The notes beneath the pieces were generated by a model, which did no database searches, had not been told where the DNA came from, and saw only the letters and a list, made by a program, of their open reading frames with translations. This document shows positions 1 through 64,000 of a DNA stretch of 64,000 nucleotides, one piece after another. Source of the DNA: Candidatus Sulfotelmatobacter sp. (GTDB lineage: Bacteria; Acidobacteriota; Terriglobia; Terriglobales; Acidobacteriaceae); NCBI GenBank assembly GCA_036522075.1, contig DATDGM010000140.1, positions 4,004 through 68,003 on the forward strand. Direction: 5' to 3'. Position 1 is the first letter of the stretch, and every line of letters starts with the position of its first letter. The position numbers and the translations under genes were made by a program.

Positions 1-2838
1 CACGACACTGGTGACATTGCATCCAGTGCCAGGGTTAGCGTTGGGATTGCTCATCCGGCCACAGGGTACCTGGTTCGCAACATTGGCGGCGCTCTGATTT
101 ACCGTGATCCACGGAGGCTGTATGTCGAAGCCATCAAACCCAACCGGACCAGTTCCCGAGACGGCGCTTCTCGGCGCATCGTAAAAAATGCCATAGCCAC
201 CCCTGAAGACCATGTTATGCGGCAATTGCCAGGCCAGCCCGAAGCGCGGTTGAATGCCTTTGTAGGAGGGATTGTAAGTGTACCGACTGGCTCCATTTAC
301 GCCGGCAAAGACTTCGGCCCCATGCAAAACGGTTGGGCTGGGGATCCCCAATGCATTTGGCGACTTTGGTCCCCCAAGCACGCCGGTCACCAGATCGGTG
401 TTATTGAAAGTGTTGATCATGGCCAGCTGCGCCGGGTTGTATTGAATTGCAGCGAGCTTGTTGGGGTCCAGCGATTCCATGCGATTGTAGCGCTCGGTCC
501 GCGGCAGCGACAATTCATACCTCAGGCCTAGATTCAGCGTCAGCTTCGGAGTGGCATGGAAGCTATCGTTGACAAACCCGGCATAGCGCCAATTTTGCGT
601 GGACACGAAATTGTTGAACCCACGGAAACACCCGCCCGTGCCGTTGAAGCAGCCGGAGGGAGGCGGCGTGCCGTTGGTCGGATCGCCCACTCCAGCCAGC
701 ATGCTCGCCAAGTCGTCCCCTCCGTCAGCGGGAGCGCCGTTATTGTTGGTGCCGTCGATGTTCCCTGCGTCAGAGAACTCGGCTGTGCCGTTATAGCTGA
801 AGTTAAATTGCCCGGCGGGCGCGCCGGGCTGAACGTAGTTGTCGCGGGCTACGCGCGTCTCGCCGCCGAACTTGAACTCGTGCTTGCCGTGCAGCCAACT
901 GACGGTGTCGGCCACGCTTTCTGTGTCTTGCCCTTGCCTTATAACGAAAAACGTTCCTGAAAGACCCATGGAGCTGTAGGTGCCGGCCAGAACGATGTTG
1001 GGGACAGCGTTAAACAAGGTTCCGGGCTCTTCCAGACCCGCGGCGCCAAAGCACGCAGTAGCGGAGGGAGTAGCGATGCTGCAGCTCTGCCCCGGGAGGC
1101 TAAACAGATTATTCAGATCTGTTTGGAATTTACTGAAACCAATGTTCGCGCCAATACCCTGGCCGCCATAAGCGAAATTGCGGCTGCCGCCGTAGGTGAG
1201 GTTCATCAGAAGGTTGGAAGTGAAGGTTTTCGTATAGTTCACAGCGAGCAAGTGCGTATGCGAGAGCGTAGGGCCAGAGACCGAACAAGGATCGGCAAAA
1301 TTGCCGTAGCAGTTAGGGCTGTTTCCGCTACTGTAGTCCTGGCTATATTTAACGCTCACCAGGTTGCGGTCGTTGAAGTGGTGATCAACTTTAATGTCAA
1401 AAGTGTTGTCGGAACCAGGATTTACCCCCGCAAAAGAGAAATTTACTCCTCCCTCGTTCGTAGGCGTCGAGGTAGCCAGGTTGGGCTTAGCAAACAATAA
1501 GAAGAGCTTCGCCGACAGTGGATCAATCAGATTGCCCGCCCCGCCCGTCAAGCCTGCAGTTGTATAGGTGGACAAGTTGTTGAAGGGGATGGGCGTTTGG
1601 CGCGTCGAGAAGCGGCCCGTTGTATTCGCCGTCGAAAGCCCGGAATAAGGATCCCAGAGCTGACCAGACGACAACAAGACGCCGCCAGACTGGCACACGT
1701 TTGCAAAGGTGTTTCCGGTCGCAGGGTCCGTGCCAGTGCCGAATGTTCCCCCTTGCTGAGTGCAGGTTTCTTCAAAGTCGCCCAAGGCATTTCCGCCATG
1801 AGCAGCCGCAAAGGGACAGTTGCCCGAAGAATCGCCCCTCTCACACAGTGTAGGGACCGCACCGCTGGAGGAAGTAAATGATCTTATTCTGGTGGCGTCG
1901 TAATCAAAGAAGAAAAACGTCTTGTTCTTTATGATGGGCCCGCCAACCGTGCCTCCGAATTGATTTCTGCGCAACGGTACGATGGGTGACCCGGTTGCGT
2001 TCGAAAACCAGTCGTTCGCGTCCAGGATCTGATTGCGCCAGAATTCGTGCAGGCTGCCGTGAAATGCGTTCGAGCCGGACCGGGTGACGGCATTGATCAC
2101 GGTGCCGCCGGCAAAGCCGAATTCCGCGCTGAAGTTGGTTTGCTGCACCTTGAATTCCTCGATGGAATCCACCGGGGGGTTGCGGAGCACGTTATTTGTG
2201 CCGCCATTCTGCTCAATATTGGTGATGCTGGTGCCGTCCATCACGACATCCGCCGTACCATTGCGCCCGCCGTTGCCGTTGAAGTTGACCCCCGTAAACC
2301 CTTCATCGTTATGCGCGGCCTCGGCCACGGGGACGATGCCGGGAGCCAGAAAAGTTAGTTGCAGTACATCCCGGCCGACGAGCGGCAAGTTGTTGATGGC
2401 CCTCCGGTCAATCAGTTGGCCGGTCACGGCGTCCTGGGTTTGCAATTCAACGCCGCTGGCCTTCACCTCGACGGTCTGGGACGCTGCACCCACGCTCAAC
2501 CGGAAATTCACCGTCGCATTCAGATTGACGGTGATGATCAAGCCATCTTTGCGCTCATTCTCGAACCCTGCCGCCTCGGCCGATACGCTATAGGTGGCCG
2601 GCGGGATGCTGCGCAGAAGATAGTGACCCGCACCGTCCGTGGTCCCCGGGAAAGCGAATCCTTTGTCCACGTCGGTCGCGACGATATGCGCTCCCGGTAA
2701 CACTGCGCCCGAGGGGTCAGTCACGGTGCCCGCAATAGAGCCGGTGTAGAGTTGCGCGTTGGCAGAGACCGCGAAACCCATAAGCGACGCGCAAATCACG
2801 ACCCAGGGGTACACCGACAATGCGGAACATTTGCGCAT
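1..2838 (-). CDS. TonB-dependent outer-membrane receptor with N-terminal carboxypeptidase-regulatory-like domain (Oar-like); 3' end runs off the window
   Basis: The minus-strand frame is open from ATG at 2836-2838 (GGAGG 5 nt upstream) to position 1. It is missing from the ORF track only because no stop lies in the window. My translation starts MRKCSALSVYPWVVICASLMGFAVSANAQLYTGSIAGTVTDPSGAVLPGAHIVATD..., i.e. a signal peptide followed by the same SIAGTV.D..GAV.P.A domain as the 7088..10648 receptor. A later ...FHGSLHEFWRN... stretch resembles that receptor's FHGEGFGFYRD region. Confidence 0.85.
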   Translation of the reverse strand, partial: MRKCSALSVYPWVVICASLMGFAVSANAQLYTGSIAGTVTDPSGAVLPGAHIVATDVDKGFAFPGTTDGAGHYLLRSIPPATYSVSAEAAGFENERKDGLIITVNLNATVNFRLSVGAASQTVEVKASGVELQTQDAVTGQLIDRRAINNLPLVGRDVLQLTFLAPGIVPVAEAAHNDEGFTGVNFNGNGGRNGTADVVMDGTSITNIEQNGGTNNVLRNPPVDSIEEFKVQQTNFSAEFGFAGGTVINAVTRSGSNAFHGSLHEFWRNQILDANDWFSNATGSPIVPLRRNQFGGTVGGPIIKNKTFFFFDYDATRIRSFTSSSGAVPTLCERGDSSGNCPFAAAHGGNALGDFEETCTQQGGTFGTGTDPATGNTFANVCQSGGVLLSSGQLWDPYSGLSTANTTGRFSTRQTPIPFNNLSTYTTAGLTGGAGNLIDPLSAKLFLLFAKPNLATSTPTNEGGVNFSFAGVNPGSDNTFDIKVDHHFNDRNLVSVKYSQDYSSGNSPNCYGNFADPCSVSGPTLSHTHLLAVNYTKTFTSNLLMNLTYGGSRNFAYGGQGIGANIGFSKFQTDLNNLFSLPGQSCSIATPSATACFGAAGLEEPGTLFNAVPNIVLAGTYSSMGLSGTFFVIRQGQDTESVADTVSWLHGKHEFKFGGETRVARDNYVQPGAPAGQFNFSYNGTAEFSDAGNIDGTNNNGAPADGGDDLASMLAGVGDPTNGTPPPSGCFNGTGGCFRGFNNFVSTQNWRYAGFVNDSFHATPKLTLNLGLRYELSLPRTERYNRMESLDPNKLAAIQYNPAQLAMINTFNNTDLVTGVLGGPKSPNALGIPSPTVLHGAEVFAGVNGASRYTYNPSYKGIQPRFGLAWQLPHNMVFRGGYGIFYDAPRSAVSGTGPVGFDGFDIQPPWITVNQSAANVANQVPCGRMSNPNANPGTGCNVTSVV

Positions 2839-3293
2839 GACGACCTCCCTAATCACGTCGTTCGGGCCCTCAGGCCGAAGCAGCAAACAGCCGCAACGGC
2901 CCGAAAGGCCAATATTAAAACGGTTCATTATGCTCTTTGAGCAGGCCCTATCGTCAAGTACGTTTTTTGTAATATTCTGGCCCGCGAACCCCTCGACAAC
3001 GAGCTTCAGGGAAAGTTGAACCTGACGGGGTTCGTAGGCGGCGTTGTGGGAAGTTGCAAAGGGGGCTCCGCCGGATAGCTCAGTTGGTAGCCGAATCGAG
3101 TGCTCAGGTCACTCCGGTTTGATCATGGCCCGCATCAACTGATTCTGGGCAAGCCTTTTGTCCCGATGTCTGGAATTGTACTGCTGCCAGCTTGTCCAAC
3201 CACCAGCTGTGTGATCTTGGCGAGAGTTGTGGGGTCGGCACCGTAAAACGTCCGCGACTGCTAAGATTGTTCGCTGTCCGATAAAGACATCCT

Positions 3294-5546
3294 ATGGCTA
3301 GTTCGCGTCGTACTTTTTTGGAGATGACCGTCGGCGCGGCCGCGTTGACGGTGGTTCGTCCTCTGGCGCACGCAATCGCGCTGACTGGTCAAAATGCAAC
3401 TTCGCCTGCAGCGGATGCGGCGGTAGCCTGGGTACGCGCAGCGCCCGCCCAGGTCGTCAACTCTTTCGATCCCGATCAGGCCCTCGCGACATCGATGGAC
3501 ATTCAGTCACGCGCCTCGATCAATAAGATATACACCCCCGAAAATGTAAAGGTTTGCTTGTCTGCAGGCTGGGGACCGATCAGCTATCGGCTGCATACTC
3601 CGGAGACCATCGATTATTGGCACTGGAATCCCAACGGCCGTTGGACCGACGAAACTAACCAGCGCGGATATTTCGTGGGCAGCTCGGAATTGGGCGAACC
3701 CATTCGCGATTCATTCGGCTACAGTCTCCCCCACCGCGGCTGCACGCACAATGGCGGCACCGACAGCGGCTATTCTCGCCTCACGGATGGTGATGCCAAG
3801 ACTTTCTGGAAGAGCAACCCTTACTTGACGAAAGGGTTCACCCACGAAGACGACGCTTTGCATCCGCAGTGGATCATCGTTGACCTGGGGGAATACTACG
3901 ACGTGAACGCGGTCCGTATCGACTGGTGCGAACCCAGCGCCACGGAGTACGAAATACAGTATTGGGTCGGCGCCGATCCCATGAACTGGGAAGAGCCGGC
4001 CATGGACTCCACGGGTCAGGGTGGCGAGTACCTTCCTGTCGCCGATCAGGCCATGGGCAACTGGCTTCGTTTCCCCAGCGGTGCTGTTCACGCGGGCAAA
4101 GGTGGAAGGGTAACGCTAAAACTTGCGGACAAGCTGATTTCAGCGCGTTGGGTTCGCATCGTGATGACGCAATCGTCGAATCAGCCAGGGCCGCACGGCA
4201 ACGATGACGTGCGGCACCGAGTGGGATATGCAATCTATGAAGTTGGCTTGGGCAGAGTAGAGACCGATGGCAAGTTTGCCGACTTCGTGAAACACGCGCC
4301 GGACGGCCGTAAACAGACCGCGACGTATTGCTCTTCGACAGACCCATGGCACACAGCCGAAACCCTGAGTCCGCGCGGAGACCAGACCGGCTGGGACATC
4401 TTCTTTACCAGCGGCATTACCAACGATCTACCTGCGCTCATAACGGTCCCGCTGATTTACAGCGTTCCCGAAGATGCCGCGGCTATGGTGGAGTATCTGA
4501 AAAAACGAGGCTATGCCATCAGCTGGGTCGAAATGGACGAAGAAGCCGATGGGCAGTACTACATGCCGGAGGACTATGCGGCCCTCTATATTCAATTTGC
4601 GGACGCCATTCACAGGGTCGATCCCGCCCTCAAGTTAGGCGGGCCCGTGTTCCAGGGCATTAATCAGGATGTTTCGGTCTGGCCCGATGGGCGCGGGAAC
4701 AAATCCTGGTTCGGCCGCTTTTACGATTATCTGAAATCGCACAACCGCCACGGGGACCTCACGTTCGCTTCTTTTGAAATTTATCCTTACGACGCCTGCA
4801 CCATGAAATGGGAGGATTTGTACCGTTGCCGCGAGCTGACGCGCAAGACTCTGCAGGCCTTTCGCGATGACGGATTGCCGGCTGCAATTCCGCTCATGAA
4901 CACCGAAAGCAATCTCAGCGGTTCGCTTTCCGTCTACATGTCAGATATTTTTTCGGCCCTATGGCTGGCCGACAATGTGGGCAGCTTCTTCGCCGAGGGT
5001 GGCGCGCTTTACATTCATTCGCCCATCGAGCCTAGCCTCATCGAGCATGGCTGCCAGGGTTGGGCAATCTGGGGCAACGCCCTTTGGGACCACGACGCAA
5101 AGATCATTGGCTATACCGCTTTCTACCACGCCAGCCGCCTAATCAATGATGAGTGGGTGACGCATCGCAGCGGTACTCATCATCTTCATTCTGTCGATGT
5201 GGGACTCGAGGATGCCGCCGGGAATGCTCTGGTCACAAGCTATGCGGTTCGGCGCCCAGACGGTCAGTGGGCCCTGCTGCTCATCAACAAAGATAGAGAT
5301 AATGCGCATCCCATTCGAGTTGCCTTTGAAAGCAGCGGCGCGACCGGACATTTTTCCGGCGCAATTCGCATGGTCACATTTGGCAGCGAACAGTACGTTT
5401 GGCACGGGTCGGATGCGACCGCTCACGCCGATCCAAATCTGCCGCCTGTGGTATCGTCCATCGACGTCTCTGCACAAACTGTGTTCACGCTCCCCAAAGC
5501 TTCCGTCACGGTTTTGCGCGGCGCAATCGCAGGCCTCACGGCCTAG
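3294..5546 (+). CDS. TAT-signal secreted protein with discoidin (F5/8 type C) domain and a glycoside-hydrolase-like TIM-barrel region
   Basis: 750-aa ORF. The N-terminus SRRTFLEMTVGAAALTV is a twin-arginine signal. DGDAKTFWKSNPY...WIIVDLGEYYDVNAVRIDW...YEIQYW matches the discoidin-domain pattern. The C-terminal half has hydrolase-like acidic motifs (FEIYPYD, MNTESNL). Confidence 0.75.
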   Translation: MASSRRTFLEMTVGAAALTVVRPLAHAIALTGQNATSPAADAAVAWVRAAPAQVVNSFDPDQALATSMDIQSRASINKIYTPENVKVCLSAGWGPISYRLHTPETIDYWHWNPNGRWTDETNQRGYFVGSSELGEPIRDSFGYSLPHRGCTHNGGTDSGYSRLTDGDAKTFWKSNPYLTKGFTHEDDALHPQWIIVDLGEYYDVNAVRIDWCEPSATEYEIQYWVGADPMNWEEPAMDSTGQGGEYLPVADQAMGNWLRFPSGAVHAGKGGRVTLKLADKLISARWVRIVMTQSSNQPGPHGNDDVRHRVGYAIYEVGLGRVETDGKFADFVKHAPDGRKQTATYCSSTDPWHTAETLSPRGDQTGWDIFFTSGITNDLPALITVPLIYSVPEDAAAMVEYLKKRGYAISWVEMDEEADGQYYMPEDYAALYIQFADAIHRVDPALKLGGPVFQGINQDVSVWPDGRGNKSWFGRFYDYLKSHNRHGDLTFASFEIYPYDACTMKWEDLYRCRELTRKTLQAFRDDGLPAAIPLMNTESNLSGSLSVYMSDIFSALWLADNVGSFFAEGGALYIHSPIEPSLIEHGCQGWAIWGNALWDHDAKIIGYTAFYHASRLINDEWVTHRSGTHHLHSVDVGLEDAAGNALVTSYAVRRPDGQWALLLINKDRDNAHPIRVAFESSGATGHFSGAIRMVTFGSEQYVWHGSDATAHADPNLPPVVSSIDVSAQTVFTLPKASVTVLRGAIAGLTA

Positions 5547-5561
5547 AAGGAATTCATCGAG

Positions 5562-6908
5562 ATGAAGAGTTCCAAGCATCCTGATAATCAGTCTTCTTAC
5601 TCTCGTCGCTGGTTTCTTCGTGCTTCACAGGCCGCGGTTGCCGCCCTGAGCGCTGTGCCCATGCTGGGTAGCGCGACGAACGTCCTCGCGGCTGCCGGCT
5701 CGCGTGGTTCGGCGAACAAGCCTCCGGACTACTACGACAGGCTCGGCGTGACGAAGCTGATCAACGCTGCCGGCACCTACACGGAACTCACATCGGCGGT
5801 GATGCCTTCTCCCGTGCGTGCGGCGGTCGCGCAGGCTGCGTTGCATCCCGTGCATCTTGATGAGTTGCAGCAGAAAGCAGGAGCTTATATCGCGGAAAAG
5901 CTAAAGGCCGAAGGCTGTTGCATCAGTTGCGGCGCGTCTTCAGCGATTACGCTCGCCACCGCAGCTTCGGTTATGGCCGCGAACAATTGCCATCCATTGG
6001 ACATTCCAAGCCTGATCGGCACTCCACAGTTTCCGAAGAACGAGGTCGTCGTCCAGAAAATTCATCGCTATGAGTACGACGTGGCCATGCAGATTTGCGG
6101 CATCAAGATCGTAGACGTGGTCACATTGGACGACTACAAGCAGGCGCTCGGCCCGAACACCGTGATGACCAACTATTTCAATGCGGCGGAGGACGTGGGC
6201 ATCAGCCGCGAGGATTGGATCGCCGTTGCCCACAGCAAGGGCGTCCCATGTCACCTGGATGCCGCTGCCGATATGCCCCCGATCTCAAATCTCTGGAAGT
6301 ACACAGGAATGGGATTCGACGTGGTGTCGTTCTCAGGTGGGAAGGACATCCGCGGACCGCAGAACGCCGGTCTGTTGCTGGGCAAGAAAAAATACACCGA
6401 TCTCGCTCAGCGCAATCTCTGCCCGGCAGACTCAGTCGGCCGCGGTATGAAAGTAGCCAAAGAGCAGCTTGTCGGGATGGTGGCCGCTGTGGATTGGCTG
6501 CTCACGCAAACGGATGAAGGAATGGAGAAGGAATCGCGGGAACGCATGGCAGTGATCATCGCCGCGCTAAAAGACATTCCAAACGTAAAGACCAGCATCA
6601 TGGTGCCGGAGTTGGCCAACCATGTCCCTCACCTGATGATCAATTTCGATCCGGACATCATCGGGGCTTCGGCGCGCGAGCTCAAGGTTCGCCTGCGCAC
6701 GGCAACCCCTTGCATCGAAATAAATCCTCATACCGGAAGCCAGAACCCCTCCCAGGGCGTTCCGGCGCAACCCAACGCTCTCGTGGTCACCACGTTCCTT
6801 CTGAATCCGGGAGAAGAATTCATCGTCGGCCGACAGATTCGCAAAGTGCTGAAAAATCCCAAATCCGTAGGCACGTACCCGCCGGCGCCTTCCTCGACCG
6901 CTGCCTGA
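5562..6908 (+). CDS. TAT-signal SelA/DgaE-like PLP-dependent enzyme (aminotransferase class V fold)
   Basis: 448-aa ORF starting 16 nt after the previous stop. SRRWFLRASQAAVAALSAV is a twin-arginine signal. FSGGKDIRGPQNAGLLLGKK resembles the PLP-lysine motif of the SelA/D-glucosaminate-6-phosphate ammonia-lyase family. Confidence 0.75.
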   Translation: MKSSKHPDNQSSYSRRWFLRASQAAVAALSAVPMLGSATNVLAAAGSRGSANKPPDYYDRLGVTKLINAAGTYTELTSAVMPSPVRAAVAQAALHPVHLDELQQKAGAYIAEKLKAEGCCISCGASSAITLATAASVMAANNCHPLDIPSLIGTPQFPKNEVVVQKIHRYEYDVAMQICGIKIVDVVTLDDYKQALGPNTVMTNYFNAAEDVGISREDWIAVAHSKGVPCHLDAAADMPPISNLWKYTGMGFDVVSFSGGKDIRGPQNAGLLLGKKKYTDLAQRNLCPADSVGRGMKVAKEQLVGMVAAVDWLLTQTDEGMEKESRERMAVIIAALKDIPNVKTSIMVPELANHVPHLMINFDPDIIGASARELKVRLRTATPCIEINPHTGSQNPSQGVPAQPNALVVTTFLLNPGEEFIVGRQIRKVLKNPKSVGTYPPAPSSTAA

Positions 6909-7030
6909 TTCGATCCGGTATAGACCGCGCACAGGGCAAAAGCTGAAGCAGATCGAGAAGCTCTCCAAACGGCTGCAGAGTCAAATCAACCAGTAATTGT
7001 CTGGAACGCCTCGGGCTGCTCAGGGCCACC

Positions 7031-7066
7031 GAAAACAAAAGAGCCACCAGCCGGGGCCGGTGGCTC
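7031..7066 (-). terminator. Rho-independent terminator downstream of the TonB receptor gene
   Basis: GC-rich hairpin GAGCCACC...GGTGGCTC (7041-7066), 22 nt past the minus-strand stop at 7088. On the minus strand it is followed by TTTTGTTTTC (7031-7040). It lies between convergent genes. Confidence 0.6.
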
Positions 7067-7087
7067 GAAAGACGATCACAGCAGCGT

Positions 7088-10000
7088 CTAGAAGGTGAAA
7101 CGCAGACCCCACTCAATAGCGCGAGGGGAACCGAGACCAAACACGCCAGTCCCGTTGCCCACGCGGAATACGTCGCTCTCCGGGCCGGTTTCCCCAACCT
7201 GAGTTTGCGTGTGGATGTGGTTAATCGAACTGCCAGCGTCCAGCCAGCCGTTCATTGCGCCGGGCGGCAGATTGAAGTTGGCGAAGTTAAAGAGGTTGAA
7301 GATGCCTACGCTCGGCTCGATCTTGTAACGCTCCTTGAAAGTGTGACTCCAGCTAAATTTGAAATCGAAGGCCCTGACCCACGGGAAAGTTAACTGGTCA
7401 GACGGAGCCGTAGGGAGCGTTGGAGCGACCGCGCCGATCTGCGCTAGTTGTCCCGCTGTGAACAAGCCGTTGCTCACTAGCGCTTGTCCTGCGGGCGTGG
7501 GCTGACCCGCCACGCTTGCGTTGTACCGGCCAATGGCGGCATTCAGCCCGCCCAGGCCGAAGTCACGCATGTACGAGCCGTTCTTGGTCCCCGGCATTGG
7601 CTGGCTATCAAAACCGCTGCCGCTGAAATCAGTTTGGAAGATTTGCCCACCGCTGCCGTTGCTGCCCACAATCGTGGGACTGGAGAGCGGGCTGTAAAAG
7701 TGACCGATCAGGCCAATGCGGAACTCGTACGGAATCTGGAAGCTTCCCCCAAACGAGATCTGGTTGGTGCGGTCCAACAGCGAGGGTCCCATGAATTTCA
7801 GCGGATTGTCGTTGTCCGCTGCCTGCAACACGAAATCCTGGTCGTTGGCTGACACCGGATTTGAAGGAGGGGTATTCCCTGCAAATGCTAAAGGATTCAC
7901 AAAGCGAGACAGAGAGTACGAGACTTGAAAGTTCGCTGTCTTCACTCCGCGCGTGAGATTCGTAACATTCTCCACCAGTTTCATCTGCAGCCCGTTGTAC
8001 ACCGAGCGGCTGATTGGCTCGAGGAAGAGCATTTGGCCAAAGGCGGGGTTGATGCCGCCGAAGGCACAACCGGGAGGGGGACAGGCCGAGCCGAAGTCGT
8101 TCGGGGTGCCTAGACCGTTATTTGTAAAGTTAGAGATGGTGGCTCCGGCTCCGGCGCCGTTCAACGCGGAGCAATCGTTGATGGTAGCCTGCAAGTTCCC
8201 CGAATGGCCGCAAGCGGCTTCGGTGGCTGCGATGGCCGCCGTCGCGCCGGCCGCATTAAAATGCCGCGCGGAACCGGCTTGGTTGACATCAATACCCAGC
8301 AGGGCGTGGGTCTCGATATTCCGCAGGAAGTCCACGCTTAGAACCATGCCGTGGCGGATTTCATGCTGAATTCCAACGTTCATCTGGAGTGCGCGCGGAG
8401 ACCGGTAGTTGGGGGCAAACAGGCCGATGGCAGGATTAAGCCCAGAAGCCAACTGCGAACCAATGAACGCTGGATTCTTGGCGGTCAAACTGAACGGATT
8501 GTCGGCCTGATAGGTATTCTGGAACGCAGCGAGAGCCGCAGCCGAATTGGCAATGGTGTCATTACAATAGCTTCCGGTAGGGCTAGTGGGGTCGATCCCC
8601 TCGATCCCATCCACCGTGATGTTCCCGGCAGTGAGCGTTGGAGTTGGTAGCTTCCCCTTAGTCCCGAAGCAGACAGTAGGCGTTTGCAGGAATGCTCCGG
8701 TCCGCAACCGCAGCGGCCGATCGAAGAGAACGTTGTTGTAAATAACGTTCTCATAGTACAGGCCCGCGCCGGCTCGGATCACGGTCTTGCCATTGCTCTT
8801 CGGGTCCCATGCAATTCCTAATTGGGGCGCGAAGTTTTTATTTGGTTGCTGCACTTGATTCCCAAAGCCCGGAAAAGCTGCGTTCAGCTCTGGAATCGCG
8901 GGCAGGTCGCTGTCGGTACGGCCTGTGTCGCGTTCCCAGCGCAAGCCCGGGGAAATCGTGAGGTTGGGAAAAAGTTTCCAAGTATCGCCAATGTAGAAGG
9001 CGGTGCGGTTGTCAGGTCCCAGGCCGCCGGCAGGATAGCCGAGGGCTGGTGAGGTCGTGGAGAAGCCTTGCCCATTGCCAACGATCACTTCTCCGTTGCC
9101 CACAGACGCGCTAGTCGGGTCGCTATTAGGGCCGGGGCCGAATTCGAAGACCTGGGGCGCGATCTTGAAGAAACTGGCAAAACCTCCACCTTGGATGTGG
9201 TTCCATCCAAAACCGAAGCGCAGGATGTGTTTGCCGATAACTTTGCTGCCGTCATACTTGAACTGGTGATCGCTCTGCGGAGTGGCTTGAGGAGCCAGTA
9301 AGTTGGGACCAACGGTGAAGGTTCCGATGTTGATGGCGACAGGGTAGTTCGCAAAGGGCAGGCTGCTTCCACGTACCGCATCCAGGATCCGGTTCTGAAA
9401 CTTCAAGTACGAGAAGCGGATCGAATGGGTAAACCCGCCGGTGTTGAAGTCCACACCGGCGACGTCGTTCCGTGTGTAATCCAGGTTGTTGTAAACCTGG
9501 AAGCTCGACGGAAAGAAGGTGGCGTCTACGGAATTCTTGAAATAATTGAAGCGGCCAAAGAGCCGGACATTCTTCGTGAGCGAGTAATCGACACGAGCCT
9601 GTAGCTCATCCTCTTTAAAAGGAGCCGGGAATGTGCCCGAAAAAGCGTCGTAAGGTACCGTCTCTGCTATCGGTGCAGCGAGATGCTGCAAAGTGCGTTC
9701 GCCGTCGAGGAAGAAAAACAGCTTGTCCTTAACTAGCGGGCCACCCAGGCTCCCGCCCTCCTGGTTGCGCTGATAGGGAGTCTTTATGAATGTGCCGGTA
9801 GCAGTGTCAAAGGGCTGGAGCAGCTTTGCGGCGCCCACTCGGCTGTCGCGATAAAAACCGAAGCCTTCGCCGTGAAATGCATTGGTACCAGACTTGGTGG
9901 TCACGTTCACCGCGCCGGACGACGTCAAATCGTTGGAAAGGTCAAGTGTGGATTGCGCCAGAGAGAATTCCTGAATTCCGCTAGCGGGGATATCTTCGGT

Positions 10001-10648
10001 AGTTGTGCCTACGGTCTCGTCGCTTACATCGACACCGTCAACGTTAATCCGGGCCGTGCGACCAAAACGGCCACCGAACGAAATCGACGAATAGCCGACC
10101 TTGGTGGGGTCAAAGTTTTCGCCGTCCTGGATCTGCACACCGGGCTCTAGCTGGGCGAGATCAAGAAAGTTGCGGCCGTTCACCGGCAGGTTCTCGATCT
10201 GATTCGAGGTCAAGACACCCTGCACCGTGGCCTGTTCGGTGTTGACTTGAATTTCACTGCCCTGCACCTCAATGACGGTGCTCTCCTGGCCGATTTCCAG
10301 CTTGACGGATCCGTTGGCCGCGGTGTCGACCTTCACGTCCAAGGTTAGCTGCGTGGTCTTGAAACCCTTGGCCTCGACGCGCACGCTGTAGACGCCGGGA
10401 ACTAGGTTTCCTGCCGAATAACCGCCGGACGTGTTCGAGGTGGCGTGGATGATCTGGCCGGTGGCCGCGCCAGTGATGGTGACTTTGGCGTTGGGTACGA
10501 CCGCGCCGGTGGCGTCTGCAACGGTGCCCGCGATACTGCCGGTCGCAACCGTTGTCTGGGCCAGCGCCACAGACGAGAACAGCAGGGCAAGTATGGTGAC
10601 CAGCGCCAGCAAACTAAATCGCAGACGGGGAGAATGTAAGCTCAACAT
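7088..10648 (-). CDS. TonB-dependent outer-membrane receptor with carboxypeptidase-regulatory-like N-terminal domain (Oar-like)
   Basis: The long ORF is 7088..10780. I prefer the internal ATG at 10648 (MLSLHSPRLRFSLLALVTILALLFSSVALAQ is a signal peptide, with AGGTGGA upstream). SIAGTVADATGAVVPNAKVTI is the CarboxypepD_reg-like domain, followed by plug and barrel regions. The C-terminus ends in ...WGLRFTF, typical of a beta-barrel terminus. Confidence 0.9.
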   Translation of the reverse strand: MLSLHSPRLRFSLLALVTILALLFSSVALAQTTVATGSIAGTVADATGAVVPNAKVTITGAATGQIIHATSNTSGGYSAGNLVPGVYSVRVEAKGFKTTQLTLDVKVDTAANGSVKLEIGQESTVIEVQGSEIQVNTEQATVQGVLTSNQIENLPVNGRNFLDLAQLEPGVQIQDGENFDPTKVGYSSISFGGRFGRTARINVDGVDVSDETVGTTTEDIPASGIQEFSLAQSTLDLSNDLTSSGAVNVTTKSGTNAFHGEGFGFYRDSRVGAAKLLQPFDTATGTFIKTPYQRNQEGGSLGGPLVKDKLFFFLDGERTLQHLAAPIAETVPYDAFSGTFPAPFKEDELQARVDYSLTKNVRLFGRFNYFKNSVDATFFPSSFQVYNNLDYTRNDVAGVDFNTGGFTHSIRFSYLKFQNRILDAVRGSSLPFANYPVAINIGTFTVGPNLLAPQATPQSDHQFKYDGSKVIGKHILRFGFGWNHIQGGGFASFFKIAPQVFEFGPGPNSDPTSASVGNGEVIVGNGQGFSTTSPALGYPAGGLGPDNRTAFYIGDTWKLFPNLTISPGLRWERDTGRTDSDLPAIPELNAAFPGFGNQVQQPNKNFAPQLGIAWDPKSNGKTVIRAGAGLYYENVIYNNVLFDRPLRLRTGAFLQTPTVCFGTKGKLPTPTLTAGNITVDGIEGIDPTSPTGSYCNDTIANSAAALAAFQNTYQADNPFSLTAKNPAFIGSQLASGLNPAIGLFAPNYRSPRALQMNVGIQHEIRHGMVLSVDFLRNIETHALLGIDVNQAGSARHFNAAGATAAIAATEAACGHSGNLQATINDCSALNGAGAGATISNFTNNGLGTPNDFGSACPPPGCAFGGINPAFGQMLFLEPISRSVYNGLQMKLVENVTNLTRGVKTANFQVSYSLSRFVNPLAFAGNTPPSNPVSANDQDFVLQAADNDNPLKFMGPSLLDRTNQISFGGSFQIPYEFRIGLIGHFYSPLSSPTIVGSNGSGGQIFQTDFSGSGFDSQPMPGTKNGSYMRDFGLGGLNAAIGRYNASVAGQPTPAGQALVSNGLFTAGQLAQIGAVAPTLPTAPSDQLTFPWVRAFDFKFSWSHTFKERYKIEPSVGIFNLFNFANFNLPPGAMNGWLDAGSSINHIHTQTQVGETGPESDVFRVGNGTGVFGLGSPRAIEWGLRFTF

Positions 10649-11144
10649 CGTCCACCTACCTTTCGGAGTCAACTGATCTTGAAATCGGAACTTTGAAATC
10701 AGAAACCTGAAGAAATGAAAGACCGTGGCCTGAGACTTCGGAGTCCTCGAAGCTGCTTCCATCGCTCCCGAACGCGTCACCTCCGGAGAGAGACACAGAC
10801 ACCCGCCTCAACAGCGGAAGCATTTTAGCCGTGTATTGACTAAGTCCAGACCGTAACTGTTACTTGTTCAGACCGTCAGTAACGCAATTTTCCAGCCAGC
10901 CTTCTGAGACGGCGACAGTATGCGCGTATCGTCTATTGTTGTCAACTGTTTAGAGGCGGTTTGTATTGGTGCCGGGTGGAGTTCCAGAGCTAGCGAAACG
11001 CAGGATAACATTCCAAATTACGTATTTAAACTCTGGGAAATCGAATGGAGAGATGCGATGTTATCGATCTGCATCATTGATGTTCTGTTATTGCCAGATC
11101 TCGGAACGATGCCTTCCCGTTCGCCTGCATTTACTCGACTAGCT

Positions 11145-11414
11145 TCATGCCCTCTGCCGTGAAGTGACTGAACCTGCCATTGCGTTCAACATCGTTTTGA
11201 CAAGTTCGATAAGAGGCACGCTGGCGACAGACTCATCTGCCTTCGCGGTTCCGACGATCGATTGCCACGCCGAGCGATGAATGAGAATCGAGCTTAACAG
11301 CAGCTGATCATTCCACTCGATGTCCTGCCATTTCGACGCACTGATTTCTCCGGGCCGCAGACCCCTGAAAGCGGCAGGAGGATTGTCGACCGGAGCGTGG
11401 CTAATCTGGCGCAT
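11145..11414 (-). pseudogene. Tyrosine recombinase (phage-type integrase) internal fragment
   Basis: The 89-aa ORF contains GLRPGEISASKWQDIEW (box-I Arg motif) and ...SVASVPLIELVKTML. It has no N-terminal domain and no HxxR/Tyr motifs. Integrase-like residues seem to continue in another frame toward ~11020. Confidence 0.5.
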
Positions 11415-11693
11415 TTATCCGGTCCACGACGCCGGCGGCGAAAGTCTGGACGGGTTTGCAAGTTGTGCTACTGGTGGCCGTTGCCTGGGAGCACAGACGT
11501 TCGCAACCTTTGCAAGCGTTTAGGCTGGTCGCCAACTATCTCGGTGGTGTAATATCGCACATGAAATGCCCTGTGTTGCTAAAAGACGTGCCCGCGTTGA
11601 TACCGTCCCAAGTTGGCGTCCAGACAAGCCATCCTAGGTATTATGCAGCGTCTGCGCAACACATGCGTCTGCAAGTGATTGATTAATAAGGTC

Positions 11694-11787
<94 letters not shown>

Positions 11788-11947
11788 GCTCACTCATCGT
11801 TCGACACTTAGCTCGTGCTACTGAAACGAACCGATTCCGGAGCGCGATCTGGAGCACAAGTGGAGCAGAATAAGGCTTTCGAAAACTGCTTCATCGCTGC
11901 GATCGCATCGGGCGATGCGGTCTTGATGTAGTGGGTCTGTGTGGTCG

Positions 11948-12205
11948 CTAGCTGTGCCGCAAAATTCGCTGGATCACCGAATCATCAACACCCAAGCGGG
12001 TGAGATTCGAAGCGAGGCCCGGGCGGAAGCCATGCCATGCATGCCACGAGATCCCAGAGCGCTTGAGCACATCTTTCATTTCCGCTGGTAGCATCAAAAC
12101 CTCCGAGACGCCGACTTGTCGGAGTAATCTCCCACAAGCCGGTTTCTGGACAACATCGGTTTGCCGATTCTCCTCCTCATGGACGCGGATGATCGGTTCT
12201 GGCAG
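11948..12205 (-). pseudogene. Tyrosine recombinase C-terminal fragment, truncated before the catalytic Tyr
   Basis: My minus-strand translation reads ...MLPAEMKDVLKRSGISWHAWHGFRPGLASNLTRLGVDDSVIQRILRHS followed by a stop. This is the HxxR / LRHS box II region, ending where the Tyr-containing segment should follow. The frame is closed upstream at 12206-12208. It lies immediately 3' of tRNA-Ser. Confidence 0.6.
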
Positions 12206-12331
12206 CTATGGGTACTTCGTCAATCGTCGTATTAAGACGCCGCAACTCGCCACTTCCATGAATGGGTTTTATCCAGTGATCACAATGGTTTGAATCCTCC
12301 GCGTGCAAGCGAAGGTCGCACAGCGCCTTAC

Positions 12332-12708
12332 GGTAGTGGGCTACTTTGAAAACATGTGCCAAATGGCCGCAAGAAATATAAGAGCGAGCACAAGTCTAGC
12401 TGGGGTTTGTAGTTCCTCTGGCAGCGGGCCCCCTCCGGTCCTGCCAAAATTGATTGGCTTCGGAGAGAGGATTGCCCATAAGGCGCATCCCAGGAAGACG
12501 ACCGTGAAAACCTTGTTGATTTCACTCATGCCGCTCTTTTCGCCCTCTCGCTCTTCGTAAGCTTCCCAGAGGCCAGCGGCCATAGCCGGGGACCAAGACC
12601 AAGTGTTCCGAAACCTGCACAGCAAGCGGCTTCAACTCGATGGGTCAAGGATGACATCTTTGCTTGACCGGTTCAAGCTGCCAACAAATTCAAAGTAGCC
12701 CACTACCC
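12332..12708. mobile_element. MITE-like element with 19-bp perfect terminal inverted repeats
   Basis: GGTAGTGGGCTACTTTGAA (12332-12350) is the exact reverse complement of TTCAAAGTAGCCCACTACC (12690-12708). The 8-mer CGCCTTAC occurs directly outside both ends (12324-12331 and 12710-12717), as expected for a target-site duplication. Confidence 0.45.
12341..12529 (-). CDS. Hypothetical small two-helix membrane protein carried inside the MITE-like element
   Basis: An internal Met of the 94-aa ORF gives MSEINKVFTVVFLGCALWAILSPKP...ARLVLALIFLAAIWHMFSK, with two hydrophobic helices. I recognise no homology. Start choice is uncertain. Confidence 0.3.
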   Translation of the reverse strand: MSEINKVFTVVFLGCALWAILSPKPINFGRTGGGPLPEELQTPARLVLALIFLAAIWHMFSK

Positions 12709-12772
12709 CGCCTTACAGCCCTCCCGCAACTAAGTCAATGTTCCGGTATACTTTCAAGCCGTTAATTCGATT

Positions 12773-12808
12773 CACAGGTGGAACTCCGCTCACAGGTGGA
12801 ACTCCGCT
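12773..12808 (+). repeat. Perfect 18-bp tandem direct repeat (2 copies plus a partial third) just upstream of the kinase RBS
   Basis: CACAGGTGGAACTCCGCT occurs at 12773-12790 and again at 12791-12808, followed by CACAAAAGGAGC (RBS) and the ATG at 12830. Confidence 0.8.
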
Positions 12809-12829
12809 CACAAAAGGAGCCCGGCCCAT

Positions 12830-15412
12830 ATGCCCTTTCAAGACGATCTTCGGAAAGACGCAATCAGCGCGAGCGATGTCGGGCTTGCGATTAATGCAGG
12901 CGCGGACGCGGCCGAGGCGGCAGATGTCATCATCGGGCCATATCACCTGGGGCGCAGGCTGGGCGAAGGCGGCATGGGCGAGGTGTGGCTGGCCGAGCAG
13001 AAAGAGCCGGTGCGTCGCCGCGTCGCGCTCAAACAGATTAAAAGAGGATTCGCTACGCGCGAGGCCATCGTGCGCTTCGACTCAGAGCGGAAGGCGCTGG
13101 CGCTGATGGATCACCCCGCGATTGCCAAGGTTTTCGACGCGGGTACGACGCCGGAGGGCGCACCGTATTTCGTGATGGAGTACGTTGCCGGCATTCCCAT
13201 CACCGACTACTGCGATACGCACCGGCTCAGCACGCGCGGGCGGCTCGATCTTTTCCGGCAGGTTTGCGAGGGGGTGCAGCACGCACACCAGAAGGCGATC
13301 ATTCACCGCGACCTGAAACCGACCAACATTCTGGTCGCGGAAGTCGATGGCAAGCCGGCGCCGAAAATCATCGACTTTGGTGTGGCCAAGGCGCTCACCA
13401 CGCAACTGAGCGAAGAAACCATGTTCACGCGTGCCGGGGCTCTGGTGGGAACTCCGGAATACATGAGCCCTGAGCAGGCCAGCTCCGAAGGCGAGGACAT
13501 CGACACGCGCACGGACGTGTACTCGCTTGGCATCATCTTTTATGAGCTCCTGGCGGGAGCACCGCCGATTGAGCTGAGAAAAATTGAGCTCGCTGAGTTT
13601 CTGCGGCGGTTGCGCGAGGATGAACCCCCGAAGCCAAGCACGAAAATCGGCAACCACGCTCCCGCCACCTCGACCAACGTCGCGCGCAACCGCCAGACCG
13701 AACCGATAGCACTGGCCAAGCAGATGCGCGGCGAGTTGGACTCGATCGCGCTGAAGGCCTTGGAAAAAGACCGCTCGAGGCGCTATTCCTCGCCGTCCGA
13801 TTTTGCCGCTGATATCAGGCGTTACCTGAATAACGAAGCAGTGCTGGCAATTCCACCGTCGTTGGCATACCGTGCCCGCAAGTTCGCACGCCGCTACCGT
13901 GGGGCTTTGATCACGGCGTGCGCTTTCGCTCTGGTGCTGATCACCGCCGCCGCCATCAGCATCCGGCAGAGCATTCGTGCGAATAGAGAGGCTGCGATTG
14001 CCCAGAGGCAGGCGGCAATTGCCCAGGCGGTGAATGATTTTTTGCAAAACGATCTGTTGGCACAGGCTAGTGCGGCCACACAGTCTGGGCCGAACGCCAA
14101 GCCCGATCCGCACCTCGAAGTGCGCACAGCCTTGGACCGCGCAGCAGCGCGCATCCAGGGCAAGTTCGCGAACCAACCGCAGGTGCAAGCTGCTATTCGG
14201 AGCACCATCGGGCAAACCTACTACGAGCTCGGGCTATACCCAGAAGCAACCAAGCAGCTGGAACAGGCGCTGGACTTGCGGCGCCGCCTGTTAGGTCCCG
14301 AGCACCCGGACACGCTGAGGTCCATGAACAGGTTGGCGAACGTCTATGACGATCAGGGCAAGTACGCCCAGGCGGAGGCGCTCGACAGCCAAACTTTGGA
14401 AATCCAGCGTCGCCTCTTAGGTCCTGATCACCCGGACACGCTTAGGTCCATGAACAATCTGGCCATTGCTTACAGACATGAGGGAAAGTACGCGCAGGCC
14501 GAGGCGCTCCTTAGCCAGGCCTTGGCGATCAAGCGCCGCGTATTGGGTCCCGAGCATCCCAACACGCTCAAGTCCATGGGCAACCTGGTGAACGTCTACC
14601 ATGATGAGGGCAAGTACTCCGAAGCTGAAATCTTGATTAGCCAGACCCTTGAGATCCAGCGCCGGGTATCGGGCCCGGAGCATCCCGACACGCTGACGTC
14701 AATGGATAATCTGGCTAATATCTACGAGGATGAAGGCAAGTATGCCCAAGCCGAAGCGCTCCATAGCCAGACTTTGGAGATCAAGCGCCGCGTCTTAGGC
14801 CCCGAGCATCCCGCCACGTTGGAGTCCATGATGAATCTGGCTCTCGCCTACCAAGACGAGGGCAAGTATGCCCAGGCCGAGGCGCTTCATAGCCAGACCC
14901 TGCAGATCAAGCGCCGGGTCCTGGGGCCCGAGCATCCCAACACTCTTGAGACTATGTCGGCTTTAGCCGCCATGTACCAACGACAGGGCAAGTACGCGCT
15001 GGCCGAGACTTACGCTGCGCAGACTCTGGCGGGGCGCCGACACGCTTTGGGCTCGGAACATCCGGATACGATGGCGTCGGCCGCCGATCTTGCGCTGGCC
15101 GAAGTGTCAGAGCGGAAATTCGCCGAGAGCGAGCTCCTCGCACTTGAAGCCATGCATACCAATTCCCAGATACAACCGGATAATTGGCAACGATTCCGCG
15201 CCGAGAGCCTGTTGGGCGCCAGCCTCGCGGGAGAGAAAAAGTACGCCAAAGCCGAGCCACTGCTGCTCGAAGGCTATCAAGGATTGCTGGCCCGGAAAGA
15301 CCGAATTGATATGCCCGATCGCTATCACTTGGAACTGGCCCACCAGTGGCTGATCCAGCTGTATAAGGATTTGGGAAAGCCCGACAAAGAAGTGGAACGG
15401 GAGAAAAAGTGA
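12830..15412 (+). CDS. Serine/threonine protein kinase with transmembrane segment and C-terminal TPR array
   Basis: 860-aa ORF. Hanks kinase motifs are present: GEGGMGEVW, VALK, HRDLKPTNIL, DFG, TPEYMSPE. A TM helix follows (ALITACAFALVLITAAAI). Then come seven 42-aa repeats of the form LGPEHPDTL.SMNNLA.VY.D.GKYAQAEAL..QTLEI.RR. Confidence 0.95.
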   Translation: MPFQDDLRKDAISASDVGLAINAGADAAEAADVIIGPYHLGRRLGEGGMGEVWLAEQKEPVRRRVALKQIKRGFATREAIVRFDSERKALALMDHPAIAKVFDAGTTPEGAPYFVMEYVAGIPITDYCDTHRLSTRGRLDLFRQVCEGVQHAHQKAIIHRDLKPTNILVAEVDGKPAPKIIDFGVAKALTTQLSEETMFTRAGALVGTPEYMSPEQASSEGEDIDTRTDVYSLGIIFYELLAGAPPIELRKIELAEFLRRLREDEPPKPSTKIGNHAPATSTNVARNRQTEPIALAKQMRGELDSIALKALEKDRSRRYSSPSDFAADIRRYLNNEAVLAIPPSLAYRARKFARRYRGALITACAFALVLITAAAISIRQSIRANREAAIAQRQAAIAQAVNDFLQNDLLAQASAATQSGPNAKPDPHLEVRTALDRAAARIQGKFANQPQVQAAIRSTIGQTYYELGLYPEATKQLEQALDLRRRLLGPEHPDTLRSMNRLANVYDDQGKYAQAEALDSQTLEIQRRLLGPDHPDTLRSMNNLAIAYRHEGKYAQAEALLSQALAIKRRVLGPEHPNTLKSMGNLVNVYHDEGKYSEAEILISQTLEIQRRVSGPEHPDTLTSMDNLANIYEDEGKYAQAEALHSQTLEIKRRVLGPEHPATLESMMNLALAYQDEGKYAQAEALHSQTLQIKRRVLGPEHPNTLETMSALAAMYQRQGKYALAETYAAQTLAGRRHALGSEHPDTMASAADLALAEVSERKFAESELLALEAMHTNSQIQPDNWQRFRAESLLGASLAGEKKYAKAEPLLLEGYQGLLARKDRIDMPDRYHLELAHQWLIQLYKDLGKPDKEVEREKK

Positions 15413-15454
15413 ACACGAAAGTGAGAGATGTGGGAGACCTGTTCCTGCCGCCAG

Positions 15455-18400
15455 CTACTGCAGCTTCGCATACTCAACTTTGGCTGCTTTGAGGATGGGG
15501 ATGTCAGGATCGGCATTTTTCCAGAGCGTCAGAAACTCTTTGTAAGCGGAGAGCGACCGAGCACGGGCAGCGTCGGCATCCGCTCCTTGCGAGGTTCTTG
15601 CCTGTACGGCATTGGCACGAGCCACTCCCAGGTGCGCCAGCGCCCCCGTCCAACAGTTCCAGACGATGCCGCTATGGTCAAGAATCTTCTGAAACTCGGC
15701 GGCGGCGGCGCTGCCCTGCCCAGCTGCCAAAAATGCCTCGCCGCGAATATAAGTGGGATAAAGGCAGGAAAGATTGTTTAGAAATGAGATTTGACCCAAC
15801 TCCAGGGCGCCAAAATTTGGCAAATCTCCGAGGGCTGTGGCAGGATTCTTCCGGTCCAGCGCCAATTGCGCTTGAATCGCTGACAACCAAAGTGACTGCA
15901 CCTGGGTATCCAGTGGAAAGTGTTGCTTGACTTCTGTCGCCAGCGATACGGGTCGTGTGGTGTCGTCAGCCATCGCCAATGCGAGCGCTGCTTCCACCTG
16001 GACGCCCTGGCTCGCAGGGGCGAGTCTTAGTCCTTCCGTTGCTGATCTCTTGGCCTCAATAGCATTGCCGAAGGCAGCCTCGCGTAGCGCTGCATTCTCC
16101 TCCCAAACGGCCCCGGACTCCCGGCTGTCCGTGCGGATGGCGGAGTCTACAGCCTGCCGGGTGAGTTCTCGCGCTTTCCTGAGATGCCCGGAGTAGGCCT
16201 CAGTATCGGAGGCAAGAGAAAGTCCATTGTGTTCGACCTCAGGGTGGCTGGCAAACCATTGCTGCTGTTCCGCCATGCCCGGAGAATCCACTGCGAGAAA
16301 GGCCAAAGCGTAAACCTGCAAGTGAAGAATGTAATCATCCACCTTTCGTGCCTGCGCATCCAGGATTACCTGTCTCGTTTCCTGGAAGCGTTGCAAGGCC
16401 ATCAGATTGTTCGCAAGGTTCTCGTAGTTCATGACACCATTGTCGAAGAGGCGGGCGCCTTCGCGATACTCATCGATGGCTTTTTCATAGAGTCCCTGCG
16501 AGGTGTACACGCTGCCCAGTCCATTATGAGGTCCGCTCGCTCGTGGATAGTTCGCAATCACGTTATGAAGGGCCAGCGCGGCCTGATCCAGTTCTCCGGT
16601 AACATAGGTGTAGTAATCGGCTGTAAAACCCAGGCTCTCGCGGCGGCTGGCATGGTCCCGGAGCTGGAATGCCTTCGTGAAACACTCGTTGCCCCGCGTT
16701 AGTTCTCCAAGACTGGTGTAGTCCGAGCCCAAGGCCGAATATGCCGCGGCAAAATTTGGATCGAGCTGGATGGCACGTTGATGGTAAGGAAGGGCCGCGG
16801 CCGAACCCTTCTGACGCAAAGTGGCCTGCCCAGTACTGTACGCCTCCAGAGCTTGGAGCGAGGAAGTGGTGGCATCTTCCAGCGGCAAATCAAACTTTTG
16901 TAGGGTGGCCAGCGACTCTCCCAGTTCGCCGCGCAACTGCCTCGCGGCGCTATCGAGTGCGCCCAGCACGTTCTCTTTCGACGTGGCGGTGACCTGTTCC
17001 TGCGCCAGGACATCTCCGCTCCTGCAATTCACCGCTTTCAAACCAACCACATACTGGTTGCCCAAGGTGTTGATGGATCCGGCAATGTAAACTCGGCTCG
17101 CCGCCCGCTGACACAGCTCGCGTGCCACTTGGGGCACCACGGAAGTGTTGGCGGGAAGCGCCATTCTCTGCAAGATCGCCGCGACTTTGGCATCAGAAAG
17201 TACATTCAAGAACGGCGACTGGTTCAGAGCAATGCTCAGCGCCTGCTTTAGGGTCGTGTCGAAAACCGCATCTCCGGTACTGTTGGCAAAATCGGCGAGA
17301 ACGATGGTGTCTTTATCGGTCAGGCGCCTGCCCTGCCGGCGCTGCCGATAGTAGAGCCCTCCCGCTAGGACCAAGGCGAGCAGGATGGGAATCGCGATTT
17401 TCCAGACAAGGGAGACTCGAACCGCAGAAGCATCTGCAACAGCCACCCCTCCCGAATCTGCTGCCGCGGTAAGTCCGCTCGAGGAGTCATGCTTCAGCTC
17501 CAGCAAATCCATTCGCATGTCGGCTGCACTCTGGTAGCGGAGCTCGCGATCTTTCTCGATCGACTTGGAGATGACTGACTGCAGAGATGAATGCTCGGGG
17601 CTGACTTGCTGTACAGGCAGTGGCGCCTTGTGCAGAATGGCGTGATGAACCACCGGCACCGTGTTGCCCGGAAAGGCGCGCTGCCCTGTTGCCATCTCAT
17701 AGAGCACCAGACCAAACGAGAACAAATCCGTGCGTGCGTCCAGCTTCTCGCCGCGCACCTGTTCGGGCGACATGTAGTGCGCCGTTCCCACGGTCGTGCC
17801 GGTTTGTGTCAGTCGCAGATTGGCGAATGCCGCTGTGGATGCTGGGGCCGCACCTTCTCTCCCATCGGACTGCCCCGCGGACGGAAGGTTGGCAATCTCT
17901 GATTCGACCTTCGCCAAGCCGAAGTCGAGGATCTTTGCTTCACGGCGGTTCGTAATAAATATGTTGGCCGGCTTGATGTCACGATGGATGATGCCTTTCT
18001 CGTGCGCAGCCTCCAAACCGGCGACAACTTGCAGTGCGAGATCAAGTACCTCGTTCGCCGGCAGCGGTCTCTCTTGCTGGCTCGCGGTTTCAATCCGATC
18101 CTGCAGGGTTTGCCCATCGAGCAACTGCATCACGATGAAAGGCTGGCCTTCGTGTTCTCCGAGTTCGTAGATCGGACAAATGTTGGGATGCTCCAGCGCG
18201 GAAGCCGCTCGGGCCTCGCGTTCCAGCCGCTCGAAAGCCCTAGGATCAGTAGCCAGCTCGGCAGGTAAGAACTTGATCGCGACCCGACGGCCCAGTTTCA
18301 GATCTTCCGCCTTGTAGACCACCCCCATGCCCCCGCCACCCAGCACCTGCAGAATCCGGTAATGGGTAATCTTCTTGCCCAGCAGGGTGTGAACAGTCGA

Positions 18401-18763
18401 GGTATCCCCCTCGGTGGCAGCCCCTGTGGTGGCGGGCATTACCTCAACCACGGCTGCAATAAACCGGTATCCCTTCCCGGTGACGGTTTGTACAAAGCGG
18501 GGCTGCTCGGCATTGTCCCGCAGCACTTGGCGAATCTTACTGACGGCGCCGTTAATGCTGTTATCGGTATCGAGAAAGACGCCCTTCCCCCAGATCCGCT
18601 CAACGATCTGTTCCCGTGTCACCAGTTCCCCTCTGCGCTCCACCAGGAGGAGCAGGAGTTCCATGGGGATTGGGTTTAGCTTCAGGGGGATTCCCGCCGA
18701 GCGGAGCTCGTAGGCGCGCAAGTCGAGTTCGAAGTCGTCCCCGAATTGGAGGCGGTCGGGCAT
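15455..18763 (-). CDS. Winged-helix (OmpR/CadC-type) DNA-binding domain fused to Ser/Thr kinase, TM segment and TPR sensor region
   Basis: 1102-aa ORF. The N-terminus has FELDLRAYELRSAGIPLKLNPIPMELLLLLVERRGELVTRE...GKGYRFIA (trans_reg_C-like). Kinase motifs follow: GGGGMGVVY, AIK, HRDIKPANIF, DFG. Then a TM helix (IAIPILLALVLAGGLYY) and a long TPR-like C-terminus. Confidence 0.95.
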   Translation of the reverse strand: MPDRLQFGDDFELDLRAYELRSAGIPLKLNPIPMELLLLLVERRGELVTREQIVERIWGKGVFLDTDNSINGAVSKIRQVLRDNAEQPRFVQTVTGKGYRFIAAVVEVMPATTGAATEGDTSTVHTLLGKKITHYRILQVLGGGGMGVVYKAEDLKLGRRVAIKFLPAELATDPRAFERLEREARAASALEHPNICPIYELGEHEGQPFIVMQLLDGQTLQDRIETASQQERPLPANEVLDLALQVVAGLEAAHEKGIIHRDIKPANIFITNRREAKILDFGLAKVESEIANLPSAGQSDGREGAAPASTAAFANLRLTQTGTTVGTAHYMSPEQVRGEKLDARTDLFSFGLVLYEMATGQRAFPGNTVPVVHHAILHKAPLPVQQVSPEHSSLQSVISKSIEKDRELRYQSAADMRMDLLELKHDSSSGLTAAADSGGVAVADASAVRVSLVWKIAIPILLALVLAGGLYYRQRRQGRRLTDKDTIVLADFANSTGDAVFDTTLKQALSIALNQSPFLNVLSDAKVAAILQRMALPANTSVVPQVARELCQRAASRVYIAGSINTLGNQYVVGLKAVNCRSGDVLAQEQVTATSKENVLGALDSAARQLRGELGESLATLQKFDLPLEDATTSSLQALEAYSTGQATLRQKGSAAALPYHQRAIQLDPNFAAAYSALGSDYTSLGELTRGNECFTKAFQLRDHASRRESLGFTADYYTYVTGELDQAALALHNVIANYPRASGPHNGLGSVYTSQGLYEKAIDEYREGARLFDNGVMNYENLANNLMALQRFQETRQVILDAQARKVDDYILHLQVYALAFLAVDSPGMAEQQQWFASHPEVEHNGLSLASDTEAYSGHLRKARELTRQAVDSAIRTDSRESGAVWEENAALREAAFGNAIEAKRSATEGLRLAPASQGVQVEAALALAMADDTTRPVSLATEVKQHFPLDTQVQSLWLSAIQAQLALDRKNPATALGDLPNFGALELGQISFLNNLSCLYPTYIRGEAFLAAGQGSAAAAEFQKILDHSGIVWNCWTGALAHLGVARANAVQARTSQGADADAARARSLSAYKEFLTLWKNADPDIPILKAAKVEYAKLQ

Positions 18764-18969
18764 TTTGATGGGGCTCGGAGACCAGGCAGCAGCCTCACGA
18801 GCAGGCAGAATTCTACCTCAAACTCTCATGAGCAGATAGCAATTCATTCCATATCAATGGCTTGCGCCCTAATACAGATTCAACACAACCTTAAGTTCCC
18901 GCCTATTGCCCGGCGGTTGAGGTTCCAGCAGTATGCCAGCGTACGAAGGCTACTTCCAAGGAGCACATA

Positions 18970-19449
18970 ATGCCTGACACGCCGCCGACTGGGTCTGTTC
19001 TTCGCAAGTTCCGTCAGCAGCTCAGTTTCGTCGACCACGGAATCCGAAAGCGATTCGTTGTCTGTATGGTCGGCCTCGTAACAATCGCCATGGGCTCCGC
19101 GATTGCGGACGTTTACCTTCGCAACCTTGATCCGAACATCGTTGCAGCGCTTCAACAGTTGAAGGCGCCGACTCTGCCCGTGTTTGAGCTGGTTTGTGCG
19201 CAGGGGCCGCTCGCCGGCGCTACCTATTACACGTCTGACCCAGGGAAAGCCCTGATTACCGGTCAATGCAGCGACATCGGCAAAGGCAAGGGTCTGATCC
19301 TGCGCGGGCTGGCAGCACGCGCTCCTTACTTCCATAACGGAGTCGCGGCCAACCTTCAGCAAGTCGTCAATTTTTATGATTAGCGCTTTCAGATCGGATT
19401 CACCGCGCAACAAATGCAGGATCTCATCAACTTCTTGCACACGCTTTAA
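18970..19449 (+). pseudogene. Remnant of a cytochrome-c-peroxidase-like (di-haem CCP/MauG family C-terminal) gene, interrupted by an in-frame TAG
   Basis: The ORF ends ...LRGLAARAPYFHNGVAANLQQVVNFYD, then TAG (19381-19383). The same frame continues RFQIGFTAQQMQDLINFLHTL to TAA at 19447-19449. This matches the conserved CCP C-terminal block APYFH.G....L..VV.FY...F...L......DL..FL..L. No CxxCH haem motif is present in the N-terminal part. Confidence 0.5.
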
Positions 19450-19469
19450 CTTTCGTAGTCGCGCATGAA

Positions 19470-20936
19470 ATGAACAAAGCTATGTCTTGCCCCTTCCACA
19501 CGCCTGAATCAGGTTATCCCTCTACTACACCGGTCTCGTTCGCGCGGTATCCCGACGAATCCTGGCTTTTCGGAGGCGCCAGCGCCGTCGCCCGGAATGC
19601 ATTGAAATTCTTTGAGCGTTGCGAACAGACCGCCGGAATCGTTCGGACGCGTTTTCTTGTGAAACGGGTTTACGTGGTCACCGATCCGACCGCGATTGCC
19701 GATGTGCTGGTAAATCATCCAAAGAGCTTCGTCAAGCCGTATGTATTGCGGCGGATGAAGGTGTTGTTCGGTAACGGCCTGCTCACCTCCAGCGGAGAGC
19801 AGTGGGCAAACCACCGCCATCTGGTGCAGCCCGCCTTTGGCGCCGAATGCATGACCGGGTTCCTCCGGCTGGTTAACGAGAATACAGAGAAAATGTTCTC
19901 GTCTTGGCGCGACGGAGACGTGCGCGATGTTTATCCGGAGATTGTTGATTTATGCATGAAAAACGTCGCGCAGACCTTGTTCGGCGTGTACGACGAAGAA
20001 ATGGGAAGCATTGTTCGGGCCCTCGCGGCAACCTGCCACGATCTTACTCATGCGGTACTCAACGTGGGCCAGTTGTTGCCCTTCCATCTCCCCGGGACGC
20101 TGAAACGGCGACTCGAGAGGGAACTCGGTGCTCTGAATAACTACCTCGGCCATTTGATTGATCAACGCCGGAACGAGCCACCGCGTCGTGACTTTCTCGG
20201 CCTCCTTCTCTCCGGTGGAGAGCACCACGCGCCTTTGAGCCGGCAGGACGTGCTCGACGAGTCGGTCACGATGCTTCTCGCCGGGCACGAGACTACAGCA
20301 TCGGCGCTGGCGTGGAGCTTGTATCTGCTGGCACGTCATCCCAAACACGCCGACGCGCTTGCTGCCGATCTCGAGTCTCACTTGGAGGGCGAAGCGCCGT
20401 CAATGAGTGATCTCGAGGATCTAACCTCGCTGCGGGCGACCCTCGACGAGACGATGCGTCTCTATCCGCCCACCCATCGGATCGGCCGCACGGTGGTATC
20501 TCCGGTTGTAATCGGTGGTCATGAAATCCCGGTTGGCGCTGACGTGCTGGTTCCGCAGTGGGCGGTGCATCGCTCTGCGCGCTGGTACGATCGGCCGCTG
20601 GATTTCCTGCCCGAACGTTGGACTCCTGCTTTTCGCCGATCACTTCCTAAGTTCGCCTACTTCCCATTCAGCGGTGGACCGCGCATCTGCGTTGGCACTC
20701 AGTTGGCCTATTCCGAGGTAGAGGCCATCCTCGGCCTGTTGGCTCAGCGGTTCCGGTATTCAATGTGCGATGACAGCCCGCTCCTGCCCTACGAGGGACT
20801 GACCCTGCTCCCCGCGGGAGGTCATCTTCGACTGAAACTCAAACGCAGAAGCATGCCCTCCGAAGTTCCGAACGAAGTTCCGAACAAAGTTCGGAACAAA
20901 GTTCCGAACAATGCGGAGCGAATGGTCTATGCGTGA
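19470..20936 (+). CDS. Cytochrome P450
   Basis: 488-aa ORF with the I-helix AGHETT, the ExxR motif (ETMRLYPP) and the haem-thiolate loop FSGGPRICVGTQLA. An unusual repetitive C-terminal tail follows (EVPNEVPNKVRNKVPNN). Confidence 0.95.
   Translation: MNKAMSCPFHTPESGYPSTTPVSFARYPDESWLFGGASAVARNALKFFERCEQTAGIVRTRFLVKRVYVVTDPTAIADVLVNHPKSFVKPYVLRRMKVLFGNGLLTSSGEQWANHRHLVQPAFGAECMTGFLRLVNENTEKMFSSWRDGDVRDVYPEIVDLCMKNVAQTLFGVYDEEMGSIVRALAATCHDLTHAVLNVGQLLPFHLPGTLKRRLERELGALNNYLGHLIDQRRNEPPRRDFLGLLLSGGEHHAPLSRQDVLDESVTMLLAGHETTASALAWSLYLLARHPKHADALAADLESHLEGEAPSMSDLEDLTSLRATLDETMRLYPPTHRIGRTVVSPVVIGGHEIPVGADVLVPQWAVHRSARWYDRPLDFLPERWTPAFRRSLPKFAYFPFSGGPRICVGTQLAYSEVEAILGLLAQRFRYSMCDDSPLLPYEGLTLLPAGGHLRLKLKRRSMPSEVPNEVPNKVRNKVPNNAERMVYA
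20861..20908 (+). repeat. Four tandem 12-bp units, each containing a GTTCNGAAC palindrome, at the 3' end of the P450 ORF
   Basis: The units are CGAAGTTCCGAA, CGAAGTTCCGAA, CAAAGTTCGGAA and CAAAGTTCCGAA, read directly from the sequence. They lie 75-120 nt upstream of the desaturase start. Confidence 0.85.
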
Positions 20937-20982
20937 ATTTTCCTTCAAGACGCGGACACTGGGCTAAAGGAGATCGGGAAAG

Positions 20983-21885
20983 ATGAGCAGCGCAACCGCG
21001 ATTCAGCCGGACGATTCAATACAAGGAATTTCACCGGTCCGCTATCGCATCGACTGGATCATGAACCTGCCCTTTCTGGGCATGCACGCCGCTTGTCTAG
21101 CGGCCTTCTGGGTGGGAATTTCCTGGCAAGCGATTGCGCTTGGCGCGGCGCTCTATGCGATCCGGATGTTCGGTATCACGGCCGGGTATCATCGATATTT
21201 TTCTCACCGCTCTTACCGCACCAGCCGCGCTTTCCAGTTCCTGCTGGCATGGATCGCCTGCTCCGCTCTGCAGAAGGGACCGCTCTGGTGGGCGGCTCAT
21301 CATCGTCATCATCACCGGCATTCCGACGAGAAAGAAGATGTGCATTCTCCTCTGCAGAGCGGATTCTGGTGGGCGCATGTGGGTTGGATCATGAGCAATA
21401 AGTACGAGGCCACCGACTTCGATATCATCAAAGACTTCCACCAATACCCGGAGCTGCGTTGGTTGAACCATTACTGGGCAGTTCCGGGAGTGCTGTTGGC
21501 TGCCGCTTGCTTGTTCTTCATGGGGTGGCCCGGCCTGGTCTGGGGATTTTTTATCAGCACAGTACTGCTGTATCACGGAACTTTTGTGACGAATTCTCTT
21601 TGCCATATGTTTGGAAGAATTCGCTACAAAACGGCAGACACCAGCCGTAACAGCTTTATCCTGGCTCTGGTCACATTAGGAGAAGGATGGCACAACAACC
21701 ACCACTATTACTCGGCTTCGGCTCGAATGGGATTCTTCTGGTGGGAGGTCGACATCTCTTACTACACATTGCGCTGCTTATCCCTCCTTGGGCTCGTGTG
21801 GGATATTAAGAAGCCAAGTAACCGAATCCTAACAATGGATGCTCCGACGCCGCGAGTTTGCGCCCAGTCGAAAGTCCAGACCTAG
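20983..21885 (+). CDS. Membrane acyl-CoA/acyl-lipid (delta-9-type) fatty acid desaturase
   Basis: 300-aa ORF with the three His boxes HRYFSH, HHRHHHRHSD and HNNHHYY. Hydrophobic segments lie between them. Confidence 0.95.
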   Translation: MSSATAIQPDDSIQGISPVRYRIDWIMNLPFLGMHAACLAAFWVGISWQAIALGAALYAIRMFGITAGYHRYFSHRSYRTSRAFQFLLAWIACSALQKGPLWWAAHHRHHHRHSDEKEDVHSPLQSGFWWAHVGWIMSNKYEATDFDIIKDFHQYPELRWLNHYWAVPGVLLAAACLFFMGWPGLVWGFFISTVLLYHGTFVTNSLCHMFGRIRYKTADTSRNSFILALVTLGEGWHNNHHYYSASARMGFFWWEVDISYYTLRCLSLLGLVWDIKKPSNRILTMDAPTPRVCAQSKVQT

Positions 21886-22412
21886 CCCGAATCGGAATCG
21901 GTTCCGCGGGCGCTGTTGACTGGATCCTTATCCATCGATTGAATCTGGTAGTGGTTTGCCGATCCATTCACCGGCGCGATAAATCGATATCCCCGCCTTA
22001 AAGCGTCTCGACAAACCGAGGAATTCTCCGAATCATCATTCAGCGCTTGCCGGAGTTTCTTGACCGCGCTATTCAGGCTGAGGTCTCAGAAGTAGCTGTA
22101 CGGTGCTCGACGCTGATTTCCAATCGCGAAAACGTCGTTCGAGCAGACGCTATTCGGAGTGACAGAAAGGAGTCCTGCGGCGCAATTCGCCGCAGAGCTC
22201 CTTGGATCACGACAGAGCGAACCGTGAGAGCCGTGGCGAATGCGACTGCTTACCAAAACGAGTTCCTCTGACGCCGGCCGCAACGGATCGCCGGGAGGGC
22301 GACCGATGCTAAGATGGCATTTTAATTCCCGCAGCATCGGCAGGGCTTGGGACAAGCGATATGGCGAGGTCGGTGATGTTTTTCTTGTTGCTTCTTGTGA
22401 CCAACGCCTCAT
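21882..22412 (-). pseudogene. Decayed winged-helix (OmpR/CadC-type) regulator remnant
   Basis: The minus-strand 108-aa ORF ends at a TGA. The same frame continues DLSLNSAVKKLRQALNDDSENS...RRGYRFIAPV. The expected PRFVETL segment is only readable in a +1-shifted frame. Together this indicates an in-frame stop plus frameshifts. The remnant is paralogous to the N-terminal domain of 15455..18763. Confidence 0.45.
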
Positions 22413-23167
22413 TGGCCCTGCTATACCCTTTTAGCCACTCCCGGCTTCTTCTTGTGGCCGTAATTTACGGCGCCGTCACACTGCTCGTCCTCTACCTGTT
22501 GTTTCATCCGCGCAACCAATGGCTGGTCGCCAACCGGTCGCGGGTCGAGGGCGCGGGTTGCCTGGCCCTGACGTTCGACGATGGCCCGGATCCGGTGGAT
22601 ACGCCAAAATTACTCGACCTACTCCGTGAGAAAGGTGTGAAAGCAACATTTTTTGTGGTGGGGAAGCGGGCGGATCAATATCCGGAAATAGTGCGCCGCG
22701 CTTGGATGGAAGGGCACTTGGTCGCCAATCACACCTGGTCGCACTATTCTTTATTTTGTTTTCTCATGCCCCGTCGGCTGCGGGCTGAGATCGAACGTGG
22801 CACGGAGAGCGTTCGCCGCAGTTGTGGTTTCCGGCCGCGCTTTTTCCGCTCGCCGGTGGGCATGCGTCACCCGCTTCTGGGGCCTTATCTCAAGGATGCG
22901 GGGCTGGAGTATGTTTCTTGGACGATTCGGACGCGTGATACACTCACTGCGAATTCCAGCGTTCTGGCCCGTCGCATCTTGAAAGCGGCAAGCGGGGACA
23001 TCATCCTGCTGCACGATCATTTGCCTGGCGGGACGGATGCCATGCTGCAAGCCCTGCCTCGGGTCATCGACGAGCTCAGGCAACGGGGATTCGAATTCGT
23101 CCTGGCCGGCCCACGCGAGGATGCCGGGGGAACACTGGAGCCGCCGGCGTGCGAATCTGTGCCCTAA
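22361..23167 (+). CDS. Polysaccharide deacetylase (NodB homology domain) with N-terminal membrane anchor
   Basis: 268-aa ORF with hydrophobic N-terminal helices. NodB motifs are present: LTFDDGPDP, TFFVVG and ANHTWSH. Confidence 0.9.
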   Translation: MARSVMFFLLLLVTNASLALLYPFSHSRLLLVAVIYGAVTLLVLYLLFHPRNQWLVANRSRVEGAGCLALTFDDGPDPVDTPKLLDLLREKGVKATFFVVGKRADQYPEIVRRAWMEGHLVANHTWSHYSLFCFLMPRRLRAEIERGTESVRRSCGFRPRFFRSPVGMRHPLLGPYLKDAGLEYVSWTIRTRDTLTANSSVLARRILKAASGDIILLHDHLPGGTDAMLQALPRVIDELRQRGFEFVLAGPREDAGGTLEPPACESVP

Positions 23168-23823
23168 TTCCGGCATTCAATGAGGCTCCTCACATCGCCA
23201 AGGTTGTGGAAGGGGCCCGGCAGCATGTTGCTGAAGTCGTCGTGATCGACGATGGCTCCGGCGATGCGACGGCGGACATTGCCCGAAACGCCGGCGCTAC
23301 TTGTTTGCAATTGCCAAGAAATTGCGGCAAGGCCTCGGCCCTGCGTGCCGGCATCGCTTTCGCGCGCGACCACAACTTTACCTACGCGATCACCCTCGAT
23401 GGCGATGGCCAGCATCTGCCGGAGGATATCCCGGCCATGCTTCGCGTCGCCGACGAAACTGGAGCGGACCTGATCATTGGCGCGCGCCGTTTCGATCGCG
23501 CCCTCATGCCTCGCTCCCGCTATTTCTCGAACATCATTGGCAGCCGGTTGGCATCGGCGCTCATTGGCTGCGAAATCCGCGACAGCCAGAGTGGATTCCG
23601 GTTATTCCGACTGGACAAACTTGGCGCGGCCAAACTGCGGAGCCGGTGCTACGAGCTCGAGATGGAAATCCTGATCAAGATGGCCCGGTCGGGCTGCACC
23701 ATTGCGCATGCTCCCGTGCGCATGATTTACGACGATGGCGAGGCGCGCTCCAAGATGAAGCCTGTCAGGGATACGGTGCGTGTCTGTCTATGGTCGTTGG
23801 CATTTCGCTTTCTGGGAGCGTGA
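23149..23823 (+). CDS. Family 2 glycosyltransferase (Dpm1/ApeJ-like)
   Basis: 224-aa ORF with a GTG start overlapping the previous gene by 19 nt. Motifs ALIPAFNEAPHI, VVVIDDGSGDAT and TLDGDGQH are present. Confidence 0.9.
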   Translation: MRICALIPAFNEAPHIAKVVEGARQHVAEVVVIDDGSGDATADIARNAGATCLQLPRNCGKASALRAGIAFARDHNFTYAITLDGDGQHLPEDIPAMLRVADETGADLIIGARRFDRALMPRSRYFSNIIGSRLASALIGCEIRDSQSGFRLFRLDKLGAAKLRSRCYELEMEILIKMARSGCTIAHAPVRMIYDDGEARSKMKPVRDTVRVCLWSLAFRFLGA

Positions 23824-23913
23824 GATGTTGCGGCGATTCAGACTGTTATGCGCTCCGCTCGCGTCCTTGATTTTTTCGGGGTTGCTGGCCGCCCAGTCCA
23901 ACGACCTTGCTGA
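23743..23913 (+). repeat. Copy A of a ~170-bp direct duplication (3' end of GT2 gene plus a truncated LolA-like signal-peptide ORF)
   Basis: It aligns by eye over its full length with 33869-34035. Shared blocks include GCTCCAAGATG, GCGTGTCTG, GGCATTTCGCTTTCT, GCGATTCAGA, TATGCGCTC, CTGGCCGCCCA and CTGCTGA. Copy A encodes a 44-codon ORF (23825-23959), MLRRFRLLCAPLASLIFSGLLAAQSNDL..., which mirrors the N-terminus of the LolA-like protein at 33948. Confidence 0.8.
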
Positions 23914-23970
23914 CCCCCATCTGGGAGGAGGCGGCACGGCGTTTGTGATGGGGAGATAGTAGCGAGCGGC

Positions 23971-25122
23971 GTGGTGTCGGCCTCATGGCCAAGCGGACCA
24001 CGGAAAGGCCACCAGGTGATCCGAGCATTTGAGGCTCAAGCCCGCAAGTTCATAACCCTCTTGCTAAAGGAGAGGCTTGACCCAGGCCGCGCTGCCGCCG
24101 CCGTATTCCTGGGAATTTTCATCGGCATTGTGCCCATCTACGGGTTTCAAACTCTTGCCGCAGTGGGCGTGGCTTTGCTCTTCAGACTTAACAAGCCCCT
24201 GACCGTGGCCGGAACCTTCATCAACAATCCGATGCTCCAGCCCCTGATTGTTGTCTCCTCAGTGGAACTGGGCTGTTTGCTCCGCGGCGGCTCATTCCAA
24301 CCTCTGTCCGCCGTGGCTATCGCGCCCACACATCTCAGCAAGGAGCAGCTTTTCATCTGGGTGATTGGCAGCGTGGCACTGGCTATCCTGGTCGGCGGCG
24401 TTGGGGCGGCGATTACTGCGGTTGTGGTCCATCTTCATCGAAAGGCGCCTGCCAATTCGCTGTTGCGGGAGCGCGTCCGCTTTGTGAACGGGATGTTTGC
24501 CCAATGCGCGCGACCGGCTCGCGGCTTCGTCCGCTGGAAACTCCGGCTGGATCGGATCTTTGAATTACTTGCCGCCGAAAACCTGGGATCGGGAACGGTA
24601 GTGGATCTGGGCTGCGGTTACGGCATGGCTCTTTGTTTTGCGGCTTTCGGCGACAACCGCCGGCGCCTGGTGGGGTGCGACTTAGATGCCCATCGCATCG
24701 CCGTCGCTCGCCAGGCACTCGGCACCCTGAACGCAGATGTGACCGTAGCCGACATCCGTCATTTCGACCTTCCGCCAGCCGGTTTAATTTTAATTCTGGA
24801 TGTCTTGCAGTATTTGCCCGCGGCTGAGCAACCGGCCCTGCTGAAACGTTGCTGCTCGGCGCTCGCGCCAGACGGAATTTTGGTTTTTCGGGTCCATGAT
24901 CGCGAACGCGGCCTCCGGTCCGCGATCACCATGGCTTTCGAGCGGTTAATCTTCGCGTGCGGGGGCGACGGCTTCCGGCCCCGAATCCTCTCCATCGCCG
25001 AGTACCGCAGCGCGCTGGAGGACGCCGGTATGAAGTTGGAAGAGCGCCGTTTCCAGAATCGTTTGCCCCTGGCCCACGTTCTATTCGTCGCCAGAAAATC
25101 TTTGGCGGAAGCTGCGCGATGA
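23971..25122 (+). CDS. DUF2062 membrane domain fused to class I SAM-dependent methyltransferase
   Basis: 383-aa ORF. The N-terminus has GIFIGIVPIYGFQTLAAVGVALLFRLNKPLTVAGTFINNP, the DUF2062 pattern. The C-terminus has VVDLGCGYGM (SAM motif I) and ILILDVLQYLP. Confidence 0.85.
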   Translation: MVSASWPSGPRKGHQVIRAFEAQARKFITLLLKERLDPGRAAAAVFLGIFIGIVPIYGFQTLAAVGVALLFRLNKPLTVAGTFINNPMLQPLIVVSSVELGCLLRGGSFQPLSAVAIAPTHLSKEQLFIWVIGSVALAILVGGVGAAITAVVVHLHRKAPANSLLRERVRFVNGMFAQCARPARGFVRWKLRLDRIFELLAAENLGSGTVVDLGCGYGMALCFAAFGDNRRRLVGCDLDAHRIAVARQALGTLNADVTVADIRHFDLPPAGLILILDVLQYLPAAEQPALLKRCCSALAPDGILVFRVHDRERGLRSAITMAFERLIFACGGDGFRPRILSIAEYRSALEDAGMKLEERRFQNRLPLAHVLFVARKSLAEAAR

Positions 25123-25228
25123 AGGTCCGTTTCCGGCGCTTCATGGACCACAAGGCCCGCTGGTTTCTGGAAAACGCGTTGCCGGTTGATCACGCACGGT
25201 CATCTATATGTTTTAAACTTTTGGCTGG

Positions 25229-26449
25229 TTGCCTCTCTTGACTGATATCCATAAAACCATCGTCGTTACCGGCGTCGGGGTCGTCAGTCCCTATGGCGTC
25301 GGGTTGGATTGCATGCAGGCGGGCATGTTATCGGGCAAGTGTTGTCTGGCGCCCACGAAGGATCTGTATCCCGGCTTCGAAGGAACGACGGCCCAGGTCC
25401 GGGGATTGCCGCTTTTGGCGGAAGACTCGAGTTCCCGATACTCGCGCACGGATCAACTCGCGACGGCGGCGGCGCAGGACGCAATGGCGCACACCGGTCG
25501 CGATGGCTCTGCCTTCCGGGAGAGCGGCGTTGTGATAGCGAACACGGTCGGGGGCTTGACCGAGATCGACACCGGAATCGCCAAAGATCCGGCGGCTTGG
25601 TTTCGGCGACCCGGCAATCTGTTGCGCGTCGCTTCATATCCGTTCGCGCACGTTGCCGACGCCGTTGGTGAGCATTTCGGGATTCGCGGACCGCGCTGTG
25701 CCATCTCTGTGGCTTGCGCATCCGGAGCGACGGCGATCGCACTGGCTGCCAACATGCTGCTCGATGGGGCCGCGCCCATTATCCTGGCAGGCGGCAGCGA
25801 CCCGCTGTGCCCGTTCACGTTGAGCGGATTTAACTCCCTGCGAGCCTTAGACCCAAACCCCTGCTCTCCCTTCGACCAGAATCGCAAGGGCCTGAACCTG
25901 GGCGAAGGATCCGCAATTCTCGTACTCGAAACCCTGGCCGGGGCCACCGCGCGTAATGCCAACGTTATGGCCGTGCTGCGCGGATGGGCCATGACCAATG
26001 ATGCATTTCATACCACCGCGCCACAGGAACAGGGAATCGGGTTGGCCGATTGCATACGCCTTTCCATGGAAATGGCGGAGGTGAGCGGCGATGAGATCGA
26101 GTATGTGAATGCCCACGGCACGGGCACACCTCTCAATGACATTGCCGAGGCCACCGCCTACGAGACCGCTTTCCGGGGACGCAAGCATCCCATTCCTGTA
26201 TCTTCGACAAAGTCATATTTCGGACACTGCCTGGGTGCGGCTGGCGCCTTGGAGGCAGCCATTACGATCATGGCCGTTCGTTCAGGAGCACTGCTTCCGA
26301 CGCTGCGGCTCGTCGATCCCATCGAGAGCCCCGGCGTTGACTGGTTGAGAGGAGAAGTGAAACGCCAGCCGCTGCCGCTGGCCATGTCGGTTTCCAGCGG
26401 CTTTGGCGGCAGCAACGCCGTGCTCATATTCGGGAGTGGTCCCTCGTGA
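25229..26449 (+). CDS. Beta-ketoacyl-ACP synthase (FabF/KAS II-like, catalytically complete)
   Basis: 406-aa ORF with a TTG start. It has the active-site block ISVACASGATAI, the His motifs HTTAP and NAHGTGTPLND, and KSYFGHCLGAAG. Confidence 0.95.
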   Translation: MPLLTDIHKTIVVTGVGVVSPYGVGLDCMQAGMLSGKCCLAPTKDLYPGFEGTTAQVRGLPLLAEDSSSRYSRTDQLATAAAQDAMAHTGRDGSAFRESGVVIANTVGGLTEIDTGIAKDPAAWFRRPGNLLRVASYPFAHVADAVGEHFGIRGPRCAISVACASGATAIALAANMLLDGAAPIILAGGSDPLCPFTLSGFNSLRALDPNPCSPFDQNRKGLNLGEGSAILVLETLAGATARNANVMAVLRGWAMTNDAFHTTAPQEQGIGLADCIRLSMEMAEVSGDEIEYVNAHGTGTPLNDIAEATAYETAFRGRKHPIPVSSTKSYFGHCLGAAGALEAAITIMAVRSGALLPTLRLVDPIESPGVDWLRGEVKRQPLPLAMSVSSGFGGSNAVLIFGSGPS

Positions 26450-27519
26450 CTCCGAATTTAGCGCCCGTCATTATTACCGGTGTCGGTTCCGTGAGTCCTT
26501 ATGGCCCGCTGGCAGGCCTAATTCCACAGAGTCCCCTGGAACCCACTACGATTACCGCCTGGACAACCGCCGGGCTGCGCCGCGCCTTTCTCGTACCGGC
26601 CTTTCGCCCTGCCAGCGTAGTGCCGGGCCTGAAGACGAGGCGTCTCGATCGCCTGTCGGCGTGGGCCTTGGTGGCCTCCGCCTTGGCTATTAAGGATGCT
26701 GGGATCGACCTAAACCAAGTGGACCGATCCCGGGTTGCAGTTATATTCGCCACCGCCTTCGGCTGTGTTGAACTCACGGAAGCGTTCTACCTCAGCGCTG
26801 CCGCCAATGGCTGGAACGGAACCGATCCCAGCACCTTCCCGGAGACTCTCCCCAGCACCCCGGCTAGTCACGTGTCTCTGTTTCACGGCCTGCGCGGGCC
26901 TAACGTCACCGTGAGTAACAAGGACTTTGCGGGCGAGAACGCCCTGATGCAAGCCGCTTCTCTGCTTCGCCATGGTCAGGCCGACTTGGCCATTGTCCTG
27001 GCGGGTGACACGCTGTCGCAAAGCCTCTATTCATGGTATGACGTGGCAGCCGTACTCTCGCCGGCGTGCTACAACTCGGATCCCGTACCGGAAGCCGGTG
27101 GTTTTATCCCCAGCGAAGGTGTAGCGGCATTGGTGATGGAATCGTCGGGCCGCGGGGATATCCGCTCCGGCGCCCGTTCTTATGCCCGACTCTGCTCGGG
27201 CCGCTGGGCAGCGGGCGGTCAACCGGCGGAGATGATCCGGCAGATGCTCGACGGATCCGTCCCAAGTCTGACAGTGTGCAGCGGGAATGGCGCGCCTTGT
27301 GCCACCAGTCCTACAACCGCCTTGGCTCGCGAGATTTCCGGCGATGGCGCCGTTATTATAAGTCCACAGACGTTTGCCCTGGGTTTGGCCGGTACGGGCG
27401 CTCTTTTTCACTTGATCCTGGCGTTAAGCAGCCGGCCCGTCCATGGGCAAGCCCTGTTCTTAGCAACCGCCGGCCATAGTGGATTTGCAGCACTTCTTCT
27501 GGAGTTGCTTGCAATATGA
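26446..27519 (+). CDS. KS-like partner subunit lacking the active-site Cys (chain-length-factor/ApeC-like)
   Basis: 357-aa ORF overlapping the KS stop by 4 nt. It has the thiolase-fold pattern GPNVTVSNKDFAGENALMQAASLLRHGQADLAIVLAGD. By my alignment to GP..TACA.G, Asp sits where the catalytic Cys should be. Confidence 0.8.
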   Translation: MTPNLAPVIITGVGSVSPYGPLAGLIPQSPLEPTTITAWTTAGLRRAFLVPAFRPASVVPGLKTRRLDRLSAWALVASALAIKDAGIDLNQVDRSRVAVIFATAFGCVELTEAFYLSAAANGWNGTDPSTFPETLPSTPASHVSLFHGLRGPNVTVSNKDFAGENALMQAASLLRHGQADLAIVLAGDTLSQSLYSWYDVAAVLSPACYNSDPVPEAGGFIPSEGVAALVMESSGRGDIRSGARSYARLCSGRWAAGGQPAEMIRQMLDGSVPSLTVCSGNGAPCATSPTTALAREISGDGAVIISPQTFALGLAGTGALFHLILALSSRPVHGQALFLATAGHSGFAALLLELLAI

Positions 27520-28514
27520 ATGTGCGCATTGCAGCCGCGGCGTATGCCGTTCCGCCCGACGATGAGGCCGTGGAAGCAGTCTTGGCGCGGGAACGAACTC
27601 GAGTGGAGACAACGCTTTCTGTGTTGAGCCCGGAGTCGAGACGAAGAGCCCTGGAAGGTCTCGGACTGAATCGCGTCCGCATCTGCGGCGACAAGAAACT
27701 TTATGACTTGATTCTCGAAGCCGCCTCCAAGGCGATAGCCGAAGCGGGGATAACCGCGCGTGACATTAATCTCATCCTCGATTACAGCACCTTGTCCAGC
27801 GAGAGCTCACAGGGTCTTTCGTTCGCGCACCAACTCAGCGCCGATCTAGGGGCTGAAACCGCGATGATCTTGAGTTTTAAAGCCGGCGGATGCGCGGCAC
27901 TTCACGTCGCCATCAAGACCGCGCTGGGCTGGATGACTACGGATGAAAGCATTCAGACAGTCTTGCTGGTCACTGGCGACGCCGCACCGCCAGGCAACCG
28001 CTCGTTGCTTCCTATCACCATGCATGGCGACGCCAGCAGTGCCGTCATTCTGCGCCGCCAGGCCACGGAGGGCCCTTCGCTGTTGGGCGTTGAAGCCATG
28101 ACGCTCGGTCACCTTCATAATGCGATTGCCCTGGTCAGAACCAACGGCCACCTCGATATTATGGTCGATGCTCTATGCATTGAGCGAGAGGTAATGCCGA
28201 TCTACTTTCTCAACATGCTTCTGGTAGTGAATAAGGCGCTGGCCGCGTCTTCCTTGAGTTTGACTGATATTGACCATTTCATCTATTCCAACATCAGCCT
28301 GCGGGACCGCGAGGGTTTCCGCAAGATGCTGGGACTGCCCAGGGGCAGCCTGCCGCCGACTCCCATGGCAGAATATGGCCATACCTTTGCCAGCGACTTA
28401 GTCATCAATTATGTGAATATGCGGCGCGAGGGGCTGATTCGTCCCGGGCAATTGTTGCTGTTCGCATCGGCTGGCGTCGGCTTCACCTGGGGAGTAACGC
28501 TTGCCCGAGCCTGA
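27516..28514 (+). CDS. KAS III (FabH)-like enzyme with non-canonical catalytic residues
   Basis: 332-aa ORF with a 4-nt overlap to the previous gene. The Cys motif FKAGGCAALHVAIKTA is present. The region equivalent to HQAN reads YSNISL, and the GNTSAAS equivalent reads YGHTFASD. Confidence 0.8.
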   Translation: MNVRIAAAAYAVPPDDEAVEAVLARERTRVETTLSVLSPESRRRALEGLGLNRVRICGDKKLYDLILEAASKAIAEAGITARDINLILDYSTLSSESSQGLSFAHQLSADLGAETAMILSFKAGGCAALHVAIKTALGWMTTDESIQTVLLVTGDAAPPGNRSLLPITMHGDASSAVILRRQATEGPSLLGVEAMTLGHLHNAIALVRTNGHLDIMVDALCIEREVMPIYFLNMLLVVNKALAASSLSLTDIDHFIYSNISLRDREGFRKMLGLPRGSLPPTPMAEYGHTFASDLVINYVNMRREGLIRPGQLLLFASAGVGFTWGVTLARA

Positions 28515-28661
28515 AGCAACCCTGGCTGCCGGACCGGCTTCTGGGTAAGGCAGCGGCCAGGCTCAATGCTTGCGCTCAAGATCGAAGATCACTGTGGCGT
28601 TAAATGCTTTTTGCGGATTTGGGCAGGAATGTTCACACGGTGCGTACCAGGCTGAGTTCCC

Positions 28662-29486
28662 ATGCGTCGCATACAGTTCATCGAACTCCATGAGCAACCC
28701 TGGTTCCCGTCATCGCTTCGAGATGACGTTACGGATGCGGTTCAGTTTGGCTTCAACCTCCTGCAGGCCTACGCGCCCATCGCCCCGCTGCTGCAAAACG
28801 TGATTGACTCCACGAGGAACGGGACAAACGCCGGCCGATCGATTATCGATATGTGTTCTGGCGGAGGCGGTCCGTGGCCGGATCTTTCTCGAAAGCTGCG
28901 ATGCCGGGACGACGGAGGGGATTCCGCGGGCCTGCAGGTTTGGCTCACCGATAAATATCCGAATCTCGAGGCTTTCCAAAGTGTTAGCGCGTCTTCTGAC
29001 CACCACATTACCTTCTATCCGGAGTCGGTTGACGCGATGAAGGTTCCGGGCGCACTGAAGGGGCTGCGTACCATGTTTACGTCGTTCCATCATTTTTCGC
29101 CGGAGGATGCTCGCGCCATTCTGCAGGATGCCGTCGATGCTGGCGAAAGCGTCGGCATTTTCGAGATCACCAGGCGCTCTCCGTCAACAATCGGAGTTAT
29201 TTTCGTCGGCATTCTCCTGATGTTTTTGCATACTCCCAGGATCCGTCCCTTCCGCTGGACGCGATTGCTGTGGACATATTTGATTCCGATCATTCCCTTG
29301 GTCCTGCTATTCGATGGAGTGGTGTCTTGCCTGCGCACCTATCGTCCACAGGAACTGCGTGAGATCGTAGAAAAACTGACCTCTTGCCAATACCAATGGG
29401 AGATCGGTGAGCTAGCCACTGGAAGGGTGCCAATTACCTATCTGATCGGATACCCCGGCGCATCGTCCTACGAATTAAGCCGATAA
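28662..29486 (+). CDS. Putative SAM-dependent methyltransferase with C-terminal membrane helices
   Basis: 274-aa ORF. IIDMCSGGGGPW resembles SAM-binding motif I. The C-terminus has hydrophobic helices (IGVIFVGILLMFL, LLWTYLIPIIPLVLLFDGVV). Confidence 0.65.
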   Translation: MRRIQFIELHEQPWFPSSLRDDVTDAVQFGFNLLQAYAPIAPLLQNVIDSTRNGTNAGRSIIDMCSGGGGPWPDLSRKLRCRDDGGDSAGLQVWLTDKYPNLEAFQSVSASSDHHITFYPESVDAMKVPGALKGLRTMFTSFHHFSPEDARAILQDAVDAGESVGIFEITRRSPSTIGVIFVGILLMFLHTPRIRPFRWTRLLWTYLIPIIPLVLLFDGVVSCLRTYRPQELREIVEKLTSCQYQWEIGELATGRVPITYLIGYPGASSYELSR

Positions 29487-29743
29487 CATTCATTCAAAAA
29501 CAACAGAGTCGGCATCGGGGCTCATTTCTCGAAGGTGCGAAAACTCAGGCGCATACGATCATTCTCCGCTACTTATTCACGATTTTGAAATCGCGGGCGA
29601 TGTTATTGCGGGCGATCATCGCCTTTGCTTTCTTGGCTTTAGTTGTCATGACACACTCGTATGCCCGCTTCCGTGATGACGTTATGTTCCTACAGGAACA
29701 TTACGCTCCGGCCGAAAACTTACGATGCGCGAAACAAACCTGC

Positions 29744-30808
29744 TCACCGAGCTAACCCTAGAGTGGAAACCAAACCCAGAAATGCGCGGCTCGCCCACCC
29801 CACCGGATCGAGCAACACTGTGCGCCGCTCCAGCATGGCGGCAACCGGCTGTCCCTTATAGCTGGCGATTTGCCGGTAGCGCGAGATGAAAAACAGCACG
29901 CGCAAAAAAAGTTTCCATTTGAGCGGGGCAAAATAATCGGGCGTCACGAACGGCACCGCGTGGCCGTCTTTCACTTCGGCAATGAAGTCCTTGAAAGTTG
30001 CCGCGCGGGAAAGAGAGGTAACGGAACTGGCGACCAGCAGATGGCTGTCTCCTCCGCCGACCACCGGTTTGCGCCACTGGCGGGCAAGTTCCAGGACGCG
30101 ATCGTTCTCCTCTCGTGGCCGCATCCCGTTTACTTCCAATGCATGAATCGCCCAGCCGTAGCGGGAGAGCAGCTCCGTCACCGGAATCGCGTCCACTTTC
30201 GGTTCCCAGGCTACAAGAGGATGGTTCAAGACGACCAGGCAGCCGCTCGCGGCGAGGGTTTCAAACAATTCGTCGTAGCGTCCACCCCGCGCAGCCGCTT
30301 GCATTCGAGAGTGCGTTTCCTCGACTTCACTCTCAGGCAGGCCACTTACTCCCAGGTGAAACAAGTGTCCCTGGAACCAGAGTGAGAGCTCCTCGCTGAC
30401 TGCGACGCGGCCATCCAGATCGGGCCGGCTGCGTAGCAGAGCGAGGCTGCCGGCAAATTCGTCGTGATCGGTAATGGCCAGGTGGACCCCATCGAAGCCC
30501 CAATTGGCCGCCGCCGCTGCCTCCATCTGATAAACCTCTTCGGGGGTATAAGGAGGATTGAACGTTATCTCTGCGTAATTCAGATCAGACACACCGCCCA
30601 GGCCAAACGCCCTTTGCAAAATGCTACTAAGAGGACGCATGTAAGCCAGCTTGACCACCTGGTTTAATGCCGCCAGCTTCTCCACGGAGTGGCAGGAGTG
30701 GTTGTGCAGGGAAACCGAGTAGCCGAACTCGCGGTCCGGGTGGGGACACTCGCGGTAGGTATAGTTCTCGATCTTCCAGGCTGACCGGCGTCTCATTCCA
30801 GCGTTCAC
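29744..30808 (-). CDS. PHP-family metal-dependent phosphoesterase
   Basis: 354-aa ORF with PHP-type His/Asp motifs: SLHNHSCHS, LAITDHDE, VVLNHP and GGGDSHL. Confidence 0.8.
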   Translation of the reverse strand: MNAGMRRRSAWKIENYTYRECPHPDREFGYSVSLHNHSCHSVEKLAALNQVVKLAYMRPLSSILQRAFGLGGVSDLNYAEITFNPPYTPEEVYQMEAAAAANWGFDGVHLAITDHDEFAGSLALLRSRPDLDGRVAVSEELSLWFQGHLFHLGVSGLPESEVEETHSRMQAAARGGRYDELFETLAASGCLVVLNHPLVAWEPKVDAIPVTELLSRYGWAIHALEVNGMRPREENDRVLELARQWRKPVVGGGDSHLLVASSVTSLSRAATFKDFIAEVKDGHAVPFVTPDYFAPLKWKLFLRVLFFISRYRQIASYKGQPVAAMLERRTVLLDPVGWASRAFLGLVSTLGLAR

Positions 30809-31011
30809 GGGGAATGCGTCAGTGTAATTTCACTCCGCGACACCCGGCAAGAGAAGTTGTCGCATAAGAATGTGATCTAATACTCTTCGACGACTGGGCA
30901 GGCGGTTGGACCTGCCTGGTGTGATCTAGCGGCCATCAATATGAATGGCGCCAAGTTGATCTGGGAACCGACTGCAGCCGTCCAGGCGGAACTCAACGAA
31001 GGAGAACTTGG

Positions 31012-31452
31012 ATGAAGCGGCTGAACATCACGGCGACACTATTGCTGCTCTGTATTTCCTTCGCAATTCCTGTTACCGCCGCCAAGGTGGAGGTAGAAGG
31101 CAAGGCATGGCTTGAGGCCCAGAAAGATTCCGCTGCCATCAACGTGAACGGCGCATGGGACTCGGACGAATGGGGTGATTTCCATCTTCTACAGGCCGAG
31201 GGAAGCCGGGACGTGAACGGCAACGGCGGGGGATATGATGTTACAGGTGTAGTCAGCGGCAAGCGTCTATTCATGCTTTTCTCCACCAACCACACTGTAG
31301 AATATTGCGCTACCCTCAGTCCTAACGGCGAAAACAGCTTGATCGGGACCTACTCAAACCGAAAGTCGCGGCTGCACTCCGGCCTTTGCCAGGAGAAGAC
31401 CAGGCCGATGAACATGACGAAGAAAAACAGCGCGCCGGGCCCCGCTCGATAG
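31012..31452 (+). CDS. Hypothetical small secreted protein
   Basis: 146-aa ORF preceded by GGAGAA. It has a signal peptide (MKRLNITATLLLLCISFAIPVTAAKV). I recognise no domain. Confidence 0.55.
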   Translation: MKRLNITATLLLLCISFAIPVTAAKVEVEGKAWLEAQKDSAAINVNGAWDSDEWGDFHLLQAEGSRDVNGNGGGYDVTGVVSGKRLFMLFSTNHTVEYCATLSPNGENSLIGTYSNRKSRLHSGLCQEKTRPMNMTKKNSAPGPAR

Positions 31453-31568
31453 AGGTTCTAAGGGAAACAGGGACGACGATCGGGTGGATATCTTGGGCGT
31501 TCTTCAAAATCGTTGGTTCCAGCAAGTAGACGACAGAGTGGCCGGCTCAACACGGAGCGTCAAGGCAA

Positions 31569-33668
<2,100 letters not shown>

Positions 33669-33676
33669 GTTGATCA

Positions 33677-33811
33677 GGATTTTCGGTAGTGGTGCAGTTT
33701 GGCTTACGCGCCAGGCCAGCTAAGCGGGAGATCCTTCACTTCGCCTGAAAAACGGCTCCGTTCAGGATGACACCGCAAATAAAAACCCAACTGAACCACT
33801 ACCGGATTTCC
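33677..33811. repeat. REP/MITE-like intergenic element: ~26-nt imperfect inverted repeats around an 83-nt spacer
   Basis: GGATTTTCGGTAGTGGTGCAGTTTGG (33677-33702) pairs with CCCAACTGAACCACTACCGGATTTCC (33786-33811), matching at 22 of 26 positions as reverse complements. The same arm motif (GGAAAT.CCGGTAGTGGTTCAG) recurs at 53560-53609. Confidence 0.7.
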
Positions 33812-33868
33812 ATCTCAGTCCGTGGCACCATCGCGCATGCTAGTCTGTAGCATTATGACGATGGCCGG

Positions 33869-34035
33869 GCGTGCTCCAAGATGCCGGTACGAGACACGGC
33901 GCGTGTCTGGTTCCGGTCCCCGGCATTTCGCTTTCTACCCGCGGGATATGGTCCCGCGATTCAGATTGCTATGCGCTCTGCTTGCGTTTTCGATTTTTCC
34001 GGGAGCGCTGGCCGCCCAATCCGACGATCTGCTGA
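33869..34035 (+). repeat. Copy B of the ~170-bp direct duplication (GT2 3'-end remnant plus start of the intact LolA-like gene)
   Basis: See copy A. In one frame copy B reads MPVRDTARVWFRSPAFRFLPA, mirroring the GT2 C-terminus MKPVRDTVRVCLWSLAFRFLGA. It then runs into the true LolA-like start at 33948. Confidence 0.8.
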
Positions 34036-34577
34036 ACCGAGTTTGGGAGGGCGTGCAGCAGGCGCAGAGAAAATACACGAGCAGCTGCGGGACTATTACG
34101 GAAACCCGCATGTCTAGCCTGATGGTGAAACCTCTGGTGCTCCGTGGCAAGTTTTGCTCCGAAGGCACCACCCGATTCGCGCTGGACTACTTCGAACCGT
34201 CGAGCATGCGCATACGCTTCAACGAGAACTACCTGAACGTTACGACTGGCGGCAAGACCGAAGTGATGGAAATCGGAAGAAACGTTCGCCGGGCGCAGTC
34301 TTATTTCGGCCGGGAGAGCTCCCTCGGGAACCTGAAAAAAAACTTCACGATCACCGTGCAAGAAGACAGCCGGGATTACCAAATGAAGCTGGTTCCGCGG
34401 TCGGATACTTTCCGCCGCAGGCTGAATTACCTGGTCGTGAAGCTGGACAAAGGAGACTTCTTTCCTCGGTCGCTGGAGGTGGACGGCAAGAGCGGCGTCA
34501 ACAGTGTATTCGTCATCGACGTGAGCTCGCTGAATCCGAAGATTCCGGCGGATAAGTTTGAGGTATATAAACCGTAG
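33948..34577 (+). CDS. LolA-like outer-membrane lipoprotein-carrier fold protein (ApeM-like)
   Basis: I prefer the internal ATG at 33948 (MVPRFRLLCALLAFSIFPGALAAQ is a signal peptide) within ORF 33822..34577. The body and the C-terminal ...NPKIPADKFEVYKP resemble LolA-family proteins. Confidence 0.8.
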   Translation: MVPRFRLLCALLAFSIFPGALAAQSDDLLNRVWEGVQQAQRKYTSSCGTITETRMSSLMVKPLVLRGKFCSEGTTRFALDYFEPSSMRIRFNENYLNVTTGGKTEVMEIGRNVRRAQSYFGRESSLGNLKKNFTITVQEDSRDYQMKLVPRSDTFRRRLNYLVVKLDKGDFFPRSLEVDGKSGVNSVFVIDVSSLNPKIPADKFEVYKP

Positions 34578-35026
34578 TGATCAAGCCCAGGGTGATTGAG
34601 CGGAGTGAAATCGAGACGCTGATTCCCCATCGCCCTCCGTTCTTGTGGATCGACCGTGTCGAAGAACTGGAGCCGGGAGTTCGTTGTGTTGCGGTGAAGT
34701 TTGTCGATCCGGCGAACCCGATTTTTGCCGGGCATTTTCCTGCCAAGCCCATTCTGCCGGGGGTTCTTCTGATCGAAGCGGTGGCCCAGACCGCTGGAGT
34801 AATGCTGGGATCATCCGCGCCGCAGGTGACTGCGGGAAGCGGGGGAGGAGTAGCCCTGCTCGCGGCCGTGAACCGCTTCAAGTTTCTCAAGCCCGTGACT
34901 CCGGGGCAAACACTTCGCGTTGAAACCAAAAAGCTAACCGAGGCTGGCCAATTGGTATGCATCGGCGGCACGGTGTGGGTAGACGGCGAGGTGGTAGCGA
35001 AGGGCGAGTTGTCGGTGTCGGCTTGA
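34577..35026 (+). CDS. FabZ/FabA-like 3-hydroxyacyl-ACP dehydratase (hot-dog fold)
   Basis: 149-aa ORF with a GTG start overlapping the previous stop by 1 nt. HRPPFLWIDRV...FAGHFPAKPILPGVLLIEAVAQ carries the catalytic His and Glu context. Confidence 0.9.
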   Translation: MIKPRVIERSEIETLIPHRPPFLWIDRVEELEPGVRCVAVKFVDPANPIFAGHFPAKPILPGVLLIEAVAQTAGVMLGSSAPQVTAGSGGGVALLAAVNRFKFLKPVTPGQTLRVETKKLTEAGQLVCIGGTVWVDGEVVAKGELSVSA

Positions 35027-35094
35027 TGGACGAGCGGTGAGCGGGCCTACGATGGAAAGCGCCACCCGATGATCCGAACATTTCAACCACGCGT

Positions 35095-37704
35095 GTGGGC
35101 GTTCGCATGATGACCCGTTGCATGCGCTGGGTGGGCGGCCTGGTGGTAGGCCATCCGGGGTTGGTTACAGCCCTGAGCCTGGTCGTTACCTTATTGTTGT
35201 ATGCGAACATCCACAACCTGCGAACCGGCACCGACCTGACCGATTTGTTTGGGAATCGCGACCCACAATGGCGAGCCGCGAGCCAGATCGGCAAAGAACT
35301 GGGTTATGGCAATCAGCTCTTCGTGCTGATCGAGGCTCCGGCGGGTCGAACGGAAAATGAAACGGACGTCACCGGCCAAATGGAAGACATGGCCGACCGT
35401 CTGACCGCCGACATGCAAGCCAGCGGGCTGTTCCTGGATGCGCGCTGCGGCTTGCAGGACGAAGAACTGCTCAACATGGTGCGGTTCTTTACCTGGAACT
35501 TTCCGTCATTCGCGCTGCCCGAGCAAACCGAAGATTTGAAGCGGCGGCTGGATCCGCGACAGATTCATCAAAGCGTTCGCCGCGCGGGAAGCGAACTGGT
35601 CACTCCATTCTCATCATTGGGAACCAATTACTTCGTCGCCGATCCTTTGGGCCTGATGGAAGTGGAGGGAAACCGCCAGGGATTTTCGCAGTTTGCCAAA
35701 TTCGACCTCAACTGGGGGTCTGGAAACCGGTTCTTCAGTAAAGATCACAAGGCGCTGCTCATCATTGCCGAACCTCGCCAGTCGGCTATGGATTACAAGT
35801 TCGCCGAGCAAGTGATGCGGTGGACGCGGGAGCACATCCAGTCGATGACGGCGCAACCCGACTTGCGAGACTCCGGAGTGCGGGCGATTGCAGCGGGGGC
35901 TTACGTTTACGCGGAGCAGGAGCACAAGCTCATCGAAACAAATATCCGCCGAATTTCCCTCATTTCCATCGTGGGAAATCTGCTGTTGTGCCTGCTGATC
36001 TATCCGAGGATTCCACTCCTGCTTTTATCGCTGCTGCCCGCCAGCCTGGGCATTGTTTGGACTACGGGCGTAGCCAGTTTCTATCCGGGAGAAGTAAATC
36101 TGATCAGCCTGTCTTTTATTGCGATCCTGGCGGGGCTGGGCGACGACCAGGTCGTACATTTCTTCAACCGGGTTCCGCAGGAGTGGGCCAAGGATGAATT
36201 CACGAATGAGCGCACGCTGAATGATGCGGTGCTACGCACCTACGAAACCACCGGGCTTAGCGTTGTCCTCTGCATAGTAACGGCGGCCACCGCAACCGCC
36301 TCACTGGCCACCGCCAGTTTCAAGGGACTGGCGGAGTTCGGGTTCATCCTGACGGTGGGAATGTTCATGATGATGGTCCATACGCTGCTGACGGTTCCGG
36401 CGCTGATGCGGCTGTGGTGGCGAGTTTCGAAGCCGCGCGCGCCGCAGACCATTACCTTCCGGTTGCTTCCCTGGGTGGCGCAGAAATCGGTTGATTTTGT
36501 GGGCCGGCACGCCCGCCTTGTAGTCGGCTTGGGCTGCGGAATGTTCCTGCTGTCATTAATGTTTCTGCCGGCCATCAAAATGGGAAAGCACTTCGAGATC
36601 GCTGGCGCCGATAACCCTGCCGTGGCGGCGCAGAACCTGCTTTCCGCAAGGTTCGGCATCGAGGGCAGTCCGAACGTGCTCCTGATCTCCGGCGGCGAGC
36701 AGGAAGCACTGGGTAGAGCCGAAGAATTGACGGCCGGGCTGGAAGCCTATCAGCATCGCGGGGTCATCAAGTCCATCTTCTCACCGACAACGCTGCTCCC
36801 GTCAGTTCGAACACAAAGTGAACGAGCCCGTTCGTTGGCCGGCGTCAATCTGGCGGCCTCGGCTCGTGCCCTCGAGGATTCGCTGCGCGAGAATGGTTTT
36901 CGAACTGAGCAGTTCCAGCCCTTTATCGATCGGTTGCGAAAGCTAGGACAAGGGCTGGGACAAGGCGGTGATGCGATTACCCTGGAAACTGCCGCCAAGT
37001 TCCTGCCGCCAGGAGTGCTGGACAACAGCATTCGCAAGACCGGGGACGGTAGCTACGTGGCGGCCATCACCTTTTATGGTGCCGATCCCGATGCTGTCGA
37101 CGTAGTTCCGGAAAGTGTCATCCAGTCCTGGCAAAATCAATTTGGCCGGTTCGTGGAGTTCTCCTTCGACAAGATGAACCGCGACCTGCAGAGGCAAGTG
37201 CTTCATGACAGTAGCAGAGCATTAGTGTGGACGGCGGCTGGCATTCTGTTGGTTGTCTACCTTTGTTTTCGCAACCTCCGCGTGTCATTCATCGTGCTGA
37301 TCCCGATCGCATTCGGCATTGTTACAACTTTCGGCCTGCTGCTGTTGGTGAGGCACCGCTTCAGTTTCATGTCGATTACGGCGATTCCGCTCATCATCGG
37401 CATTGGCATCGACAATGGCATCCATTTGGTGCGCCGATACCAGGAGAACGAGCGGAACGAAATCCTCGCGATCGCCAAAGCTTCGGGCGCGGCGCTGATT
37501 CAATCGAACCTGACTACGATCGTTGGGTTCGGGGCGCTGATGACTTCCAGTTTCGCGCCGCTTGTGGAAATGGGCCTGGTGACTTCGTTGGGGGTCGCGC
37601 TCGCACTGGCCGGTGGCTTGTTGTTGATTCCCGCTGTTATTCTGCTTGGGGAACGGCGCCGTACAGCGACGGCCTTGCCAGCAACGAGTGCGAGCGAGGG
37701 TTGA
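35095..37704 (+). CDS. MMPL/RND-superfamily lipid exporter (ApeL-like)
   Basis: 869-aa ORF with two blocks of multiple TM helices, each preceded by a large soluble loop. This matches MMPL/HpnN-type transporters. The start may instead be ATG 35107. Confidence 0.85.
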   Translation: MGVRMMTRCMRWVGGLVVGHPGLVTALSLVVTLLLYANIHNLRTGTDLTDLFGNRDPQWRAASQIGKELGYGNQLFVLIEAPAGRTENETDVTGQMEDMADRLTADMQASGLFLDARCGLQDEELLNMVRFFTWNFPSFALPEQTEDLKRRLDPRQIHQSVRRAGSELVTPFSSLGTNYFVADPLGLMEVEGNRQGFSQFAKFDLNWGSGNRFFSKDHKALLIIAEPRQSAMDYKFAEQVMRWTREHIQSMTAQPDLRDSGVRAIAAGAYVYAEQEHKLIETNIRRISLISIVGNLLLCLLIYPRIPLLLLSLLPASLGIVWTTGVASFYPGEVNLISLSFIAILAGLGDDQVVHFFNRVPQEWAKDEFTNERTLNDAVLRTYETTGLSVVLCIVTAATATASLATASFKGLAEFGFILTVGMFMMMVHTLLTVPALMRLWWRVSKPRAPQTITFRLLPWVAQKSVDFVGRHARLVVGLGCGMFLLSLMFLPAIKMGKHFEIAGADNPAVAAQNLLSARFGIEGSPNVLLISGGEQEALGRAEELTAGLEAYQHRGVIKSIFSPTTLLPSVRTQSERARSLAGVNLAASARALEDSLRENGFRTEQFQPFIDRLRKLGQGLGQGGDAITLETAAKFLPPGVLDNSIRKTGDGSYVAAITFYGADPDAVDVVPESVIQSWQNQFGRFVEFSFDKMNRDLQRQVLHDSSRALVWTAAGILLVVYLCFRNLRVSFIVLIPIAFGIVTTFGLLLLVRHRFSFMSITAIPLIIGIGIDNGIHLVRRYQENERNEILAIAKASGAALIQSNLTTIVGFGALMTSSFAPLVEMGLVTSLGVALALAGGLLLIPAVILLGERRRTATALPATSASEG

Positions 37705-37710
37705 TTGGGA

Positions 37711-40700
37711 ATGACGGCTTCACTCAGGCTGCTCTACCGATTGGCGAGGTGCAGGCGAGTGGGGCCGATTCTGCTGCTTCTGGCCGTTCTGCTTTTACCG
37801 CTGACAGCGGAAGCCGGCCTGCCGCGAGTCGCGATCTCGATTCCGACGGACCAGAACCTTGCCGTGGGATTGAAAGCCGCCGAGCAGTGTAACGTTCCGG
37901 AAAAATTGATCGTGCTGCCACCGCTGTCTTTCGATTTCGCGGGCGGGGAAAGCTCCGCCAGCATTCTTGAAGAGCCAGCCGTGCAGAGCGTGCCCGAAGG
38001 TGTCGAGATCTGGCTGCATGTAGTGGTGGAAGCCGGTTTACTCGCTGGGGGGGAATCCGAGCAGGAAATTACCGAGCGGGTTGATGCGTTTGTGAAATCG
38101 CTGCCTCTCTCGGCGACCGCGGTGCGTGGGCTTTTGGTGGAGATTAAAGGAGCGATGGGGGCGCCCGACCTGTTCGCGTTCGGGTTGGTGCGCCTGGCAT
38201 TAGCCGCGAAGGGCGACAACGCCGGCTTGCGGCTCGCGTTTGTTTTTCAGCCTGGGTTTGTCGGAAGTCACGGCGATATTGTAAAGAGGCTTGCCGTCTA
38301 TTCCGATCTGCTGGGAACTACCTATGCCGAGGGCTGGCGCCAGGATGCTGCGTGGATTGCCGAGCGGGCGCTGAATAAACCGGTCATTCTTAAATTAGAT
38401 GCCGGAACGTCCGCGACACCCTCGCCTTTCTTGACGGCGATGCTCGCTGCCGGCGGGACCTCGGTAGAAATTGTCTGGGCGCAGCCACCCGACGGCAAGG
38501 CCGCCGCTGCTTTGTGCGCGGCAAACACCTTCATGAGCCGTTTCATCACGAGCAATATGTTTGCGGAGGATTCCGCGGCTTCCCCGTTCAGTGTCGCGGT
38601 GGAAGGCGTGGGAAACAATGAGCACCGATGGTTCAGCGGTCCCGCGGATGTGGTGATTGTGGCGCGCGTGAATGCGAGCCCCGACTCACCGAAGACGGTC
38701 AGGTTACAGAGCGCTAAGCCGGGACCATTCGAGATCCGGTGGTACGACCCCGCGACCGGCGCCGAACTCCCGGCAGGCGAAGTGACGAAGGCTGAACATG
38801 GTTTCGCGCAAACCTGCGCCTGCACCAGCGAATACGCACTGATTTCCATCCACAAACAGAGTGAGGCCGATCAGACGCTGTACAACACAGTGGAGGTTAA
38901 GAGCGGAGTCGATCTAAGGGTGGAGGAGATTATCGCTCGCTGGCAACAGAATCGCGAAGCGCAGAAGCAGAAGCTGGAAAATTATATGGCCTCCAGTTTC
39001 ATGAGCCTCCATTTTGAAGCCACCAATCTGGGGCCGGGGTTCGACTTTTCGATGCAGCTCAAGCAATTCTTTAGCCGGAACGGCCAGATGGAACTGGCGC
39101 AAAAAGAGTTTTACATTAACGGGGTGAAGTTCGGTAAGAATCATGAGTTTCCCTTGCCGCAGATCGAGCCGGAAAAAGTGCTGACCCAGCCCCTCGAATT
39201 GAAGCTCAACGAGCGCTATGACTACAAATTGCTCGGGACCGAACAGGTGGACGGGGCCATGTGCTACGTAGTGGCAGTCGAGCCCAAGGTGCAGGACGAG
39301 GCGCTTTACAGCGGCAAGATCTGGATCGACGCCAGTACTTTTCGCGAGGTGAAGCAGTACCTGAGCCAGCGCGGCGTCAAAAGTAACGTGCTGGTAAACG
39401 TGGAGACACAGAATTTTGAGCTAGTTCGCGACGACAAGGGAAATCAATTCAACTTGCTGCACTCGATTTCCGCGCAGCAGTTGTTGAACGCCGCGGGACG
39501 TGATTTTGTGGTGCAGAGAACGGTGAAGTTTTCGGACTACGTCATCAACGCTCCGAACTTCAGTAGCAGCCTCGCGGCTGAGCATAGTTCTGAGGACCCG
39601 ATGTACCGCGACACCGACCAGGGACTGCGTTCGCTGCGGAAGAAAGCCGGCGAGCGCGTTCTCGTGGACAAGAGTGTGAAGCGCATCAAGTCTCTGGTTG
39701 CGGGCGCGATGTACGGAGGCACGTTCAACTTTCCTGTTCCATTCCTCGGCGTCAGCATCGCGGATTTTGATTTTCACCACACTGGCGCGCAACTTTCAAC
39801 CTTCTTTGCCGGGCCTATCCTGATTTCTGACTTGTCCAAGCAGTTCAGGCCCAAGTTCCGCCTCGCGCTGGATTTGTCGCTGAACGGCCTGCCCGGCCAG
39901 AACCGCATTTACGGCAATAACACGGAATTGGTGCAAGGAGAGACCTGGACATGGGAGCAAACCACCGGGGTGCGCGCCTCGTGGCAAGCCGCCACTCATC
40001 TCAGCGTAACGGGCTCCACCTACTTCTCGTATGACAACTTCCTCCGGACTAACCTGGCGGACGAGGTATACGAACTGCCGCGCAACGGATTGAACATTCT
40101 TCCGGGCATCGAAATAAAATACAACCGCAAAGGTTATGTGTTCGATGCGCAGGGGACACGGGGCGAACGCATTGACTGGAGGCGGTTCGGCTGCACTTCG
40201 CTGGCCCCACCTCCGGGTGGGTGTGGGTCGTCATCCGCCAACCCGCCGCCCGAAAACGCTTTGCTGGTTCAGCGTCCGCAAAATGCGTTCACGCTCTACA
40301 ACGCCGATTTGAACAAGGACTACTACATCGGCAAGTTCACCAAGGGCGGATGGGATCTTTCTTACTGGGGCGGAGATCAACTGGATCGCTTCTCGCGTTA
40401 CTTCCCCTCGTTTCTTGCGTCGCCGCGTCTCCACGGCATTCCCCCCGGCACGGATTCATTTGACGCCATTGCCATGGCGAACGTGCACTACGGTTTCAAC
40501 GTGATGGATTTCATGAAGGTCGATGGGATGTACGCATATGCGCGCGCGCGCAATCTGGATGAGTCGCTTCAATTCCGCAAGTTTGACGGCTTGGAGGTTA
40601 ACTTCAACACCCCTGGTCCTATGGGGACGCTGGTGCAAGGCACGGTCTCCTATGCGCTGGACGGGAATCTCGCGCGCTACAACTCCCGTTGGGCCGCCTA

Positions 40701-40728
40701 TATTTTGATCTTCAAGCCGATGCACTAA
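37711..40728 (+). CDS. Large secreted protein: N-terminal unknown domain, central LolA-like lipoprotein-sorting domain, C-terminal putative beta-barrel
   Basis: ORF 37705..40728. I prefer ATG 37711, which has GAGGG 11 nt upstream and starts just after the MMPL stop. Signal peptide is [15 protein letters not shown]. The central [47 protein letters not shown] matches the LolA_like sorting-protein pattern. The C-terminal ~400 aa are rich in alternating aromatic and Gly residues. Confidence 0.8.
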
Positions 40729-40738
40729 GGCCGGAAAT

Positions 40739-41515
40739 ATGACTGAAACAAACGTGGCTAATCGCACCGGTGATGGTAGCGAAGATCGGAAGGTCGCATT
40801 AGTCACAGGCGCCTCGGGGATTATCGGCGGCGCCATCGCGCAGGCTCTGGGAAGCGCGGGGTTCCGCGTCGCCGTGCACTATCGTCACGGGAAAGAGTCC
40901 GCGGTTGCGGTGGTCGAGCGCATCGTGGCCGCGGGCGGAGAGGCTTCGGCAGTGGAAGCCGACCTCTCCCGCCAGGAGAGTGTTGCGCCTATGTTCGAGC
41001 GCATCGAACATCAATTTGGCCCAGTCGACTACCTGGTAAATAACGCGGGCATCAACCGCGATGTGCTATTGGCTTTTATGTCGGAGGAGCAGTGGGATGA
41101 AGTAATCGACACCAATCTCCGTGGCACTTATTTGTGCTCGCGGTTGGCCCTGCCGGGCATGATGCGCCGGGGGAGTGGAGCCATTTGCAATATCGTGTCA
41201 CCCGCCGGAATTCGCGGCCAGTCCGGTCAGTGCAATTACTCGGCATCCAAAGGCGGCATGATCGCGTTCACCAAGGCTCTTTCTCGCGAGGTGGGACCGT
41301 TCCACATCCGAGTAAACGCCATCTGCCCGGGTGTGATTCCGAGCCCTATGTCCGCAAAATACATTGAGAAAGAGGAGAAGCGACTGCTTTCCGAAATCCC
41401 GCTGGGGCGGTTTGGCAAGCCTGAAGAAGTGGCTCCGCTGGTAGCGTTCCTGGGGTCCGAGGAGGCAAGTTACATCACCGGACAGGTGATCTCTGTGGAT
41501 GGGGGACTGCTGTAG
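40739..41515 (+). CDS. 3-oxoacyl-ACP reductase (FabG-like SDR)
   Basis: 258-aa ORF with the cofactor motif [16 protein letters not shown] and the catalytic YSASKGG (YxxxK). Confidence 0.95.
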
Positions 41516-41661
41516 CTTGGGTTCTTGCGAGGGACGAAAGATCACGGTCATCAGGGAGACGAAGCCACACGAAGGGCAGCTTCCAGAGGGCCTTTCAGGA
41601 GAGTTCGTGTTGATTTCGCCGGTGAGCTTTGTGGTATTCTGGGGCGTTGCAAGTGAACGAT

Positions 41662-41928
41662 ATGGCAAGCGTTAAGGAGCAACTCAAGGCCATTATATTG
41701 AAGAGCTTGCGGATCACCGACTTGACCCCCGAGGATCTGCGCGACGATCAGCCGCTGCTCGGAGGAGAACTGGAAATCGACTCCATCGACATACTCCAAC
41801 TCATTCTGGAGATTGAGAGGCATTTCGGCATCAAGCTGGTACAGGCCAACTTCAACCAGAAAAACCTCGAAAGTGTTAACGCTTTGGCGGCGATCATCGA
41901 ATCCAAAGTAGCGGAAGCAAAGACCTGA
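41662..41928 (+). CDS. Acyl carrier protein
   Basis: An internal ATG at 41662 gives an 88-aa protein with the phosphopantetheine attachment context LGGELEIDSIDILQLILEIE. Confidence 0.9.
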   Translation: MASVKEQLKAIILKSLRITDLTPEDLRDDQPLLGGELEIDSIDILQLILEIERHFGIKLVQANFNQKNLESVNALAAIIESKVAEAKT

Positions 41929-41995
41929 CATCCCAAATCTTTGGGATTGAATCCCCCCTTATCCAAGCAAAAGTTCTCCAGATCGCGGGCGGAAA

Positions 41996-42907
41996 GTGAC
42001 GCGCTGGTACGAGCACCGTTTTCATAACCCAACGGCGCTGCGGATGATATTTGTCATCATGCCGAGGCTGCCGCGCTTTCTCCATCCTCCGGTTGCGGCG
42101 GTGGTGGCGCTGATCTTCTTTTTGATCATGAAGCGGGAACGGCGCGCGGTAACCGGAAATCTGCGCCGGGTCTCGGGGAAGAGCGGGCTCGCACTGCAGC
42201 GAAAAGTTTATTGGGTTTTCTATTCTTTCTGCGACCTCATGGTTTCCTATTGTTTTGTCCCACAGGCCACACCTTCGCAACTGCTGGGCATGCTGGTGGA
42301 TTCGGAGGGGGGCGGCGCCAAGATCGACCAATGCCTGGCGGCAGGCAATGGGGTCATTGTGTGGACCGCGCATGTAGGGAATTGGGAATTCGCGTCGCGG
42401 CTGCTGGCAATTTACGGCCGGGTTAACGTGGCGCGGGTGGTTGAGGACAATCCGGCGGAGATCACACTGCGGAATTTGATGGCTAGCGAACGGTTGAAAA
42501 TTGTGGATCTCAAAGGGGGTGTGACGGCTACGATAGAACTCTTACAGGCCTTGCGTCGAAACGAGATCGTGGCGATCCAAGGAGACCGCGTTTACCAGCG
42601 TCACACTTTCGACGTGCCGTTTTTTTCCCAACCCACCAGCTTTCCGCTTGGCCCTTTTCTGCTTTCGCGGGTCTCGGGCGCGCCGGTGCTGCCCGTTTTC
42701 GTGATTCGCCGGGGTTGGCTGCGCTACCAGACTCTGATAGGAGATTTGATCCCGGCGGTTCCGTCACGGGTCACTAGCGGTGACGACGATGCCGGCTTGC
42801 ACGAGGCTATGCGCCAGGCGGTCAGCTTTCTGGAAAAAACATTGACCACTTATTACGATCAGTGGATGAATTATTTCGATTTTTGGCCGGTTGCCTCTCG
42901 GGACTGA
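41996..42907 (+). CDS. LpxL/HtrB-family lysophospholipid (lipid A-type) acyltransferase (ApeD-like)
   Basis: 303-aa ORF with a GTG start and an N-terminal hydrophobic anchor. It has the WTAHVGNWEF (Hx4E/D) motif and IQGDR. Confidence 0.85.
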   Translation: MTRWYEHRFHNPTALRMIFVIMPRLPRFLHPPVAAVVALIFFLIMKRERRAVTGNLRRVSGKSGLALQRKVYWVFYSFCDLMVSYCFVPQATPSQLLGMLVDSEGGGAKIDQCLAAGNGVIVWTAHVGNWEFASRLLAIYGRVNVARVVEDNPAEITLRNLMASERLKIVDLKGGVTATIELLQALRRNEIVAIQGDRVYQRHTFDVPFFSQPTSFPLGPFLLSRVSGAPVLPVFVIRRGWLRYQTLIGDLIPAVPSRVTSGDDDAGLHEAMRQAVSFLEKTLTTYYDQWMNYFDFWPVASRD

Positions 42908-43079
42908 TCCCAGGAAAAGTATCGTCGTCCCAGATCGTTTCGGAAGCTCGGCGATCCGCGTCGCGACACAGCGGAAAGCGGCTGCGACAAAACTGAAGCA
43001 TCGACCAGCAGAGACGCTCCCGGGGAGTAGTATTTCCTATAACCAATTTAAGGAAAATTGATCAGAAATGGAGTGACCA

Positions 43080-45902
43080 ATGTCCCAGTCGATTGAGTGG
43101 CCCCCACCGCGTCAGGCGCGGCCGGGCCGCCGTCGCCGATTCCTGCTGATTCTTCTCGGGCTCGGCATCCTCTTCTTCGGCACTCAGGCCGCCTTGTCCT
43201 ATTACGTAGACGTGCTCTGGTTCAACTCGTTCGGCTATGGGGACGTGTTCTGGAAGACGCTAAGCCTACATTGGGGCGTCTTCGCGGCAGTGACGGCGGC
43301 CACTTTCCTGCTTCTCTTTGGCTCCTTCCTCGCCCTGAAGCGGGCGCATCTTGATGATTTGCCAGACGGCCACACCATCTTCATCGGCGCACAGCCGCTG
43401 AAACTGCCGGTGGAACCTGTGCTGAAGTTTGTCGGGCTTGCTATTTCGGTCGCCATTGCACTGGTAAGCGGTGCCGCCGTGAGCGCTGAGTGGCAAACCC
43501 TCGCCCTGTTTTGGTACGCACCTCCGTCTTCCCCCGTGGTCGATCCGATCTTTGGGAAGCCGCTGAGCTTTTATCTTTTTACTCTGCCGGCCTGGCAGCT
43601 CGTCCTCGGCTGGCTGCTGACTTTAGCGGTCATTCTCTGTTTATTCGCCCTCTTCTTTGTCTTCGCCAGCGGCGGAGCGCGCATGCTTGCCGGTCGTCTC
43701 AGCCGCCAGGTGAAGTTGCCTTGGCGTGGGTTCTCCATCATCTTTGGATTTCTGTTGCTGGTGCTCGCCGCGAATACCTACCTGAGCCGGTTCGAACACC
43801 TGCTTGACGATCACACTCTCTTCAGCGGAGTGACCTACACCGATGCGCATGTCACCCTGGCGGGGCTGCTCTTCATCTGCGTGGCGCTGGTGATCGGCGC
43901 GTTTATGGCCTTCGCCAATGCAGCGCGCGAACCCCGCGGTACATGGCTGGTCGCGGCGGTAGTTCCGGCGGTCGTCTGCTTTGTCGGAATGCAAGTGGTT
44001 GGCTGGTATGTCAGCAGTTTTATCGTGAAGCCCAACGAACTGGTTCGCGAGAAACCCTACATTGCGTATAACACTGATTTCACTCGACGGGCATACGGGT
44101 TGAACCGGGTAACGCAGCACGAATTTCCCGCCGAAACCACAGTCGAGGCAGCGGATGCGGCGAACAATCAGGCTACCCTTCAGAATGTCCGGCTGTGGGA
44201 CTGGCGCGCCCTGCAGGACACGCTGCGTCAGATTCAGGAAATCCGCACCTACTACGACTTCCCCGACATCGACATTGATCGATACAGCATCAACGGTACA
44301 ACTCGAGAAGTGATGCTCGCGGCGCGCGAGATGAACGTTGACAAACTCCCCGAGAGCAGCCAGAACTGGATTAACGAGAAGCTCATCTACACCCACGGCT
44401 ATGGACTAACCATGAATCCAGTGAATGGATTTACGGTCGAGGGCCTGCCGACCCTGATCCTCAGCAACATGCCGGTACAAACCACGGTTCCGAGCCTGAA
44501 TGTCACGCGCCCCGAGATCTACTTTGGTGAGCTGACAAATACGGATGTCTACGTGAAGACCCGCCAGCAGGAGTTCAACTATCCTCAAGGCCAGGCCAAC
44601 AACCTGAACTCCTACGAAGGCACGGGCGGCATCGTGATCGGAGGTTTTCTGCGCCGCGCCATCATCGCGTTCGATCGCGACGATCTCGGCAAGCTGCCGT
44701 TCAGCGACGACGTAACCCCAAACAGCCGCTTGCTTATGCGCCGCAACCTGCGCGAGCGCGTATCCACGCTGGCGCCCTTTCTGACCTACGATCCAGATCC
44801 GTATATCGTCCTGGGCGACGACGGCCGCCTTTCCTGGATCATGGATGCCTTCACCATCTCCGATAACTATCCCTATTCCACCCACTATCCGCTGGGCGGT
44901 GGCGTCGTCAATTACATGCGCAACAGCGTGAAGGTGGTCATCGACGCCTACGATGGCACGACCAAGTTTTACGTTTTCGATCCCGAGGATCCGATCATCG
45001 CCGCCTATCGGCGGATTTTCCCTGACCTCTTCAAAGATGCCTCGGCCATGCCACCTGGACTACGCAAGCATGTGCGCTATCCTGAGTTGTTGCTCAAGCT
45101 ACAGGCGAATGTTTACGGTCTCTACCACATGACCGATGCGGAGGCGTTCTACAACCGTGAGGATCTGTGGACGGTGGCATCCGAAGTGGGTATGAGCGAG
45201 AACGGTGAGCAAGTCACACGGACGATGGAGCCGAACTTCGTGCTGATGAAACTTCCCGGAGAAGATGGCGAGGAGTTCGTGGAGATTCTGCCCTTCGTGC
45301 CGGCCAACCGCAACAATCTCATCGGCTGGATCGCGGGGCGGAGCGACGGGGAACATTATGGGACGTCGGTTGTTTACAACTTTCCCAAAACCAGGCTGGT
45401 CGACGGACCGCTGCAAATTGAGGCGCGTATCGATCAGAATGCCCAGCTTTCCGGACAGCTGACACTATGGAATCAGCAAGGCTCGCATGTGCGACGAGGA
45501 TCCCTGCTGGTGATTCCGACCGGCAAGGCGCTCCTGTATGCTGAGCCCATCTATTTGCAGGCCGAGCGCAGCCCCATGCCGGAGTTGCGGCTCGTCGTGC
45601 TCGCGCTGCAGGATCGGCTGGCGTACGGCCCAACTTTTGAATCAGCAATGACGTCGCTGTTTGGTGGAGCAGTTTCATCGCTCACCGCAAACTCGATCCC
45701 CGAAGTACCCCCATCTGAGTCGCAGCATCCGCCCGCGGGTGCGGCTCAATCCGCGCCGAACCTCAACGCGCAGATCGCAGAAGCCGCCAAAGACCTCGCC
45801 GACTACCAACGCTTGACCGCAGAAGGCAAACTCGGCGAGGCGGGACAGAAATTGGAAGAACTGAAGCGTGCTCTCGACAAGCTGAACGCGGGGCGAAAAT
45901 GA
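43080..45902 (+). CDS. UPF0182-family large membrane protein
   Basis: 940-aa ORF. The N-terminal ~300 aa contain about seven TM helices after RRRRFLLILLGLGILFF and YYVDVLWFNSFGYGDVFW. A large soluble C-terminal region follows. This architecture is typical of UPF0182. Confidence 0.85.
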   Translation: MSQSIEWPPPRQARPGRRRRFLLILLGLGILFFGTQAALSYYVDVLWFNSFGYGDVFWKTLSLHWGVFAAVTAATFLLLFGSFLALKRAHLDDLPDGHTIFIGAQPLKLPVEPVLKFVGLAISVAIALVSGAAVSAEWQTLALFWYAPPSSPVVDPIFGKPLSFYLFTLPAWQLVLGWLLTLAVILCLFALFFVFASGGARMLAGRLSRQVKLPWRGFSIIFGFLLLVLAANTYLSRFEHLLDDHTLFSGVTYTDAHVTLAGLLFICVALVIGAFMAFANAAREPRGTWLVAAVVPAVVCFVGMQVVGWYVSSFIVKPNELVREKPYIAYNTDFTRRAYGLNRVTQHEFPAETTVEAADAANNQATLQNVRLWDWRALQDTLRQIQEIRTYYDFPDIDIDRYSINGTTREVMLAAREMNVDKLPESSQNWINEKLIYTHGYGLTMNPVNGFTVEGLPTLILSNMPVQTTVPSLNVTRPEIYFGELTNTDVYVKTRQQEFNYPQGQANNLNSYEGTGGIVIGGFLRRAIIAFDRDDLGKLPFSDDVTPNSRLLMRRNLRERVSTLAPFLTYDPDPYIVLGDDGRLSWIMDAFTISDNYPYSTHYPLGGGVVNYMRNSVKVVIDAYDGTTKFYVFDPEDPIIAAYRRIFPDLFKDASAMPPGLRKHVRYPELLLKLQANVYGLYHMTDAEAFYNREDLWTVASEVGMSENGEQVTRTMEPNFVLMKLPGEDGEEFVEILPFVPANRNNLIGWIAGRSDGEHYGTSVVYNFPKTRLVDGPLQIEARIDQNAQLSGQLTLWNQQGSHVRRGSLLVIPTGKALLYAEPIYLQAERSPMPELRLVVLALQDRLAYGPTFESAMTSLFGGAVSSLTANSIPEVPPSESQHPPAGAAQSAPNLNAQIAEAAKDLADYQRLTAEGKLGEAGQKLEELKRALDKLNAGRK

Positions 45903-45932
45903 TCTAGAAACTTTCCCGCCGCCTTTCAGCGG

Positions 45933-46646
45933 CTAGCCAGCAGGCAGCAACATTCCTTTTTCAAGATGCCGAGTGACGTGTGCGTAGGAAGCGGCGTGCG
46001 GATCGTGCGTCACCATGACGATGGTCTTCTGGAAATCTTCGTTCAGCCGCTTGAGGATTTCCAGCACTTCGGTAGCGGAGTGGCTGTCGAGGTCGCCGGT
46101 GGGTTCGTCGGCGAGGAGTAGGGTTGGATCACTGACGATCGCGCGCGCAATGGCGACGCGCTGTTCCTGGCCGCCGGAGAGCTGCTTGGGCAGATGGTTT
46201 ACGCGCTCCTCGAGTCCCACGAGCTTTAGCGCGGTCATCACGTGGTCGCGGCGTTGGTGCGGATTGAGCTTAGTCAGCAGCAGCGGCAATTCCACATTCT
46301 CGAAGGCGGTGAGAACCGGGATCAGATTGAAAGTCTGAAACACGTAACCGATGTGTTCGTTGCGCCAGCGGGCGATCTGCGAATCGCTGAATCGGAAAAT
46401 GTCCTGGCCCTGCACCAGCAACTCCCCGGCAGTCGGCCGGTCGATGGCTGCAATCATATTCAGCAGCGTGGTCTTGCCCGAGCCGGAGGGTCCCATCAGA
46501 GCCAGGAATTCTCCTTTGGCAATGTCGATGGAAACATCGTCGAGAGCTTTTACTTCGAAGGCATCGCGCTTGAAAATCTTGCTGACGCCGCGGACTTGCA
46601 CCACTTTGGTGGCCGTGGCAACGTTGGGTGCGACTACTGTGCTCAT
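45933..46646 (-). CDS. ABC transporter ATP-binding protein (MacB/LolD-type)
   Basis: 237-aa ORF with Walker [13 protein letters not shown], signature [14 protein letters not shown] and Walker [13 protein letters not shown]. Confidence 0.95.
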
Positions 46647-48028
46647 GCTTGCCCCTTGATTTTAATTTTGTCCCCGTCTTTCAAAGTCGGCGGCGCGGTG
46701 GTAATCACGTCTTCTCCGCCGATCAGTCCACCGACTAAAGCGCCATCGCTGCGTTGCGCCAAAATTTGCACTGGCCTGGCCAGGGCCTTGCCGTGGAATG
46801 CGATCAACACAATCCTCTTGCCGTCGACGTCGCGAATTCCGGTTGCTGGTACGAACACGCCCGCGGGCTGGCTGGCTCCTTTCGCAGGCTCGCTAGCCAG
46901 AAACTTCACGGTGGCGTTCATCTCGGGCCGTAACTGAACACCGGGATACCGGTCAGGCTTCAGCACTTGCACCTTGACCTGAACCGTGGCTTTCTGTCGA
47001 TTCGCTTCCGGCGAGATTTGTGCGATGACTCCGTCATATTGTTTATCGGGATAGGCGTCTGTTGTCACGATCGCCTTCTGGCTGGGGCTAAGCCGCGCGA
47101 AATCCGCCTGCGCGATATCGAGTTCCACCTGCAGATCGTTCAAGTCCGCCAGAGAAACCACCGATCCTTGCGGGCCGCCGGCGGCCGCACTGGCAAATTG
47201 CGCGGTAATCAATTCTCCCTTTTCGGCGGTGCGGTCGAGAATAGTGCCGGTCACTGGAGCGCGAATCACGGTGGCGTCCAGTTGCGACTTGGCATAATCA
47301 AGTTGGCCCTGAGCTTGCGTTAGGGCGCCCTGCGCACGGAGGATTTCTTCGGGTCGTGGCCCGATTTTCATCAGCTGAAACGCCTTTTCTAGCGAATTCG
47401 CTCGCTGCTGATCTGCTTCGAACTTGGCGGTAGTGTCGTCCAAAGATTGTCGCGAAACCACACCGCCTGCCGCCAGTTCTTTGGTGCGGTCGAGGGTCAG
47501 CTTGTCATTGGCCAGCGTGGCGCGGGCTTCGTCGAGATTGTGCTGTGCCTGCTGGATTTCCTCGGGCCGGGACCCATGCTGCAGTTCCTCCAGATAGGCG
47601 CGGGCGTTCTCATACGCGCCTTTTGCTTGTTCATAGGAGGCGCGAAATTCCTGGTCCTCCAGACGGACCAAGACCTGGCCTTCTTTAACCTTGTCTCCTT
47701 TTTCCACGCCAATCCAGTCTAAGCGGCCGGTGACCTTGGAATTTACATTGATGGTGTGATGAGCCACGATGTAGCCGGTGGCCGAGAGCACGGTGGCGCC
47801 TGCGTCATTGCCGGTGTCCTGGGCGGAAGCGCGAACTACTTCAACTTCCGGCACGCTGGCGGAGAACGCGCGATACGCCAGAGCGGTAAGACTGAGGATC
47901 ACCACAATCGCGATCCCGCCAAGGATGTAGCGGCGGGCCCACGCCGACGGCTCTCCGCCGGATTCGCCGCGCTGCGTGCGGTCGATGCGCAGGCTCTGCA
48001 GGTCTTCATGTTTGGCGTCAATGGGCAT
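46643..48028 (-). CDS. Efflux periplasmic adaptor (HlyD/MacA-type membrane fusion protein)
   Basis: 461-aa ORF with an N-terminal TM anchor, a lipoyl-like motif ([12 protein letters not shown]), a long coiled-coil region and a beta-barrel domain. It overlaps the ATPase gene start by 4 nt. Confidence 0.9.
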
Positions 48029-48121
48029 ACTTAAGATTACGTTACCGGTCGATGCTTAGTTTCGTCAGTCGCGCTCCCGTCCCTTCGACTCCCCACCAAT
48101 CGAGATGCCGGCGCTAGGAAT

Positions 48122-49285
48122 CTAACTCCGCAGGGCGCTCAGAATATTCTGCCGCGCGGCGTGCCATGCGGGAGCAAGTCCTCCGAACAGGCCCATGATC
48201 AAAGCGAACAGGATTGCGGCCCCGGCGACCTCTGGCGTGATGCGCAACGCGAAAACCACTTCGCTGAACGTCACTGCGTTCGACGTGCCAGTCTGCATTC
48301 CATTGAAAGGCAACATCAGTAGAATTCCCGCCGCCGCCCCCAGCAGCGCGAGCAGCAAAGACTCCAGCACAAACGAGGTCAAGATTGCGGGCCGCGAAAA
48401 TCCAATCACACGCAGAGTCGCAATCTCCCGTCCGCGGTAAGCCACCGCAGCGTACATGGTATTCATCGCCGCAAAACTCGATCCAATAGCCATGATGACG
48501 GCAACCACAATCCCGATGTATTTTATTGGCGCGCCCGAACTGGTTTGCTTGGCGTAATAATCGGTTTCCAGCATGCCTTCGAGCTTCAGCCGCTGATCGT
48601 CACTCACCCGGTTCTTGAGCGCCTCTGCAGCCGCGGGATCGGTGGCACGCAGATACGCCGAGGAGTATCCTCCCTGGCGATCGAAGTCGGATGCCATCTG
48701 ATTCACGTCGCCCCAAATTTCCGATTCGTAGGCCGATCCGCCAGCGTCGAAAACACCCACCACTTTCCACAAACCTTTGCCGAACGCCATGGTGTCACCG
48801 ATGTTGGCATGAGAGAAGCGGTCGCGAATCGATTTGCTGACCACAACCTCACGTTGCCCCGTCCGGAACCAGCGCCCTTCGATGAGTTTCGTGTTGGAGC
48901 GAAGTTCCAAACCATCCGGCATCATGCCCCGCACCGTCACGTTGACCTCGCCGGTGCCATCTTTGCGAGGCAGAATGATCACTACTACCCATTCTCCGGA
49001 AGCCATGGGCTGCCCATGACTATCTTTCGCGATGCCAGGCAACGTCGTCAAAGTCGGGTACAGCGATGCGTCAAACCCGCCGGAGAGTTCCGCCTCCGAC
49101 CCTTTGCGCAGCACCAGCACGTTTAGCGGATTGCCGCTGCTCACAAAGGCGCGATGCAGGCCGGCCAGTAGCGCCATCAGAAAAATCGCCGTTGTCACCG
49201 TGAGCGCAATGCCCAACGCCGTCATGAGCGTGAGTCCCTTGCGGAGTTTCAAGTTGCGTATGTTGTAACTGATCGGTATCGCCAT
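48122..49285 (-). CDS. ABC transporter permease, FtsX/MacB-type
   Basis: 387-aa ORF. TM1 is followed by a large periplasmic domain and then three C-terminal TM helices (FtsX fold). Confidence 0.9.
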   Translation of the reverse strand: MAIPISYNIRNLKLRKGLTLMTALGIALTVTTAIFLMALLAGLHRAFVSSGNPLNVLVLRKGSEAELSGGFDASLYPTLTTLPGIAKDSHGQPMASGEWVVVIILPRKDGTGEVNVTVRGMMPDGLELRSNTKLIEGRWFRTGQREVVVSKSIRDRFSHANIGDTMAFGKGLWKVVGVFDAGGSAYESEIWGDVNQMASDFDRQGGYSSAYLRATDPAAAEALKNRVSDDQRLKLEGMLETDYYAKQTSSGAPIKYIGIVVAVIMAIGSSFAAMNTMYAAVAYRGREIATLRVIGFSRPAILTSFVLESLLLALLGAAAGILLMLPFNGMQTGTSNAVTFSEVVFALRITPEVAGAAILFALIMGLFGGLAPAWHAARQNILSALRS

Positions 49286-49325
49286 AGTTACCTCTTAATC
49301 TCATCGCACCGACACCGCGCTACCC

Positions 49326-50477
49326 TTAGCCGATGTGGCGCAGCCCCTCCACTATGTTCTTGCGCGACGCGTTATAGGCCGGCAAGTAGCCGCTGACCAA
49401 TCCCAGGATCAACGCCACCGACAAGGACAACGCTGCGGTAGTCCATCTCACTTTCATATCGAGCGGAATGCCCAGCCCAATGAAGCGGTGGGTCAATCCC
49501 GTGATCACGGGAATCGCGACCAGAACTCCAAGCAGTCCGCCGGCGACGGCCAAAGCCACAGACTCGCTCACGAAGATCGAGAGCACGCCCTGACGAGTAA
49601 ATCCCAGCGTCTTCAGCAACGCCACTTCGCGCGTCCGGCTGCGCACCGACATCGCCATGGTATTGGCCGAAACCAGCATGATGGTAAAAACCACTGCACC
49701 GCAAATGCTCAGAATGAAGGCCTTCACATTTCCCAGTGAAGCAACAAAGCCGAGTTGAAATGCCCTCTCGCTTTCGGTTTTTGTCTGCAGCGGAGAATTG
49801 CGGAACATGTCGTCGATTTCCCGAGACGCTCGCGACACATTTTCAGCGGAGTCGATCTGCGCCGAGTACCAGCCCGCCTGCCCCTTGAACCACGGCACCG
49901 CCTCTTCCAGATACTTGGTGTTGAAATACAGCGCGTTCTGTGGAGGATCGCGGTGGTAGATGGCGCGAATCGTCAGATCGAGATCCACGGGAAAAATGTT
50001 GGCCTGCAGCGTGACCCGGTCGCCGATCTTCCAGCCGTACTTGTTCGCCAGCGTGACGTCGACCAAAGCGCCGGCGCGGTCGCGCTGCCAAGCCTTCAAC
50101 TGATCGGGCGGAACGATCTTGTCGGACGCCACTTTCAGGTATTCGTCCGGATCGGTTGCGATCTGTGCGAAGAAGTGTGATGGCCGGTCGTCAATATAAC
50201 GGCCTCCGAACCAGGTGAGCGGCGCTACCGCGGTCACTCCCTGCACGCTGCGAATCTTGTCGCGGTAATACGCGGGCAGAAAAAAAGCGAGCGAGACCCG
50301 GTCGCGGATAATCAAGCGCCGCGACGCCTCGGGCGACGCCTGATCCACATAGAACGAGCGCCAGATGCAGATCATCAGCGTGAGCAACAACAGCGAGAAG
50401 CTGATGCTGATCAAAGTCAGCATGCTGCGCCGCTTATTGCGGAAGGCGTTGCGCACGATGAAACCGCTCAGGGTCAT
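49326..50477 (-). CDS. ABC transporter permease, FtsX/MacB-type
   Basis: 383-aa ORF, clearly paralogous to 50485..51633. Shared blocks include FRNKRRS.LT..S..FSLLLLTLM, VKAFILSIC and REVA.LKTLGFTRQ. Confidence 0.9.
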   Translation of the reverse strand: MTLSGFIVRNAFRNKRRSMLTLISISFSLLLLTLMICIWRSFYVDQASPEASRRLIIRDRVSLAFFLPAYYRDKIRSVQGVTAVAPLTWFGGRYIDDRPSHFFAQIATDPDEYLKVASDKIVPPDQLKAWQRDRAGALVDVTLANKYGWKIGDRVTLQANIFPVDLDLTIRAIYHRDPPQNALYFNTKYLEEAVPWFKGQAGWYSAQIDSAENVSRASREIDDMFRNSPLQTKTESERAFQLGFVASLGNVKAFILSICGAVVFTIMLVSANTMAMSVRSRTREVALLKTLGFTRQGVLSIFVSESVALAVAGGLLGVLVAIPVITGLTHRFIGLGIPLDMKVRWTTAALSLSVALILGLVSGYLPAYNASRKNIVEGLRHIG

Positions 50478-50484
50478 GAACTCT

Positions 50485-51633
50485 TCATCCGATGTGGCGT
50501 AAGCCGTCTACGATGTTCACTTGCGAGGCGTGATAGGAGGGGATGGCCGCGCTGAGCAGTCCCACCACGCCAGCCAGAGCCAAGGCTACAGCCCACATGC
50601 TTATAGTCACCCTCAAGTCGTAGAAGCTGACCATTTGCGGCGAATGGGTTGCGGCATTCACCAGCAGGTAGGCCAAGCCAACCCCGATTACCCCACCGAC
50701 GAGAGCCAAGGCCACCGCCTCACTCACAAATAACCCCAGAATGCTTTGCCTGGTAAAGCCTAATGTCTTGAGCACTGCCACTTCGCGCGTCCGTTCGCGG
50801 ATCGACATGGCCATGGTATTCGCCGAAACCAGCAATGTGGCAAACAGCACCGCCGAGCAGATGCTCAAAATAAACGCTTTCACGTTTCCCAGCATGGCTA
50901 CGAACTCCAGGCCGAACGCTTTCTCGCTCTCCGCCTTCGTGGGTTGAGGAGAGTTGCGGAACATGTCGTCGATGGCAGCCGTAACTTTGCTCACATCCGC
51001 GGGTGTGGCCGCGAGAACGGTAAACGTTCCCGCCTGTCCTTTGAAGAACGAAACCGCTTCTTCCACATATTTCGTATTGAAGTAGACGGACTTGTTGTCT
51101 GGATTGGCATGGAAAATGCCCCGAACGTAAAGCTCCAGATCGACGGGATAAATATTTCCCTTGAGAACAATCCGGTCGCCCAACTTCCAGCCATATTTCT
51201 TGGCCAGAGTGTCGTCGACGATTACTCCTTGGCGATCCCGCTGCCACGCCTTCACTTGGTCTTCCGGCATTTCGAAGTCCCGGTAAACCTTGAAGAACTC
51301 ATCGGGGTCGGTACCGAACTGGGCGAAAAAATTCTCCGGCTTGTCGTCTTTGTAAATCCCGCCGAACCAGGAGACGGGCACAACCGCCACGACTCCCGGG
51401 ATGGCACGAATCTTGTCGCGGTAGAATCCCGGCAGACTAAAGGTAAGGGAAACACGATGCCGGACCACAATCCTTTGCGACGACTCGGCACTGCCCTGGT
51501 TCAAATAGAAGGCGCGCCAGATCGTCATCATCAGCGTGAGCAACAGCAGGGAGAATGCCAGGCTCAGCACAGTCAGAATGCTGCGGCGTTTGTTGCGGAA
51601 GGCGTTTTTGGTGACGAACCGGGTCAACGTCAT
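50485..51633 (-). CDS. ABC transporter permease, FtsX/MacB-type
   Basis: 382-aa ORF, first gene of the minus-strand operon. It has the same architecture as the two downstream permeases. Confidence 0.9.
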   Translation of the reverse strand: MTLTRFVTKNAFRNKRRSILTVLSLAFSLLLLTLMMTIWRAFYLNQGSAESSQRIVVRHRVSLTFSLPGFYRDKIRAIPGVVAVVPVSWFGGIYKDDKPENFFAQFGTDPDEFFKVYRDFEMPEDQVKAWQRDRQGVIVDDTLAKKYGWKLGDRIVLKGNIYPVDLELYVRGIFHANPDNKSVYFNTKYVEEAVSFFKGQAGTFTVLAATPADVSKVTAAIDDMFRNSPQPTKAESEKAFGLEFVAMLGNVKAFILSICSAVLFATLLVSANTMAMSIRERTREVAVLKTLGFTRQSILGLFVSEAVALALVGGVIGVGLAYLLVNAATHSPQMVSFYDLRVTISMWAVALALAGVVGLLSAAIPSYHASQVNIVDGLRHIG

Positions 51634-52148
51634 GGGCTAACTCCAAAAAGAACCAGAAAACGACGAACCACGAACGTGGAACCAGACTTCAGGCGCAGAA
51701 AGCAGACACATCCCAGCACTTCAAGAATAGACGAAGTAGCGCGCCCTTCACAACCGAGCTGGGAGCGATTTCTTCGCTGCCGTTCATTTCTCTGCACATA
51801 ACAATGTGTGCGTAACTATGTCTGCAGATCATGTCTGCCGATCACGACCTGCACTGATTCCTCATAACGACTGTCTTCATAATAAAGTTACGCATCATTT
51901 CGGCCACGAGTTCCCTTCGCAGAGAAAAGGCGCCGAGCGGCGACCGTTCGCCCTTGCTGCGGCGCTCCCAGGTGCGTAACATGGCCGACGGTCGCAAAAG
52001 GCTTTCCTTTTGACGATGCGCAGTTGACGATGAGCAACCACTCCCAAGTGCGGGCTGACAGCCGGATCAAGATGTTGCGCGCGGTGGCTACCGATGCCCA
52101 GTTCTTGGTGCCCACCGTTGTCCTGATCGGTGGCTTAATTCTCTTGAG

Positions 52149-53471
52149 GTGGATCTCCTGACGGCGTATCCGCCGACCACCGCCGTTCCCGCCAAGGCCG
52201 GTGGGCCTGTGGCCGAGGAACGGCTACGTGTGCTGCAGCGCCTGGGTGTGCTCTGCGGCGTAGCTGCAGGCGCGTGGCTGGGGGCAGCCGAAGTTCCCGC
52301 CAAGCTGGTCTCTTCTGGGCTATCCCCTGTCCTGGTTTCCCTGGTCATGGTGCTGGGCGTCTTTCTCGGCCGGTGGACCCTGCCGGCCATAGTTCGCGGC
52401 ACTTCTCAGACGCGAGCCGACTTTCTGCAGGCGCCGCACTTGGTCATCTGGGCGATTCTCGCTGGTTGTTTGTGGGCCGTCGCCAATACGCTCACCATCT
52501 TTGCCATCCGCGATCTCGGCCTCAGCATTGCCTTTCCTTTATGGAATACCAACGCGATTATCGGGATCGCCTGGGGAGTGCTTTTCTTTGGCGAACTAAA
52601 GAATGCGGGATGGGCGCGCTGGAGCGCAGTGAGCGGCGGCGCTGTTCTCATGTTTTGCGGCGGAGTCATCTTGGCGCGAGTCTCTGCCAATCAGATCTCA
52701 TCCCGCATGGTCATTCAGGGTGTCGCCGCCGCACTTGGCGCCGGAGTGCTGTGGGGCACGATGTATATCCCGTATCGCAAGGCATATCTTTCGGGCATGA
52801 ACCCGCTGTCGTTCGTGTCATTCTTCACGATAGGAGAGCTCGGCATGATGGCGGTGCTGTCCGCCCACTACATTGGCGGCGCGATGGCGCTCTGGCAGCA
52901 ATTGAGAGACGCCCGGCACCTCCTGTTTTGGCTGCTCGGCGCAGGTTTCGTGTGGGTGATTGGCGATATCTTTCAGCAGTACGCGGTGAAATACATCGGC
53001 GTAAGCCGCGGCATCCCGCTCTCCAATTCGAACCAGCTCTGGGGGTTGCTGTGGGGCGCGCTGGCTTTTGGAGAACTGAGGGCATGGAGCCATTCCGGAG
53101 TGGCCAGCGCGATTTACGGATCTATCCTGATGGCAGGCGGATTGGCCGCGATCTCGTTCTCCGTGGCGGGCCGCTCGGAACATGAGCAGTGGCGGCAAGC
53201 GGCCGAGCGTGAGGGGAAACGCTACCGCCTTGATGCCCAGTTTGTCAGCTCTGCGCTGGAAGGAAAAGGGGCCGCGCCCACCCAGGCAAGAACCTGGTTC
53301 GACTGGCTTTTGGTTGCTGTGGCCACTGCGGCATTTGTCGCAACCGGAGTCGTTGCCCGTTGGCCTTCTCAGGATCTGAATTGGCAGACCGCCGCTGCTC
53401 TGTCTGGAATCAGCCTGCTGTTATTTGCCATCACGGCGGCTTGGTTGTGGAAAGCAACCAGGTTCAATTAG
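52149..53471 (+). CDS. DMT-superfamily (GRP/EamA-like) multi-pass membrane transporter with C-terminal extension
   Basis: 440-aa ORF with a GTG start (position uncertain). It has about 10-12 TM helices. Two related half-motifs are present: WNTNAIIGIAWGVLFFGELK and SNSNQLWGLLWGALAFGELR. Confidence 0.6.
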   Translation: MDLLTAYPPTTAVPAKAGGPVAEERLRVLQRLGVLCGVAAGAWLGAAEVPAKLVSSGLSPVLVSLVMVLGVFLGRWTLPAIVRGTSQTRADFLQAPHLVIWAILAGCLWAVANTLTIFAIRDLGLSIAFPLWNTNAIIGIAWGVLFFGELKNAGWARWSAVSGGAVLMFCGGVILARVSANQISSRMVIQGVAAALGAGVLWGTMYIPYRKAYLSGMNPLSFVSFFTIGELGMMAVLSAHYIGGAMALWQQLRDARHLLFWLLGAGFVWVIGDIFQQYAVKYIGVSRGIPLSNSNQLWGLLWGALAFGELRAWSHSGVASAIYGSILMAGGLAAISFSVAGRSEHEQWRQAAEREGKRYRLDAQFVSSALEGKGAAPTQARTWFDWLLVAVATAAFVATGVVARWPSQDLNWQTAAALSGISLLLFAITAAWLWKATRFN

Positions 53472-53559
53472 TTAGGGAGTCGGCGAGCTCCATGCTCCGT
53501 GCGCGGGTTGGTTTCGCATCACGGCTGAGAATTCTGTCGCTCAGGAGTGCCGGCCGTCG

Positions 53560-53609
53560 GGAAATTCCGGTAGTGGTTCAGTTTGAGCCTGAACCACTAG
53601 CGAAATTCC
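53560..53609. repeat. Hairpin copy of the GGAAAT.CCGGTAGTGGTTCAG repeat family (possible terminator)
   Basis: GGAAATTCCGGTAGTGGTTCAG, then loop TTTGAGC, then CTGAACCACTAGCGAAATTCC. The inner 11 bp pair perfectly. It lies ~90 nt downstream of the transporter stop and has no clear T-tract. Confidence 0.6.
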
Positions 53610-53830
53610 TTTGCGTTTGCGCGGGCCACTCTCGAAGGAGTAGAATCACGCGCAATCCAGCCCCTGTATGGGATTAAAGCGTCCAGCGTGTCGTGCGCAT
53701 TCTTGCAGTATCCGATCCGGAAAAAGAGGTATGATGTTTTGCGAAACTTGTGCGCCGAAATATCCGGCGTAGTGTTCTCACTGGAGCGTTACCTCAAGTC
53801 GTGCGCGGTTTGCGACCTTGGAGTCTGAAA

Positions 53831-55951
53831 ATGAACGAAAATGTGGGACGTTTTGTGCGTCTCGGGGTGGGCCTCTTGAGCTTGGTGGTTTTGGGATGTG
53901 TGCTCACGGGATTTGCAGCCAAGCCCGCTCAACACGGCATCCCGCTGCCCACCGATTGGAGTCACAGCCATCTCATCTTCTCGCGGCCGGCTTCGGTCGA
54001 GCAGGCCATGCGCTTGCAAAAGGATCCGCGCTTCGAGCAGCAACTCTATCGCCGCGCCCAGGCGTTGAGGCTTCCTTTCGCCGGGACGGACGGTGGTGAC
54101 CTAATTTCTTCCCAACTACGGCTCCCGCTCCGCCGCGGTGGCTTGAAGGGGCTTTGGGAAGAGAGTCTGGGTGCCGGCGCAACCGTTGGAGCGGTTAACT
54201 TCCCGGCCAAATTCTCGTTCAACAGCAGCGTGGCCAACTGCGGCGGTGCGACGACTCCAGATTTCGTTGTCTACAGCACCGGCTTGGCTGGTTCCGGAAC
54301 CCAAGCCAGCATCATTGCCTACGACAACCTCTATGTTGGGTGCACCGGGATTGTGCCCTCCACCTATTGGGCATACAATACCGGCGGCCAGATCTTGACT
54401 TCGCCAGACTTCTCCTTAGATGGTACGCAGGTGATGTTCGTCCAGGCCACTGGCGGCATCGGAAGCTTTGTGTTGTTGAAGTGGAAGGCCTCCGCGACTG
54501 AAACCGTAGGCGCCCCTGGCGTTCCGACGAGTGTCTCTAACGCTTCGTATTCAGGGTGCGCAGCCCCATGCATGACGTCGATCCAACTCCAGGACACCAG
54601 CCACGTTCCAACCAACGACGTAACTTCTTCCGTGTACTATGACTTTTCTGGCGACACCGCATGGGTGGGCGATAGCCGCAACTGGCTCCACCGTTTCAAC
54701 CCGGTTATTAAGGGGACTCCGGCAGAGGTAGTATCCTCCTGGCCCGTGCAACTGAACCCAGGCAATGCCACGGCTCTAGCCAGCCCAGTTTATGATCAGG
54801 TTTCGGGGAACGTTTTCGTCGGTGACGCGGGCGGGTTTTTCTATCGCGTAAGCGCGTCTACCGGCGCCGTGACTGCGTCCAGCCAAATTGGTCACGGCAC
54901 GGGTGCCGGCGCGGGCATCGTGGCGGGTCCGATCGTCGATTCCACAGCCGAAGTGGCTTACGTGTTTGCGTCGAATGACGGCGTTGCGCCCTCCGCCGCC
55001 GTATACCGGTTCGCTTCAGGTTTCGCTACGGGAACCGCGGGTGCAAAGGCAATCGTTGGAACGAGTGCGGCCGCTCCCGAGCCGCTTTACGAAGGAGCTC
55101 TCGACAGCGCCTACGAGAACTCAGTCAACGCCGCAGGCAATCTCTATGTCTGCGGACACACGAGCGGCCGTCCCTTCTTATACCAGGTGCAGATCACGTC
55201 CGGCGGCGTCCTAGGGACGGTGACTACCGGTCCGCCCATTGCCACTGCTGGCACAGGGTGCTCTCCTGTCACCGATATCCTCAACCGCAACGCGACGGGA
55301 GGGCGAACCGAATGGATCTTCGCCGGGGTCCAAAACAACGGCAGAGAAACCCCTTGCGGCGGCGGCGGCTGCGTGATGAACTTTAAAGACACCCCCTGGC
55401 AGCCCTTGACTGCATATAGCGTCGGTCAAGAGATTGTCGACAGCAACTTTCATGTCCAAATGGTGATCACGGGGGGAACCTCGGCGGCAGCCGCCCCCAC
55501 TTGGAGCGCGAGCTTGGGCGCCCCACCCTTGGACGAGACCGCAGACGGCGGGGTCACGTGGGTGAACCTGGGCCTTACAGCCGGGACGACGCCCGTGGCC
55601 TGGGTGCCAGGTCATAGGTACGCTGTGGGCAACTTTATCGAAGACACGAACTCTGCGATTGAAGTCGTGACGGCCATATTCGGTGCTAGCCACTCCGGCG
55701 GGGTCCAGCCGACATGGAATACCACCTTCGGACAGACCACTGCTGATAGCCAGGTCACCTGGACCAACGCGGGCCCGGCGACCGGCGCCCTTGCCTCTGC
55801 AGGCGGAAGCAGCGCCATCATTGTCGACAACACCGTTACTAGCGGTGTGTCCGGCTCTCAGATCTATTTCTCAACACAGGCCAATCAGACGTGTGGGGCA
55901 ACGCCAAATGTTGGCTGTGCAGTGCAAGCGTCGCAATCGGCGTTAAAATAA
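53831..55951 (+). CDS. Large secreted protein, beta-propeller-like (PQQ/BamB-type repeats) with two C-terminal Trp-rich ~60-aa repeats
   Basis: I prefer ATG 53831 (GGAG upstream), giving MNENVGRFVRLGVGLLSLVVLGCVLTGFAA as a signal anchor. Motifs such as GNVFVGDAGGFFYRVSASTGAV resemble propeller blades. The tandem C-terminal repeats end in VTWVNLG and VTWTNAG. Confidence 0.75.
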   Translation: MNENVGRFVRLGVGLLSLVVLGCVLTGFAAKPAQHGIPLPTDWSHSHLIFSRPASVEQAMRLQKDPRFEQQLYRRAQALRLPFAGTDGGDLISSQLRLPLRRGGLKGLWEESLGAGATVGAVNFPAKFSFNSSVANCGGATTPDFVVYSTGLAGSGTQASIIAYDNLYVGCTGIVPSTYWAYNTGGQILTSPDFSLDGTQVMFVQATGGIGSFVLLKWKASATETVGAPGVPTSVSNASYSGCAAPCMTSIQLQDTSHVPTNDVTSSVYYDFSGDTAWVGDSRNWLHRFNPVIKGTPAEVVSSWPVQLNPGNATALASPVYDQVSGNVFVGDAGGFFYRVSASTGAVTASSQIGHGTGAGAGIVAGPIVDSTAEVAYVFASNDGVAPSAAVYRFASGFATGTAGAKAIVGTSAAAPEPLYEGALDSAYENSVNAAGNLYVCGHTSGRPFLYQVQITSGGVLGTVTTGPPIATAGTGCSPVTDILNRNATGGRTEWIFAGVQNNGRETPCGGGGCVMNFKDTPWQPLTAYSVGQEIVDSNFHVQMVITGGTSAAAAPTWSASLGAPPLDETADGGVTWVNLGLTAGTTPVAWVPGHRYAVGNFIEDTNSAIEVVTAIFGASHSGGVQPTWNTTFGQTTADSQVTWTNAGPATGALASAGGSSAIIVDNTVTSGVSGSQIYFSTQANQTCGATPNVGCAVQASQSALK

Positions 55952-55965
55952 ATGGGGTAAGCCTA

Positions 55966-56136
55966 ATGTCTATAGATCATCCAACTTCCGAACAGCCGTG
56001 CGCAGCGGCCAACCCAAAAAAGCCATACGAGAAGCCAGCCTTCCGCCACGAACAGGTTTTTGTCACTACCGCCTTGTCCTGCGGCAAAGTCGGGTCGGGG
56101 ACGAGCGCGTGCAGCATACACAGCAGTGCGTCATAA
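55966..56136 (+). CDS. Candidate RiPP precursor peptide (56 aa)
   Basis: MSIDHPTSEQPCAAANPKKPYEKPAFRHEQVFVTTALSCGKVGSGTSACSIHSSAS. It starts 14 nt after the upstream stop and ends 2 nt before the peptidase ATG. It has a leader-like YxxPxF motif and a Gly/Ser/Cys-rich C-terminal core. Confidence 0.65.
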   Translation: MSIDHPTSEQPCAAANPKKPYEKPAFRHEQVFVTTALSCGKVGSGTSACSIHSSAS

Positions 56137-56138
56137 AA

Positions 56139-56681
56139 ATGCCAAGACACACTGCGGCCGAATTGCACGTTCTAAAATGTGAACTGGCGGGTGAGGTTTT
56201 GCGCTCGTCGGGAAGTTTGCGGCTCCGCGTGACCGGATGGAGTATGTTGCCCACGATTTTTCCTGGCGATACGCTGATGATTGAACAAGCTGACAGTGAT
56301 CGCGTCGTCAAGGGCGATATCGTGCTATTCCGCTGGGATCGTCGGCTTTTTGTCCATCGGGTTTGTGGGAAGTGCGGCAGCGCTGGAGATATGCAGATCG
56401 TCACCCGGGGCGACGGTATGTCTCAGCCCGATCCGCCGGTCTCAAGCTCCGACTTGCTAGGCAAAGTTTCTTTCGTAGTCCGAGACGGGCGCTGTGTCGA
56501 GCCCGGCAAGCGTCTCGGCCTTTCCGGAAGCGCAGTAGCGGCTCTGGTCCGCCGTTCCTCGTCAGCCGCCCGGGTAGTTGTGGGAGTTCACAAGATGAGC
56601 CGACGTTCACCGACGCTGGCTTTACAGGAGCTGGGATCAAACGAACTGGTCATCCAGGAGCCTCATCCTTGCCAGAGTTGA
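56139..56681 (+). CDS. S24/S26-family serine peptidase (signal-peptidase/LexA-like)
   Basis: An internal ATG at 56139 of ORF 55998..56681 gives 180 aa. The motif is RVTGWSMLPTIFPGDTLMIEQADSDRVVKGDIVLF (nucleophile Ser in GWSM). Confidence 0.8.
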   Translation: MPRHTAAELHVLKCELAGEVLRSSGSLRLRVTGWSMLPTIFPGDTLMIEQADSDRVVKGDIVLFRWDRRLFVHRVCGKCGSAGDMQIVTRGDGMSQPDPPVSSSDLLGKVSFVVRDGRCVEPGKRLGLSGSAVAALVRRSSSAARVVVGVHKMSRRSPTLALQELGSNELVIQEPHPCQS

Positions 56682-57487
56682 CCACCGCCGTCGATTGCTA
56701 CCACCTCACCATTGAAATTGGAGGCATGCCGGTTCGCGTCAACACCACCGACGCGGCTTTTCTAGGCATGCTGCAGGATCGCTACGCAGGCTTCTTAAGT
56801 TCTTCGCAGTGTGCAGCGGTCGAATTTGACGTGGATTTGACCAGGCAGGGCGTCGGCGACCCGGATGCGGCAGTTCGTGTGAGTCAGCGCTCGGGGGAGT
56901 GGGCCCTCGATCGCGGCGATTTTCGCGCCGAATGGCGGCCGGCGTCGCGCACCGGCAGAATTCGCCAAACTGCCAACCCCTATTCGATCGATGCGGTTCT
57001 CCGCATCCTGCACACCCTCGTCCTGGCGCAAGAGCGGAGCGGGTTTCTGTTGCACGCCGCCAGCGCCATCCGCAACGGCAAGGCGTTTCTGTTTGCCGGA
57101 GTTTCCGGAGCAGGTAAGACCACGATTTCAAGACTTGCCCCTCCTGACACAACTCTTCTTACCGATGAAATCTCCTACGTACGGAAGCAAAATTCCGCCT
57201 ACATCGCTTTCGGCACTCCATTTACAGGGGAACTCGCCAAGCTAGGCGAAAATGTTTCCGCTCAGATTTCGAGGCTATATCTGCTCGCTCAGGGCCCGGA
57301 GAATCGGATCGACCCGGTACCTGCTGGCCAGGCTGCCCGTGAATTGCTCGCCAATGTACTTTTCTTTGCCGAAGACCAGGAATTGGTACAGAAGACATTC
57401 CATGCGGCTTGCGAATTCGTGAGCCGCGTGCCGGTCTCCAGACTGACCTTCGTTCCCGATGCCAGAGTATGGGAGTTGATCGCATGA
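56678..57487 (+). CDS. HprK-related P-loop kinase
   Basis: This frame of ORF 56363..57487. The likely start is TTG 56678, in a TTGA overlap with the peptidase stop. HAASAIRNGKAFLFAGVSGAGKTTISRL carries an HPr-kinase-like Walker A. Start is uncertain. Confidence 0.75.
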   Translation: MTTAVDCYHLTIEIGGMPVRVNTTDAAFLGMLQDRYAGFLSSSQCAAVEFDVDLTRQGVGDPDAAVRVSQRSGEWALDRGDFRAEWRPASRTGRIRQTANPYSIDAVLRILHTLVLAQERSGFLLHAASAIRNGKAFLFAGVSGAGKTTISRLAPPDTTLLTDEISYVRKQNSAYIAFGTPFTGELAKLGENVSAQISRLYLLAQGPENRIDPVPAGQAARELLANVLFFAEDQELVQKTFHAACEFVSRVPVSRLTFVPDARVWELIA

Positions 57488-57843
57488 GCAGACTTTACAT
57501 TGCACGCAATACTCGAGTAGCAGCCCGGAACCTCGACGGCGAGATGATGATCATGTCCGGCAAGGATTCGACTCTTTTTACGCTCAACAAAACCGCTACC
57601 ATTATCTGGCAGGCCGCCGACGGCGCCACTCCCCTTGACGAGATTGTCGAACGCCGGATTTGTCCGGAATACGAAATTGAACCGGCCGCCGCGTTACAAG
57701 ACGCGGAAACCCTGGCACTCGAACTCGCGTCCCACGGCATAGTAGATGTTTCGGAGAAGCCGATCGTTTCCGGAAGTGCGGATGGAAAGCCGCCTGCTGG
57801 GGGGCAGCGATCTGGAGAGCAACGATCTGGAGAGCAACGATGA
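57484..57843 (+). CDS. PqqD-family peptide-binding protein (RiPP recognition element)
   Basis: ATG 57484 is in an ATGA overlap with the kinase stop. ARNLDGEMMIMSGKDSTLFTLNKTATIIWQAADGATPLDEIV...DAETLALELASHGIV fits the PqqD pattern. The C-terminal tail is repetitive (GGQRSGEQRSGEQR). Confidence 0.85.
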   Translation: MSRLYIARNTRVAARNLDGEMMIMSGKDSTLFTLNKTATIIWQAADGATPLDEIVERRICPEYEIEPAAALQDAETLALELASHGIVDVSEKPIVSGSADGKPPAGGQRSGEQRSGEQR

Positions 57844-58964
57844 GCGGCTTGATGGAAGAAGTCACCACCAAGGCTCTCGCCCTCGGCATTCCGATGAGCG
57901 TGCAGCTCGACATTACCTACCGCTGCAACGAGCGATGTGTGCATTGCTATCTCGATCATGACGATCATGGCGAAATGACCACTGCAGAAATCAAGCACTT
58001 GCTCGATGAAATGGCCGATGCGGGCGTTTTCATACTTACCATCAGCGGTGGCGAGATTCTCATGCGCAAGGACTTCTTTGAGATTCTGGAACACGCGCGC
58101 CGCCGCACCTTTTGCATTAAGCTCAAGACCAATGCCGTGCTTATCCGCCAACGCGAGGCGGTCCGCATCCGTGATCTGGGCGTGGAGTCTGTTCAGATCA
58201 GTATTTACTCGCATCGGCCTGAAGTCCATGACGCCATCACCCTGGTTCCAGGCTCGCTCAAGCGCTCTCTCGACGCTATTCGTTTCCTCAAGTCTCAGGG
58301 GCTGAAGGTCAGGATTGCCAATGTCCTGATGATTCAGAACATGCAGGACTACAAGGGCGTGCGTGCGCTCGCCGAAGAACTGGGTGTGGAATTCACCATG
58401 GATCCGACCGTCACCCCCATGATGGATGGCGACCGCTCCGTTCTGAAACTTGGCATTGACACTGCCGCACTACAACGCGTGTTTCGCGATGAAGCGCTGG
58501 TGGGCGACGCGGAGGAATTCTGCGCTGTCAAGGGGCCCCCAGGCGACGATGAACTGCAATCTCTGCCGTGCAGTGCCGGGCATACTGCCGCCTACGTCTC
58601 GCCTTACGGCGACGTCTATCCCTGCGTTCAGTTCCCCCTCAGCTGCGGCAATGTGCGGCAACAGCGCTTCGTGGACATCTGGCGGGATTCCGAACAGCTG
58701 AAAGAAGTCCGCGCAATCCGCTTGAAAGATCTCTCTGGCTGTTCGCAATGCATGCACGGTACAAGTTGCTCACGCTGCCCCGGCCTGGCATACATGGAAG
58801 GCAATATGCGCGGTCCCTCCACGCAGGACTGCGAGAGGTCGTTCGCCAGAACTGGAATCCCCTCCGTCAATCTGCAAGCGAAGATGTTGCAGTCGAAAAA
58901 GCCCTCCGCCGCCAGCCTCGTCCAGATACGCATGCAGCCTGCCGTCGCAACAGTATCGGCGTAG
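57840..58964 (+). CDS. Radical SAM / SPASM-domain peptide maturase
   Basis: 374-aa ORF in an ATGA overlap with the PqqD stop. It has DITYRCNERCVHCY (CxxxCxxC) and ISGGE. The C-terminal Cys-rich block CSAGHT...YPCVQFPLSCGN...CSQCMHGTSCSRCPG is typical of SPASM auxiliary clusters. Confidence 0.9.
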   Translation: MSGLMEEVTTKALALGIPMSVQLDITYRCNERCVHCYLDHDDHGEMTTAEIKHLLDEMADAGVFILTISGGEILMRKDFFEILEHARRRTFCIKLKTNAVLIRQREAVRIRDLGVESVQISIYSHRPEVHDAITLVPGSLKRSLDAIRFLKSQGLKVRIANVLMIQNMQDYKGVRALAEELGVEFTMDPTVTPMMDGDRSVLKLGIDTAALQRVFRDEALVGDAEEFCAVKGPPGDDELQSLPCSAGHTAAYVSPYGDVYPCVQFPLSCGNVRQQRFVDIWRDSEQLKEVRAIRLKDLSGCSQCMHGTSCSRCPGLAYMEGNMRGPSTQDCERSFARTGIPSVNLQAKMLQSKKPSAASLVQIRMQPAVATVSA

Positions 58965-59150
58965 AGAATGCTCGTGTGGAGGCAACCGCCTCGGCTCCCC
59001 CCTGGGCGAAGCCTGGCGGATCGTCCACCGAACCCCGCTCTAGCCCTGCGACGGCGAAAGCGCCATTCGACGAGAAACTCGCATATGGAAGCGATGGTGT
59101 CGCGCACTCATCCCACCCGCTTCAGGTAGACTGCCCCCCGAGGCTCAGCT

Positions 59151-60347
59151 GTGCCCGAGACCGTTCCCGAAATCGCGAGTACGCCAGGCGCGCAATGCGA
59201 CGTGGAGTGGACGCTGCTGCAGGCCGCCTGTTCCGCAAACGCCAGCCTGGAAAGCTCTAGTCAGCAGAAAAACCGCCTCCGTGGCCTGCTTGAGAATCGG
59301 TTAAACTGGGAATCTCTGCCGCAATTGGCCGAACGGCACGGCGTTGGACCCTTGCTCTACAAGGCCGTGTCGTCACTGGGCAGTGACGCGCCAGCCGGCC
59401 CCTCTTTACTGCAACAGCACTACCAAACCAATCTGCACCGCACTCTGTTTCTCGCTCGCGAACTGATCCGCATCCTCGATCACTTCGATTCCCTGGCCAT
59501 CGACGTCTTGCCCTACAAGGGCGTGGCCTTGGCCGAGATGCTCTACGGTGACATTGCGATGCGCCAGGCCGGCGACATCGATCTGCTGATTCGGCCGCAG
59601 GATTTGACCCGCATCAGGCACGCGCTGGCGGAACTGGGATACAAACCCCACGAGCAGTTTTCAGAAGCCGAGGAGCGCGCCTATCTCCGCTCTGGATATG
59701 AATGCGCCTTCGATAGCAACCTGGGACGCAATCTTCTGGAAGTCCAGTGGGCGCTGCAGCCGCGCTTCTATGCCGTCGATTTCGAGATGGAATCTCTGTT
59801 TCGCCGCGCCGTCACGGTCTGCGTCGCGAGTCGAAATATGAAAACACCCTCGCTGGAGGATCTTTTCCTCATCCTCTCTCTGCACGCGGCCAAGCATGTG
59901 TGGGGGCGGTTGATCTGGCTCTGTGACATTTCCCAGATTCAAAAATTGCCGGCACTCAAGTGGGATTGGATCGGCGAGACGGCGCACTCGCTCGGAATTG
60001 CGCGCATTCTGCAGGTCACGCTGCTGTTGACGAAGATAGTGCTGGGGGCGCCAATTCCGGCCCCTGCCGAAAAACTTCTGCGTCCCGATCAGGCAGCTGT
60101 CGCACTGGCGAACGAGATTGCCCCCAAGCTCGGCAACCGCTCGCCGCACGATGTGGAGTCTTTCTCTTACTTTCACCTCATGATGCGCTTGCGGGAACGA
60201 AAAGCAGATCGCGTTCGCTTTCTTAAACGGCTTGCTTTCACACCAGGGCCTGGCGAATGGAAGTCAATTCGTTTACCGGCACCGCTGTTTCCCATGTACC
60301 GCCTGGTTCGGTTGGCGCGCCTGGCCGGCAGGGTGGCTAAGCTGTAA
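59151..60347 (+). CDS. Nucleotidyltransferase-family protein (NTP_transf_5-like)
   Basis: 398-aa ORF with a GTG start. YKGVALAEMLYGDIAMRQAGDIDLLIRPQDLTRIRHALAELGY matches the uncharacterised nucleotidyltransferase family that often sits beside PqqD/HprK-like genes. Confidence 0.75.
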   Translation: MPETVPEIASTPGAQCDVEWTLLQAACSANASLESSSQQKNRLRGLLENRLNWESLPQLAERHGVGPLLYKAVSSLGSDAPAGPSLLQQHYQTNLHRTLFLARELIRILDHFDSLAIDVLPYKGVALAEMLYGDIAMRQAGDIDLLIRPQDLTRIRHALAELGYKPHEQFSEAEERAYLRSGYECAFDSNLGRNLLEVQWALQPRFYAVDFEMESLFRRAVTVCVASRNMKTPSLEDLFLILSLHAAKHVWGRLIWLCDISQIQKLPALKWDWIGETAHSLGIARILQVTLLLTKIVLGAPIPAPAEKLLRPDQAAVALANEIAPKLGNRSPHDVESFSYFHLMMRLRERKADRVRFLKRLAFTPGPGEWKSIRLPAPLFPMYRLVRLARLAGRVAKL

Positions 60348-61533
60348 CCCGCCGAGCGCTCGCGTTCCAATTCATCAAGTACAAAGTGCACATCGCCCCG
60401 CTGGCCAGCAAAGGGACCACCATGCCAACCCGCACGCTGCCTGAGTGTTTGGAGAAGTAGCCAACCAGCTCCGGCAGTAAAGCGCCTCCAAGATTTGCCA
60501 CAGCGAACATGACGGAACCCACCCGCGATGCTGCCTCGCCAAATTCCCGCGATAACAGGGAAATCGTGATGGGATAGACGGCCGCCAGGCCGAAACCAGC
60601 CAGCATAGCGCCTCCCAAAACTCCGAGCACTGCATGGGACAGGAGCAGCCACGTGATTCCCGTGCAAGCCATCAGAAGTCCGGCACGGGCCAGCGCGATC
60701 TCCTCAACCCTCTTGAGCAGCCGGGATGCCAGCCACCTTCCGACCATCAGTGCGGAATAAAAAAAAGACGGACTCATCAAAGCCATGGCGAGCGACAACG
60801 TTCCCAGGCTTTTGGCATACGAGGCGATCCATCCACCAAATGAATTTTCCACTCCCACGTAAAGGAAGAAAAGTGTTGCCAGCAACAAGACAGGGTTGCT
60901 TCTCCAATCGACCGGCGCAGCCATGCTTGCGCCTTTCCCGCCGCTGGCTAACGGTTCGACGATGCGACGAGGCATCGCGGCAATGCCAGCAGTGACCAGG
61001 AACAACACGGCCGCGAAGGCTGCCAATAGCGATGGCACAAGGTGTTCCCGCGCCGCTGCGGCCACTAAAAACGGACATGCTACCGCGCCTGCGCTCCAGG
61101 AAAAATTCAGCAGGTTCAAAGCTGCGCTGCGCCGCAGCGGATGCACCTCGGCGACCAGCAAATTTGCGGCCGGCACTGCAACGCCAAAGCCGAAGCCGTA
61201 AAGCCCAATGCAAGCCGCCCCCAGGACTCGTGCACTGTAAGGCAGCCCCGCGACTCCCACCGCCATTGCCAGCAGGCCGGCTTTCATGGCAAAGCGATAT
61301 CCCCAGCGCGATACGCTAAAGCCAGAGAGCGCCACCCCCACCGTCGACGCCAGGAATTGCACCGTGAAGAGTGAACCCGCCTGCGCATAGTCCAGCGACC
61401 ACCTCGCCGAAAGCGTTGGCAGAAGCGGCCCCAACAGCACCGTTACAGTTCCGATGGGAACAAACGCGGCATGGGCTGCCAGCGTGAGAGGTCGTGAAGA
61501 ATCCGCGCCTTCCGGCGTCTGAGAAGGGTTCAT
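60337..61533 (-). CDS. MFS transporter
   Basis: ORF 60337..61608. The likely start is Met at 61533 (MNPSQTPEG...). It has ~12 TM helices. It is convergent with the nucleotidyltransferase gene and overlaps its 3' end by 11 nt. Confidence 0.85.
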   Translation of the reverse strand: MNPSQTPEGADSSRPLTLAAHAAFVPIGTVTVLLGPLLPTLSARWSLDYAQAGSLFTVQFLASTVGVALSGFSVSRWGYRFAMKAGLLAMAVGVAGLPYSARVLGAACIGLYGFGFGVAVPAANLLVAEVHPLRRSAALNLLNFSWSAGAVACPFLVAAAAREHLVPSLLAAFAAVLFLVTAGIAAMPRRIVEPLASGGKGASMAAPVDWRSNPVLLLATLFFLYVGVENSFGGWIASYAKSLGTLSLAMALMSPSFFYSALMVGRWLASRLLKRVEEIALARAGLLMACTGITWLLLSHAVLGVLGGAMLAGFGLAAVYPITISLLSREFGEAASRVGSVMFAVANLGGALLPELVGYFSKHSGSVRVGMVVPLLASGAMCTLYLMNWNASARRVTA

Positions 61534-61664
61534 TCGTTGGTCTGTCACTCCGAGCGGTGCGATGGAAACCTTGCACGCCCGCGCTACTAGCGCGCCCTGA
61601 AAACGCACCTCTATAACAACAGAGGAGTTTCACCCCGAGCGGTAGCGCACTTAATCAGAGTACT

Positions 61665-62711
61665 CTAGCTGCCAGCCGCTCTCGCGGTAGACTCCCTGAT
61701 CACCAGTTCAGGCTTAATCGCAATTTCTGACGGACAGTCGTCTCTCCCTGCGATTCGTTCCAACAGAGTCTGCGCCGCAACTTGCCCCATGCGTGCGAGA
61801 GGTTGCCGCACAGTGGTAAGAGTCGGAGTGTTGAAGGCCGCGCTCGGAATGTCGTCGAAGCCCATCACCGACACGTCCTCCGGCACACGCCGGCCCAGCT
61901 CCTGCAATGCGCGAATCGCCCCAATCGCGGAAATGTCATTGTACGCAAACAGGGCGGTGAAAGGCTTGTTACGCGCCAAAAGATGCTTCGCAAAAGGATA
62001 ACCCAGCTGCGGCGTCGGATCGTCAATATCAATCTGCACGGTCAATTCCGGGTCAATCGGCACTCCGATTTTCTTCGCGACCTCGCAGATTGCATTCCAG
62101 CGGTCCTTCGAGTCCGAACTGAGTGGATTGCCCCTCATGAAGGCGATTTGCTTGTGTCCCAGGCTGGCCAGGTGAGTCAGCGCCAGGGTAGCAGCTTGTA
62201 CGTGATCCAACACTACATTCGTGACTCCTTTGATTTTCTGGTGCCCAGCAACCGCCACCGTCGGCAGAGAAGGAGCCTCATGCACAGTCGTATCCACCGT
62301 AATGAACCCCTCGACGCCTCTCTGCAGCAAGAGTTGGGAATACTGGCTCAGCAAATTCTCATCATGGCGATGCGCCACGGTCAGGAAGAAATAGTCCATT
62401 TTTCTCAAGTGAGCCTCAATGCCGCTGATCACCATCGATCCGTAAGAGTCGCCGATTTCCTCGGCGATCACTCCGATCGTATAGGTCCGCTTGTTGCGCA
62501 GGGTGCGGGCAAAAAAGTTGGGGCGGTAATTCAGTTCTTTTGCTGCGGCATGAACGCGGTTCTTGGTCTCCTGGGGAATGGAACGCGCAGAAGGCGAATT
62601 ATTAAGAACGGCGGAAACCGTGCCGGGAGTCAGCCCCACATACGCAGCCACGGCTTTAAGCGTAACCGTCGTCGTTTTGGGGCCGAAGCCGGGTCTCTTG
62701 GTTGGGACCAT
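61665..62711 (-). CDS. LacI-family transcriptional regulator
   Basis: 348-aa ORF with an N-terminal HTH ([24 protein letters not shown]) and a periplasmic-binding-protein-like sugar-binding core ([18 protein letters not shown]). Confidence 0.95.
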
Positions 62712-62801
62712 GAGTCCGCTCAGATCTCGGAGTCTAGGTTTCGGCGCATCTTATTTTTTCTCATCTCGAGCAAGGCTCCGACCCCGTCCGCCGCCCCGAT
62801 T

Positions 62802-64000
62802 TTATGCCTTCGCATACCGCTCGCTGTTGGGTTTCGATCCGCTCAACGCGAAATACAGAATATAGAGATAGCAAATGACAGGCAGAAAGAAGGCGTGATG
62901 GATACCGATTCGGTCGGCAATCGCACCCTGCGCCACCGGAATAATCGCTCCGCCCACAATCGCCATAATCATGATGCCTGACCCGTCTCCGGTGAGCGGG
63001 CCCAGTTCAGCCACTCCCAGCGTGAAAATGCTGGGGAACATAATGGAATTAAAGAACCCGACCAGGATGATGCTCCACATAGCGAAGTGTCCGGTCGTCA
63101 GCATGGAGATTGCAACCAACACGCTCGTGGATATGGCGCAGATGCCGAGCAACATTCCAGTATTCGCAATGGCCTTGCCTCCGCGCAGCGCAGCCACTCC
63201 GGCGATCGTCGCCGCTGCGATCGCCACAAGTATAAACAGCGGTCGTCCTGCCACCACCAGCCACGCAAGCCAGGTCAGATTCGGCACCCCCGGCTGATAT
63301 CCCGGGGGCATATGGCTTTCGATTGGGTAGGAGAGCAAAATCAAGGCGATACTTAGGGCGGTTACCAGGGCCATATATTTTGCCTTCGCGCCCCCCAAAA
63401 AATTCGACCCAATAAAGCGTCCCAGCATGGCGCCGCCCCAATAGAAGGCGACGAAACTCGCGGCAACTTTTTCAGTCAGCCCGCCAATGTCCGACTGGCT
63501 GAAGTAGTTGACCAGAAAACTGCCAATCGAAACCTCGGCTCCTACATACACGAAAATGGCGATAGCGCCGAAGATCAAGCTGGGATGCTTCCAGATGGAA
63601 TCATTCACCTTTTCGCCCACTTTGCGCTGAGCGTGTTCGATTTTCGGTAACTTGAAACTACCGATCGCGACGGCCAACACGACCAGAGTAATGCCAAGGC
63701 CTACATAGGGCGTCTTGACGGTCGCGGCCTCGTGCAATCGATAAGCCTGCAGCGCGTTCGGCGCCAGGGCGCGAATCTCGTCGATGGCCTTAGGAGCCGC
63801 ACTCAAAATAAAGACGCCGCCGAAAAAAGGTGCCAGAAAGGTACCAAAGGAATTGAAGGCCTGTGTCAAATTCAGGCGGCTTGATGCAGTCTCAGGTTTC
63901 CCCAGCACCGTGACGTATGGATTAGCCGCCACCTGTAAGACGGTGATGCCTGCTGCAAGAACGATGAGCGCACCCAAGAACAACGGATAGGACGGCACAC
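62802..64000 (-). CDS. FucP/GluP-type sugar:H+ symporter (MFS); 5' end beyond the window
   Basis: The open frame reaches the window edge. LQVAANPYVTVLGKPETASSRLNLTQAFNSFG is the conserved fucose/glucose-galactose permease block, which normally sits ~100 aa into the protein. It lies downstream of the LacI gene on the same strand. Confidence 0.85.
   Translation of the reverse strand, partial: VPSYPLFLGALIVLAAGITVLQVAANPYVTVLGKPETASSRLNLTQAFNSFGTFLAPFFGGVFILSAAPKAIDEIRALAPNALQAYRLHEAATVKTPYVGLGITLVVLAVAIGSFKLPKIEHAQRKVGEKVNDSIWKHPSLIFGAIAIFVYVGAEVSIGSFLVNYFSQSDIGGLTEKVAASFVAFYWGGAMLGRFIGSNFLGGAKAKYMALVTALSIALILLSYPIESHMPPGYQPGVPNLTWLAWLVVAGRPLFILVAIAAATIAGVAALRGGKAIANTGMLLGICAISTSVLVAISMLTTGHFAMWSIILVGFFNSIMFPSIFTLGVAELGPLTGDGSGIMIMAIVGGAIIPVAQGAIADRIGIHHAFFLPVICYLYILYFALSGSKPNSERYAKA

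Follow-up and report, generated by a model that had tools for sequence, protein, structure and literature searches.

A cluster of 17 intact genes (positions 22361-42907, ~20 kb) is present in the window, the 64-kb stretch of DNA that was analysed, from a soil or peat acidobacterium near Ca. Sulfotelmatobacter (Acidobacteriota, Terriglobia). It may be a lineage-specific acidobacterial variant of the envelope-lipid clusters known as aryl-polyene-lipid (APEL) clusters. [quoted passage not shown] Its two parts differ in strength. The protein comparisons make APEL-like assembly and export of a non-aryl product likely, and on conserved gene neighbourhood the case for a functional role of the Tes homolog in the cluster is evenly balanced. 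The product is probably a fatty-acyl sugar-phospholipid, built with no aryl starter and exported to the outer membrane.

Gene Content and Borders of the Cluster

Judged by synteny with relatives, the borders of the cluster are the NodB-family deacetylase and the LpxL-like acyltransferase, because neither the upstream P450/desaturase genes nor the downstream UPF0182 gene is kept next to the cluster in relatives. Every open reading frame listed in the original prediction is present, and its domain calls stand against Pfam and NCBIfam profiles. The short overlaps it described are real (NodB/GT2, 19 nt; KS/partner, 4 nt; partner/KASIII-like, 4 nt; LolA-like/FabZ, 1 nt), and the genes for the MMPL exporter and the 1007-aa protein abut. 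All genes and gene relics described here lie on the forward strand except the PHP gene. The prediction had also found aryl-priming genes to be missing, and indeed no ammonia-lyase, aryl- or acyl-activating (AMP-) ligase, thioesterase or enoyl reductase is encoded in the 64-kb window, cluster included. A missing enoyl reductase alone does not imply a polyene.

The proteins were compared by blastp with the Ape proteins of E. coli CFT073. Similarity is low (25-41% identity), and for ApeC, D, G, H, K, L and N BLAST finds no match in the cluster. The proposed relation to aryl-polyene-type clusters, though distant, is upheld by the matches found, in which the GT2 and the LpxL-like protein correspond to the two halves of ApeJ, the acyl carrier protein to ApeE, FabG to ApeQ, and the ketosynthase to ApeO and ApeR.

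Acyl-Chain Genes

The FabF-like ketosynthase (KS, recognised by Pfam; 25229-26449) has an intact Cys-His-His triad. It scores 288 bits on the NCBIfam fabF model (cutoff 494), is 31% identical to ApeR and ApeO, and is closer to FabF (220 bits with FabF in the PDB) than to ApeO (133 bits). It is paired, as predicted, with a KS-like partner of the chain-length-factor type (26446-27519), in which Pfam finds the N-terminal ketoacyl-synt domain only. Asp replaces the Cys in the partner (D/G/D/Y among orthologs), and both His residues are absent; by these residues it is catalytically dead. The KASIII-like thiolase-fold protein (27516-28514; Pfam ACP_syn_III_C) had been called a starter enzyme. It keeps the active-site Cys but, with the catalytic His and Asn exchanged, does not qualify as a canonical starter condensing enzyme: Ser and His stand in place of His244 and Asn274 in an alignment with E. 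coli and Yersinia FabH. The ortholog in the related locus L084 has identical active-site residues (Cys, Ser, His).

The 3-hydroxyacyl-ACP dehydratase (34577-35026) is of the FabZ type, passing NCBIfam PRK00006 (129 versus 113), with an intact His/Glu active site, weak ApeI/ApeP-like Pfam matches and 27% identity to ApeI. The FabG-type 3-ketoacyl-ACP reductase (40739-41515) passes NCBIfam NF009466 (260 versus 222) and is 41% identical to ApeQ. A dedicated, ApeE-like acyl carrier protein (41662-41928, its start probably at 41662) has a PP-binding domain, a DS motif, a PRK09184 match of 51 bits and 34% identity to ApeE.

Predicted Head-Group, Tailoring and Export Genes

The membrane-anchored NodB-family deacetylase (22361-23167; Pfam Polysacc_deac_1, E=1e-30) has intact TFDDG, HTWSH, RSPVG and LLHD motifs, and its gene also adjoins that for GT2 in loci L089-L093. 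The short GT2 (23149-23823; Pfam GT2) has PpgS and AglJ as its top NCBIfam matches, both under cutoff, and aligns with ApeJ residues 8-225 (29% identity, E=1e-27). By sequence it is homologous to the N-terminal half of ApeJ and also to lipid-phosphate sugar transferases. The LpxL/PatA-type acyltransferase (41996-42907; Pfam Lip_A_acyltrans, HX4E motif) aligns with ApeJ residues 261-549 (25% identity, E=1e-13) and is, on the same comparison, a homolog of the C-terminal half.

Tailoring may involve three further proteins. A fusion of a DUF2062 membrane domain with a class I SAM methyltransferase (23971-25122; Pfam DUF2062, Methyltransf_25/23/11) is kept in all relatives. The second methyltransferase of the original prediction is a 274-aa methyltransferase-like protein (28662-29486): it has a SAM-binding-like glycine motif (IDMCSGGGG) and hydrophobic C-terminal membrane helices, but Pfam gives no match, the NCBIfam match is weak (PRK06202, E=4e-4) and a PDB search returned nothing meaningful. 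The protein is confined to a rearranged (type B) lineage, with orthologs in L001, L003 and L092. On the reverse strand lies a putative metal phosphoesterase of the PHP type (TrpH-like; 29744-30796), probably of 350 aa rather than the first-listed open reading frame 29744-30808. It is assigned as a PHP esterase from weak PHP_C and CehA/McbA matches together with residues that are invariant in the family (HxH, DHDE, H, H, E and DSH). The family is small and lineage-restricted (628 homologs, some labelled TrpH by JGI); the gene adjoins Tes or the radical SAM island in seven loci and lies within the FabG-ACP operon in L088. A small secreted protein of 146 aa, with a signal peptide (31012-31452), has orthologs of 37-80% identity in L002, L089, L090, L091 and L092.

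The export genes begin with a LolA-like periplasmic carrier of ~209 aa with a signal peptide (33948-34577). It had been read as a 251-aa protein; the LolA-like gene starts at ATG 33948, and the 5' part of the longer frame is a GT2 pseudogene relic that was read through. The carrier matches the NCBIfam flexirubin LolA2 model (E=1.5e-14, under cutoff), and its hhalign comparison with ApeL was not significant. The MMPL/RND lipid exporter (35095-37704; Pfam MMPL) is HpnN-like (NCBIfam HpnN, 198 bits versus a cutoff of 752) and ApeM-like, with a weak blastp match to ApeM. The 1007-aa secreted protein (37705-40728) had been described as a LolA-domain/barrel protein. Its LolA_like and DUF5686 matches fall below Pfam thresholds, with a weak LolA-like region at about residues 486-620, and the only confident part of the AF2 model (residues 40-385, pLDDT ~80) is a GH-like TIM barrel plus beta-sandwich, for which Foldseek returns GH66, GH79 and GH27 (E 5e-8 to 1e-5). 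This family is also small and lineage-restricted (478 homologs).

History of the Cluster

Five relics lie at exactly the junctions expected from the contiguous gene order of L084, L089 and L091. A deletion in cluster copy 1 left the 5' end of LolA (23825-23908; tblastn 71% over 28 aa, E=4e-9) and the 3' end of FabZ (23947-23970; an exact 8-aa match to L084 FabZ), together at 23825-23970, a site also marked by DNA repeat D1. Directly upstream of the LolA-like gene is a GT2 3'-end pseudogene relic (33827-33943; tblastn E=5e-10) disrupted by an internal stop codon and indels; its DNA aligns with the 3' ends of GT2 from both the window and L084. Between the genes for FabZ and MMPL, at a site predicted by the ancestral order, lies a 5'-end relic of the DUF2062-methyltransferase with a stop codon (35015-35104; tblastn 43% over 30 aa, E=0.002). 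A KS 5'-end relic overlaps the LpxL stop (42891-42929; tblastn 61% over 13 aa), DNA repeat D2 (25212-25266 versus 42874-42928) is 76% identical, and the LpxL and KS genes overlap in L084. These remnants show how the gene order of the window came about: a contiguous ancestral cluster was duplicated, and the two copies then lost genes reciprocally until exactly one intact copy of each was left. With five relics at predicted junctions, selection has therefore acted on the 14 core genes as a set.

Sister architectures retain an amino-acid-type adenylation domain, a carrier protein and an esterase. Their ligase passes an amino-acid adenylation model and is DltA-like rather than aryl-type. The original prediction took the missing ligase as a sign of non-aryl priming; none is present within 64 kb, but from comparison with these relatives the absence is a derived loss.

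The Tes Homolog and Its Linkage to the Cluster

The radical SAM protein (31569-33668) is a homolog of archaeal Tes (GDGT-MAS) and belongs to a sub-lineage referred to as Tes-II. It scores 324 bits on the NCBIfam Tes model (cutoff 450), spanning profile positions 2-483 of 486, and aligns with PDB 7TOL over residues 95-590 (230 bits) with the CX3CX2C motif and further Cys residues conserved. It has an N-terminal Zn-ribbon and a C-terminal extension of ~110 aa. Tes-II forms a clade with 99% bootstrap, and lies beside or inside the cluster in 12 sampled contexts (the window, L001, L002, L003, L084, L085, L088, L089, L090, L091, L092 and L093) with at least five architectures. Across the linked loci, identity between cluster proteins has fallen to 49-71%, and the outer flanks are not the same. 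When loci were sought through the 1007-aa protein, the radical SAM island was adjacent in three of three (Tes in L084 and L085, B12 genes in L083). Tes is usually accompanied in linked relatives by three B12-radical-SAM genes, which the window has lost; Tes and PHP were retained there between the half-clusters after reciprocal loss. Tes stands "inside" the cluster only because of the duplication and the loss that followed.

The radical SAM gene had been counted as part of the cluster, and in the 12 contexts of this sub-lineage it does lie beside or inside it, but most Acidobacteriota Tes homologs have no such neighbours. Such homologs are found phylum-wide (at least 600 species genomes matched), and in 77 of 80 other Acidobacteriota loci, representing 77 species, the Tes homolog (72-78% identity) has neither a cluster gene within 10 kb nor a conserved neighbour. 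Two contigs of a basal Tes-II lineage (L087, L094) likewise carry Tes alone, so Tes does not need the cluster. In most relatives the radical SAM island forms a transcription unit of its own, partly divergent; no terminator-like site was predicted in the Tes-LolA interval of the window. All linked cases belong to one clade, and inherited adjacency with local rearrangement may account for the linkage. The suggestion that the exported lipid is modified and possibly membrane-spanning is reasonable, since relatives repeatedly carry Tes, PHP and the small secreted protein together with the cluster.

Comparison with Known Systems

The roles of ApeJ, ApeE and ApeM/L/N and the glycerol-phosphate-GalNAc anchor are described for APEL clusters (bioRxiv 10.1101/2020.12.19.423268). 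The apeA-R clusters of E. coli CFT073 and Xenorhabdus doucetiae share with the present cluster a type II KS with an inactive partner, a ketoreductase, a dehydratase and a dedicated ACP. Also shared, here by homology, are GT2 and LpxL-like functions that join an ACP-bound chain to a HexNAc-phosphate-glycerolipid (ApeJ) and an MMPL pump with a LolA-like protein for outer-membrane export. ApeJ is one protein in those clusters whereas two genes are present here, in a different host phylum (Acidobacteriota). The ApeH ligase, ApeK thioesterase, ApeD acyltransferase, ApeG, ApeN (DUF3261) and a second dehydratase and ACP are missing; NodB, the DUF2062-methyltransferase, the non-canonical KASIII-like protein, PHP, the 1007-aa GH-like/LolA-like protein and the Tes homolog are additional. 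Flexirubin clusters of Bacteroidota share LolA2-like and FlxB-like proteins, an exporter, a GT2, an acyltransferase and an outer-membrane product, a comparison by NCBIfam models that were matched only under their cutoffs, but the present cluster has no tyrosine ammonia-lyase (TAL), 4-coumarate ligase or DarA/DarB.

HpnN- and MmpL-type exporters also belong to the RND/MMPL transporters and carry hydrophobic lipids out of the inner membrane towards the outer one. HpnN is the top NCBIfam match of the exporter, which in the present cluster comes with a LolA-like carrier and the secreted 1007-aa protein. Archaeal Tes shares its near-full-length alignment, cysteines and Zn-ribbon with the cluster homolog, which differs in its sub-cutoff score, its C-terminal extension and its separate sub-lineage tied to an APEL-like export cluster. 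The homolog falls within the acidobacterial Tes family that was noted by Zeng 2022, and acidobacterial Tes homologs have been proposed to act in brGDGT synthesis. In rhizobia, the acpXL-fabZXL-fabF2XL/fabF1XL-lpxXL cluster provides a very-long-chain, membrane-spanning acyl chain for an outer-membrane lipid. It has in common with the present cluster a dedicated ACP, FabZ, a KS pair, an LpxL-family transferase and the lack of an enoyl reductase, but does not contain GT2, NodB, MMPL, LolA-like or radical SAM genes.

Alternative Explanations

The APEL-like cluster could be real and Tes unrelated to it, serving iso-diabolic-acid or brGDGT-type lipids of the cytoplasmic membrane and adjacent, with its B12-radical-SAM companions, by ancestry and local rearrangement. 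The phylum-wide distribution of Tes, its solitary loci and the mostly divergent transcription of the island all fit, as does L090, where a PlsA/Ger-like ether-lipid gene pair comes after the island as in a self-contained tetraether module. Clusters of tes with other radical SAM genes (gms) in peat Acidobacteria were read as membrane-spanning-lipid genes with no export cluster (Garcia 2024, PMC11214058). This explanation is nonetheless rather unlikely: adjacency is kept in at least five architectures despite ~50-70% protein identity and unrelated outer flanks, Tes and PHP outlasted the B12 genes between the half-clusters, and PHP bridges both modules.

A true aryl-polyene or flexirubin-type pigment cluster, with its ligase, ammonia-lyase or chorismate lyase elsewhere in the genome, is very unlikely. 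The KS with its inactive partner, KR, DH, ACP, ApeJ-like GT2 and LpxL, MMPL and LolA-like proteins are all present, flexirubin LolA2 and FlxB are matched below threshold, the cluster encodes no enoyl reductase, and E. coli likewise draws 4-hydroxybenzoate from primary metabolism (PMC8253772). Weighed against this, 64 kb contain no ApeH-like ligase, thioesterase, TAL, DarA/B or second dehydratase, the ligase of relatives is not aryl-type, FabZ and FabG pass housekeeping-type equivalog cutoffs, and the KS is nearer FabF than ApeO. Equally improbable is a dedicated fatty-acid line that modifies lipid A or a similar glycolipid, as in the rhizobial acpXL-lpxXL system, with NodB and GT2 making an ArnC/ArnD-style aminosugar modification. 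The ACP, FabZ, two KS-like genes, LpxL-family acyltransferase and lack of an enoyl reductase would suit it, together with weak matches of GT2 to ArnC (38 bits) and NodB to ArnD (15.6 bits), but the LpxL-like protein scores at most 48 bits on lipid A acyltransferase models against 62 for PIM acyltransferase and 61 for ApeJ, no ArnT-like transferase is present, and lipid A does not use an MMPL/LolA-like export route.

Proposed Function

In the preferred reading of an APEL-type variant with Tes, the KS with its inactive partner, FabG, FabZ and the dedicated ACP would build an ACP-bound acyl chain, for which the Cys-only KASIII-like protein may load or transfer a starter; enoyl reduction, if any, would fall to a housekeeping reductase. 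By analogy with ApeJ, GT2 would add HexNAc to a lipid phosphate, the NodB enzyme would strip its acetyl group, and the LpxL-like enzyme would move the ACP-bound chain onto the sugar. Tailoring of the product may fall to the PHP phosphoesterase and both methyltransferase-like proteins, and the Tes homolog may join the chains tail-to-tail at their termini to form a macrocyclic or membrane-spanning lipid. The MMPL pump, LolA-like carrier and 1007-aa secreted protein would deliver it to the outer membrane.

In the literature that was searched, no activity of a bacterial Tes is demonstrated, and no paper brings aryl polyene together with Acidobacteria, radical SAM and brGDGT. Archaeal Tes fuses lipid tails into membrane-spanning lipids. 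Through its persistent linkage to a Tes homolog, the cluster therefore offers a lead, open to test, on tetraether-type (brGDGT) lipids in bacteria.

Gene content and active sites

The gene block at 22361-42907 is borne out by ORF listing and profile searches, and the short overlaps between its genes are genuine. The block opens with a membrane-anchored NodB deacetylase, a short GT2, a DUF2062-methyltransferase fusion, a FabF-like KS, a KS-like partner and a KASIII-like protein. Next come a 274-aa protein that combines a glycine motif of the SAM type with membrane helices at its C-terminus, a PHP-type protein encoded on the opposite strand, a secreted protein of 146 aa and a 699-aa radical SAM protein (31569-33668). 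The remaining genes encode a LolA-like protein, FabZ, an MMPL transporter, a 1007-aa secreted protein (37705-40728), FabG, an ACP and an LpxL-family acyltransferase. A promoter scan of 28400-35200 returned zero sigma-70-like sites, and one tRNA gene (11694-11784) was the sole Rfam match in the whole window.

The KS has a Cys-His-His active site. Its partner lacks the catalytic Cys, a position that is occupied by Asp (D/G/D/Y among orthologs), and has neither His. As read from their sequences, the active sites of FabZ, NodB, LpxL (HX4E) and the ACP appear competent. Alignment of the KASIII-like protein with two FabH structures showed that Cys is retained and that Ser stands at the position of His244 and His at that of Asn274, so that the Cys-His-Asn triad of FabH is incomplete; the KASIII-like protein of a related locus, L084, carries identical replacements. 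The protein is therefore non-canonical as an initiating condensing enzyme, which corrects its description as a KASIII-like starter enzyme in the original prediction. Other roles considered were a DarB-like or OleA-like one for the KASIII-like protein and a BioC-like one for the methyltransferase. No enoyl reductase was found in the cluster or in the rest of the 64 kb. A tblastn search of plasmids with the KS partner matched only an unrelated aromatic type II PKS of Azospirillum, and the 1007-aa protein had no match among plasmids. A search for literature on PDB 9S5H, a high-scoring KS heterodimer, returned nothing.

The PHP assignment is putative and draws on weak HMM hits and invariant metal-ligand-type residues; PDB sequence searches with the PHP and 274-aa proteins gave no meaningful match. 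In the AlphaFold model of the 1007-aa protein, only residues 40-385 are modelled with confidence, as a TIM barrel and a beta-sandwich, and Foldseek matches this region to GH66, GH79 and GH27 enzymes at low identity. A predicted GH-like N-terminal third is unexpected for a presumed lipid-receiving outer-membrane component. The PHP and 1007-aa families are both small and lineage-restricted (628 and 478 homologs, respectively). The closest homologs of the radical SAM, 1007-aa and PHP proteins come from soil and peat metagenomes, and the MAGs with such homologs are named Terriglobales or Candidatus Sulfotelmatobacter, the latter placed by NCBI taxonomy within Korobacteraceae.

Several neighbouring genes were also observed. 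A cytochrome P450 and a fatty-acid desaturase (19470-21885) immediately precede NodB on its strand; neither occurs beside the cluster in two related loci, L092 and L002, and both are thus probably outside it. Further upstream (12830-18763) are two large Ser/Thr-kinase/TPR proteins, one with a fused OmpR-type DNA-binding domain, and a TPR/OmpR-type regulator also occurs upstream in L002. At 57840-60347, a radical SAM/SPASM protein lies beside an NTP_transf_5 protein with an S24 peptidase nearby, which may be a small peptide-modification locus.

Comparison with aryl polyene and flexirubin clusters

Proteins of the E. coli CFT073 ape cluster were used as the BLAST reference for aryl polyene (APE) systems. 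The GT2 matches the N-terminal half of ApeJ (residues 8-225; 29%, E=1e-27) and the LpxL-like protein its C-terminal half (residues 261-549; 25%, E=1e-13). The ApeJ-type glycosyl/acyl transferase is thus represented by two separate genes in the window, whereas it is one protein in E. coli. Further counterparts are ApeE for the ACP (34%), ApeQ for FabG (41%), and ApeR and ApeO for the KS (31%); matches of FabZ to ApeI (27% over 77 aa) and of MMPL to ApeM (19-26%, E 3e-4 to 1e-3) are weak. BLAST found no counterpart of ApeC, D, G, H, K, L or N among the cluster proteins of the window. The LolA-like protein matches the flexirubin LolA2 model (E=1.5e-14), and its hhalign profile comparison with ApeL was not significant (E=0.023). 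ApeN (DUF3261) of the APE export set is absent from the window, and the 1007-aa protein occupies its place.

The original prediction had described the block as an APE-type cluster lacking aryl priming. No ammonia-lyase, AMP-ligase or thioesterase was found across the 64-kb window, as predicted, and neither route of aryl-starter activation (the ApeH acyl-ACP synthetase, or an ammonia-lyase with a CoA ligase) is represented there. The cluster has a single dehydratase in place of the ApeI/ApeP pair, and it lacks the ApeK thioesterase and the ApeD acyltransferase. FabZ and FabG score above housekeeping-type equivalog cutoffs, and the KS resembles FabF more closely than ApeO. In its logic the block therefore follows aryl polyene lipid (APEL) clusters, but several features that define APE systems are missing, among them priming, the dehydratase pair and ApeK/ApeD. 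Flexirubin clusters differ in carrying tyrosine ammonia-lyase, 4-coumarate ligase and DarA/DarB; the window cluster has no such priming or resorcinol gene, and its matches to the flexirubin models fall below cutoff (LolA2, 54 versus 125; FlxB, 237 versus 340).

In Xenorhabdus, ApeJ places GalNAc onto a glycerol-phosphate lipid before it joins the ApeE-bound chain to the sugar through an ester bond, and export of the lipid is a role proposed for ApeM/L/N (bioRxiv 10.1101/2020.12.19.423268). This Xenorhabdus system is the best template for the GT2, NodB, LpxL, ACP and MMPL/LolA part of the window. With this locus, APEL-type lipid machinery reaches Acidobacteriota, without an aryl starter. No literature linking genes of the window type to an aryl-polyene-type cluster was found.

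Origin of the gene order

More distant relatives, retrieved via the 1007-aa protein and Tes homologs, have a contiguous order: NodB-GT2-LolA-FabZ-DUF2062MT-MMPL-1007aa, followed by FabG-ACP-LpxL-KS-partner-KASIII. After KASIII, the contiguous version continues with an adenylation domain, a 95-aa carrier protein and a PF00756 esterase (L084:18452-21250; also in loci L083 and L085). The adenylation domain is DltA-like and passes the amino-acid adenylation model (TIGR01733). Together with the LpxL-like gene, these three are reminiscent of AlmEFG/Dlt-type aminoacylation. The adenylation domain, carrier protein and esterase, and the B12-radical-SAM (B12-rSAM) genes of relatives, have no match anywhere in the window.

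The arrangement in the window consists of two half-clusters in place of the contiguous order, and it also includes gene relics. A 3' pseudogene of GT2 with an internal stop lies directly upstream of LolA (33827-33943). A 5' relic of LolA follows the GT2 stop (23825-23908), and a 3' relic of FabZ is found just before the methyltransferase gene (23947-23970). A 5' relic of the methyltransferase lies between FabZ and MMPL (35015-35104), and a 5' relic of KS overlaps the LpxL stop (42891-42929). Since all five relics lie exactly at the predicted junctions, the present order is attributed to a duplication that took in the whole cluster, after which genes were lost reciprocally from the two copies. 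Every gene has come through this loss in exactly one intact copy, which is good evidence that selection acts on the gene set as a unit. The derived order is shared with loci L001, L003 and L092. The locus clearly illustrates how duplication and reciprocal loss can reshape a gene cluster while a single copy of each gene is retained.

The Tes homolog and its linkage to the cluster

The match of the radical SAM protein to the NCBIfam Tes model NF045702 spans the entire model and scores 324 bits, short of the equivalog cutoff of 450, and residues 95-590 align with GDGT-MAS (PDB 7TOL) at 230 bits. The Tes core is present: TNRCNMMCDPCF (CX3CX2C core) and further Cys residues are conserved relative to 7TOL. 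This Tes homolog may be a tail-to-tail C-C coupler of membrane-lipid chains. Acidobacterial Tes homologs were put forward for brGDGT synthesis in 2022 (Zeng 2022), Mss homologs were not found in Acidobacteria, and in 2024 tes and gms were noted to lie clustered together in Acidobacteria from peat (Garcia 2024, PMC11214058). Across reviews and studies up to 2026, activity has been shown for no bacterial Tes homolog.

Tes has relatives in at least 600 genomes at species level, and the 80 loci with the best matches are all from Acidobacteriota. In 77 of these 80, there are zero cluster genes within 10 kb and no conserved neighbour family. From this, Tes was at first viewed as an incidental insertion or passenger; a bootstrapped tree and the contexts of the sub-lineage overturned that view. 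The Tes of the window belongs to a separate sub-lineage, here called Tes-II, with 99% bootstrap (87% without two basal solitary contigs, L087 and L094). In 12 sampled Tes-II contexts, Tes adjoins or lies within the cluster in at least five different architectures; the L004 contig is of insufficient length to judge linkage. The MAG MFD03044.bin.2.26, labelled Bryobacterales, holds a Tes-II copy with B12-rSAM neighbours (L004) and a main-type Tes copy (L069), which suggests paralogy unless the bin is mixed.

Most linked loci share a four-gene island of B12-rSAM(+), Tes(+), B12-rSAM(-) and B12-rSAM(-) (L002:8148-15727; L084:1-4026; L088:8308-15386; L089:8501-15325; L090:8474-15270; L091:8613-15162; L093:8457-15407). 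One of the three B12 genes is HpnR-like, and the island B12-rSAMs are putative methylases or cyclases that would act on branched lipids of the tetraether type; all three are lost in the window lineage. The PHP gene adjoins the island or, in L088, lies within the FabG-ACP operon. In L002, from a long-read MAG, NodB and PHP are each split over two reading frames (L002:6152-8065), probably by assembly frameshifts and not as true pseudogenes. Two genes downstream of the island in L090 is a PlsA/Ger-like pair, an 864-aa protein with two BcrAD_BadFG activase domains and a DUF2229 protein (L090:17391-20959), which are ether-lipid reductase candidates.

Proposed function and significance

The cluster is most likely a non-aryl, APEL-like lipid assembly and export system; all functional steps are drawn from homology and gene neighbourhood. 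Its enzymes would build an ACP-bound acyl chain, which the split ApeJ homologs would attach to a deacetylated HexNAc-phospholipid. The product would then be tailored and exported by the MMPL, LolA-like and 1007-aa proteins. Coupling of the system to tail-to-tail fusion by Tes is probable in this lineage. The original prediction stands as an observation and in part as an interpretation.

The main rival to this coupling is that Tes and the island act as an independent module of the tetraether type and are no more than a lasting neighbour of the cluster. Among the sampled contexts, solitary Tes-II genes occur only in L087 and L094, which together form one lineage; across the linked loci, identity of the cluster proteins has dropped to 49-71%, and the outer flanks show no relation to each other. 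Less likely is a true aryl polyene cluster with remote priming genes. The KS with a catalytically inactive chain-length-factor partner is an arrangement shared with APE clusters, and the ligase that relatives have retained is an A domain of the amino-acid type that shares only 24% identity with ApeH. Also less likely is a line for very-long-chain fatty acids of the lipid A type. The rhizobial very-long-chain fatty acid/LpxXL cluster comprises AcpXL, FabZXL, FabF1XL/FabF2XL and LpxXL acting on lipid A, and the window cluster may resemble it.

Beyond the preferred APEL-like system with Tes coupling, a more specific and rather improbable reading is that the supercluster serves assembly, tailoring and outer-membrane export of iso-diabolic-acid/brGDGT-type membrane-spanning lipids in peat Terriglobia. 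The supercluster would comprise the APEL-like genes, PHP and Tes-II, with the three B12-radical-SAM genes in relatives and the PlsA/Ger-like pair in one locus. Tes-II would join chain termini on the cluster-built hexosamine-phospholipid, the B12 enzymes would install the C5/C6 methyl groups or the rings on which palaeotemperature proxies draw, and the MMPL, LolA-like and 1007-aa proteins would carry the lipid to the outer membrane. Past temperature and pH are widely reconstructed from brGDGTs, which are branched tetraether lipids. Proof is still lacking both of the genes that make them and of the organisms that chiefly produce them, and the Tes homologs of bacteria are candidates only. Cultured producers of methylated iso-diabolic-acid or brGDGT lipids include Ca. 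Koribacter versatilis Ellin345 and Ca. Solibacter usitatus Ellin6076.

The locus supplies a concrete, testable set of genes, suited to heterologous expression and lipidomics and bearing on the making and destination of bacterial membrane-spanning lipids. Within one lineage of acidobacteria from peat and soil, a separate Tes sub-family stays persistently linked to a dedicated cluster for fatty-acyl synthesis, sugar-lipid anchoring and outer-membrane export and, in relatives, also to three B12-radical-SAM enzymes. This raises the possibility that membrane-spanning lipids may be assembled on a glyco-phospholipid and then exported.

Follow-up and report, generated by a model that had tools for sequence, protein, structure and literature searches.

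The window, a 64,000-nt stretch of DNA from Candidatus Sulfotelmatobacter sp. (contig DATDGM010000140.1), carries a gene cluster for lipid biosynthesis and export (Table 1). Its KS and CLF-like partner, FabZ/ApeP-like dehydratase (DH), ketoreductase (KR), ACP, LPLAT acyltransferase, GT2 glycosyltransferase, LolA-like protein and RND/MMPL exporter are shared with the ape cluster of E. coli (PMC8253772) and with flexirubin-type clusters. Unlike ape, it also contains a Tes-like radical SAM (rSAM) protein, a PHP protein, a DUF2062-methyltransferase (MT) and a polysaccharide deacetylase (PDA), and the window revealed no aryl-starter enzyme. The Tes-like protein matches PDB 7TOL (E=3e-67 over residues 95-590) and scores 324 bits against the NCBIfam Tes model, below its cut-off of 450 bits. 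For bacterial Tes homologues, a role as brGDGT enzymes has only been hypothesised (PMC8941075).

Table 1. Live genes, relics (marked by a prime) and other features of the cluster, with positions in the window. Blocks A-E follow the ancestral gene order; copies 1 and 2 are the two proposed copies of the cluster.
Feature	Position	Strand	Remarks
Polysaccharide deacetylase (PDA)	22361..23167	+	Block A, kept from copy 1; Pfam Polysacc_deac_1, E=1e-30
Live GT2 glycosyltransferase	23149..23823	+	Block A, copy 1; Pfam Glycos_transf_2, E=4e-24
Repeat copy A	23696..23928	+	Live GT2 3' end and dead LolA 5' stub
LolA'	23825..23928	+	Copy 1; signal-peptide region, ~34 codons; 79% identical to live LolA 5' end (33948-34050)
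DH'	23930..23972	+	Copy 1; last ~20 DH codons; marks the 913-nt deletion; aligns with DH 3' end of E-type and type I
Live DUF2062-methyltransferase (MT)	23971..25122	+	Block C, copy 1; Pfam DUF2062 and Methyltransf domains
LPLAT'	25155..25232	+	Copy 1; ~last 26 codons; directly upstream of, and overlapping, the KS start
KS	25229-26449	+	Block E, copy 1; Pfam
CLF-like partner (CLF)	26446-27519	+	Block E, copy 1; Pfam
KASIII (KAS3)	27516-28514	+	Block E, copy 1; Pfam
h274, 274-aa protein	28662..29486	+	At boundary between the two copies; no Pfam match; W-type loci only
PHP-domain protein	29744..30808	-	Pfam PHP_C
s146, 146-aa small protein	31012..31452	+	Position unstable among relatives; called secreted in the sequence-only reading
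X'	31463..31564	+	C-terminal stub of B12-binding radical SAM gene; tblastn
Tes-like (GDGT-MAS-like) radical SAM	31569..33668	+	Pfam Radical_SAM and Zn_ribbon_HMPTM; PDB 7TOL
MITE-like inverted-repeat element	33677..33811		29-nt arms, 79% complementary; fold z=-3.55; 135 nt
GT2'	33825..33947	+	Copy 2; dead last ~41 codons; in-frame stop and indels
Live LolA-like	33948-34577	+	Block B, copy 2; LolA2_flexi 54.8 bits, below NCBIfam cut-off
Live FabZ/ApeP-like dehydratase (DH)	34577-35026	+	Block B, copy 2
MT'	35027..35094	+	Copy 2; DH-MT spacer, ~30 nt of MT 5' end (35055-35086), last few MT codons before MMPL
MMPL/RND exporter	35095-37704	+	Block D, copy 2; Pfam
1007-aa LolA_like/DUF5686 protein (big)	37705-40728	+	Block D, copy 2; Pfam
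Ketoreductase (KR)	40739-41515	+	Block D, copy 2; Pfam
ACP	41629-41928	+	Block D, copy 2; ORF with motif DSIDILQL
LPLAT acyltransferase	41996-42907	+	Block D, copy 2; Pfam
KS'	42891..42935	+	Copy 2; first ~12-15 codons of lost second KS; overlaps LPLAT stop

A repeated gene junction inside the cluster

A reading made from the letters alone (hereafter the sequence-only reading) had proposed a ~170-bp direct duplication of the GT2/LolA-like junction (23743-23913 and 33869-34035). Formal alignment by pairwise blastn bore this out and lengthened the repeat by ~60 nt, 23696-23928 being colinear with 33825-34050 over 233 aligned nt (74.7% identity, E=1e-38). Self-comparison of the whole window returned three repeat groups, of which this is the only one inside the cluster (E=6e-21). 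The two copies are also as that reading had described them: in copy A, the authentic 3' end of the GT2 ORF precedes an orphan ORF of 44 codons (23825-23959, MLRRFRLLCAPLASLIFSGLLAAQSNDL...), whose start is the LolA' stub, and copy B is a dead GT2 tail with the intact LolA-like gene coming right after it. In the GT2 frame, copy B reads ...GTIAHASL*HYDDGRACSKMPVRDTARVWFRSPAFRFLPA, broken by an in-frame stop and by deletions of 3 and 2 nt. The copies differ about evenly at the three codon positions (11/7/12 for the GT2 tail, 7/7/8 for the LolA 5' end), as expected if each pair couples a live gene with a pseudogene.

Homology resumes past the repeat, where 23930-24030 aligns with 34964-35083, comprising the 3' end of DH, the spacer and the 5' end of MT (68% over 120 columns, E=2.6e-8; 45.5 bits versus a maximum of 22.9 in 200 shuffles). 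Because 23696-24030 is colinear with 33825-35083, the upstream copy (copy 1) corresponds to the downstream copy (copy 2) minus an internal deletion of 913 nt, which runs from LolA codon ~35 to DH codon ~129. As the DH', MT', LPLAT', KS', X' and Y2' relics described below show, the 233-bp repeat is the remainder of a much longer duplicated stretch.

The inverted-repeat element that had been called REP-like is likewise real, with recognisable 29-nt arms, and resembles a MITE. It sits in the deletion scar between the rSAM gene and GT2'. Copies are found at other intergenic sites in relatives (L006, L010, L013, L017, L047, L049, L052, L054), and L003, L004 and L040 lack the element at this site; GATTT is a putative target duplication. 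Its insertion is a later event, separate from the rearrangement. Within the bracketed region, this 135-nt element is the only one that fits a transposon with a short target duplication and terminal inverted repeats. A transposon with target-site duplication was also considered for the 10-kb segment as a whole and rejected: the repeat measures 233 bp, with 25% divergence, and the segment has no terminal inverted repeats at its ends.

Gene order in related loci

The sequence-only reading had placed GT2 directly before the LolA-like gene in the ancestor. This empty site is indeed present in 50 of the 80 species loci compared from related Terriglobales (gap 5-140 nt, median 15.5) and is basal on the cluster tree. 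The parallel drawn with canonical ape clusters does not hold, since the E. coli order is ApeJ (GT), ApeK (thioesterase), ApeL (LolA-like) (PMC8253772, Table 1). Among the same 80 relatives, MT lies between DH and MMPL in 49. In both E-type and type I loci, LPLAT-KS-CLF-KAS3 are contiguous at the 3' end of the cluster, and the gene order of block D (35095..42907) is identical to that of the window. PDA overlaps the start of GT2 in the window, as in empty-site relatives, and the junction aligns with E-type loci; GT2 orthologues are intact in the E-type, type I and window-type (W) relatives covering that position.

Loci of type I, the sister arrangement, have the PHP and Tes-like rSAM genes upstream of GT2, with a further gene, X (B12-binding and Radical_SAM domains), between them. 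The stretch from PHP to Y2 separates PDA from GT2 in these loci, which show short repeats of the PDA|GT2 junction (a ~55-nt duplication). The PHP protein of the window is 83-86% identical to that of type I and has the same orientation.

These comparisons show the ancestral block order to be PDA-GT2 (A), LolA-DH (B), MT (C), MMPL to LPLAT (D) and KS-CLF-KAS3 (E), as found in 50 E-type and type I loci and also in L083-L131 and L145. The window carries blocks 1, 3 and 5, then 2 and 4 (A C E ... B D), so that two ordered subsequences of the ancestral order are interleaved. Strands are unchanged, all rearranged cluster genes lying on the plus strand and PHP on the minus strand, as in type I. The W arrangement is common to 28 species, and the event is therefore old. 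A tree of LolA, DH, MMPL, big and KR has a paraphyletic E arrangement at its base, type I as a grade, and W nested as a monophyletic group; this tree, as all others here, is a neighbour-joining and not a maximum likelihood tree, built on tblastn-derived pseudo-alignments. Two intact copies of any cluster gene were present in none of ~160 related loci.

Relics at the predicted sites of gene loss

Relics were found at all five predicted loss sites: LolA', DH' and LPLAT' in copy 1, and GT2', MT' and KS' in copy 2. DH', LPLAT', MT' and KS' were also found in other W-type genomes. LolA' is a 20-nt stub in L001, is partial in L022 and L033, and is missing from L037. The LPLAT' region (25219-25266) aligns with 42881-42928 (79% over 48 nt, E=4e-9; 41 bits versus a shuffle maximum of 21), is accompanied by a colinear 11-mer match (25164-25174 and 42827-42837), and also aligns with the 3' end of LPLAT from type I and E loci. 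It is present in seven of the eight W loci examined, from both subclades, and absent in L033. This relic appears to mark the loss from copy 1 of MMPL through the 5' part of LPLAT.

In copy 2, the lesions and left breakpoint of GT2' are common to most of the 12 W1 loci aligned, the left end differing in L011 and L014. In L040, the type I gene Y2 survives as two pieces between rSAM and GT2' (82-83% identity, E=3e-12 and 1.5e-8). The dead tail is therefore no duplication boundary but what is left of a complete GT2 in type I-like surroundings. At the position of MT', longer relics occur in L040 (~80 aa, from both the N- and the C-terminal part), L004, L001, L007 and L002. KS' (25229-25266 versus 42891-42928, 76%) has counterparts in stubs of 16-23 codons after LPLAT in L004, L005, L010, L143 and L147. 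The X' stub was recovered by tblastn with residues 473-506 of the L016 X protein (56% over 34 aa, E=2.6e-5), and longer X' relics exist in L004 (139 aa, 66%) and L040.

All relic/live pairs are 62-79% identical, a similar divergence that would be compatible with one event. Between species, GT2' is 66-82% identical, and the neighbouring genes are 69-87% identical at third and 88-98% at first and second codon positions; GT2', the only relic measured, thus decays near-neutrally, roughly at the synonymous rate. Copy 1 yielded no relic of MMPL, the 1007-aa protein or KR, and copy 2 no PDA relic, and it is therefore by parsimony that the duplication is extended to the whole cluster.

Origin of the rearranged order

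We consider the repeat to be, probably, the scar of a tandem duplication followed by differential loss (tandem duplication-random loss, TDRL) in this acidobacterial lipid gene cluster. The ancestor of the Sulfotelmatobacter-like lineage would have carried PDA-GT2, LolA-DH, MT, MMPL-big-KR-ACP-LPLAT and KS-CLF-KAS3 in that order, with a block of PHP, B12-rSAM and Tes-like rSAM genes attached. All or nearly all of this cluster would have become two adjacent copies, and redundant genes would then have been removed by separate deletions in either copy, copy 1 keeping PDA-GT2, MT and KS-CLF-KAS3, and copy 2 keeping LolA-DH and MMPL to LPLAT. The outcome would be one functional set in scrambled order, with every deletion scar still bearing short remnants of the lost genes, among which the GT2-tail/LolA-start repeat is the pair preserved best. 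We infer that a single tandem duplication inside the genome was the source of both copies, and that copy 1 once held MMPL through KR as well. Against this scenario counts the need for at least five to seven independent deletions, as well as the instability of large tandem duplications. Moreover, if the type I order was the ancestral one, the PDA-GT2 overlap of W requires either a precise excision between the junction repeats or a duplication before the type I split.

TDRL is known from animal mitochondrial genomes, where a multi-gene tandem duplication is followed by random loss of one copy per gene. Its hallmarks, namely an order made of interleaved ordered subsets, conserved strands, and pseudogene stubs or spacers at the loss sites, are all present here. 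The setting differs, being a ~20-kb lipid biosynthesis and export cluster on a bacterial chromosome, and none of the ~160 loci retains the duplicated state. A full-text literature search returned TDRL only in mitogenome studies, and studies of duplication and loss in gene clusters only from eukaryotes. Reciprocal loss after whole-genome duplication in yeasts and plants is similar in that two copies are reduced to one per gene, the surviving copy varying by gene, but here a single cluster and not a genome is concerned.

The duplication may have taken place in the stem of W or in the ancestor that W shares with type I. Type I and W may have resolved one duplication differently, and we hold it to be possible, if rather unlikely, that this was a single ancient duplication in their common ancestor. 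In type I, PDA and the PHP-X-rSAM-Y block would then stem from copy 1 and the rest from copy 2, which would explain the ~55-nt duplication at its PDA|GT2 junction. W would have kept alternating blocks and lost all three of the B12-radical-SAM genes X, Y1 and Y2 that flank the Tes homologue.

The second copy could also be a xenologue, acquired horizontally from a related acidobacterium and placed beside the resident cluster before reciprocal loss. Neighbour-joining of LolA, DH and MMPL puts W next to a type I subclade (93/100 bootstraps), in conflict with distance trees of GT2 and MT, where W falls outside E1 plus type I in 71% of bootstraps and with E1 in 20%. Copy 1 genes resemble E-type somewhat more than type I (GT2 81 versus 77-79% identity, MT 77 versus 70-72%, KS 79 versus 72-78%, KAS3 80 versus 73-78%), copy 2 genes show the reverse, and the cluster flanks differ between arrangement types. 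The E-type affinity of copy 1 genes could hint at a different origin of that copy, but it is also explained by a duplication predating the type I split or by faster evolution in type I. The relics, however, argue against a merger: the GT2' consensus of copy 2 shares 93% identity and a W-specific state with the W GT2 still live in copy 1, versus 85% identity with E1 and 78-83% with type I, and for the LPLAT' consensus of copy 1, identity is 87-88% with LPLAT of W and type I, versus 80% with E. A site-pattern test on eight genes supported W plus type I in seven (MMPL 9, big 10 and GT2 2 sites; none in MT) and W plus E1 in none, and G+C content is uniform. We judge a merger of two related clusters to be improbable.

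Several small duplicative transpositions, each followed by loss of the original, appear less probable still. They would have placed a 1.3-kb copy of the stretch from the GT2 tail to the MT 5' end downstream of rSAM, and a copy running from the LPLAT tail to KAS3 after MT, and could account for the lack of MMPL, big and KR relics in copy 1 and of a PDA relic in copy 2, as well as for the restriction of relic pairs in the window to block boundaries. Yet copy 2 once had a full-length MT, as its N- and C-terminal relics in L040 indicate, and a full GT2 preceded by Y2, and is thus the original contiguous cluster and not a small pasted piece. This alternative also needs more events than one duplication, and has to accommodate the similar divergence of all relic pairs and a final order that is the exact one-step TDRL permutation.

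A Campbell-type integration, in which a single crossover of a circular element leaves direct repeats around the insert, was the main proposal of the sequence-only reading, alongside 'duplication plus replacement'; the latter comes close to the evidence, and the former does not, since the genes concerned are ancestral to the cluster. Direct repeats of a gene junction do bracket the multi-kb segment, and relatives do have the empty GT2-LolA site, but a Campbell-type or other one-step insertion of a ~10-kb module (MT-KS-CLF-KAS3-h274-PHP-s146-rSAM), with the repeat as duplicated homology or target, is very improbable, as MT, KS, CLF, KAS3, PHP and rSAM are cluster members at other positions in empty-site relatives, homology reaches beyond the repeat, across the 913-nt deletion, to DH and MT, four more relic types (LPLAT', KS', MT', X'/Y2') lie outside the repeat and contradict it, deletions are complementary between the copies, and the repeat copies are 25% diverged with a longest identical run of ~15 nt. 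Nor is there a discrete foreign unit, recombinase or att-like site; the segment holds no integrase, transposase or tRNA, no ORF at 23971-33668 has an integrase or transposase domain, and G+C is flat at 0.53-0.62 over the segment and its flanks, with no compositional break.

As far as these sequence comparisons go, the gene order of this lipid cluster would have been scrambled by passing through a two-copy stage and then being reduced to one copy, and not by a foreign insertion. If it is true that the B12-radical-SAM proteins X, Y1 and Y2 methylate membrane-spanning lipids (brGDGT or iso-diabolic acid), the architecture of the cluster would predict the lipid methylation phenotype in subdivision-1 Acidobacteria, and the biological source of brGDGT methylation proxies would become testable.

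The duplicated junction of GT2 and the LolA-like gene

Pairwise blastn aligned window positions 23696-23928 (copy A) with 33825-34050 (copy B) over 233 positions, at 74.7% identity and with four small gaps (E=1e-38), which confirms the colinear direct repeat of the GT2/LolA junction described in the sequence-only reading and makes it about 60 nt longer. In a self-comparison of the 64-kb window, this pair was the only one of three off-diagonal repeat groups to lie inside the cluster (E=6e-21). A 44-codon orphan ORF with a LolA-type signal peptide at its start begins two bases past the GT2 stop in copy A, and copy B, read in the GT2 frame, carries an in-frame stop plus 2-nt and 3-nt deletions; these features bear out the earlier assignment of the live GT2 end to copy A and of a dead GT2 tail to copy B. 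Substitutions between the copies are evenly spread across codon positions (11/7/12 and 7/7/8), the pattern to be expected with a pseudogene on one side of each half-pair. The repeat is a pair of half-dead gene junctions.

Genes were assigned from Pfam, NCBIfam and PDB searches, and are listed below with the dead relics of genes, which bear primed names.

Genes and gene relics of the cluster, with their positions in the window
Feature	Position	Remarks
P450	starts 19470	
Fatty-acid desaturase	starts 20983	
Polysaccharide deacetylase (PDA)	starts 22361	
GT2 glycosyltransferase	23149-23823	Pfam Glycos_transf_2; true 3' end is copy A
LolA' stub	23825-23928	LolA 5' end; after GT2
DH' stub	23930-23972	last ~20 DH codons; directly 3' of LolA', then native DH-MT spacer
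DUF2062-methyltransferase (MT)	starts 23971	
LPLAT' stub	about 25155-25232	LPLAT 3' end; after MT; overlaps KS start as in types E and I
KS	starts 25229	
CLF-like partner (CLF)	starts 26446	
KASIII (KAS3)	starts 27516	
h274	starts 28662	274-aa protein, without family match
PHP protein	29744-30808	minus strand
s146	31012-31452	146-aa small protein
Radical SAM protein (rSAM)	31569-33668	homologue of archaeal tetraether synthase GDGT-MAS; PDB 7TOL, E=3e-67
GT2' dead tail	33825-33947	before LolA
LolA-like	33948-34577	intact, 209 aa; directly 3' of the GT2 tail of copy B
FabZ/ApeP-like dehydratase (DH)	starts 34577	
MT' stub		~30 nt of MT 5' end plus last MT codons; between DH and MMPL
MMPL/RND exporter (MMPL)	starts 35095	
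LolA_like/DUF5686 protein (big)	starts 37705	1007 aa
Ketoreductase (KR)	starts 40739	
ACP	starts 41629	
LPLAT acyltransferase	starts 41996	
KS' stub	42891-42935	first ~12-15 codons of a second KS; after LPLAT

The NCBIfam Tes score of the window rSAM is 324 bits, below the cut-off, and close homologues of the LolA-like protein carry the annotation Candidatus Sulfotelmatobacter or Terriglobales. KS/CLF, DH, KR, ACP, LPLAT, GT2, LolA-like and RND genes are shared with aryl-polyene and flexirubin clusters. The earlier likening of the GT2-LolA adjacency to canonical ape clusters is only loosely apt, as a thioesterase separates the GT and the LolA-like gene in the E. coli ape cluster (PMC8253772).

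The element at 33677-33811 (core about 33684-33804), previously called REP-like, is a MITE-like inverted repeat of ~125 nt with a putative 5-bp target duplication, GATTT. A partial copy lies at window 53560-53583, and further copies occupy other intergenic spacers in related genomes (L006, L010, L013, L017, L047, L049, L052 and L054). We rejected it as a mediator of the rearrangement, since it is dispersed, was inserted after the deletion, and its site is empty in the closest relatives (L003, L004 and L040). The P450 ORF carries at its 3' end, a short way before the desaturase gene, 4.1 copies of a 12-nt unit (AAGTTCCGAACA; 20863-20911) that form overlapping palindromes (GTTCCGAAC / GTTCGGAAC); they may serve as an array of protein-binding sites or encode a low-complexity tail. 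A 126-nt tandem repeat (14281-14943; 5.3 copies, 73% matches) lies inside an 860-aa ORF (12830-15412), and its 42-codon period may point to a repeat in the protein. Finally, two adjacent minus-strand ORFs of 383 and 382 aa (49326-50477 and 50485-51633), 79% identical between 49597-49736 and 50753-50892, are likely tandem paralogues.

Three cluster arrangements among relatives

A LolA-alignment scan of one genome per species yielded 80 loci with 10-kb flanks, on which the window proteins were placed by tblastn; scanning metagenomes with an LPLAT of type I supplied extra loci that show the cluster 3' end. Type E (34 loci) has the order PDA-GT2-LolA-DH-MT-MMPL-(distant Tes paralogue)-big-KR-..., with LPLAT-KS-CLF-KAS3 farther downstream. 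Type I (16 loci) has PDA-PHP(-)-X-rSAM-Y1(-)-(Y2(-))-GT2-LolA-DH-MT-MMPL-big-KR-LPLAT-KS-CLF-KAS3, where X, Y1 and Y2 are B12-binding radical SAM proteins. Type W, that of the window (28 loci), has PDA-GT2-MT-KS-CLF-KAS3-h274-(s146)-PHP(-)-rSAM-LolA-DH-MMPL-big-KR-LPLAT.

LolA lies directly downstream of GT2 in 50 of the 80 loci (HSP gap 5-140 nt, median 15.5), so that the empty site predicted in the sequence-only reading was found when related genomes were searched. A neighbour-joining tree of LolA+DH+MMPL+big+KR recovered type E as basal and paraphyletic, type I as a grade, and type W as monophyletic and nested. The W arrangement is therefore the derived state, and the GT2-LolA adjacency was correctly taken as ancestral, the E arrangement being basal on this tree. 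As the W arrangement is common to 28 species whose LolA proteins are only ~70-90% identical to that of the window, it is also old.

A comparison of cluster flanks revealed no flanking genes shared between arrangement types, and flanks are thus unusable for orienting the event. The UPF0182 gene 3' of the window cluster (43080-45902) was not found downstream of LPLAT in other W loci (region 42907-43080 and beyond; L001, L147, L148 and L151), and the P450 and desaturase genes upstream of the window cluster were not seen beside it in type E or type I relatives. The cluster hence occupies different neighbourhoods in different lineages. The position of s146 also varies among relatives (L005 813-2708, L068 979-1807 and L049 317-754, for instance): in the window it sits between PHP and rSAM, in most W loci between h274 and PHP, and in some type I loci upstream of PDA, and it is doubled in L005 and L068. 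Between MMPL and big, type E loci (L012 15062-16540, L145 and others) have a distant Tes-like rSAM of ~30% identity; in addition, KR is followed by a PHP gene on the plus strand, and an X-like B12-radical-SAM gene precedes LPLAT. Because type E clusters already contain this distant enzyme, a Tes-like enzyme seems to be an old component of the cluster family, at another position.

Gene relics and a two-copy model

The cluster can be divided into blocks A (PDA GT2), B (LolA DH), C (MT), D (MMPL to LPLAT) and E (KS CLF KAS3), whose ancestral order is A B C D E; the window has A C E (h274, PHP, s146, rSAM) B D. If the series A B C D E had once been present twice, with the first copy (copy 1) retaining A, C and E and the second (copy 2) retaining B and D, the window order would result. 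This model predicts a scar at five places, and there is a relic at each of them in the window, the GT2/LolA repeat being one of six relic pairs or stubs. We consider it probable that the cluster was rearranged by the shrinkage of two copies to one copy per gene and not by insertion of a module.

Downstream of GT2, positions 23930-24030 align with 34964-35083 (E=2.6e-8; 45.5 bits versus a maximum of 22.9 in 200 shuffles), so that a single 913-nt deletion, from LolA codon ~35 to DH codon ~129, is the only break in colinearity between 23696-24030 and 33825-35083. The LPLAT' stub belongs to a second junction duplication that the sequence-only reading had not mentioned: both 25155-25266 and 42818-42935 contain the 3' end of LPLAT and the 5' start of KS, with a dead LPLAT tail upstream of the live KS and a dead KS start downstream of the live LPLAT, mirroring the GT2/LolA repeat. 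Positions 25219-25266 and 42881-42928 share 79% identity (E=4e-9), and farther upstream the two junctions have an 11-mer in colinear position. LPLAT' is present in seven of eight W loci examined, from both W subclades (W1 and W2), the exception being L033; KS' stubs like that of the window occur in L004, L005, L010, L143 and L147. Between DH and MMPL, L040 keeps ~80 residues of MT', and shorter remnants persist in L004, L001, L007 and L002. All relic/live pairs are 62-79% identical, divergences compatible with one event.

In type I, Y2 is a minus-strand gene directly 5' of GT2. L040, among the closest relatives of the window, has two Y2 fragments in the right order and orientation between rSAM and the dead GT2 tail (82% over 28 aa, E=3e-12; 83% over 23 aa, E=1.5e-8). 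Directly upstream of rSAM, an X' stub of 34 residues is found in the window (E=2.6e-5), and X' extends to 139 residues in L004. Given these Y2 fragments and X' stubs, the right half of the W cluster is a decayed type I arrangement, and the dead tail is what is left of a full GT2 gene in type I-like surroundings; on its left side the tail stops at a deletion breakpoint and not at the border of a duplicated target. Of X, Y1 and Y2, which flank the Tes homologue in type I and have been lost from the window-type lineage, only stubs remain (window 31463-31564; L004 7298-7708; L040 7380-7505 and 9685-9871); no other copy of X, Y1 or Y2 was found anywhere in the 64-kb window. Since two indels are identical in all 12 aligned W1 dead tails, most of which also share the left breakpoint, the GT2' pseudogene arose once, before the W1 subclade radiated. 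The W2 subclade is without the dead tail, its rSAM-LolA gaps spanning 26-114 nt and mostly less than 75 nt. An apparent GT2-tail similarity inside the rSAM 3' end of L001 was a spurious blastn extension: this locus lacks the tail, and its rSAM stop is followed by 22 nt and the LolA ATG.

The relics do not appear to be functional. Eleven relatives have dead GT2 tails 66-82% identical to that of the window; in the neighbouring rSAM, LolA, DH and MMPL genes, identity is 69-87% at third codon positions and 88-98% at first and second positions. L001, L017, L022 and L037 have the orphan ORF in truncated form or not at all. Promoter and terminator scans of both repeat copies gave nothing above shuffled expectation, and the dead tails do not conserve the Shine-Dalgarno-like GGGAG found at the ancestral junction. 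A regulatory role as the reason for keeping the dead tail was rejected on these grounds, its divergence also being that of synonymous sites.

Origin of the second copy and implications

A duplication inside the lineage is favoured by the relics, because the dead GT2 tail consensus is 93% identical to the live W GT2 tail consensus, 85% to that of type E subgroup E1 and 78-83% to type I, and the LPLAT' consensus matches the live LPLAT of W and of type I at 87-88% and that of type E at 80%. A substitution specific to W is likewise common to the dead tail and the live copy. One possible reading is a single duplication in the common ancestor of types I and W, resolved differently in each, which would explain both the intact PDA-GT2 overlap in W and a PDA|GT2 junction duplication in type I; the other is a duplication in the W stem. 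In type I loci (L016 about 600-700 and 9300-9400; L021, L036, L044 and L051), the ~55-nt overlapping PDA|GT2 junction is found on either side of PHP(-)-X-rSAM-Y1-Y2. As the relic parts beyond what the live genes need amount to only ~10-25 nt, this duplication is suggestive, not proven. Searches turned up no remnant of PDA in the stretch from s146/h274 to PHP of W loci, and no h274, s146, PHP, X or rSAM relics 3' of KAS3 in type I loci. A 533-aa ORF 3' of KAS3 in type I (L083 about 14190-15790), with a C-terminus that by eye resembles an adenylate-forming (AMP-ligase-type) enzyme, has no counterpart anywhere in the window.

Alternatively, the left half could derive from a horizontally acquired sister cluster that merged with the resident one. 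By a few percent, the W genes retained from copy 1 resemble type E more closely than type I, and neighbour-joining bootstraps are incongruent, placing W outside E1+type I in 71% for GT2+MT and beside a type I subclade in 93 of 100 for LolA+DH+MMPL. However, in a site-pattern test of eight genes, all but MT gave support for W+type I and none did so for W+E1, and the GT2' and LPLAT' consensus comparisons also go against such a merger, which we regard as a weaker third option and rather unlikely. A KS-type I identity of 64% proved to be an artefact of comparing an N-terminal fragment, full-length identity being 72-78%.

The insertion of a ~10-kb module between the repeats, and with it the mosaic assembly proposed earlier, was not borne out, since the genes concerned are already cluster members in relatives: MT lies between DH and MMPL in 49 of them, LPLAT is followed by KS-CLF-KAS3 in types E and I, and, in type I, PHP and the Tes-like rSAM are found on the 5' side of GT2. 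A comparison of base composition gave a flat G+C of 0.53-0.62 across segment and flanks, with no signal of foreign origin, and a Pfam search of the segment found no integrase, transposase or other recombinase. Campbell-type integration was dismissed because there is no discrete foreign unit and no recombinase and homology extends beyond the repeat, and transposon insertion was not supported by the corresponding tests.

Tandem duplication-random loss (TDRL) is the standard model of gene-order change in animal mitochondria. The rearrangement of the cluster works like TDRL, with three of four defining features found here: an interleaved order, relics at loss sites and unchanged strands; the duplicated intermediate with both copies, in contrast, was not observed. 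In full-text literature searches TDRL appeared in mitogenome papers only, and no bacterial gene-cluster example came up. The process is a known one, here in a clean and well-documented example and an unusual setting. Its molecular fossil record is unusually complete: every breakpoint has a relic, dozens of relatives still show the ancestral order, and a clade of 28 or more species is fixed for the derived one. Where junction repeats enclose a block of several genes, they need not, then, mean cassette insertion or mosaic assembly.

The wider interest of the cluster lies in its acidobacterial homologue of the archaeal tetraether synthase, and in the loss of three neighbouring B12-radical-SAM genes from the W lineage. 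The window homologue belongs to a bacterial group of Tes homologues that has been proposed, not shown, to make brGDGT-type membrane-spanning lipids (PMC8941075), and is a candidate for brGDGT synthesis; a link to lipid methylation genes is more speculative. The case shows that the genes of a bacterial lipid cluster can be reordered through duplication and subsequent differential loss, with no need for mobile elements or foreign DNA.

Follow-up and report, generated by a model that had tools for sequence, protein, structure and literature searches.

A probable LPP-like phosphopeptide RiPP cluster with a radical SAM/SPASM maturase in Acidobacteriota

Introduction

What kind of peptide is made by an operon in which kinase and nucleotidyltransferase genes typical of paeninodin-type lasso peptides stand together with the gene for a radical SAM enzyme? 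The locus that raises this question lies in a 64,000-nucleotide stretch of DNA (the window) from Acidobacteriota (Terriglobia, near Candidatus Sulfotelmatobacter). Our preferred reading, to which we assign a probability of roughly 70%, is that the cluster represents a seven-gene LPP-like phosphopeptide RiPP pathway into which a radical SAM/SPASM (rSAM) maturase has been recruited. LPP (linear polyphosphorylated peptide) clusters, LppA/K/B/S/D/N, have been described as limited to Bacillota (Popov et al., Nat Commun 2026; PMC13381572) and contain TIGR02228, PqqD, NTP_transf_5 and TIGR04249 (PMC13381572). All of the peptide modifications proposed here for the cluster are inferred from sequence.

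Gene content and organization of the locus

The cluster and its downstream neighbour consist of the following genes:

53831..55951, plus strand: beta-propeller protein of ~706 aa, upstream partner of the precursor; the longest ORF starts from GTG 53750
55966..56136, plus strand: precursor, 56 aa; ATG 55966, TAA 56134-56136
56139..56681, plus strand: S26B/SipW-type (SpI-like) serine peptidase, predicted leader peptidase; ATG 56139, stop TGA 56679-56681
56669..57487, plus strand: ScmC/HprK-like P-loop protein, predicted peptide Ser kinase; start TTG 56669 or TTG 56678
57484..57843, plus strand: discrete PqqD-type RRE (RiPP recognition element), PF05402
57840..58964, plus strand: radical SAM/SPASM peptide maturase, PF04055 and PF13186
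59151..60347, plus strand: NTP_transf_5 nucleotidyltransferase-fold enzyme, PF14907, start GTG 59151; predicted to tailor the phosphopeptide
60337..61608, minus strand: MFS transporter (PF07690, 3e-25), convergent with the nucleotidyltransferase gene, whose 3' end it overlaps

The first-pass annotation had described six translationally coupled genes, and the gene junctions it gave were confirmed on the sequence. The precursor and the peptidase are separated by 2 nt (TAA ending at 56136, ATG at 56139), the peptidase stop TGA at 56679-56681 overlaps TTG 56678 in a TTGA junction, and ATGA overlaps join kinase to PqqD at 57484-57487 and PqqD to rSAM at 57840-57843. The gene caller favours TTG 56669 as the kinase start, which likewise overlaps the peptidase. 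Coupling extends to five genes only, since the GTG of the nucleotidyltransferase (59151) lies 186 nt downstream of the rSAM stop (58964). Of the domain assignments, PF00717, PF05402, PF04055, PF13186 and PF14907 were all matched, the HprK-like call being the weakest and falling below curated cutoffs.

The precursor family and its distribution

The small YxxP-containing ORF belongs to a true gene family: 160 homologues of 51-66 aa were found (with greater lengths where the start had been set further upstream), and relatives are present in 154 species-level genomes, almost all of them Acidobacteriota MAGs. The cluster is widely conserved in soil and peat Acidobacteriota. Precursor, peptidase, kinase, RRE and rSAM follow one another in the same order in 66/80 species-level loci, a strong synteny. 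Given the 160 homologues and this repeated order, the conservation of the small ORF and its gene order is far beyond chance, and the earlier description of a RiPP-type operon with a genuine precursor and a lasso-like YxxP leader is supported. Because the genes downstream of the cluster are the same at most loci, shared ancestry within one clade accounts for part of this synteny. The operon unit nevertheless persists at two divergent loci (L005 and L077) despite different flanks and a nucleotidyltransferase gene relocated upstream in divergent orientation; 13 further loci carry the precursor without the enzymes.

In the precursor, a variable N-terminus precedes the leader KKPYEKPAFRHEQVFVT at residues 18-34, and the predicted core TALSCGKVGSGTSACSIHSSAS occupies residues 35-56. 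The invariant leader consensus of the family is KKPYEKPxFRxExVFVT, with K18, Y21, E22, K23, P24, F26, E29, V31, F32 and T34 as invariant positions, followed in the core by A36, L37, C39, G40 and K41; C49 is nearly so. Cys39 occurs in 120/120 homologues and Cys49 in 119/120, spaced as C-x9-C in 100/119, with seven residues after the second Cys in 102/119. A C-terminal Ser is found in all 120 homologues (79/80 species loci). The core is otherwise hypervariable, 112 of 120 tails being unique, and Asp and Glu together make up ~1% of the tails. The two invariant Cys, the propeller gene at 53831-55951 and the probable leader cleavage after Thr34 are absent from the first-pass annotation.

Recognition and removal of the leader

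The peptidase matches PF00717 (1e-8) and PF10502 (1.5e-5) and exceeds the cutoff of the archaeal-type signal peptidase I model TIGR02228 (53.4 bits against 51.85). Its Ser35/His73/Asp98 triad is invariant and is spaced almost as S29/H68/D93 of LppS, with 38 versus 39 residues from Ser to His and 25 from His to Asp in both. In phmmer searches its nearest neighbours were the RRE-linked SpIs that form cluster 3 in Popov et al. (5e-19 to 2e-14); the LPP SpIs came next (9e-14 to 7e-6), whereas housekeeping SipW was distant (2e-3). We predict from these matches a soluble SpI-like leader peptidase.

The RRE matches PqqD (PF05402, 2e-11), and lasso B1 proteins are its best relatives in both NCBIfam and PDB (NF033530, 8e-6; TfuB1 6jx3, 5.5e-4; TbiB1, 6e-3). 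Its conserved Asn35 and Asp73 align with N33/D70 of LppB, which fix the Tyr and Pro of YxxP (PMC13381572). The RRE would bind the 56-aa precursor through the YEKP motif seen in its leader. Once the rSAM and kinase steps are complete, the peptidase would cut off this leader, with the invariant Thr34 as the most likely residue before the cut (VFVT|TALSCGK). This site is proposed because of an alignment with the LPP FET| site; in the Bacillota system, LppS depends on the RRE LppB for its cleavage after T-1 (PMC13381572). The hhalign comparison of the leader with LPP precursors gave an E-value of 6e-4 at a probability of only 28%, with a register uncertain by 1-2 residues, and VFET is read literally in divergent members of the precursor family.

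The YxxP motif and the lasso B1 proteins as best solved relatives of the RRE, together with kinase and nucleotidyltransferase genes typical of paeninodin-type tailoring, would also fit a split lasso-peptide system with its cyclase and B2 protease elsewhere in the genome. We regard such a system as extremely improbable. The core tails, almost free of Asp and Glu, offer no macrolactam acceptor, and a dedicated SpI-like peptidase takes the place of B2. The scanned ORFs of the 64-kb window included neither cyclase nor B2, and neither was detected near the related loci examined, as the first-pass annotation had stated for this operon: no Asn-synthase-like or transglutaminase-like ORF was present among the 20 largest ORFs of the first 48 kb or among the cluster genes and flanking ORFs scanned, and at four related loci the 8-9 kb around the cluster contained no such gene.

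Predicted modification of the core

The rSAM enzyme matches Radical_SAM (PF04055, 1e-22) and SPASM (PF13186, 2e-11), with CX3CX2C at residues 29-36 and SPASM Cys at 244, 262, 301, 304, 310, 313 and 331. No NCBIfam equivalog cutoff was reached, the best models being AhbD, NirJ2 and MftC. Its closest solved structure is that of the thioether-forming SkfB (1.5e-12), followed by a nucleoside decarboxylase and then by SuiB, CteB, PqqE and MoaA. The RRE would present the precursor to this enzyme, most likely for the formation of one or two intramolecular thioether-type crosslinks from Cys39 and Cys49.

Alternatively, the product could be an ordinary LPP-type linear phosphopeptide whose Cys form a disulfide after export, the rSAM enzyme catalysing a reaction other than crosslinking (epimerisation, C-terminal modification) or acting on another substrate. 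A disulfide and a different rSAM role are suggested by several Bacillota LPP precursors with two core Cys, for which no rSAM is listed in a table whose columns record RREs, precursor and lasso genes. MftC, which acts on the peptide C-terminus, is among the high-scoring full-length NCBIfam matches of the enzyme, and the C-terminal Ser is invariant. However, the rSAM start overlaps the RRE stop, all 66 loci with peptidase, kinase and RRE also carry the rSAM gene, a fixed C-x9-C spacing that encloses hypervariable residues is what rSAM-crosslinked cores typically show, and the nearest solved relative is a thioether synthase. We therefore consider the linear product unlikely, although not negligibly so.

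In the preferred, crosslinked phosphopeptide pathway, the RRE would also hand the precursor to the ScmC/HprK-like kinase for Ser phosphorylation, possibly several times; LppK polyphosphorylates a Ser (PMC13381572). The P-loop protein, a predicted peptide Ser kinase, is the weakest domain call of the cluster: it has a Walker A motif (GVSGAGKTT) and a precomputed Pfam match to PF27840 (ScmC), and its best HMM matches, TIGR04249 ScmC (1.7e-10), HprK_rel_A (6e-7) and PEPCK_ATP (6e-4), are all under curated cutoffs. Its AF2 model has a pLDDT of 46, and a profile search of PDB retrieved only the PEPCK P-loop (E 0.16). TIGR04249 is found in 67/126 LPP clusters, among the most frequent models, and an HprK-like kinase is named a conserved core gene there (PMC13381572). 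The invariant C-terminal Ser56 would be the best candidate target and Ser38 a weaker one; paeninodin-type HprK homologues phosphorylate a C-terminal Ser (PMC8498205). Of the C-terminal phosphate or nucleotidyl adduct predicted earlier, the site is thus plausible, owing to the invariance of this residue.

The nucleotidyltransferase, present in 61/66 full loci, matches NTP_transf_5 (PF14907, 9e-54) and has a DID motif at residues 142-144. After leader removal it may build a sugar or a nucleotide-derived group onto the phosphate, much as PsmN, of the same family, adds hexoses in pseudomycoidin (PMC8498205). The PF14907 family is also part of the LPP core as LppN, which was inactive in the only LPP experiment (PMC13381572).

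Export and the beta-propeller partner

No dedicated exporter was found in the window cluster; the MsbA-type/ABC exporter of LPP is missing. An MFS homologue lies directly downstream in 58/80 loci, where a LacI regulator and another MFS gene accompany it. Its presence may merely be inherited synteny, as it is absent from L005 and L077; the MFS transporter is only a candidate exporter of uncertain cluster membership.

The propeller protein itself has no Pfam or NCBIfam match. Its homologues number over 1,300; PF13570 (PQQ-like propeller) is flagged in some of them, and PF11999 is carried by some variants of ~900 aa. In the AF2 model (pLDDT 76, pTM 0.78), with a helix at residues 4-29 and all-beta structure thereafter, a signal or anchor helix at the N-terminus leads into a beta-propeller and then into C-terminal repeats rich in beta structure; Foldseek retrieved generic WD40/BamB-type propellers. 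The gene lies upstream of the precursor in 62/66 full loci. The hypervariable product of 22 residues is probably active extracellularly, likely in concert with this co-transcribed, membrane-anchored protein.

The QHNDH gamma subunit is crosslinked by the rSAM/SPASM enzyme QhpD, and PQQ serves propeller dehydrogenases. By analogy, the peptide, once crosslinked, might serve the extracytoplasmic propeller as a small subunit, a ligand or the precursor of a cofactor rather than being a free natural product. Such a role would agree with the propeller stop lying 9-29 nt before the precursor ATG in 49/59 loci, with the retention of the pair in 12/13 enzyme-less loci and with the PF13570 flags, but is quite improbable: cofactors and structural subunits do not usually have a core as variable as this one, the Foldseek matches are generic with no redox or cofactor motifs found, the rSAM is far from the PqqE and MftC equivalog cutoffs, and the peptide has no evident export route.

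Comparison with known systems

The first-pass annotation regarded the gene combination as uncharacterised. This does not hold for HprK-like, PqqD and rSAM/SPASM models as a set, which NCBIfam already has as the 'SynChlorMet cassette' (SCM; TIGR04249-04251), an in-silico NCBIfam/TIGRFAM system like GeoRSP (TIGR04302-04303). By model names, SCM pairs ScmC (TIGR04249), the best NCBIfam match of the window kinase, with the radical SAM/SPASM maturases ScmE and ScmF. ScmC is HprK-related, and the cassette includes a PqqD-family chaperone; to our knowledge, no precursor has been identified and no experimental data exist for either system. The window proteins score far under the equivalog cutoffs (ScmC 40.7 vs 125, ScmE 103.5 vs 400, GeoRSP rSAM 117.9 vs 400), and the window cluster has one rSAM rather than two and adds a peptidase and a nucleotidyltransferase.

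Paeninodin/pseudomycoidin-type lasso clusters (PMC8498205) share the YxxP/WxxP leader, a discrete RRE, an HprK homologue and a nucleotidyltransferase-fold enzyme, which there adds hexoses to the phosphate; the window cluster differs in its rSAM and in lacking cyclase, B2 protease and Asp/Glu acceptor. With sactipeptide/ranthipeptide maturases (SkfB, AlbA, CteB) it has in common the rSAM and SPASM/twitch architecture and Cys in the core. Its RRE is discrete whereas theirs is fused, its NCBIfam scores are well under the SkfB, AlbA and StsB cutoffs, and the pathway is predicted to be joined with phosphorylation and SpI-type cleavage.

The closest likeness is to LPP: a TIGR02228 SpI-like Ser/His/Asp peptidase, a TIGR04249 HprK-like kinase, a discrete PqqD RRE that keeps the Tyr- and Pro-fixing Asn and Asp, an NTP_transf_5 enzyme, a YxxP...F(E/V)T leader with variable core and no macrolactam cyclase. 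These four enzyme families form the experimentally studied LPP core (PMC13381572), so that the earlier view of the combination as uncharacterised is correct only in part. Of the SSN clusters of Popov et al., the uncharacterised cluster 3 is nearer to the window peptidase than LPP cluster 1 is (PMC13381572), and their dataset contains no member of the window family. Unlike LPP, the window cluster lacks the ABC exporter, has a propeller partner gene and an acidobacterial host, combines two invariant Cys with an invariant C-terminal Ser (LPP Ser3 is not conserved, 64/80), and carries an additional enzyme, the RRE-coupled radical SAM/SPASM protein. What is new relative to LPP is thus the missing exporter, the phylum, the propeller partner, the Cys pair and the radical SAM enzyme.

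Gene content and organization of the cluster

The first-pass annotation had described six genes here, from a precursor to a nucleotidyltransferase. All six were found, and a seventh, absent from that description, lies directly upstream of the precursor and encodes a beta-propeller protein. The genes and the evidence for their assignment are listed below (window coordinates).

53831-55951, beta-propeller protein gene, directly upstream of the precursor (without a Pfam match of its own)
55966-56136, +, precursor, 56 aa (ORF list and sequence)
56139-56681, +, peptidase (PF00717, PF10502, TIGR02228)
56669 or 56678 to 57487, +, P-loop protein, predicted kinase (sub-cutoff ScmC/HprK-type matches)
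57484-57843, +, PqqD RRE (PF05402)
57840-58964, +, radical SAM/SPASM enzyme (PF04055 and PF13186)
59151-60347, +, nucleotidyltransferase (PF14907, 9e-54)

HMM scans confirmed the peptidase, RRE, radical SAM/SPASM and PF14907 domains that had been proposed from the sequence alone. The four junctions also proved exact when read from the sequence: a 2-nt gap between precursor and peptidase, a TTGA overlap between peptidase and kinase, and ATGA overlaps on either side of the RRE gene. Translational coupling had been claimed for all six genes; it applies to five, since the nucleotidyltransferase gene is set off by a 186-nt spacer. Promoter and terminator scans gave a yield no higher than that from shuffled sequence. 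The 3' end of the RRE gene contains a perfect 15-bp tandem duplication (CGATCTGGAGAGCAA x2, window 57808-57837) shortly ahead of the radical SAM start, and this repeat encodes the low-complexity tail QRSGEQRSGEQR.

Elsewhere in the window, a gene set of lipid or aryl-polyene-like character, separate from the cluster, occupies positions 23971-42907. Its members are a DUF2062-methyltransferase, two ketosynthase-like genes and one resembling KAS III, a radical SAM protein of 699 aa bearing an HMPTM zinc ribbon, genes for an MMPL transporter and a LolA-like protein, and a gene similar to lipid A acyltransferases. Positions 19470-21885 encode a P450 and a fatty-acid desaturase, and positions 12830-18763 two large Ser/Thr protein kinases, one fused to TPR repeats and the second carrying an N-terminal Trans_reg_C DNA-binding domain.

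The precursor family and its predicted processing

A search of a collection of 5.8 billion proteins retrieved 160 homologues of the precursor, 51–66 aa in length (longer where an upstream start was called), which have in common the invariant block KKPYEKPxFRxExVFVTTAL(S)CGK. This block is followed by about eight hypervariable residues, a second Cys, about six variable residues and a terminal Ser. Among the 120 homologues whose sequences were listed, the C-terminal Ser and Cys39 (numbering of the 56-aa precursor) are present in all 120 and Cys49 in 119; the distance between the two Cys is nine residues in 100 of these 119, and the tail after the second Cys is seven residues long in 102 of them. 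Of the 120 tails, 112 are unique. Ser, Thr, Gly and Ala abound in them, whereas Asp and Glu together account for ∼1% (120 listed homologues and 80 species-level loci). The small ORF is thus conserved, as the first-pass annotation had expected, and displays the conserved leader and variable core of the classic RiPP pattern.

A parallel for the leader is found in the linear polyphosphorylated peptide (LPP) pathway described in Bacillota (Popov et al., Nat Commun 2026, PMC13381572). The leader of the LPP precursor LppA, YxxPxVLxHQxIxFET, is followed by xxS, and Ser3 of the core is the phosphorylation site (PMC13381572). The window precursor family is absent from the dataset of Popov et al.; the LPP sequences compared here were those of their Supplementary Data 1 (PMC13381572). 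Alignment of 56 family members to 12 LPP precursors with hhalign was specific, though weak (E 6e-4, probability 28%, two 1-residue gaps), and paired VFVT of the precursor with xFET of LPP, in a register uncertain by 1–2 residues. The two most divergent family members read VFET. Because of this pairing and of the VFET variants, leader cleavage is predicted to occur after the invariant Thr34, which would release a 22-residue core, TALSCGKVGSGTSACSIHSSAS, give or take 1–2 residues. Several Bacillota LPP precursors likewise have two-Cys cores, e.g. FETVISNCVPPSFPGQYPGGNICVHEDG (PMC13381572).

Core position 3 in the LPP register, which comes from an alignment of 28% probability, is Leu rather than Ser. 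Position 38 is Ser in 64 of the 80 species loci and otherwise Ala (7), Thr (6), Gly, Asn or Phe (1 each). Of the same 80 loci, 79 retain the C-terminal Ser, the exception being a decayed locus (L057). HprK homologues of the paeninodin type act on a C-terminal Ser, which they phosphorylate with little further specificity, and PsmN, a PF14907-type enzyme, adds hexoses onto the C-terminal Ser phosphate (PMC8498205). Given the invariance of this residue and the site at which those enzymes act, the C-terminal Ser, previously put forward as the position of a phosphate or nucleotidyl adduct, is the best-supported candidate site, the modification itself being a prediction.

Maturation enzymes

The peptidase matches TIGR02228 (archaeal-type signal peptidase I) with 53.4 bits, the cutoff being 51.85. 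It has a Ser/His/Asp triad and no membrane anchor, the features by which LPP leader peptidases are recognised; LppS is a soluble homologue of archaeal-type signal peptidase that cleaves after T-1 and needs the RRE LppB (PMC13381572). S35, H73 and D98 are invariant in an alignment with RRE-linked SpIs, and their spacing is nearly that of LppS. By phmmer the closest sequences (5e-19 to 2e-14) belong to SSN cluster 3 of Popov et al., which consists of uncharacterised RRE-linked SpIs of Acidobacteriota, Myxococcota and candidate phyla (PMC13381572); SpIs of the LPP SSN cluster 1 come next (9e-14 to 7e-6), and the housekeeping SipW is distant (2e-3). Further SpI-like peptidases linked to RREs, all uncharacterised, are recorded from Planctomycetota, Bacteroidota, Chloroflexota and candidate phyla (SSN clusters 3, 4 and 6–9; PMC13381572). 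No match was obtained when an LPP SpI was searched against plasmids by tblastn.

The RRE matches PF05402 (2e-11). Its N35 and D73 align with the Asn and Asp of five LPP RREs, equated with N33 and D70 of LppB, whereas the WxxP-type paeninodin B1 has Gly and Gln at these positions. It is a discrete RRE, predicted from these residues to bind a YxxP leader.

The gene described earlier as an HprK-like kinase encodes a protein with a Walker A motif, and its matches do point to the ScmC/HprK group; all of them, however, lie under cutoff (TIGR04249 ScmC, 1.7e-10; HprK_rel_A, 6e-7; PEPCK_ATP, 6e-4), making this the weakest domain call in the cluster. The best NCBIfam match, TIGR04249, reaches 40.7 bits against a cutoff of 125. 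This model is also listed for LPP clusters, whose HprK-like kinase LppK polyphosphorylates core Ser3 (PMC13381572). A precomputed Pfam annotation assigns it to PF27840 ScmC. Thousands of metagenome proteins are related to it, those among the matches listed being near relatives with at least 74% identity. An AF2 model built from a shallow alignment (at least 75% identity) had a pLDDT of 46 and did not confirm an HprK/PEPCK fold, and a PDB profile search retrieved only the PEPCK P-loop (E 0.16). The nucleotidyltransferase, with its PF14907 match of 9e-54, corresponds to the NTP_transf_5 component of LPP clusters, where the NTP transferase LppN was inactive in the host used (PMC13381572).

The radical SAM enzyme carries CX3CX2C at residues 29–36 and a full SPASM set with a seven-Cys region. 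None of the NCBIfam equivalog models is matched above its cutoff; against the best of them (AhbD, NirJ2, MftC, WgkB, GeoRSP, StsB and ScmE) the enzyme still scores far below threshold. Among solved structures the nearest is that of the thioether synthase SkfB (1.5e-12); a nucleoside decarboxylase follows, and then SuiB, CteB and PqqE. The gene is present in all 66 loci that have the peptidase, kinase and RRE. Since it is coupled to the RRE by an ATGA overlap, and since the precursors have two invariant Cys with hypervariable residues between them, the enzyme would most likely install Cys-derived thioether crosslinks. A live rival is that the Cys pair forms a disulfide and the radical SAM enzyme carries out a different reaction; it draws support from Bacillota LPP precursors that have two Cys and no radical SAM enzyme among the recorded columns of the Popov table.

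Distribution and synteny

When one genome per GTDB species was scanned, 154 genomes proved to encode a relative of the precursor. The best 80 of these, which were compared as species-level loci, are nearly all from Acidobacteriota (Candidatus Sulfotelmatobacter, Acidobacteriaceae, Terriglobia and the peat MAG SbA1 among them), with a few bins labelled Verrucomicrobiia or Binatia; all carriers are MAGs. To assess synteny, the window proteins were compared by phmmer with every ORF in the 80 loci. Peptidase, kinase, RRE and radical SAM genes follow the precursor directly, in the same order, in 66 of the 80, so that the gene-neighbourhood conservation proposed as a check of the cluster was borne out. 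The nucleotidyltransferase is found in 61 of these 66 full loci. In the two most divergent loci (L005 and L077) the flanks differ and the nucleotidyltransferase gene has moved upstream onto the other strand, the rest of the unit being intact. Two copies are visibly decaying: in L057 the precursor is frameshifted or extended and the enzyme genes are fragmented, and L073 has lost the kinase, RRE and radical SAM genes and retains a peptidase fragment and the nucleotidyltransferase.

Directly downstream lies a convergent block of an MFS gene, a LacI-type regulator and a second MFS gene (window 60337-63998, -), kept in 55–58 of the 80 loci; the first MFS gene of the block and the nucleotidyltransferase gene overlap at the 3' end of the latter. 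The block could serve as an exporter or could simply be inherited synteny. As it is shared so widely, much of the synteny of the cluster reflects vertical inheritance within one clade.

The beta-propeller partner and enzyme-less loci

No gene accompanies the precursor more faithfully than the propeller gene, which occurs in 62 of the 66 full loci; in 49 of 59 loci its stop codon precedes the precursor ATG by 9–29 nt. The protein has more than 1,300 homologues, some marked PF13570 (PQQ-like propeller), and variants of ∼900 aa (P0142, P0153–P0168) carry PF11999 (ice-binding-like/DUF3494); these PF11999-bearing variants appear to share contigs with cluster kinases. In the AF2 model (pLDDT 76, pTM 0.78) a helix at the N-terminus leads into a beta-propeller and beta-rich repeats, and Foldseek searches with it retrieved generic WD40/BamB-type propellers only, without a functional lead. 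The propeller tail (QTCG...GC...SQSAL) was considered as a lookalike of the peptide core and dropped, the hhalign comparison of propeller and peptide giving an E of 0.35 in a different region.

In 13 of the 80 loci the precursor occurs without any maturation enzyme within 10 kb (L019, L048, L050, L051, L053, L063, L070, L074, L075, L079, L080, L084 and L087; for example, L048 6248-11923). Twelve of the 13 carry the propeller gene, L075 being the sole exception. Nine or ten of them share a context of ECF sigma factor, RskA-like anti-sigma factor, propeller, peptide and OmpA-family protein. Their peptide tails are much less variable, nearly constant, and TGTQAQCSLNIKVS recurs among them. One MAG holds both a full cluster (L031) and such an orphan pair (L050).

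It is conceivable, if rather unlikely (we would put it at about one in five), that a crosslinked phosphopeptide and a membrane-anchored propeller together form a dedicated envelope module, either as ligand and sensor or as small subunit and holo-protein, with one copy placed beside the maturation enzymes and the orphan pairs wired to the ECF sigma/anti-sigma and OmpA-family genes and matured in trans. In that case Acidobacteriota would possess a RiPP-based system of a new kind, for envelope signalling or at the cell surface, and the peptide would not be a free product of the antibiotic type. The pairing of precursor and propeller, including that in the enzyme-less ECF-sigma loci, hints at a biological role that can be tested directly.

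Comparison with known systems

A lasso system was rejected. The Asn-synthetase-like cyclase and the transglutaminase-like B2 protease, already noted as missing in the first reading, are indeed absent from the cluster genes, the flanks and the 20 largest ORFs of the first 48 kb, as well as from the called genes of four related loci (L001, L003, L005 and L007). Moreover, lasso cores of the paeninodin type need an Asp or Glu acceptor at position 7–9, whereas the tails of this family contain ∼1% Asp and Glu, and the want of an acidic acceptor rules out a lasso macrolactam. The SynChlorMet cassette, which has two radical SAM/SPASM proteins (ScmE and ScmF; TIGR04249/04250/04251) where the window has one such gene, was rejected on scores of 40.7 against 125 (ScmC), 103.5 against 400 (ScmE) and 68.5 against 400 (ScmF); literature searches for SynChlorMet and TIGR04249-type accessions found nothing. 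PQQ and mycofactocin were rejected in the same way (PqqE, 94 bits against 381; MftC, 137.6 against 265), and their precursors have a conserved Glu/Tyr or a C-terminal Gly-Val-Tyr, whereas the window precursor ends in x-Ser and has neither motif. With the lasso genes absent and the equivalog cutoffs missed, the profiles do not assign the genes to a standard lasso or PQQ-like system. The likeness to sactipeptides and ranthipeptides lies in a radical SAM enzyme with SPASM and a Cys-containing core, the thioether itself being predicted.

LPP is nearer. Its domain table lists TIGR02228, PqqD, NTP_transf_5, TIGR02203 and TIGR04249 (PMC13381572), and the window proteins match every one of these models except that of the exporter, TIGR04249 at a sub-cutoff score. 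There are three differences. LPP clusters include an MsbA-like exporter (PMC13381572), whereas no MsbA-like ABC exporter (TIGR02203) was found within 8–9 kb, in the window or in L001, L003, L005 and L007; a MacB-type ABC system upstream is kept in just 8 of the 80 loci. The LPP product is linear and its cluster has no crosslinking enzyme, a radical SAM enzyme not being mentioned (PMC13381572), whereas in the window a radical SAM/SPASM enzyme is coupled to the RRE. Finally, the Ser3 site appears to be unmatched in the window precursor, in a register taken from a weak alignment. As the cluster departs from LPP in exporter and linear product, and apparently in the Ser3 site, it is not classed as a member of LPP. 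The view that this gene combination is uncharacterised therefore needs qualifying: the peptidase, RRE, kinase and nucleotidyltransferase families are known from LPP, but their combination with a radical SAM enzyme is not. The literature searched held no mention of the peptide motif or the gene combination, and no report of the predicted product class, crosslinked and phosphorylated or glycosylated.

The precursor logic is clean, with an invariant leader, a C-x9-C-x7 core and a C-terminal Ser, which recommends the system for heterologous expression and for establishing what it is that PF14907 enzymes transfer. LPP clusters were stated to be restricted to Bacillota (PMC13381572); the present cluster extends the LPP logic of SpI-like peptidase and RRE, HprK-like kinase and NTP_transf_5 to a dominant, hard-to-culture phylum of soil and peat, where LPP-type machinery is seen recombined with a radical SAM/SPASM maturase. 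In its predicted mode of working it resembles a phosphopeptide pathway of the LPP or paeninodin type to which a maturase of the sactipeptide/ranthipeptide type has been joined.
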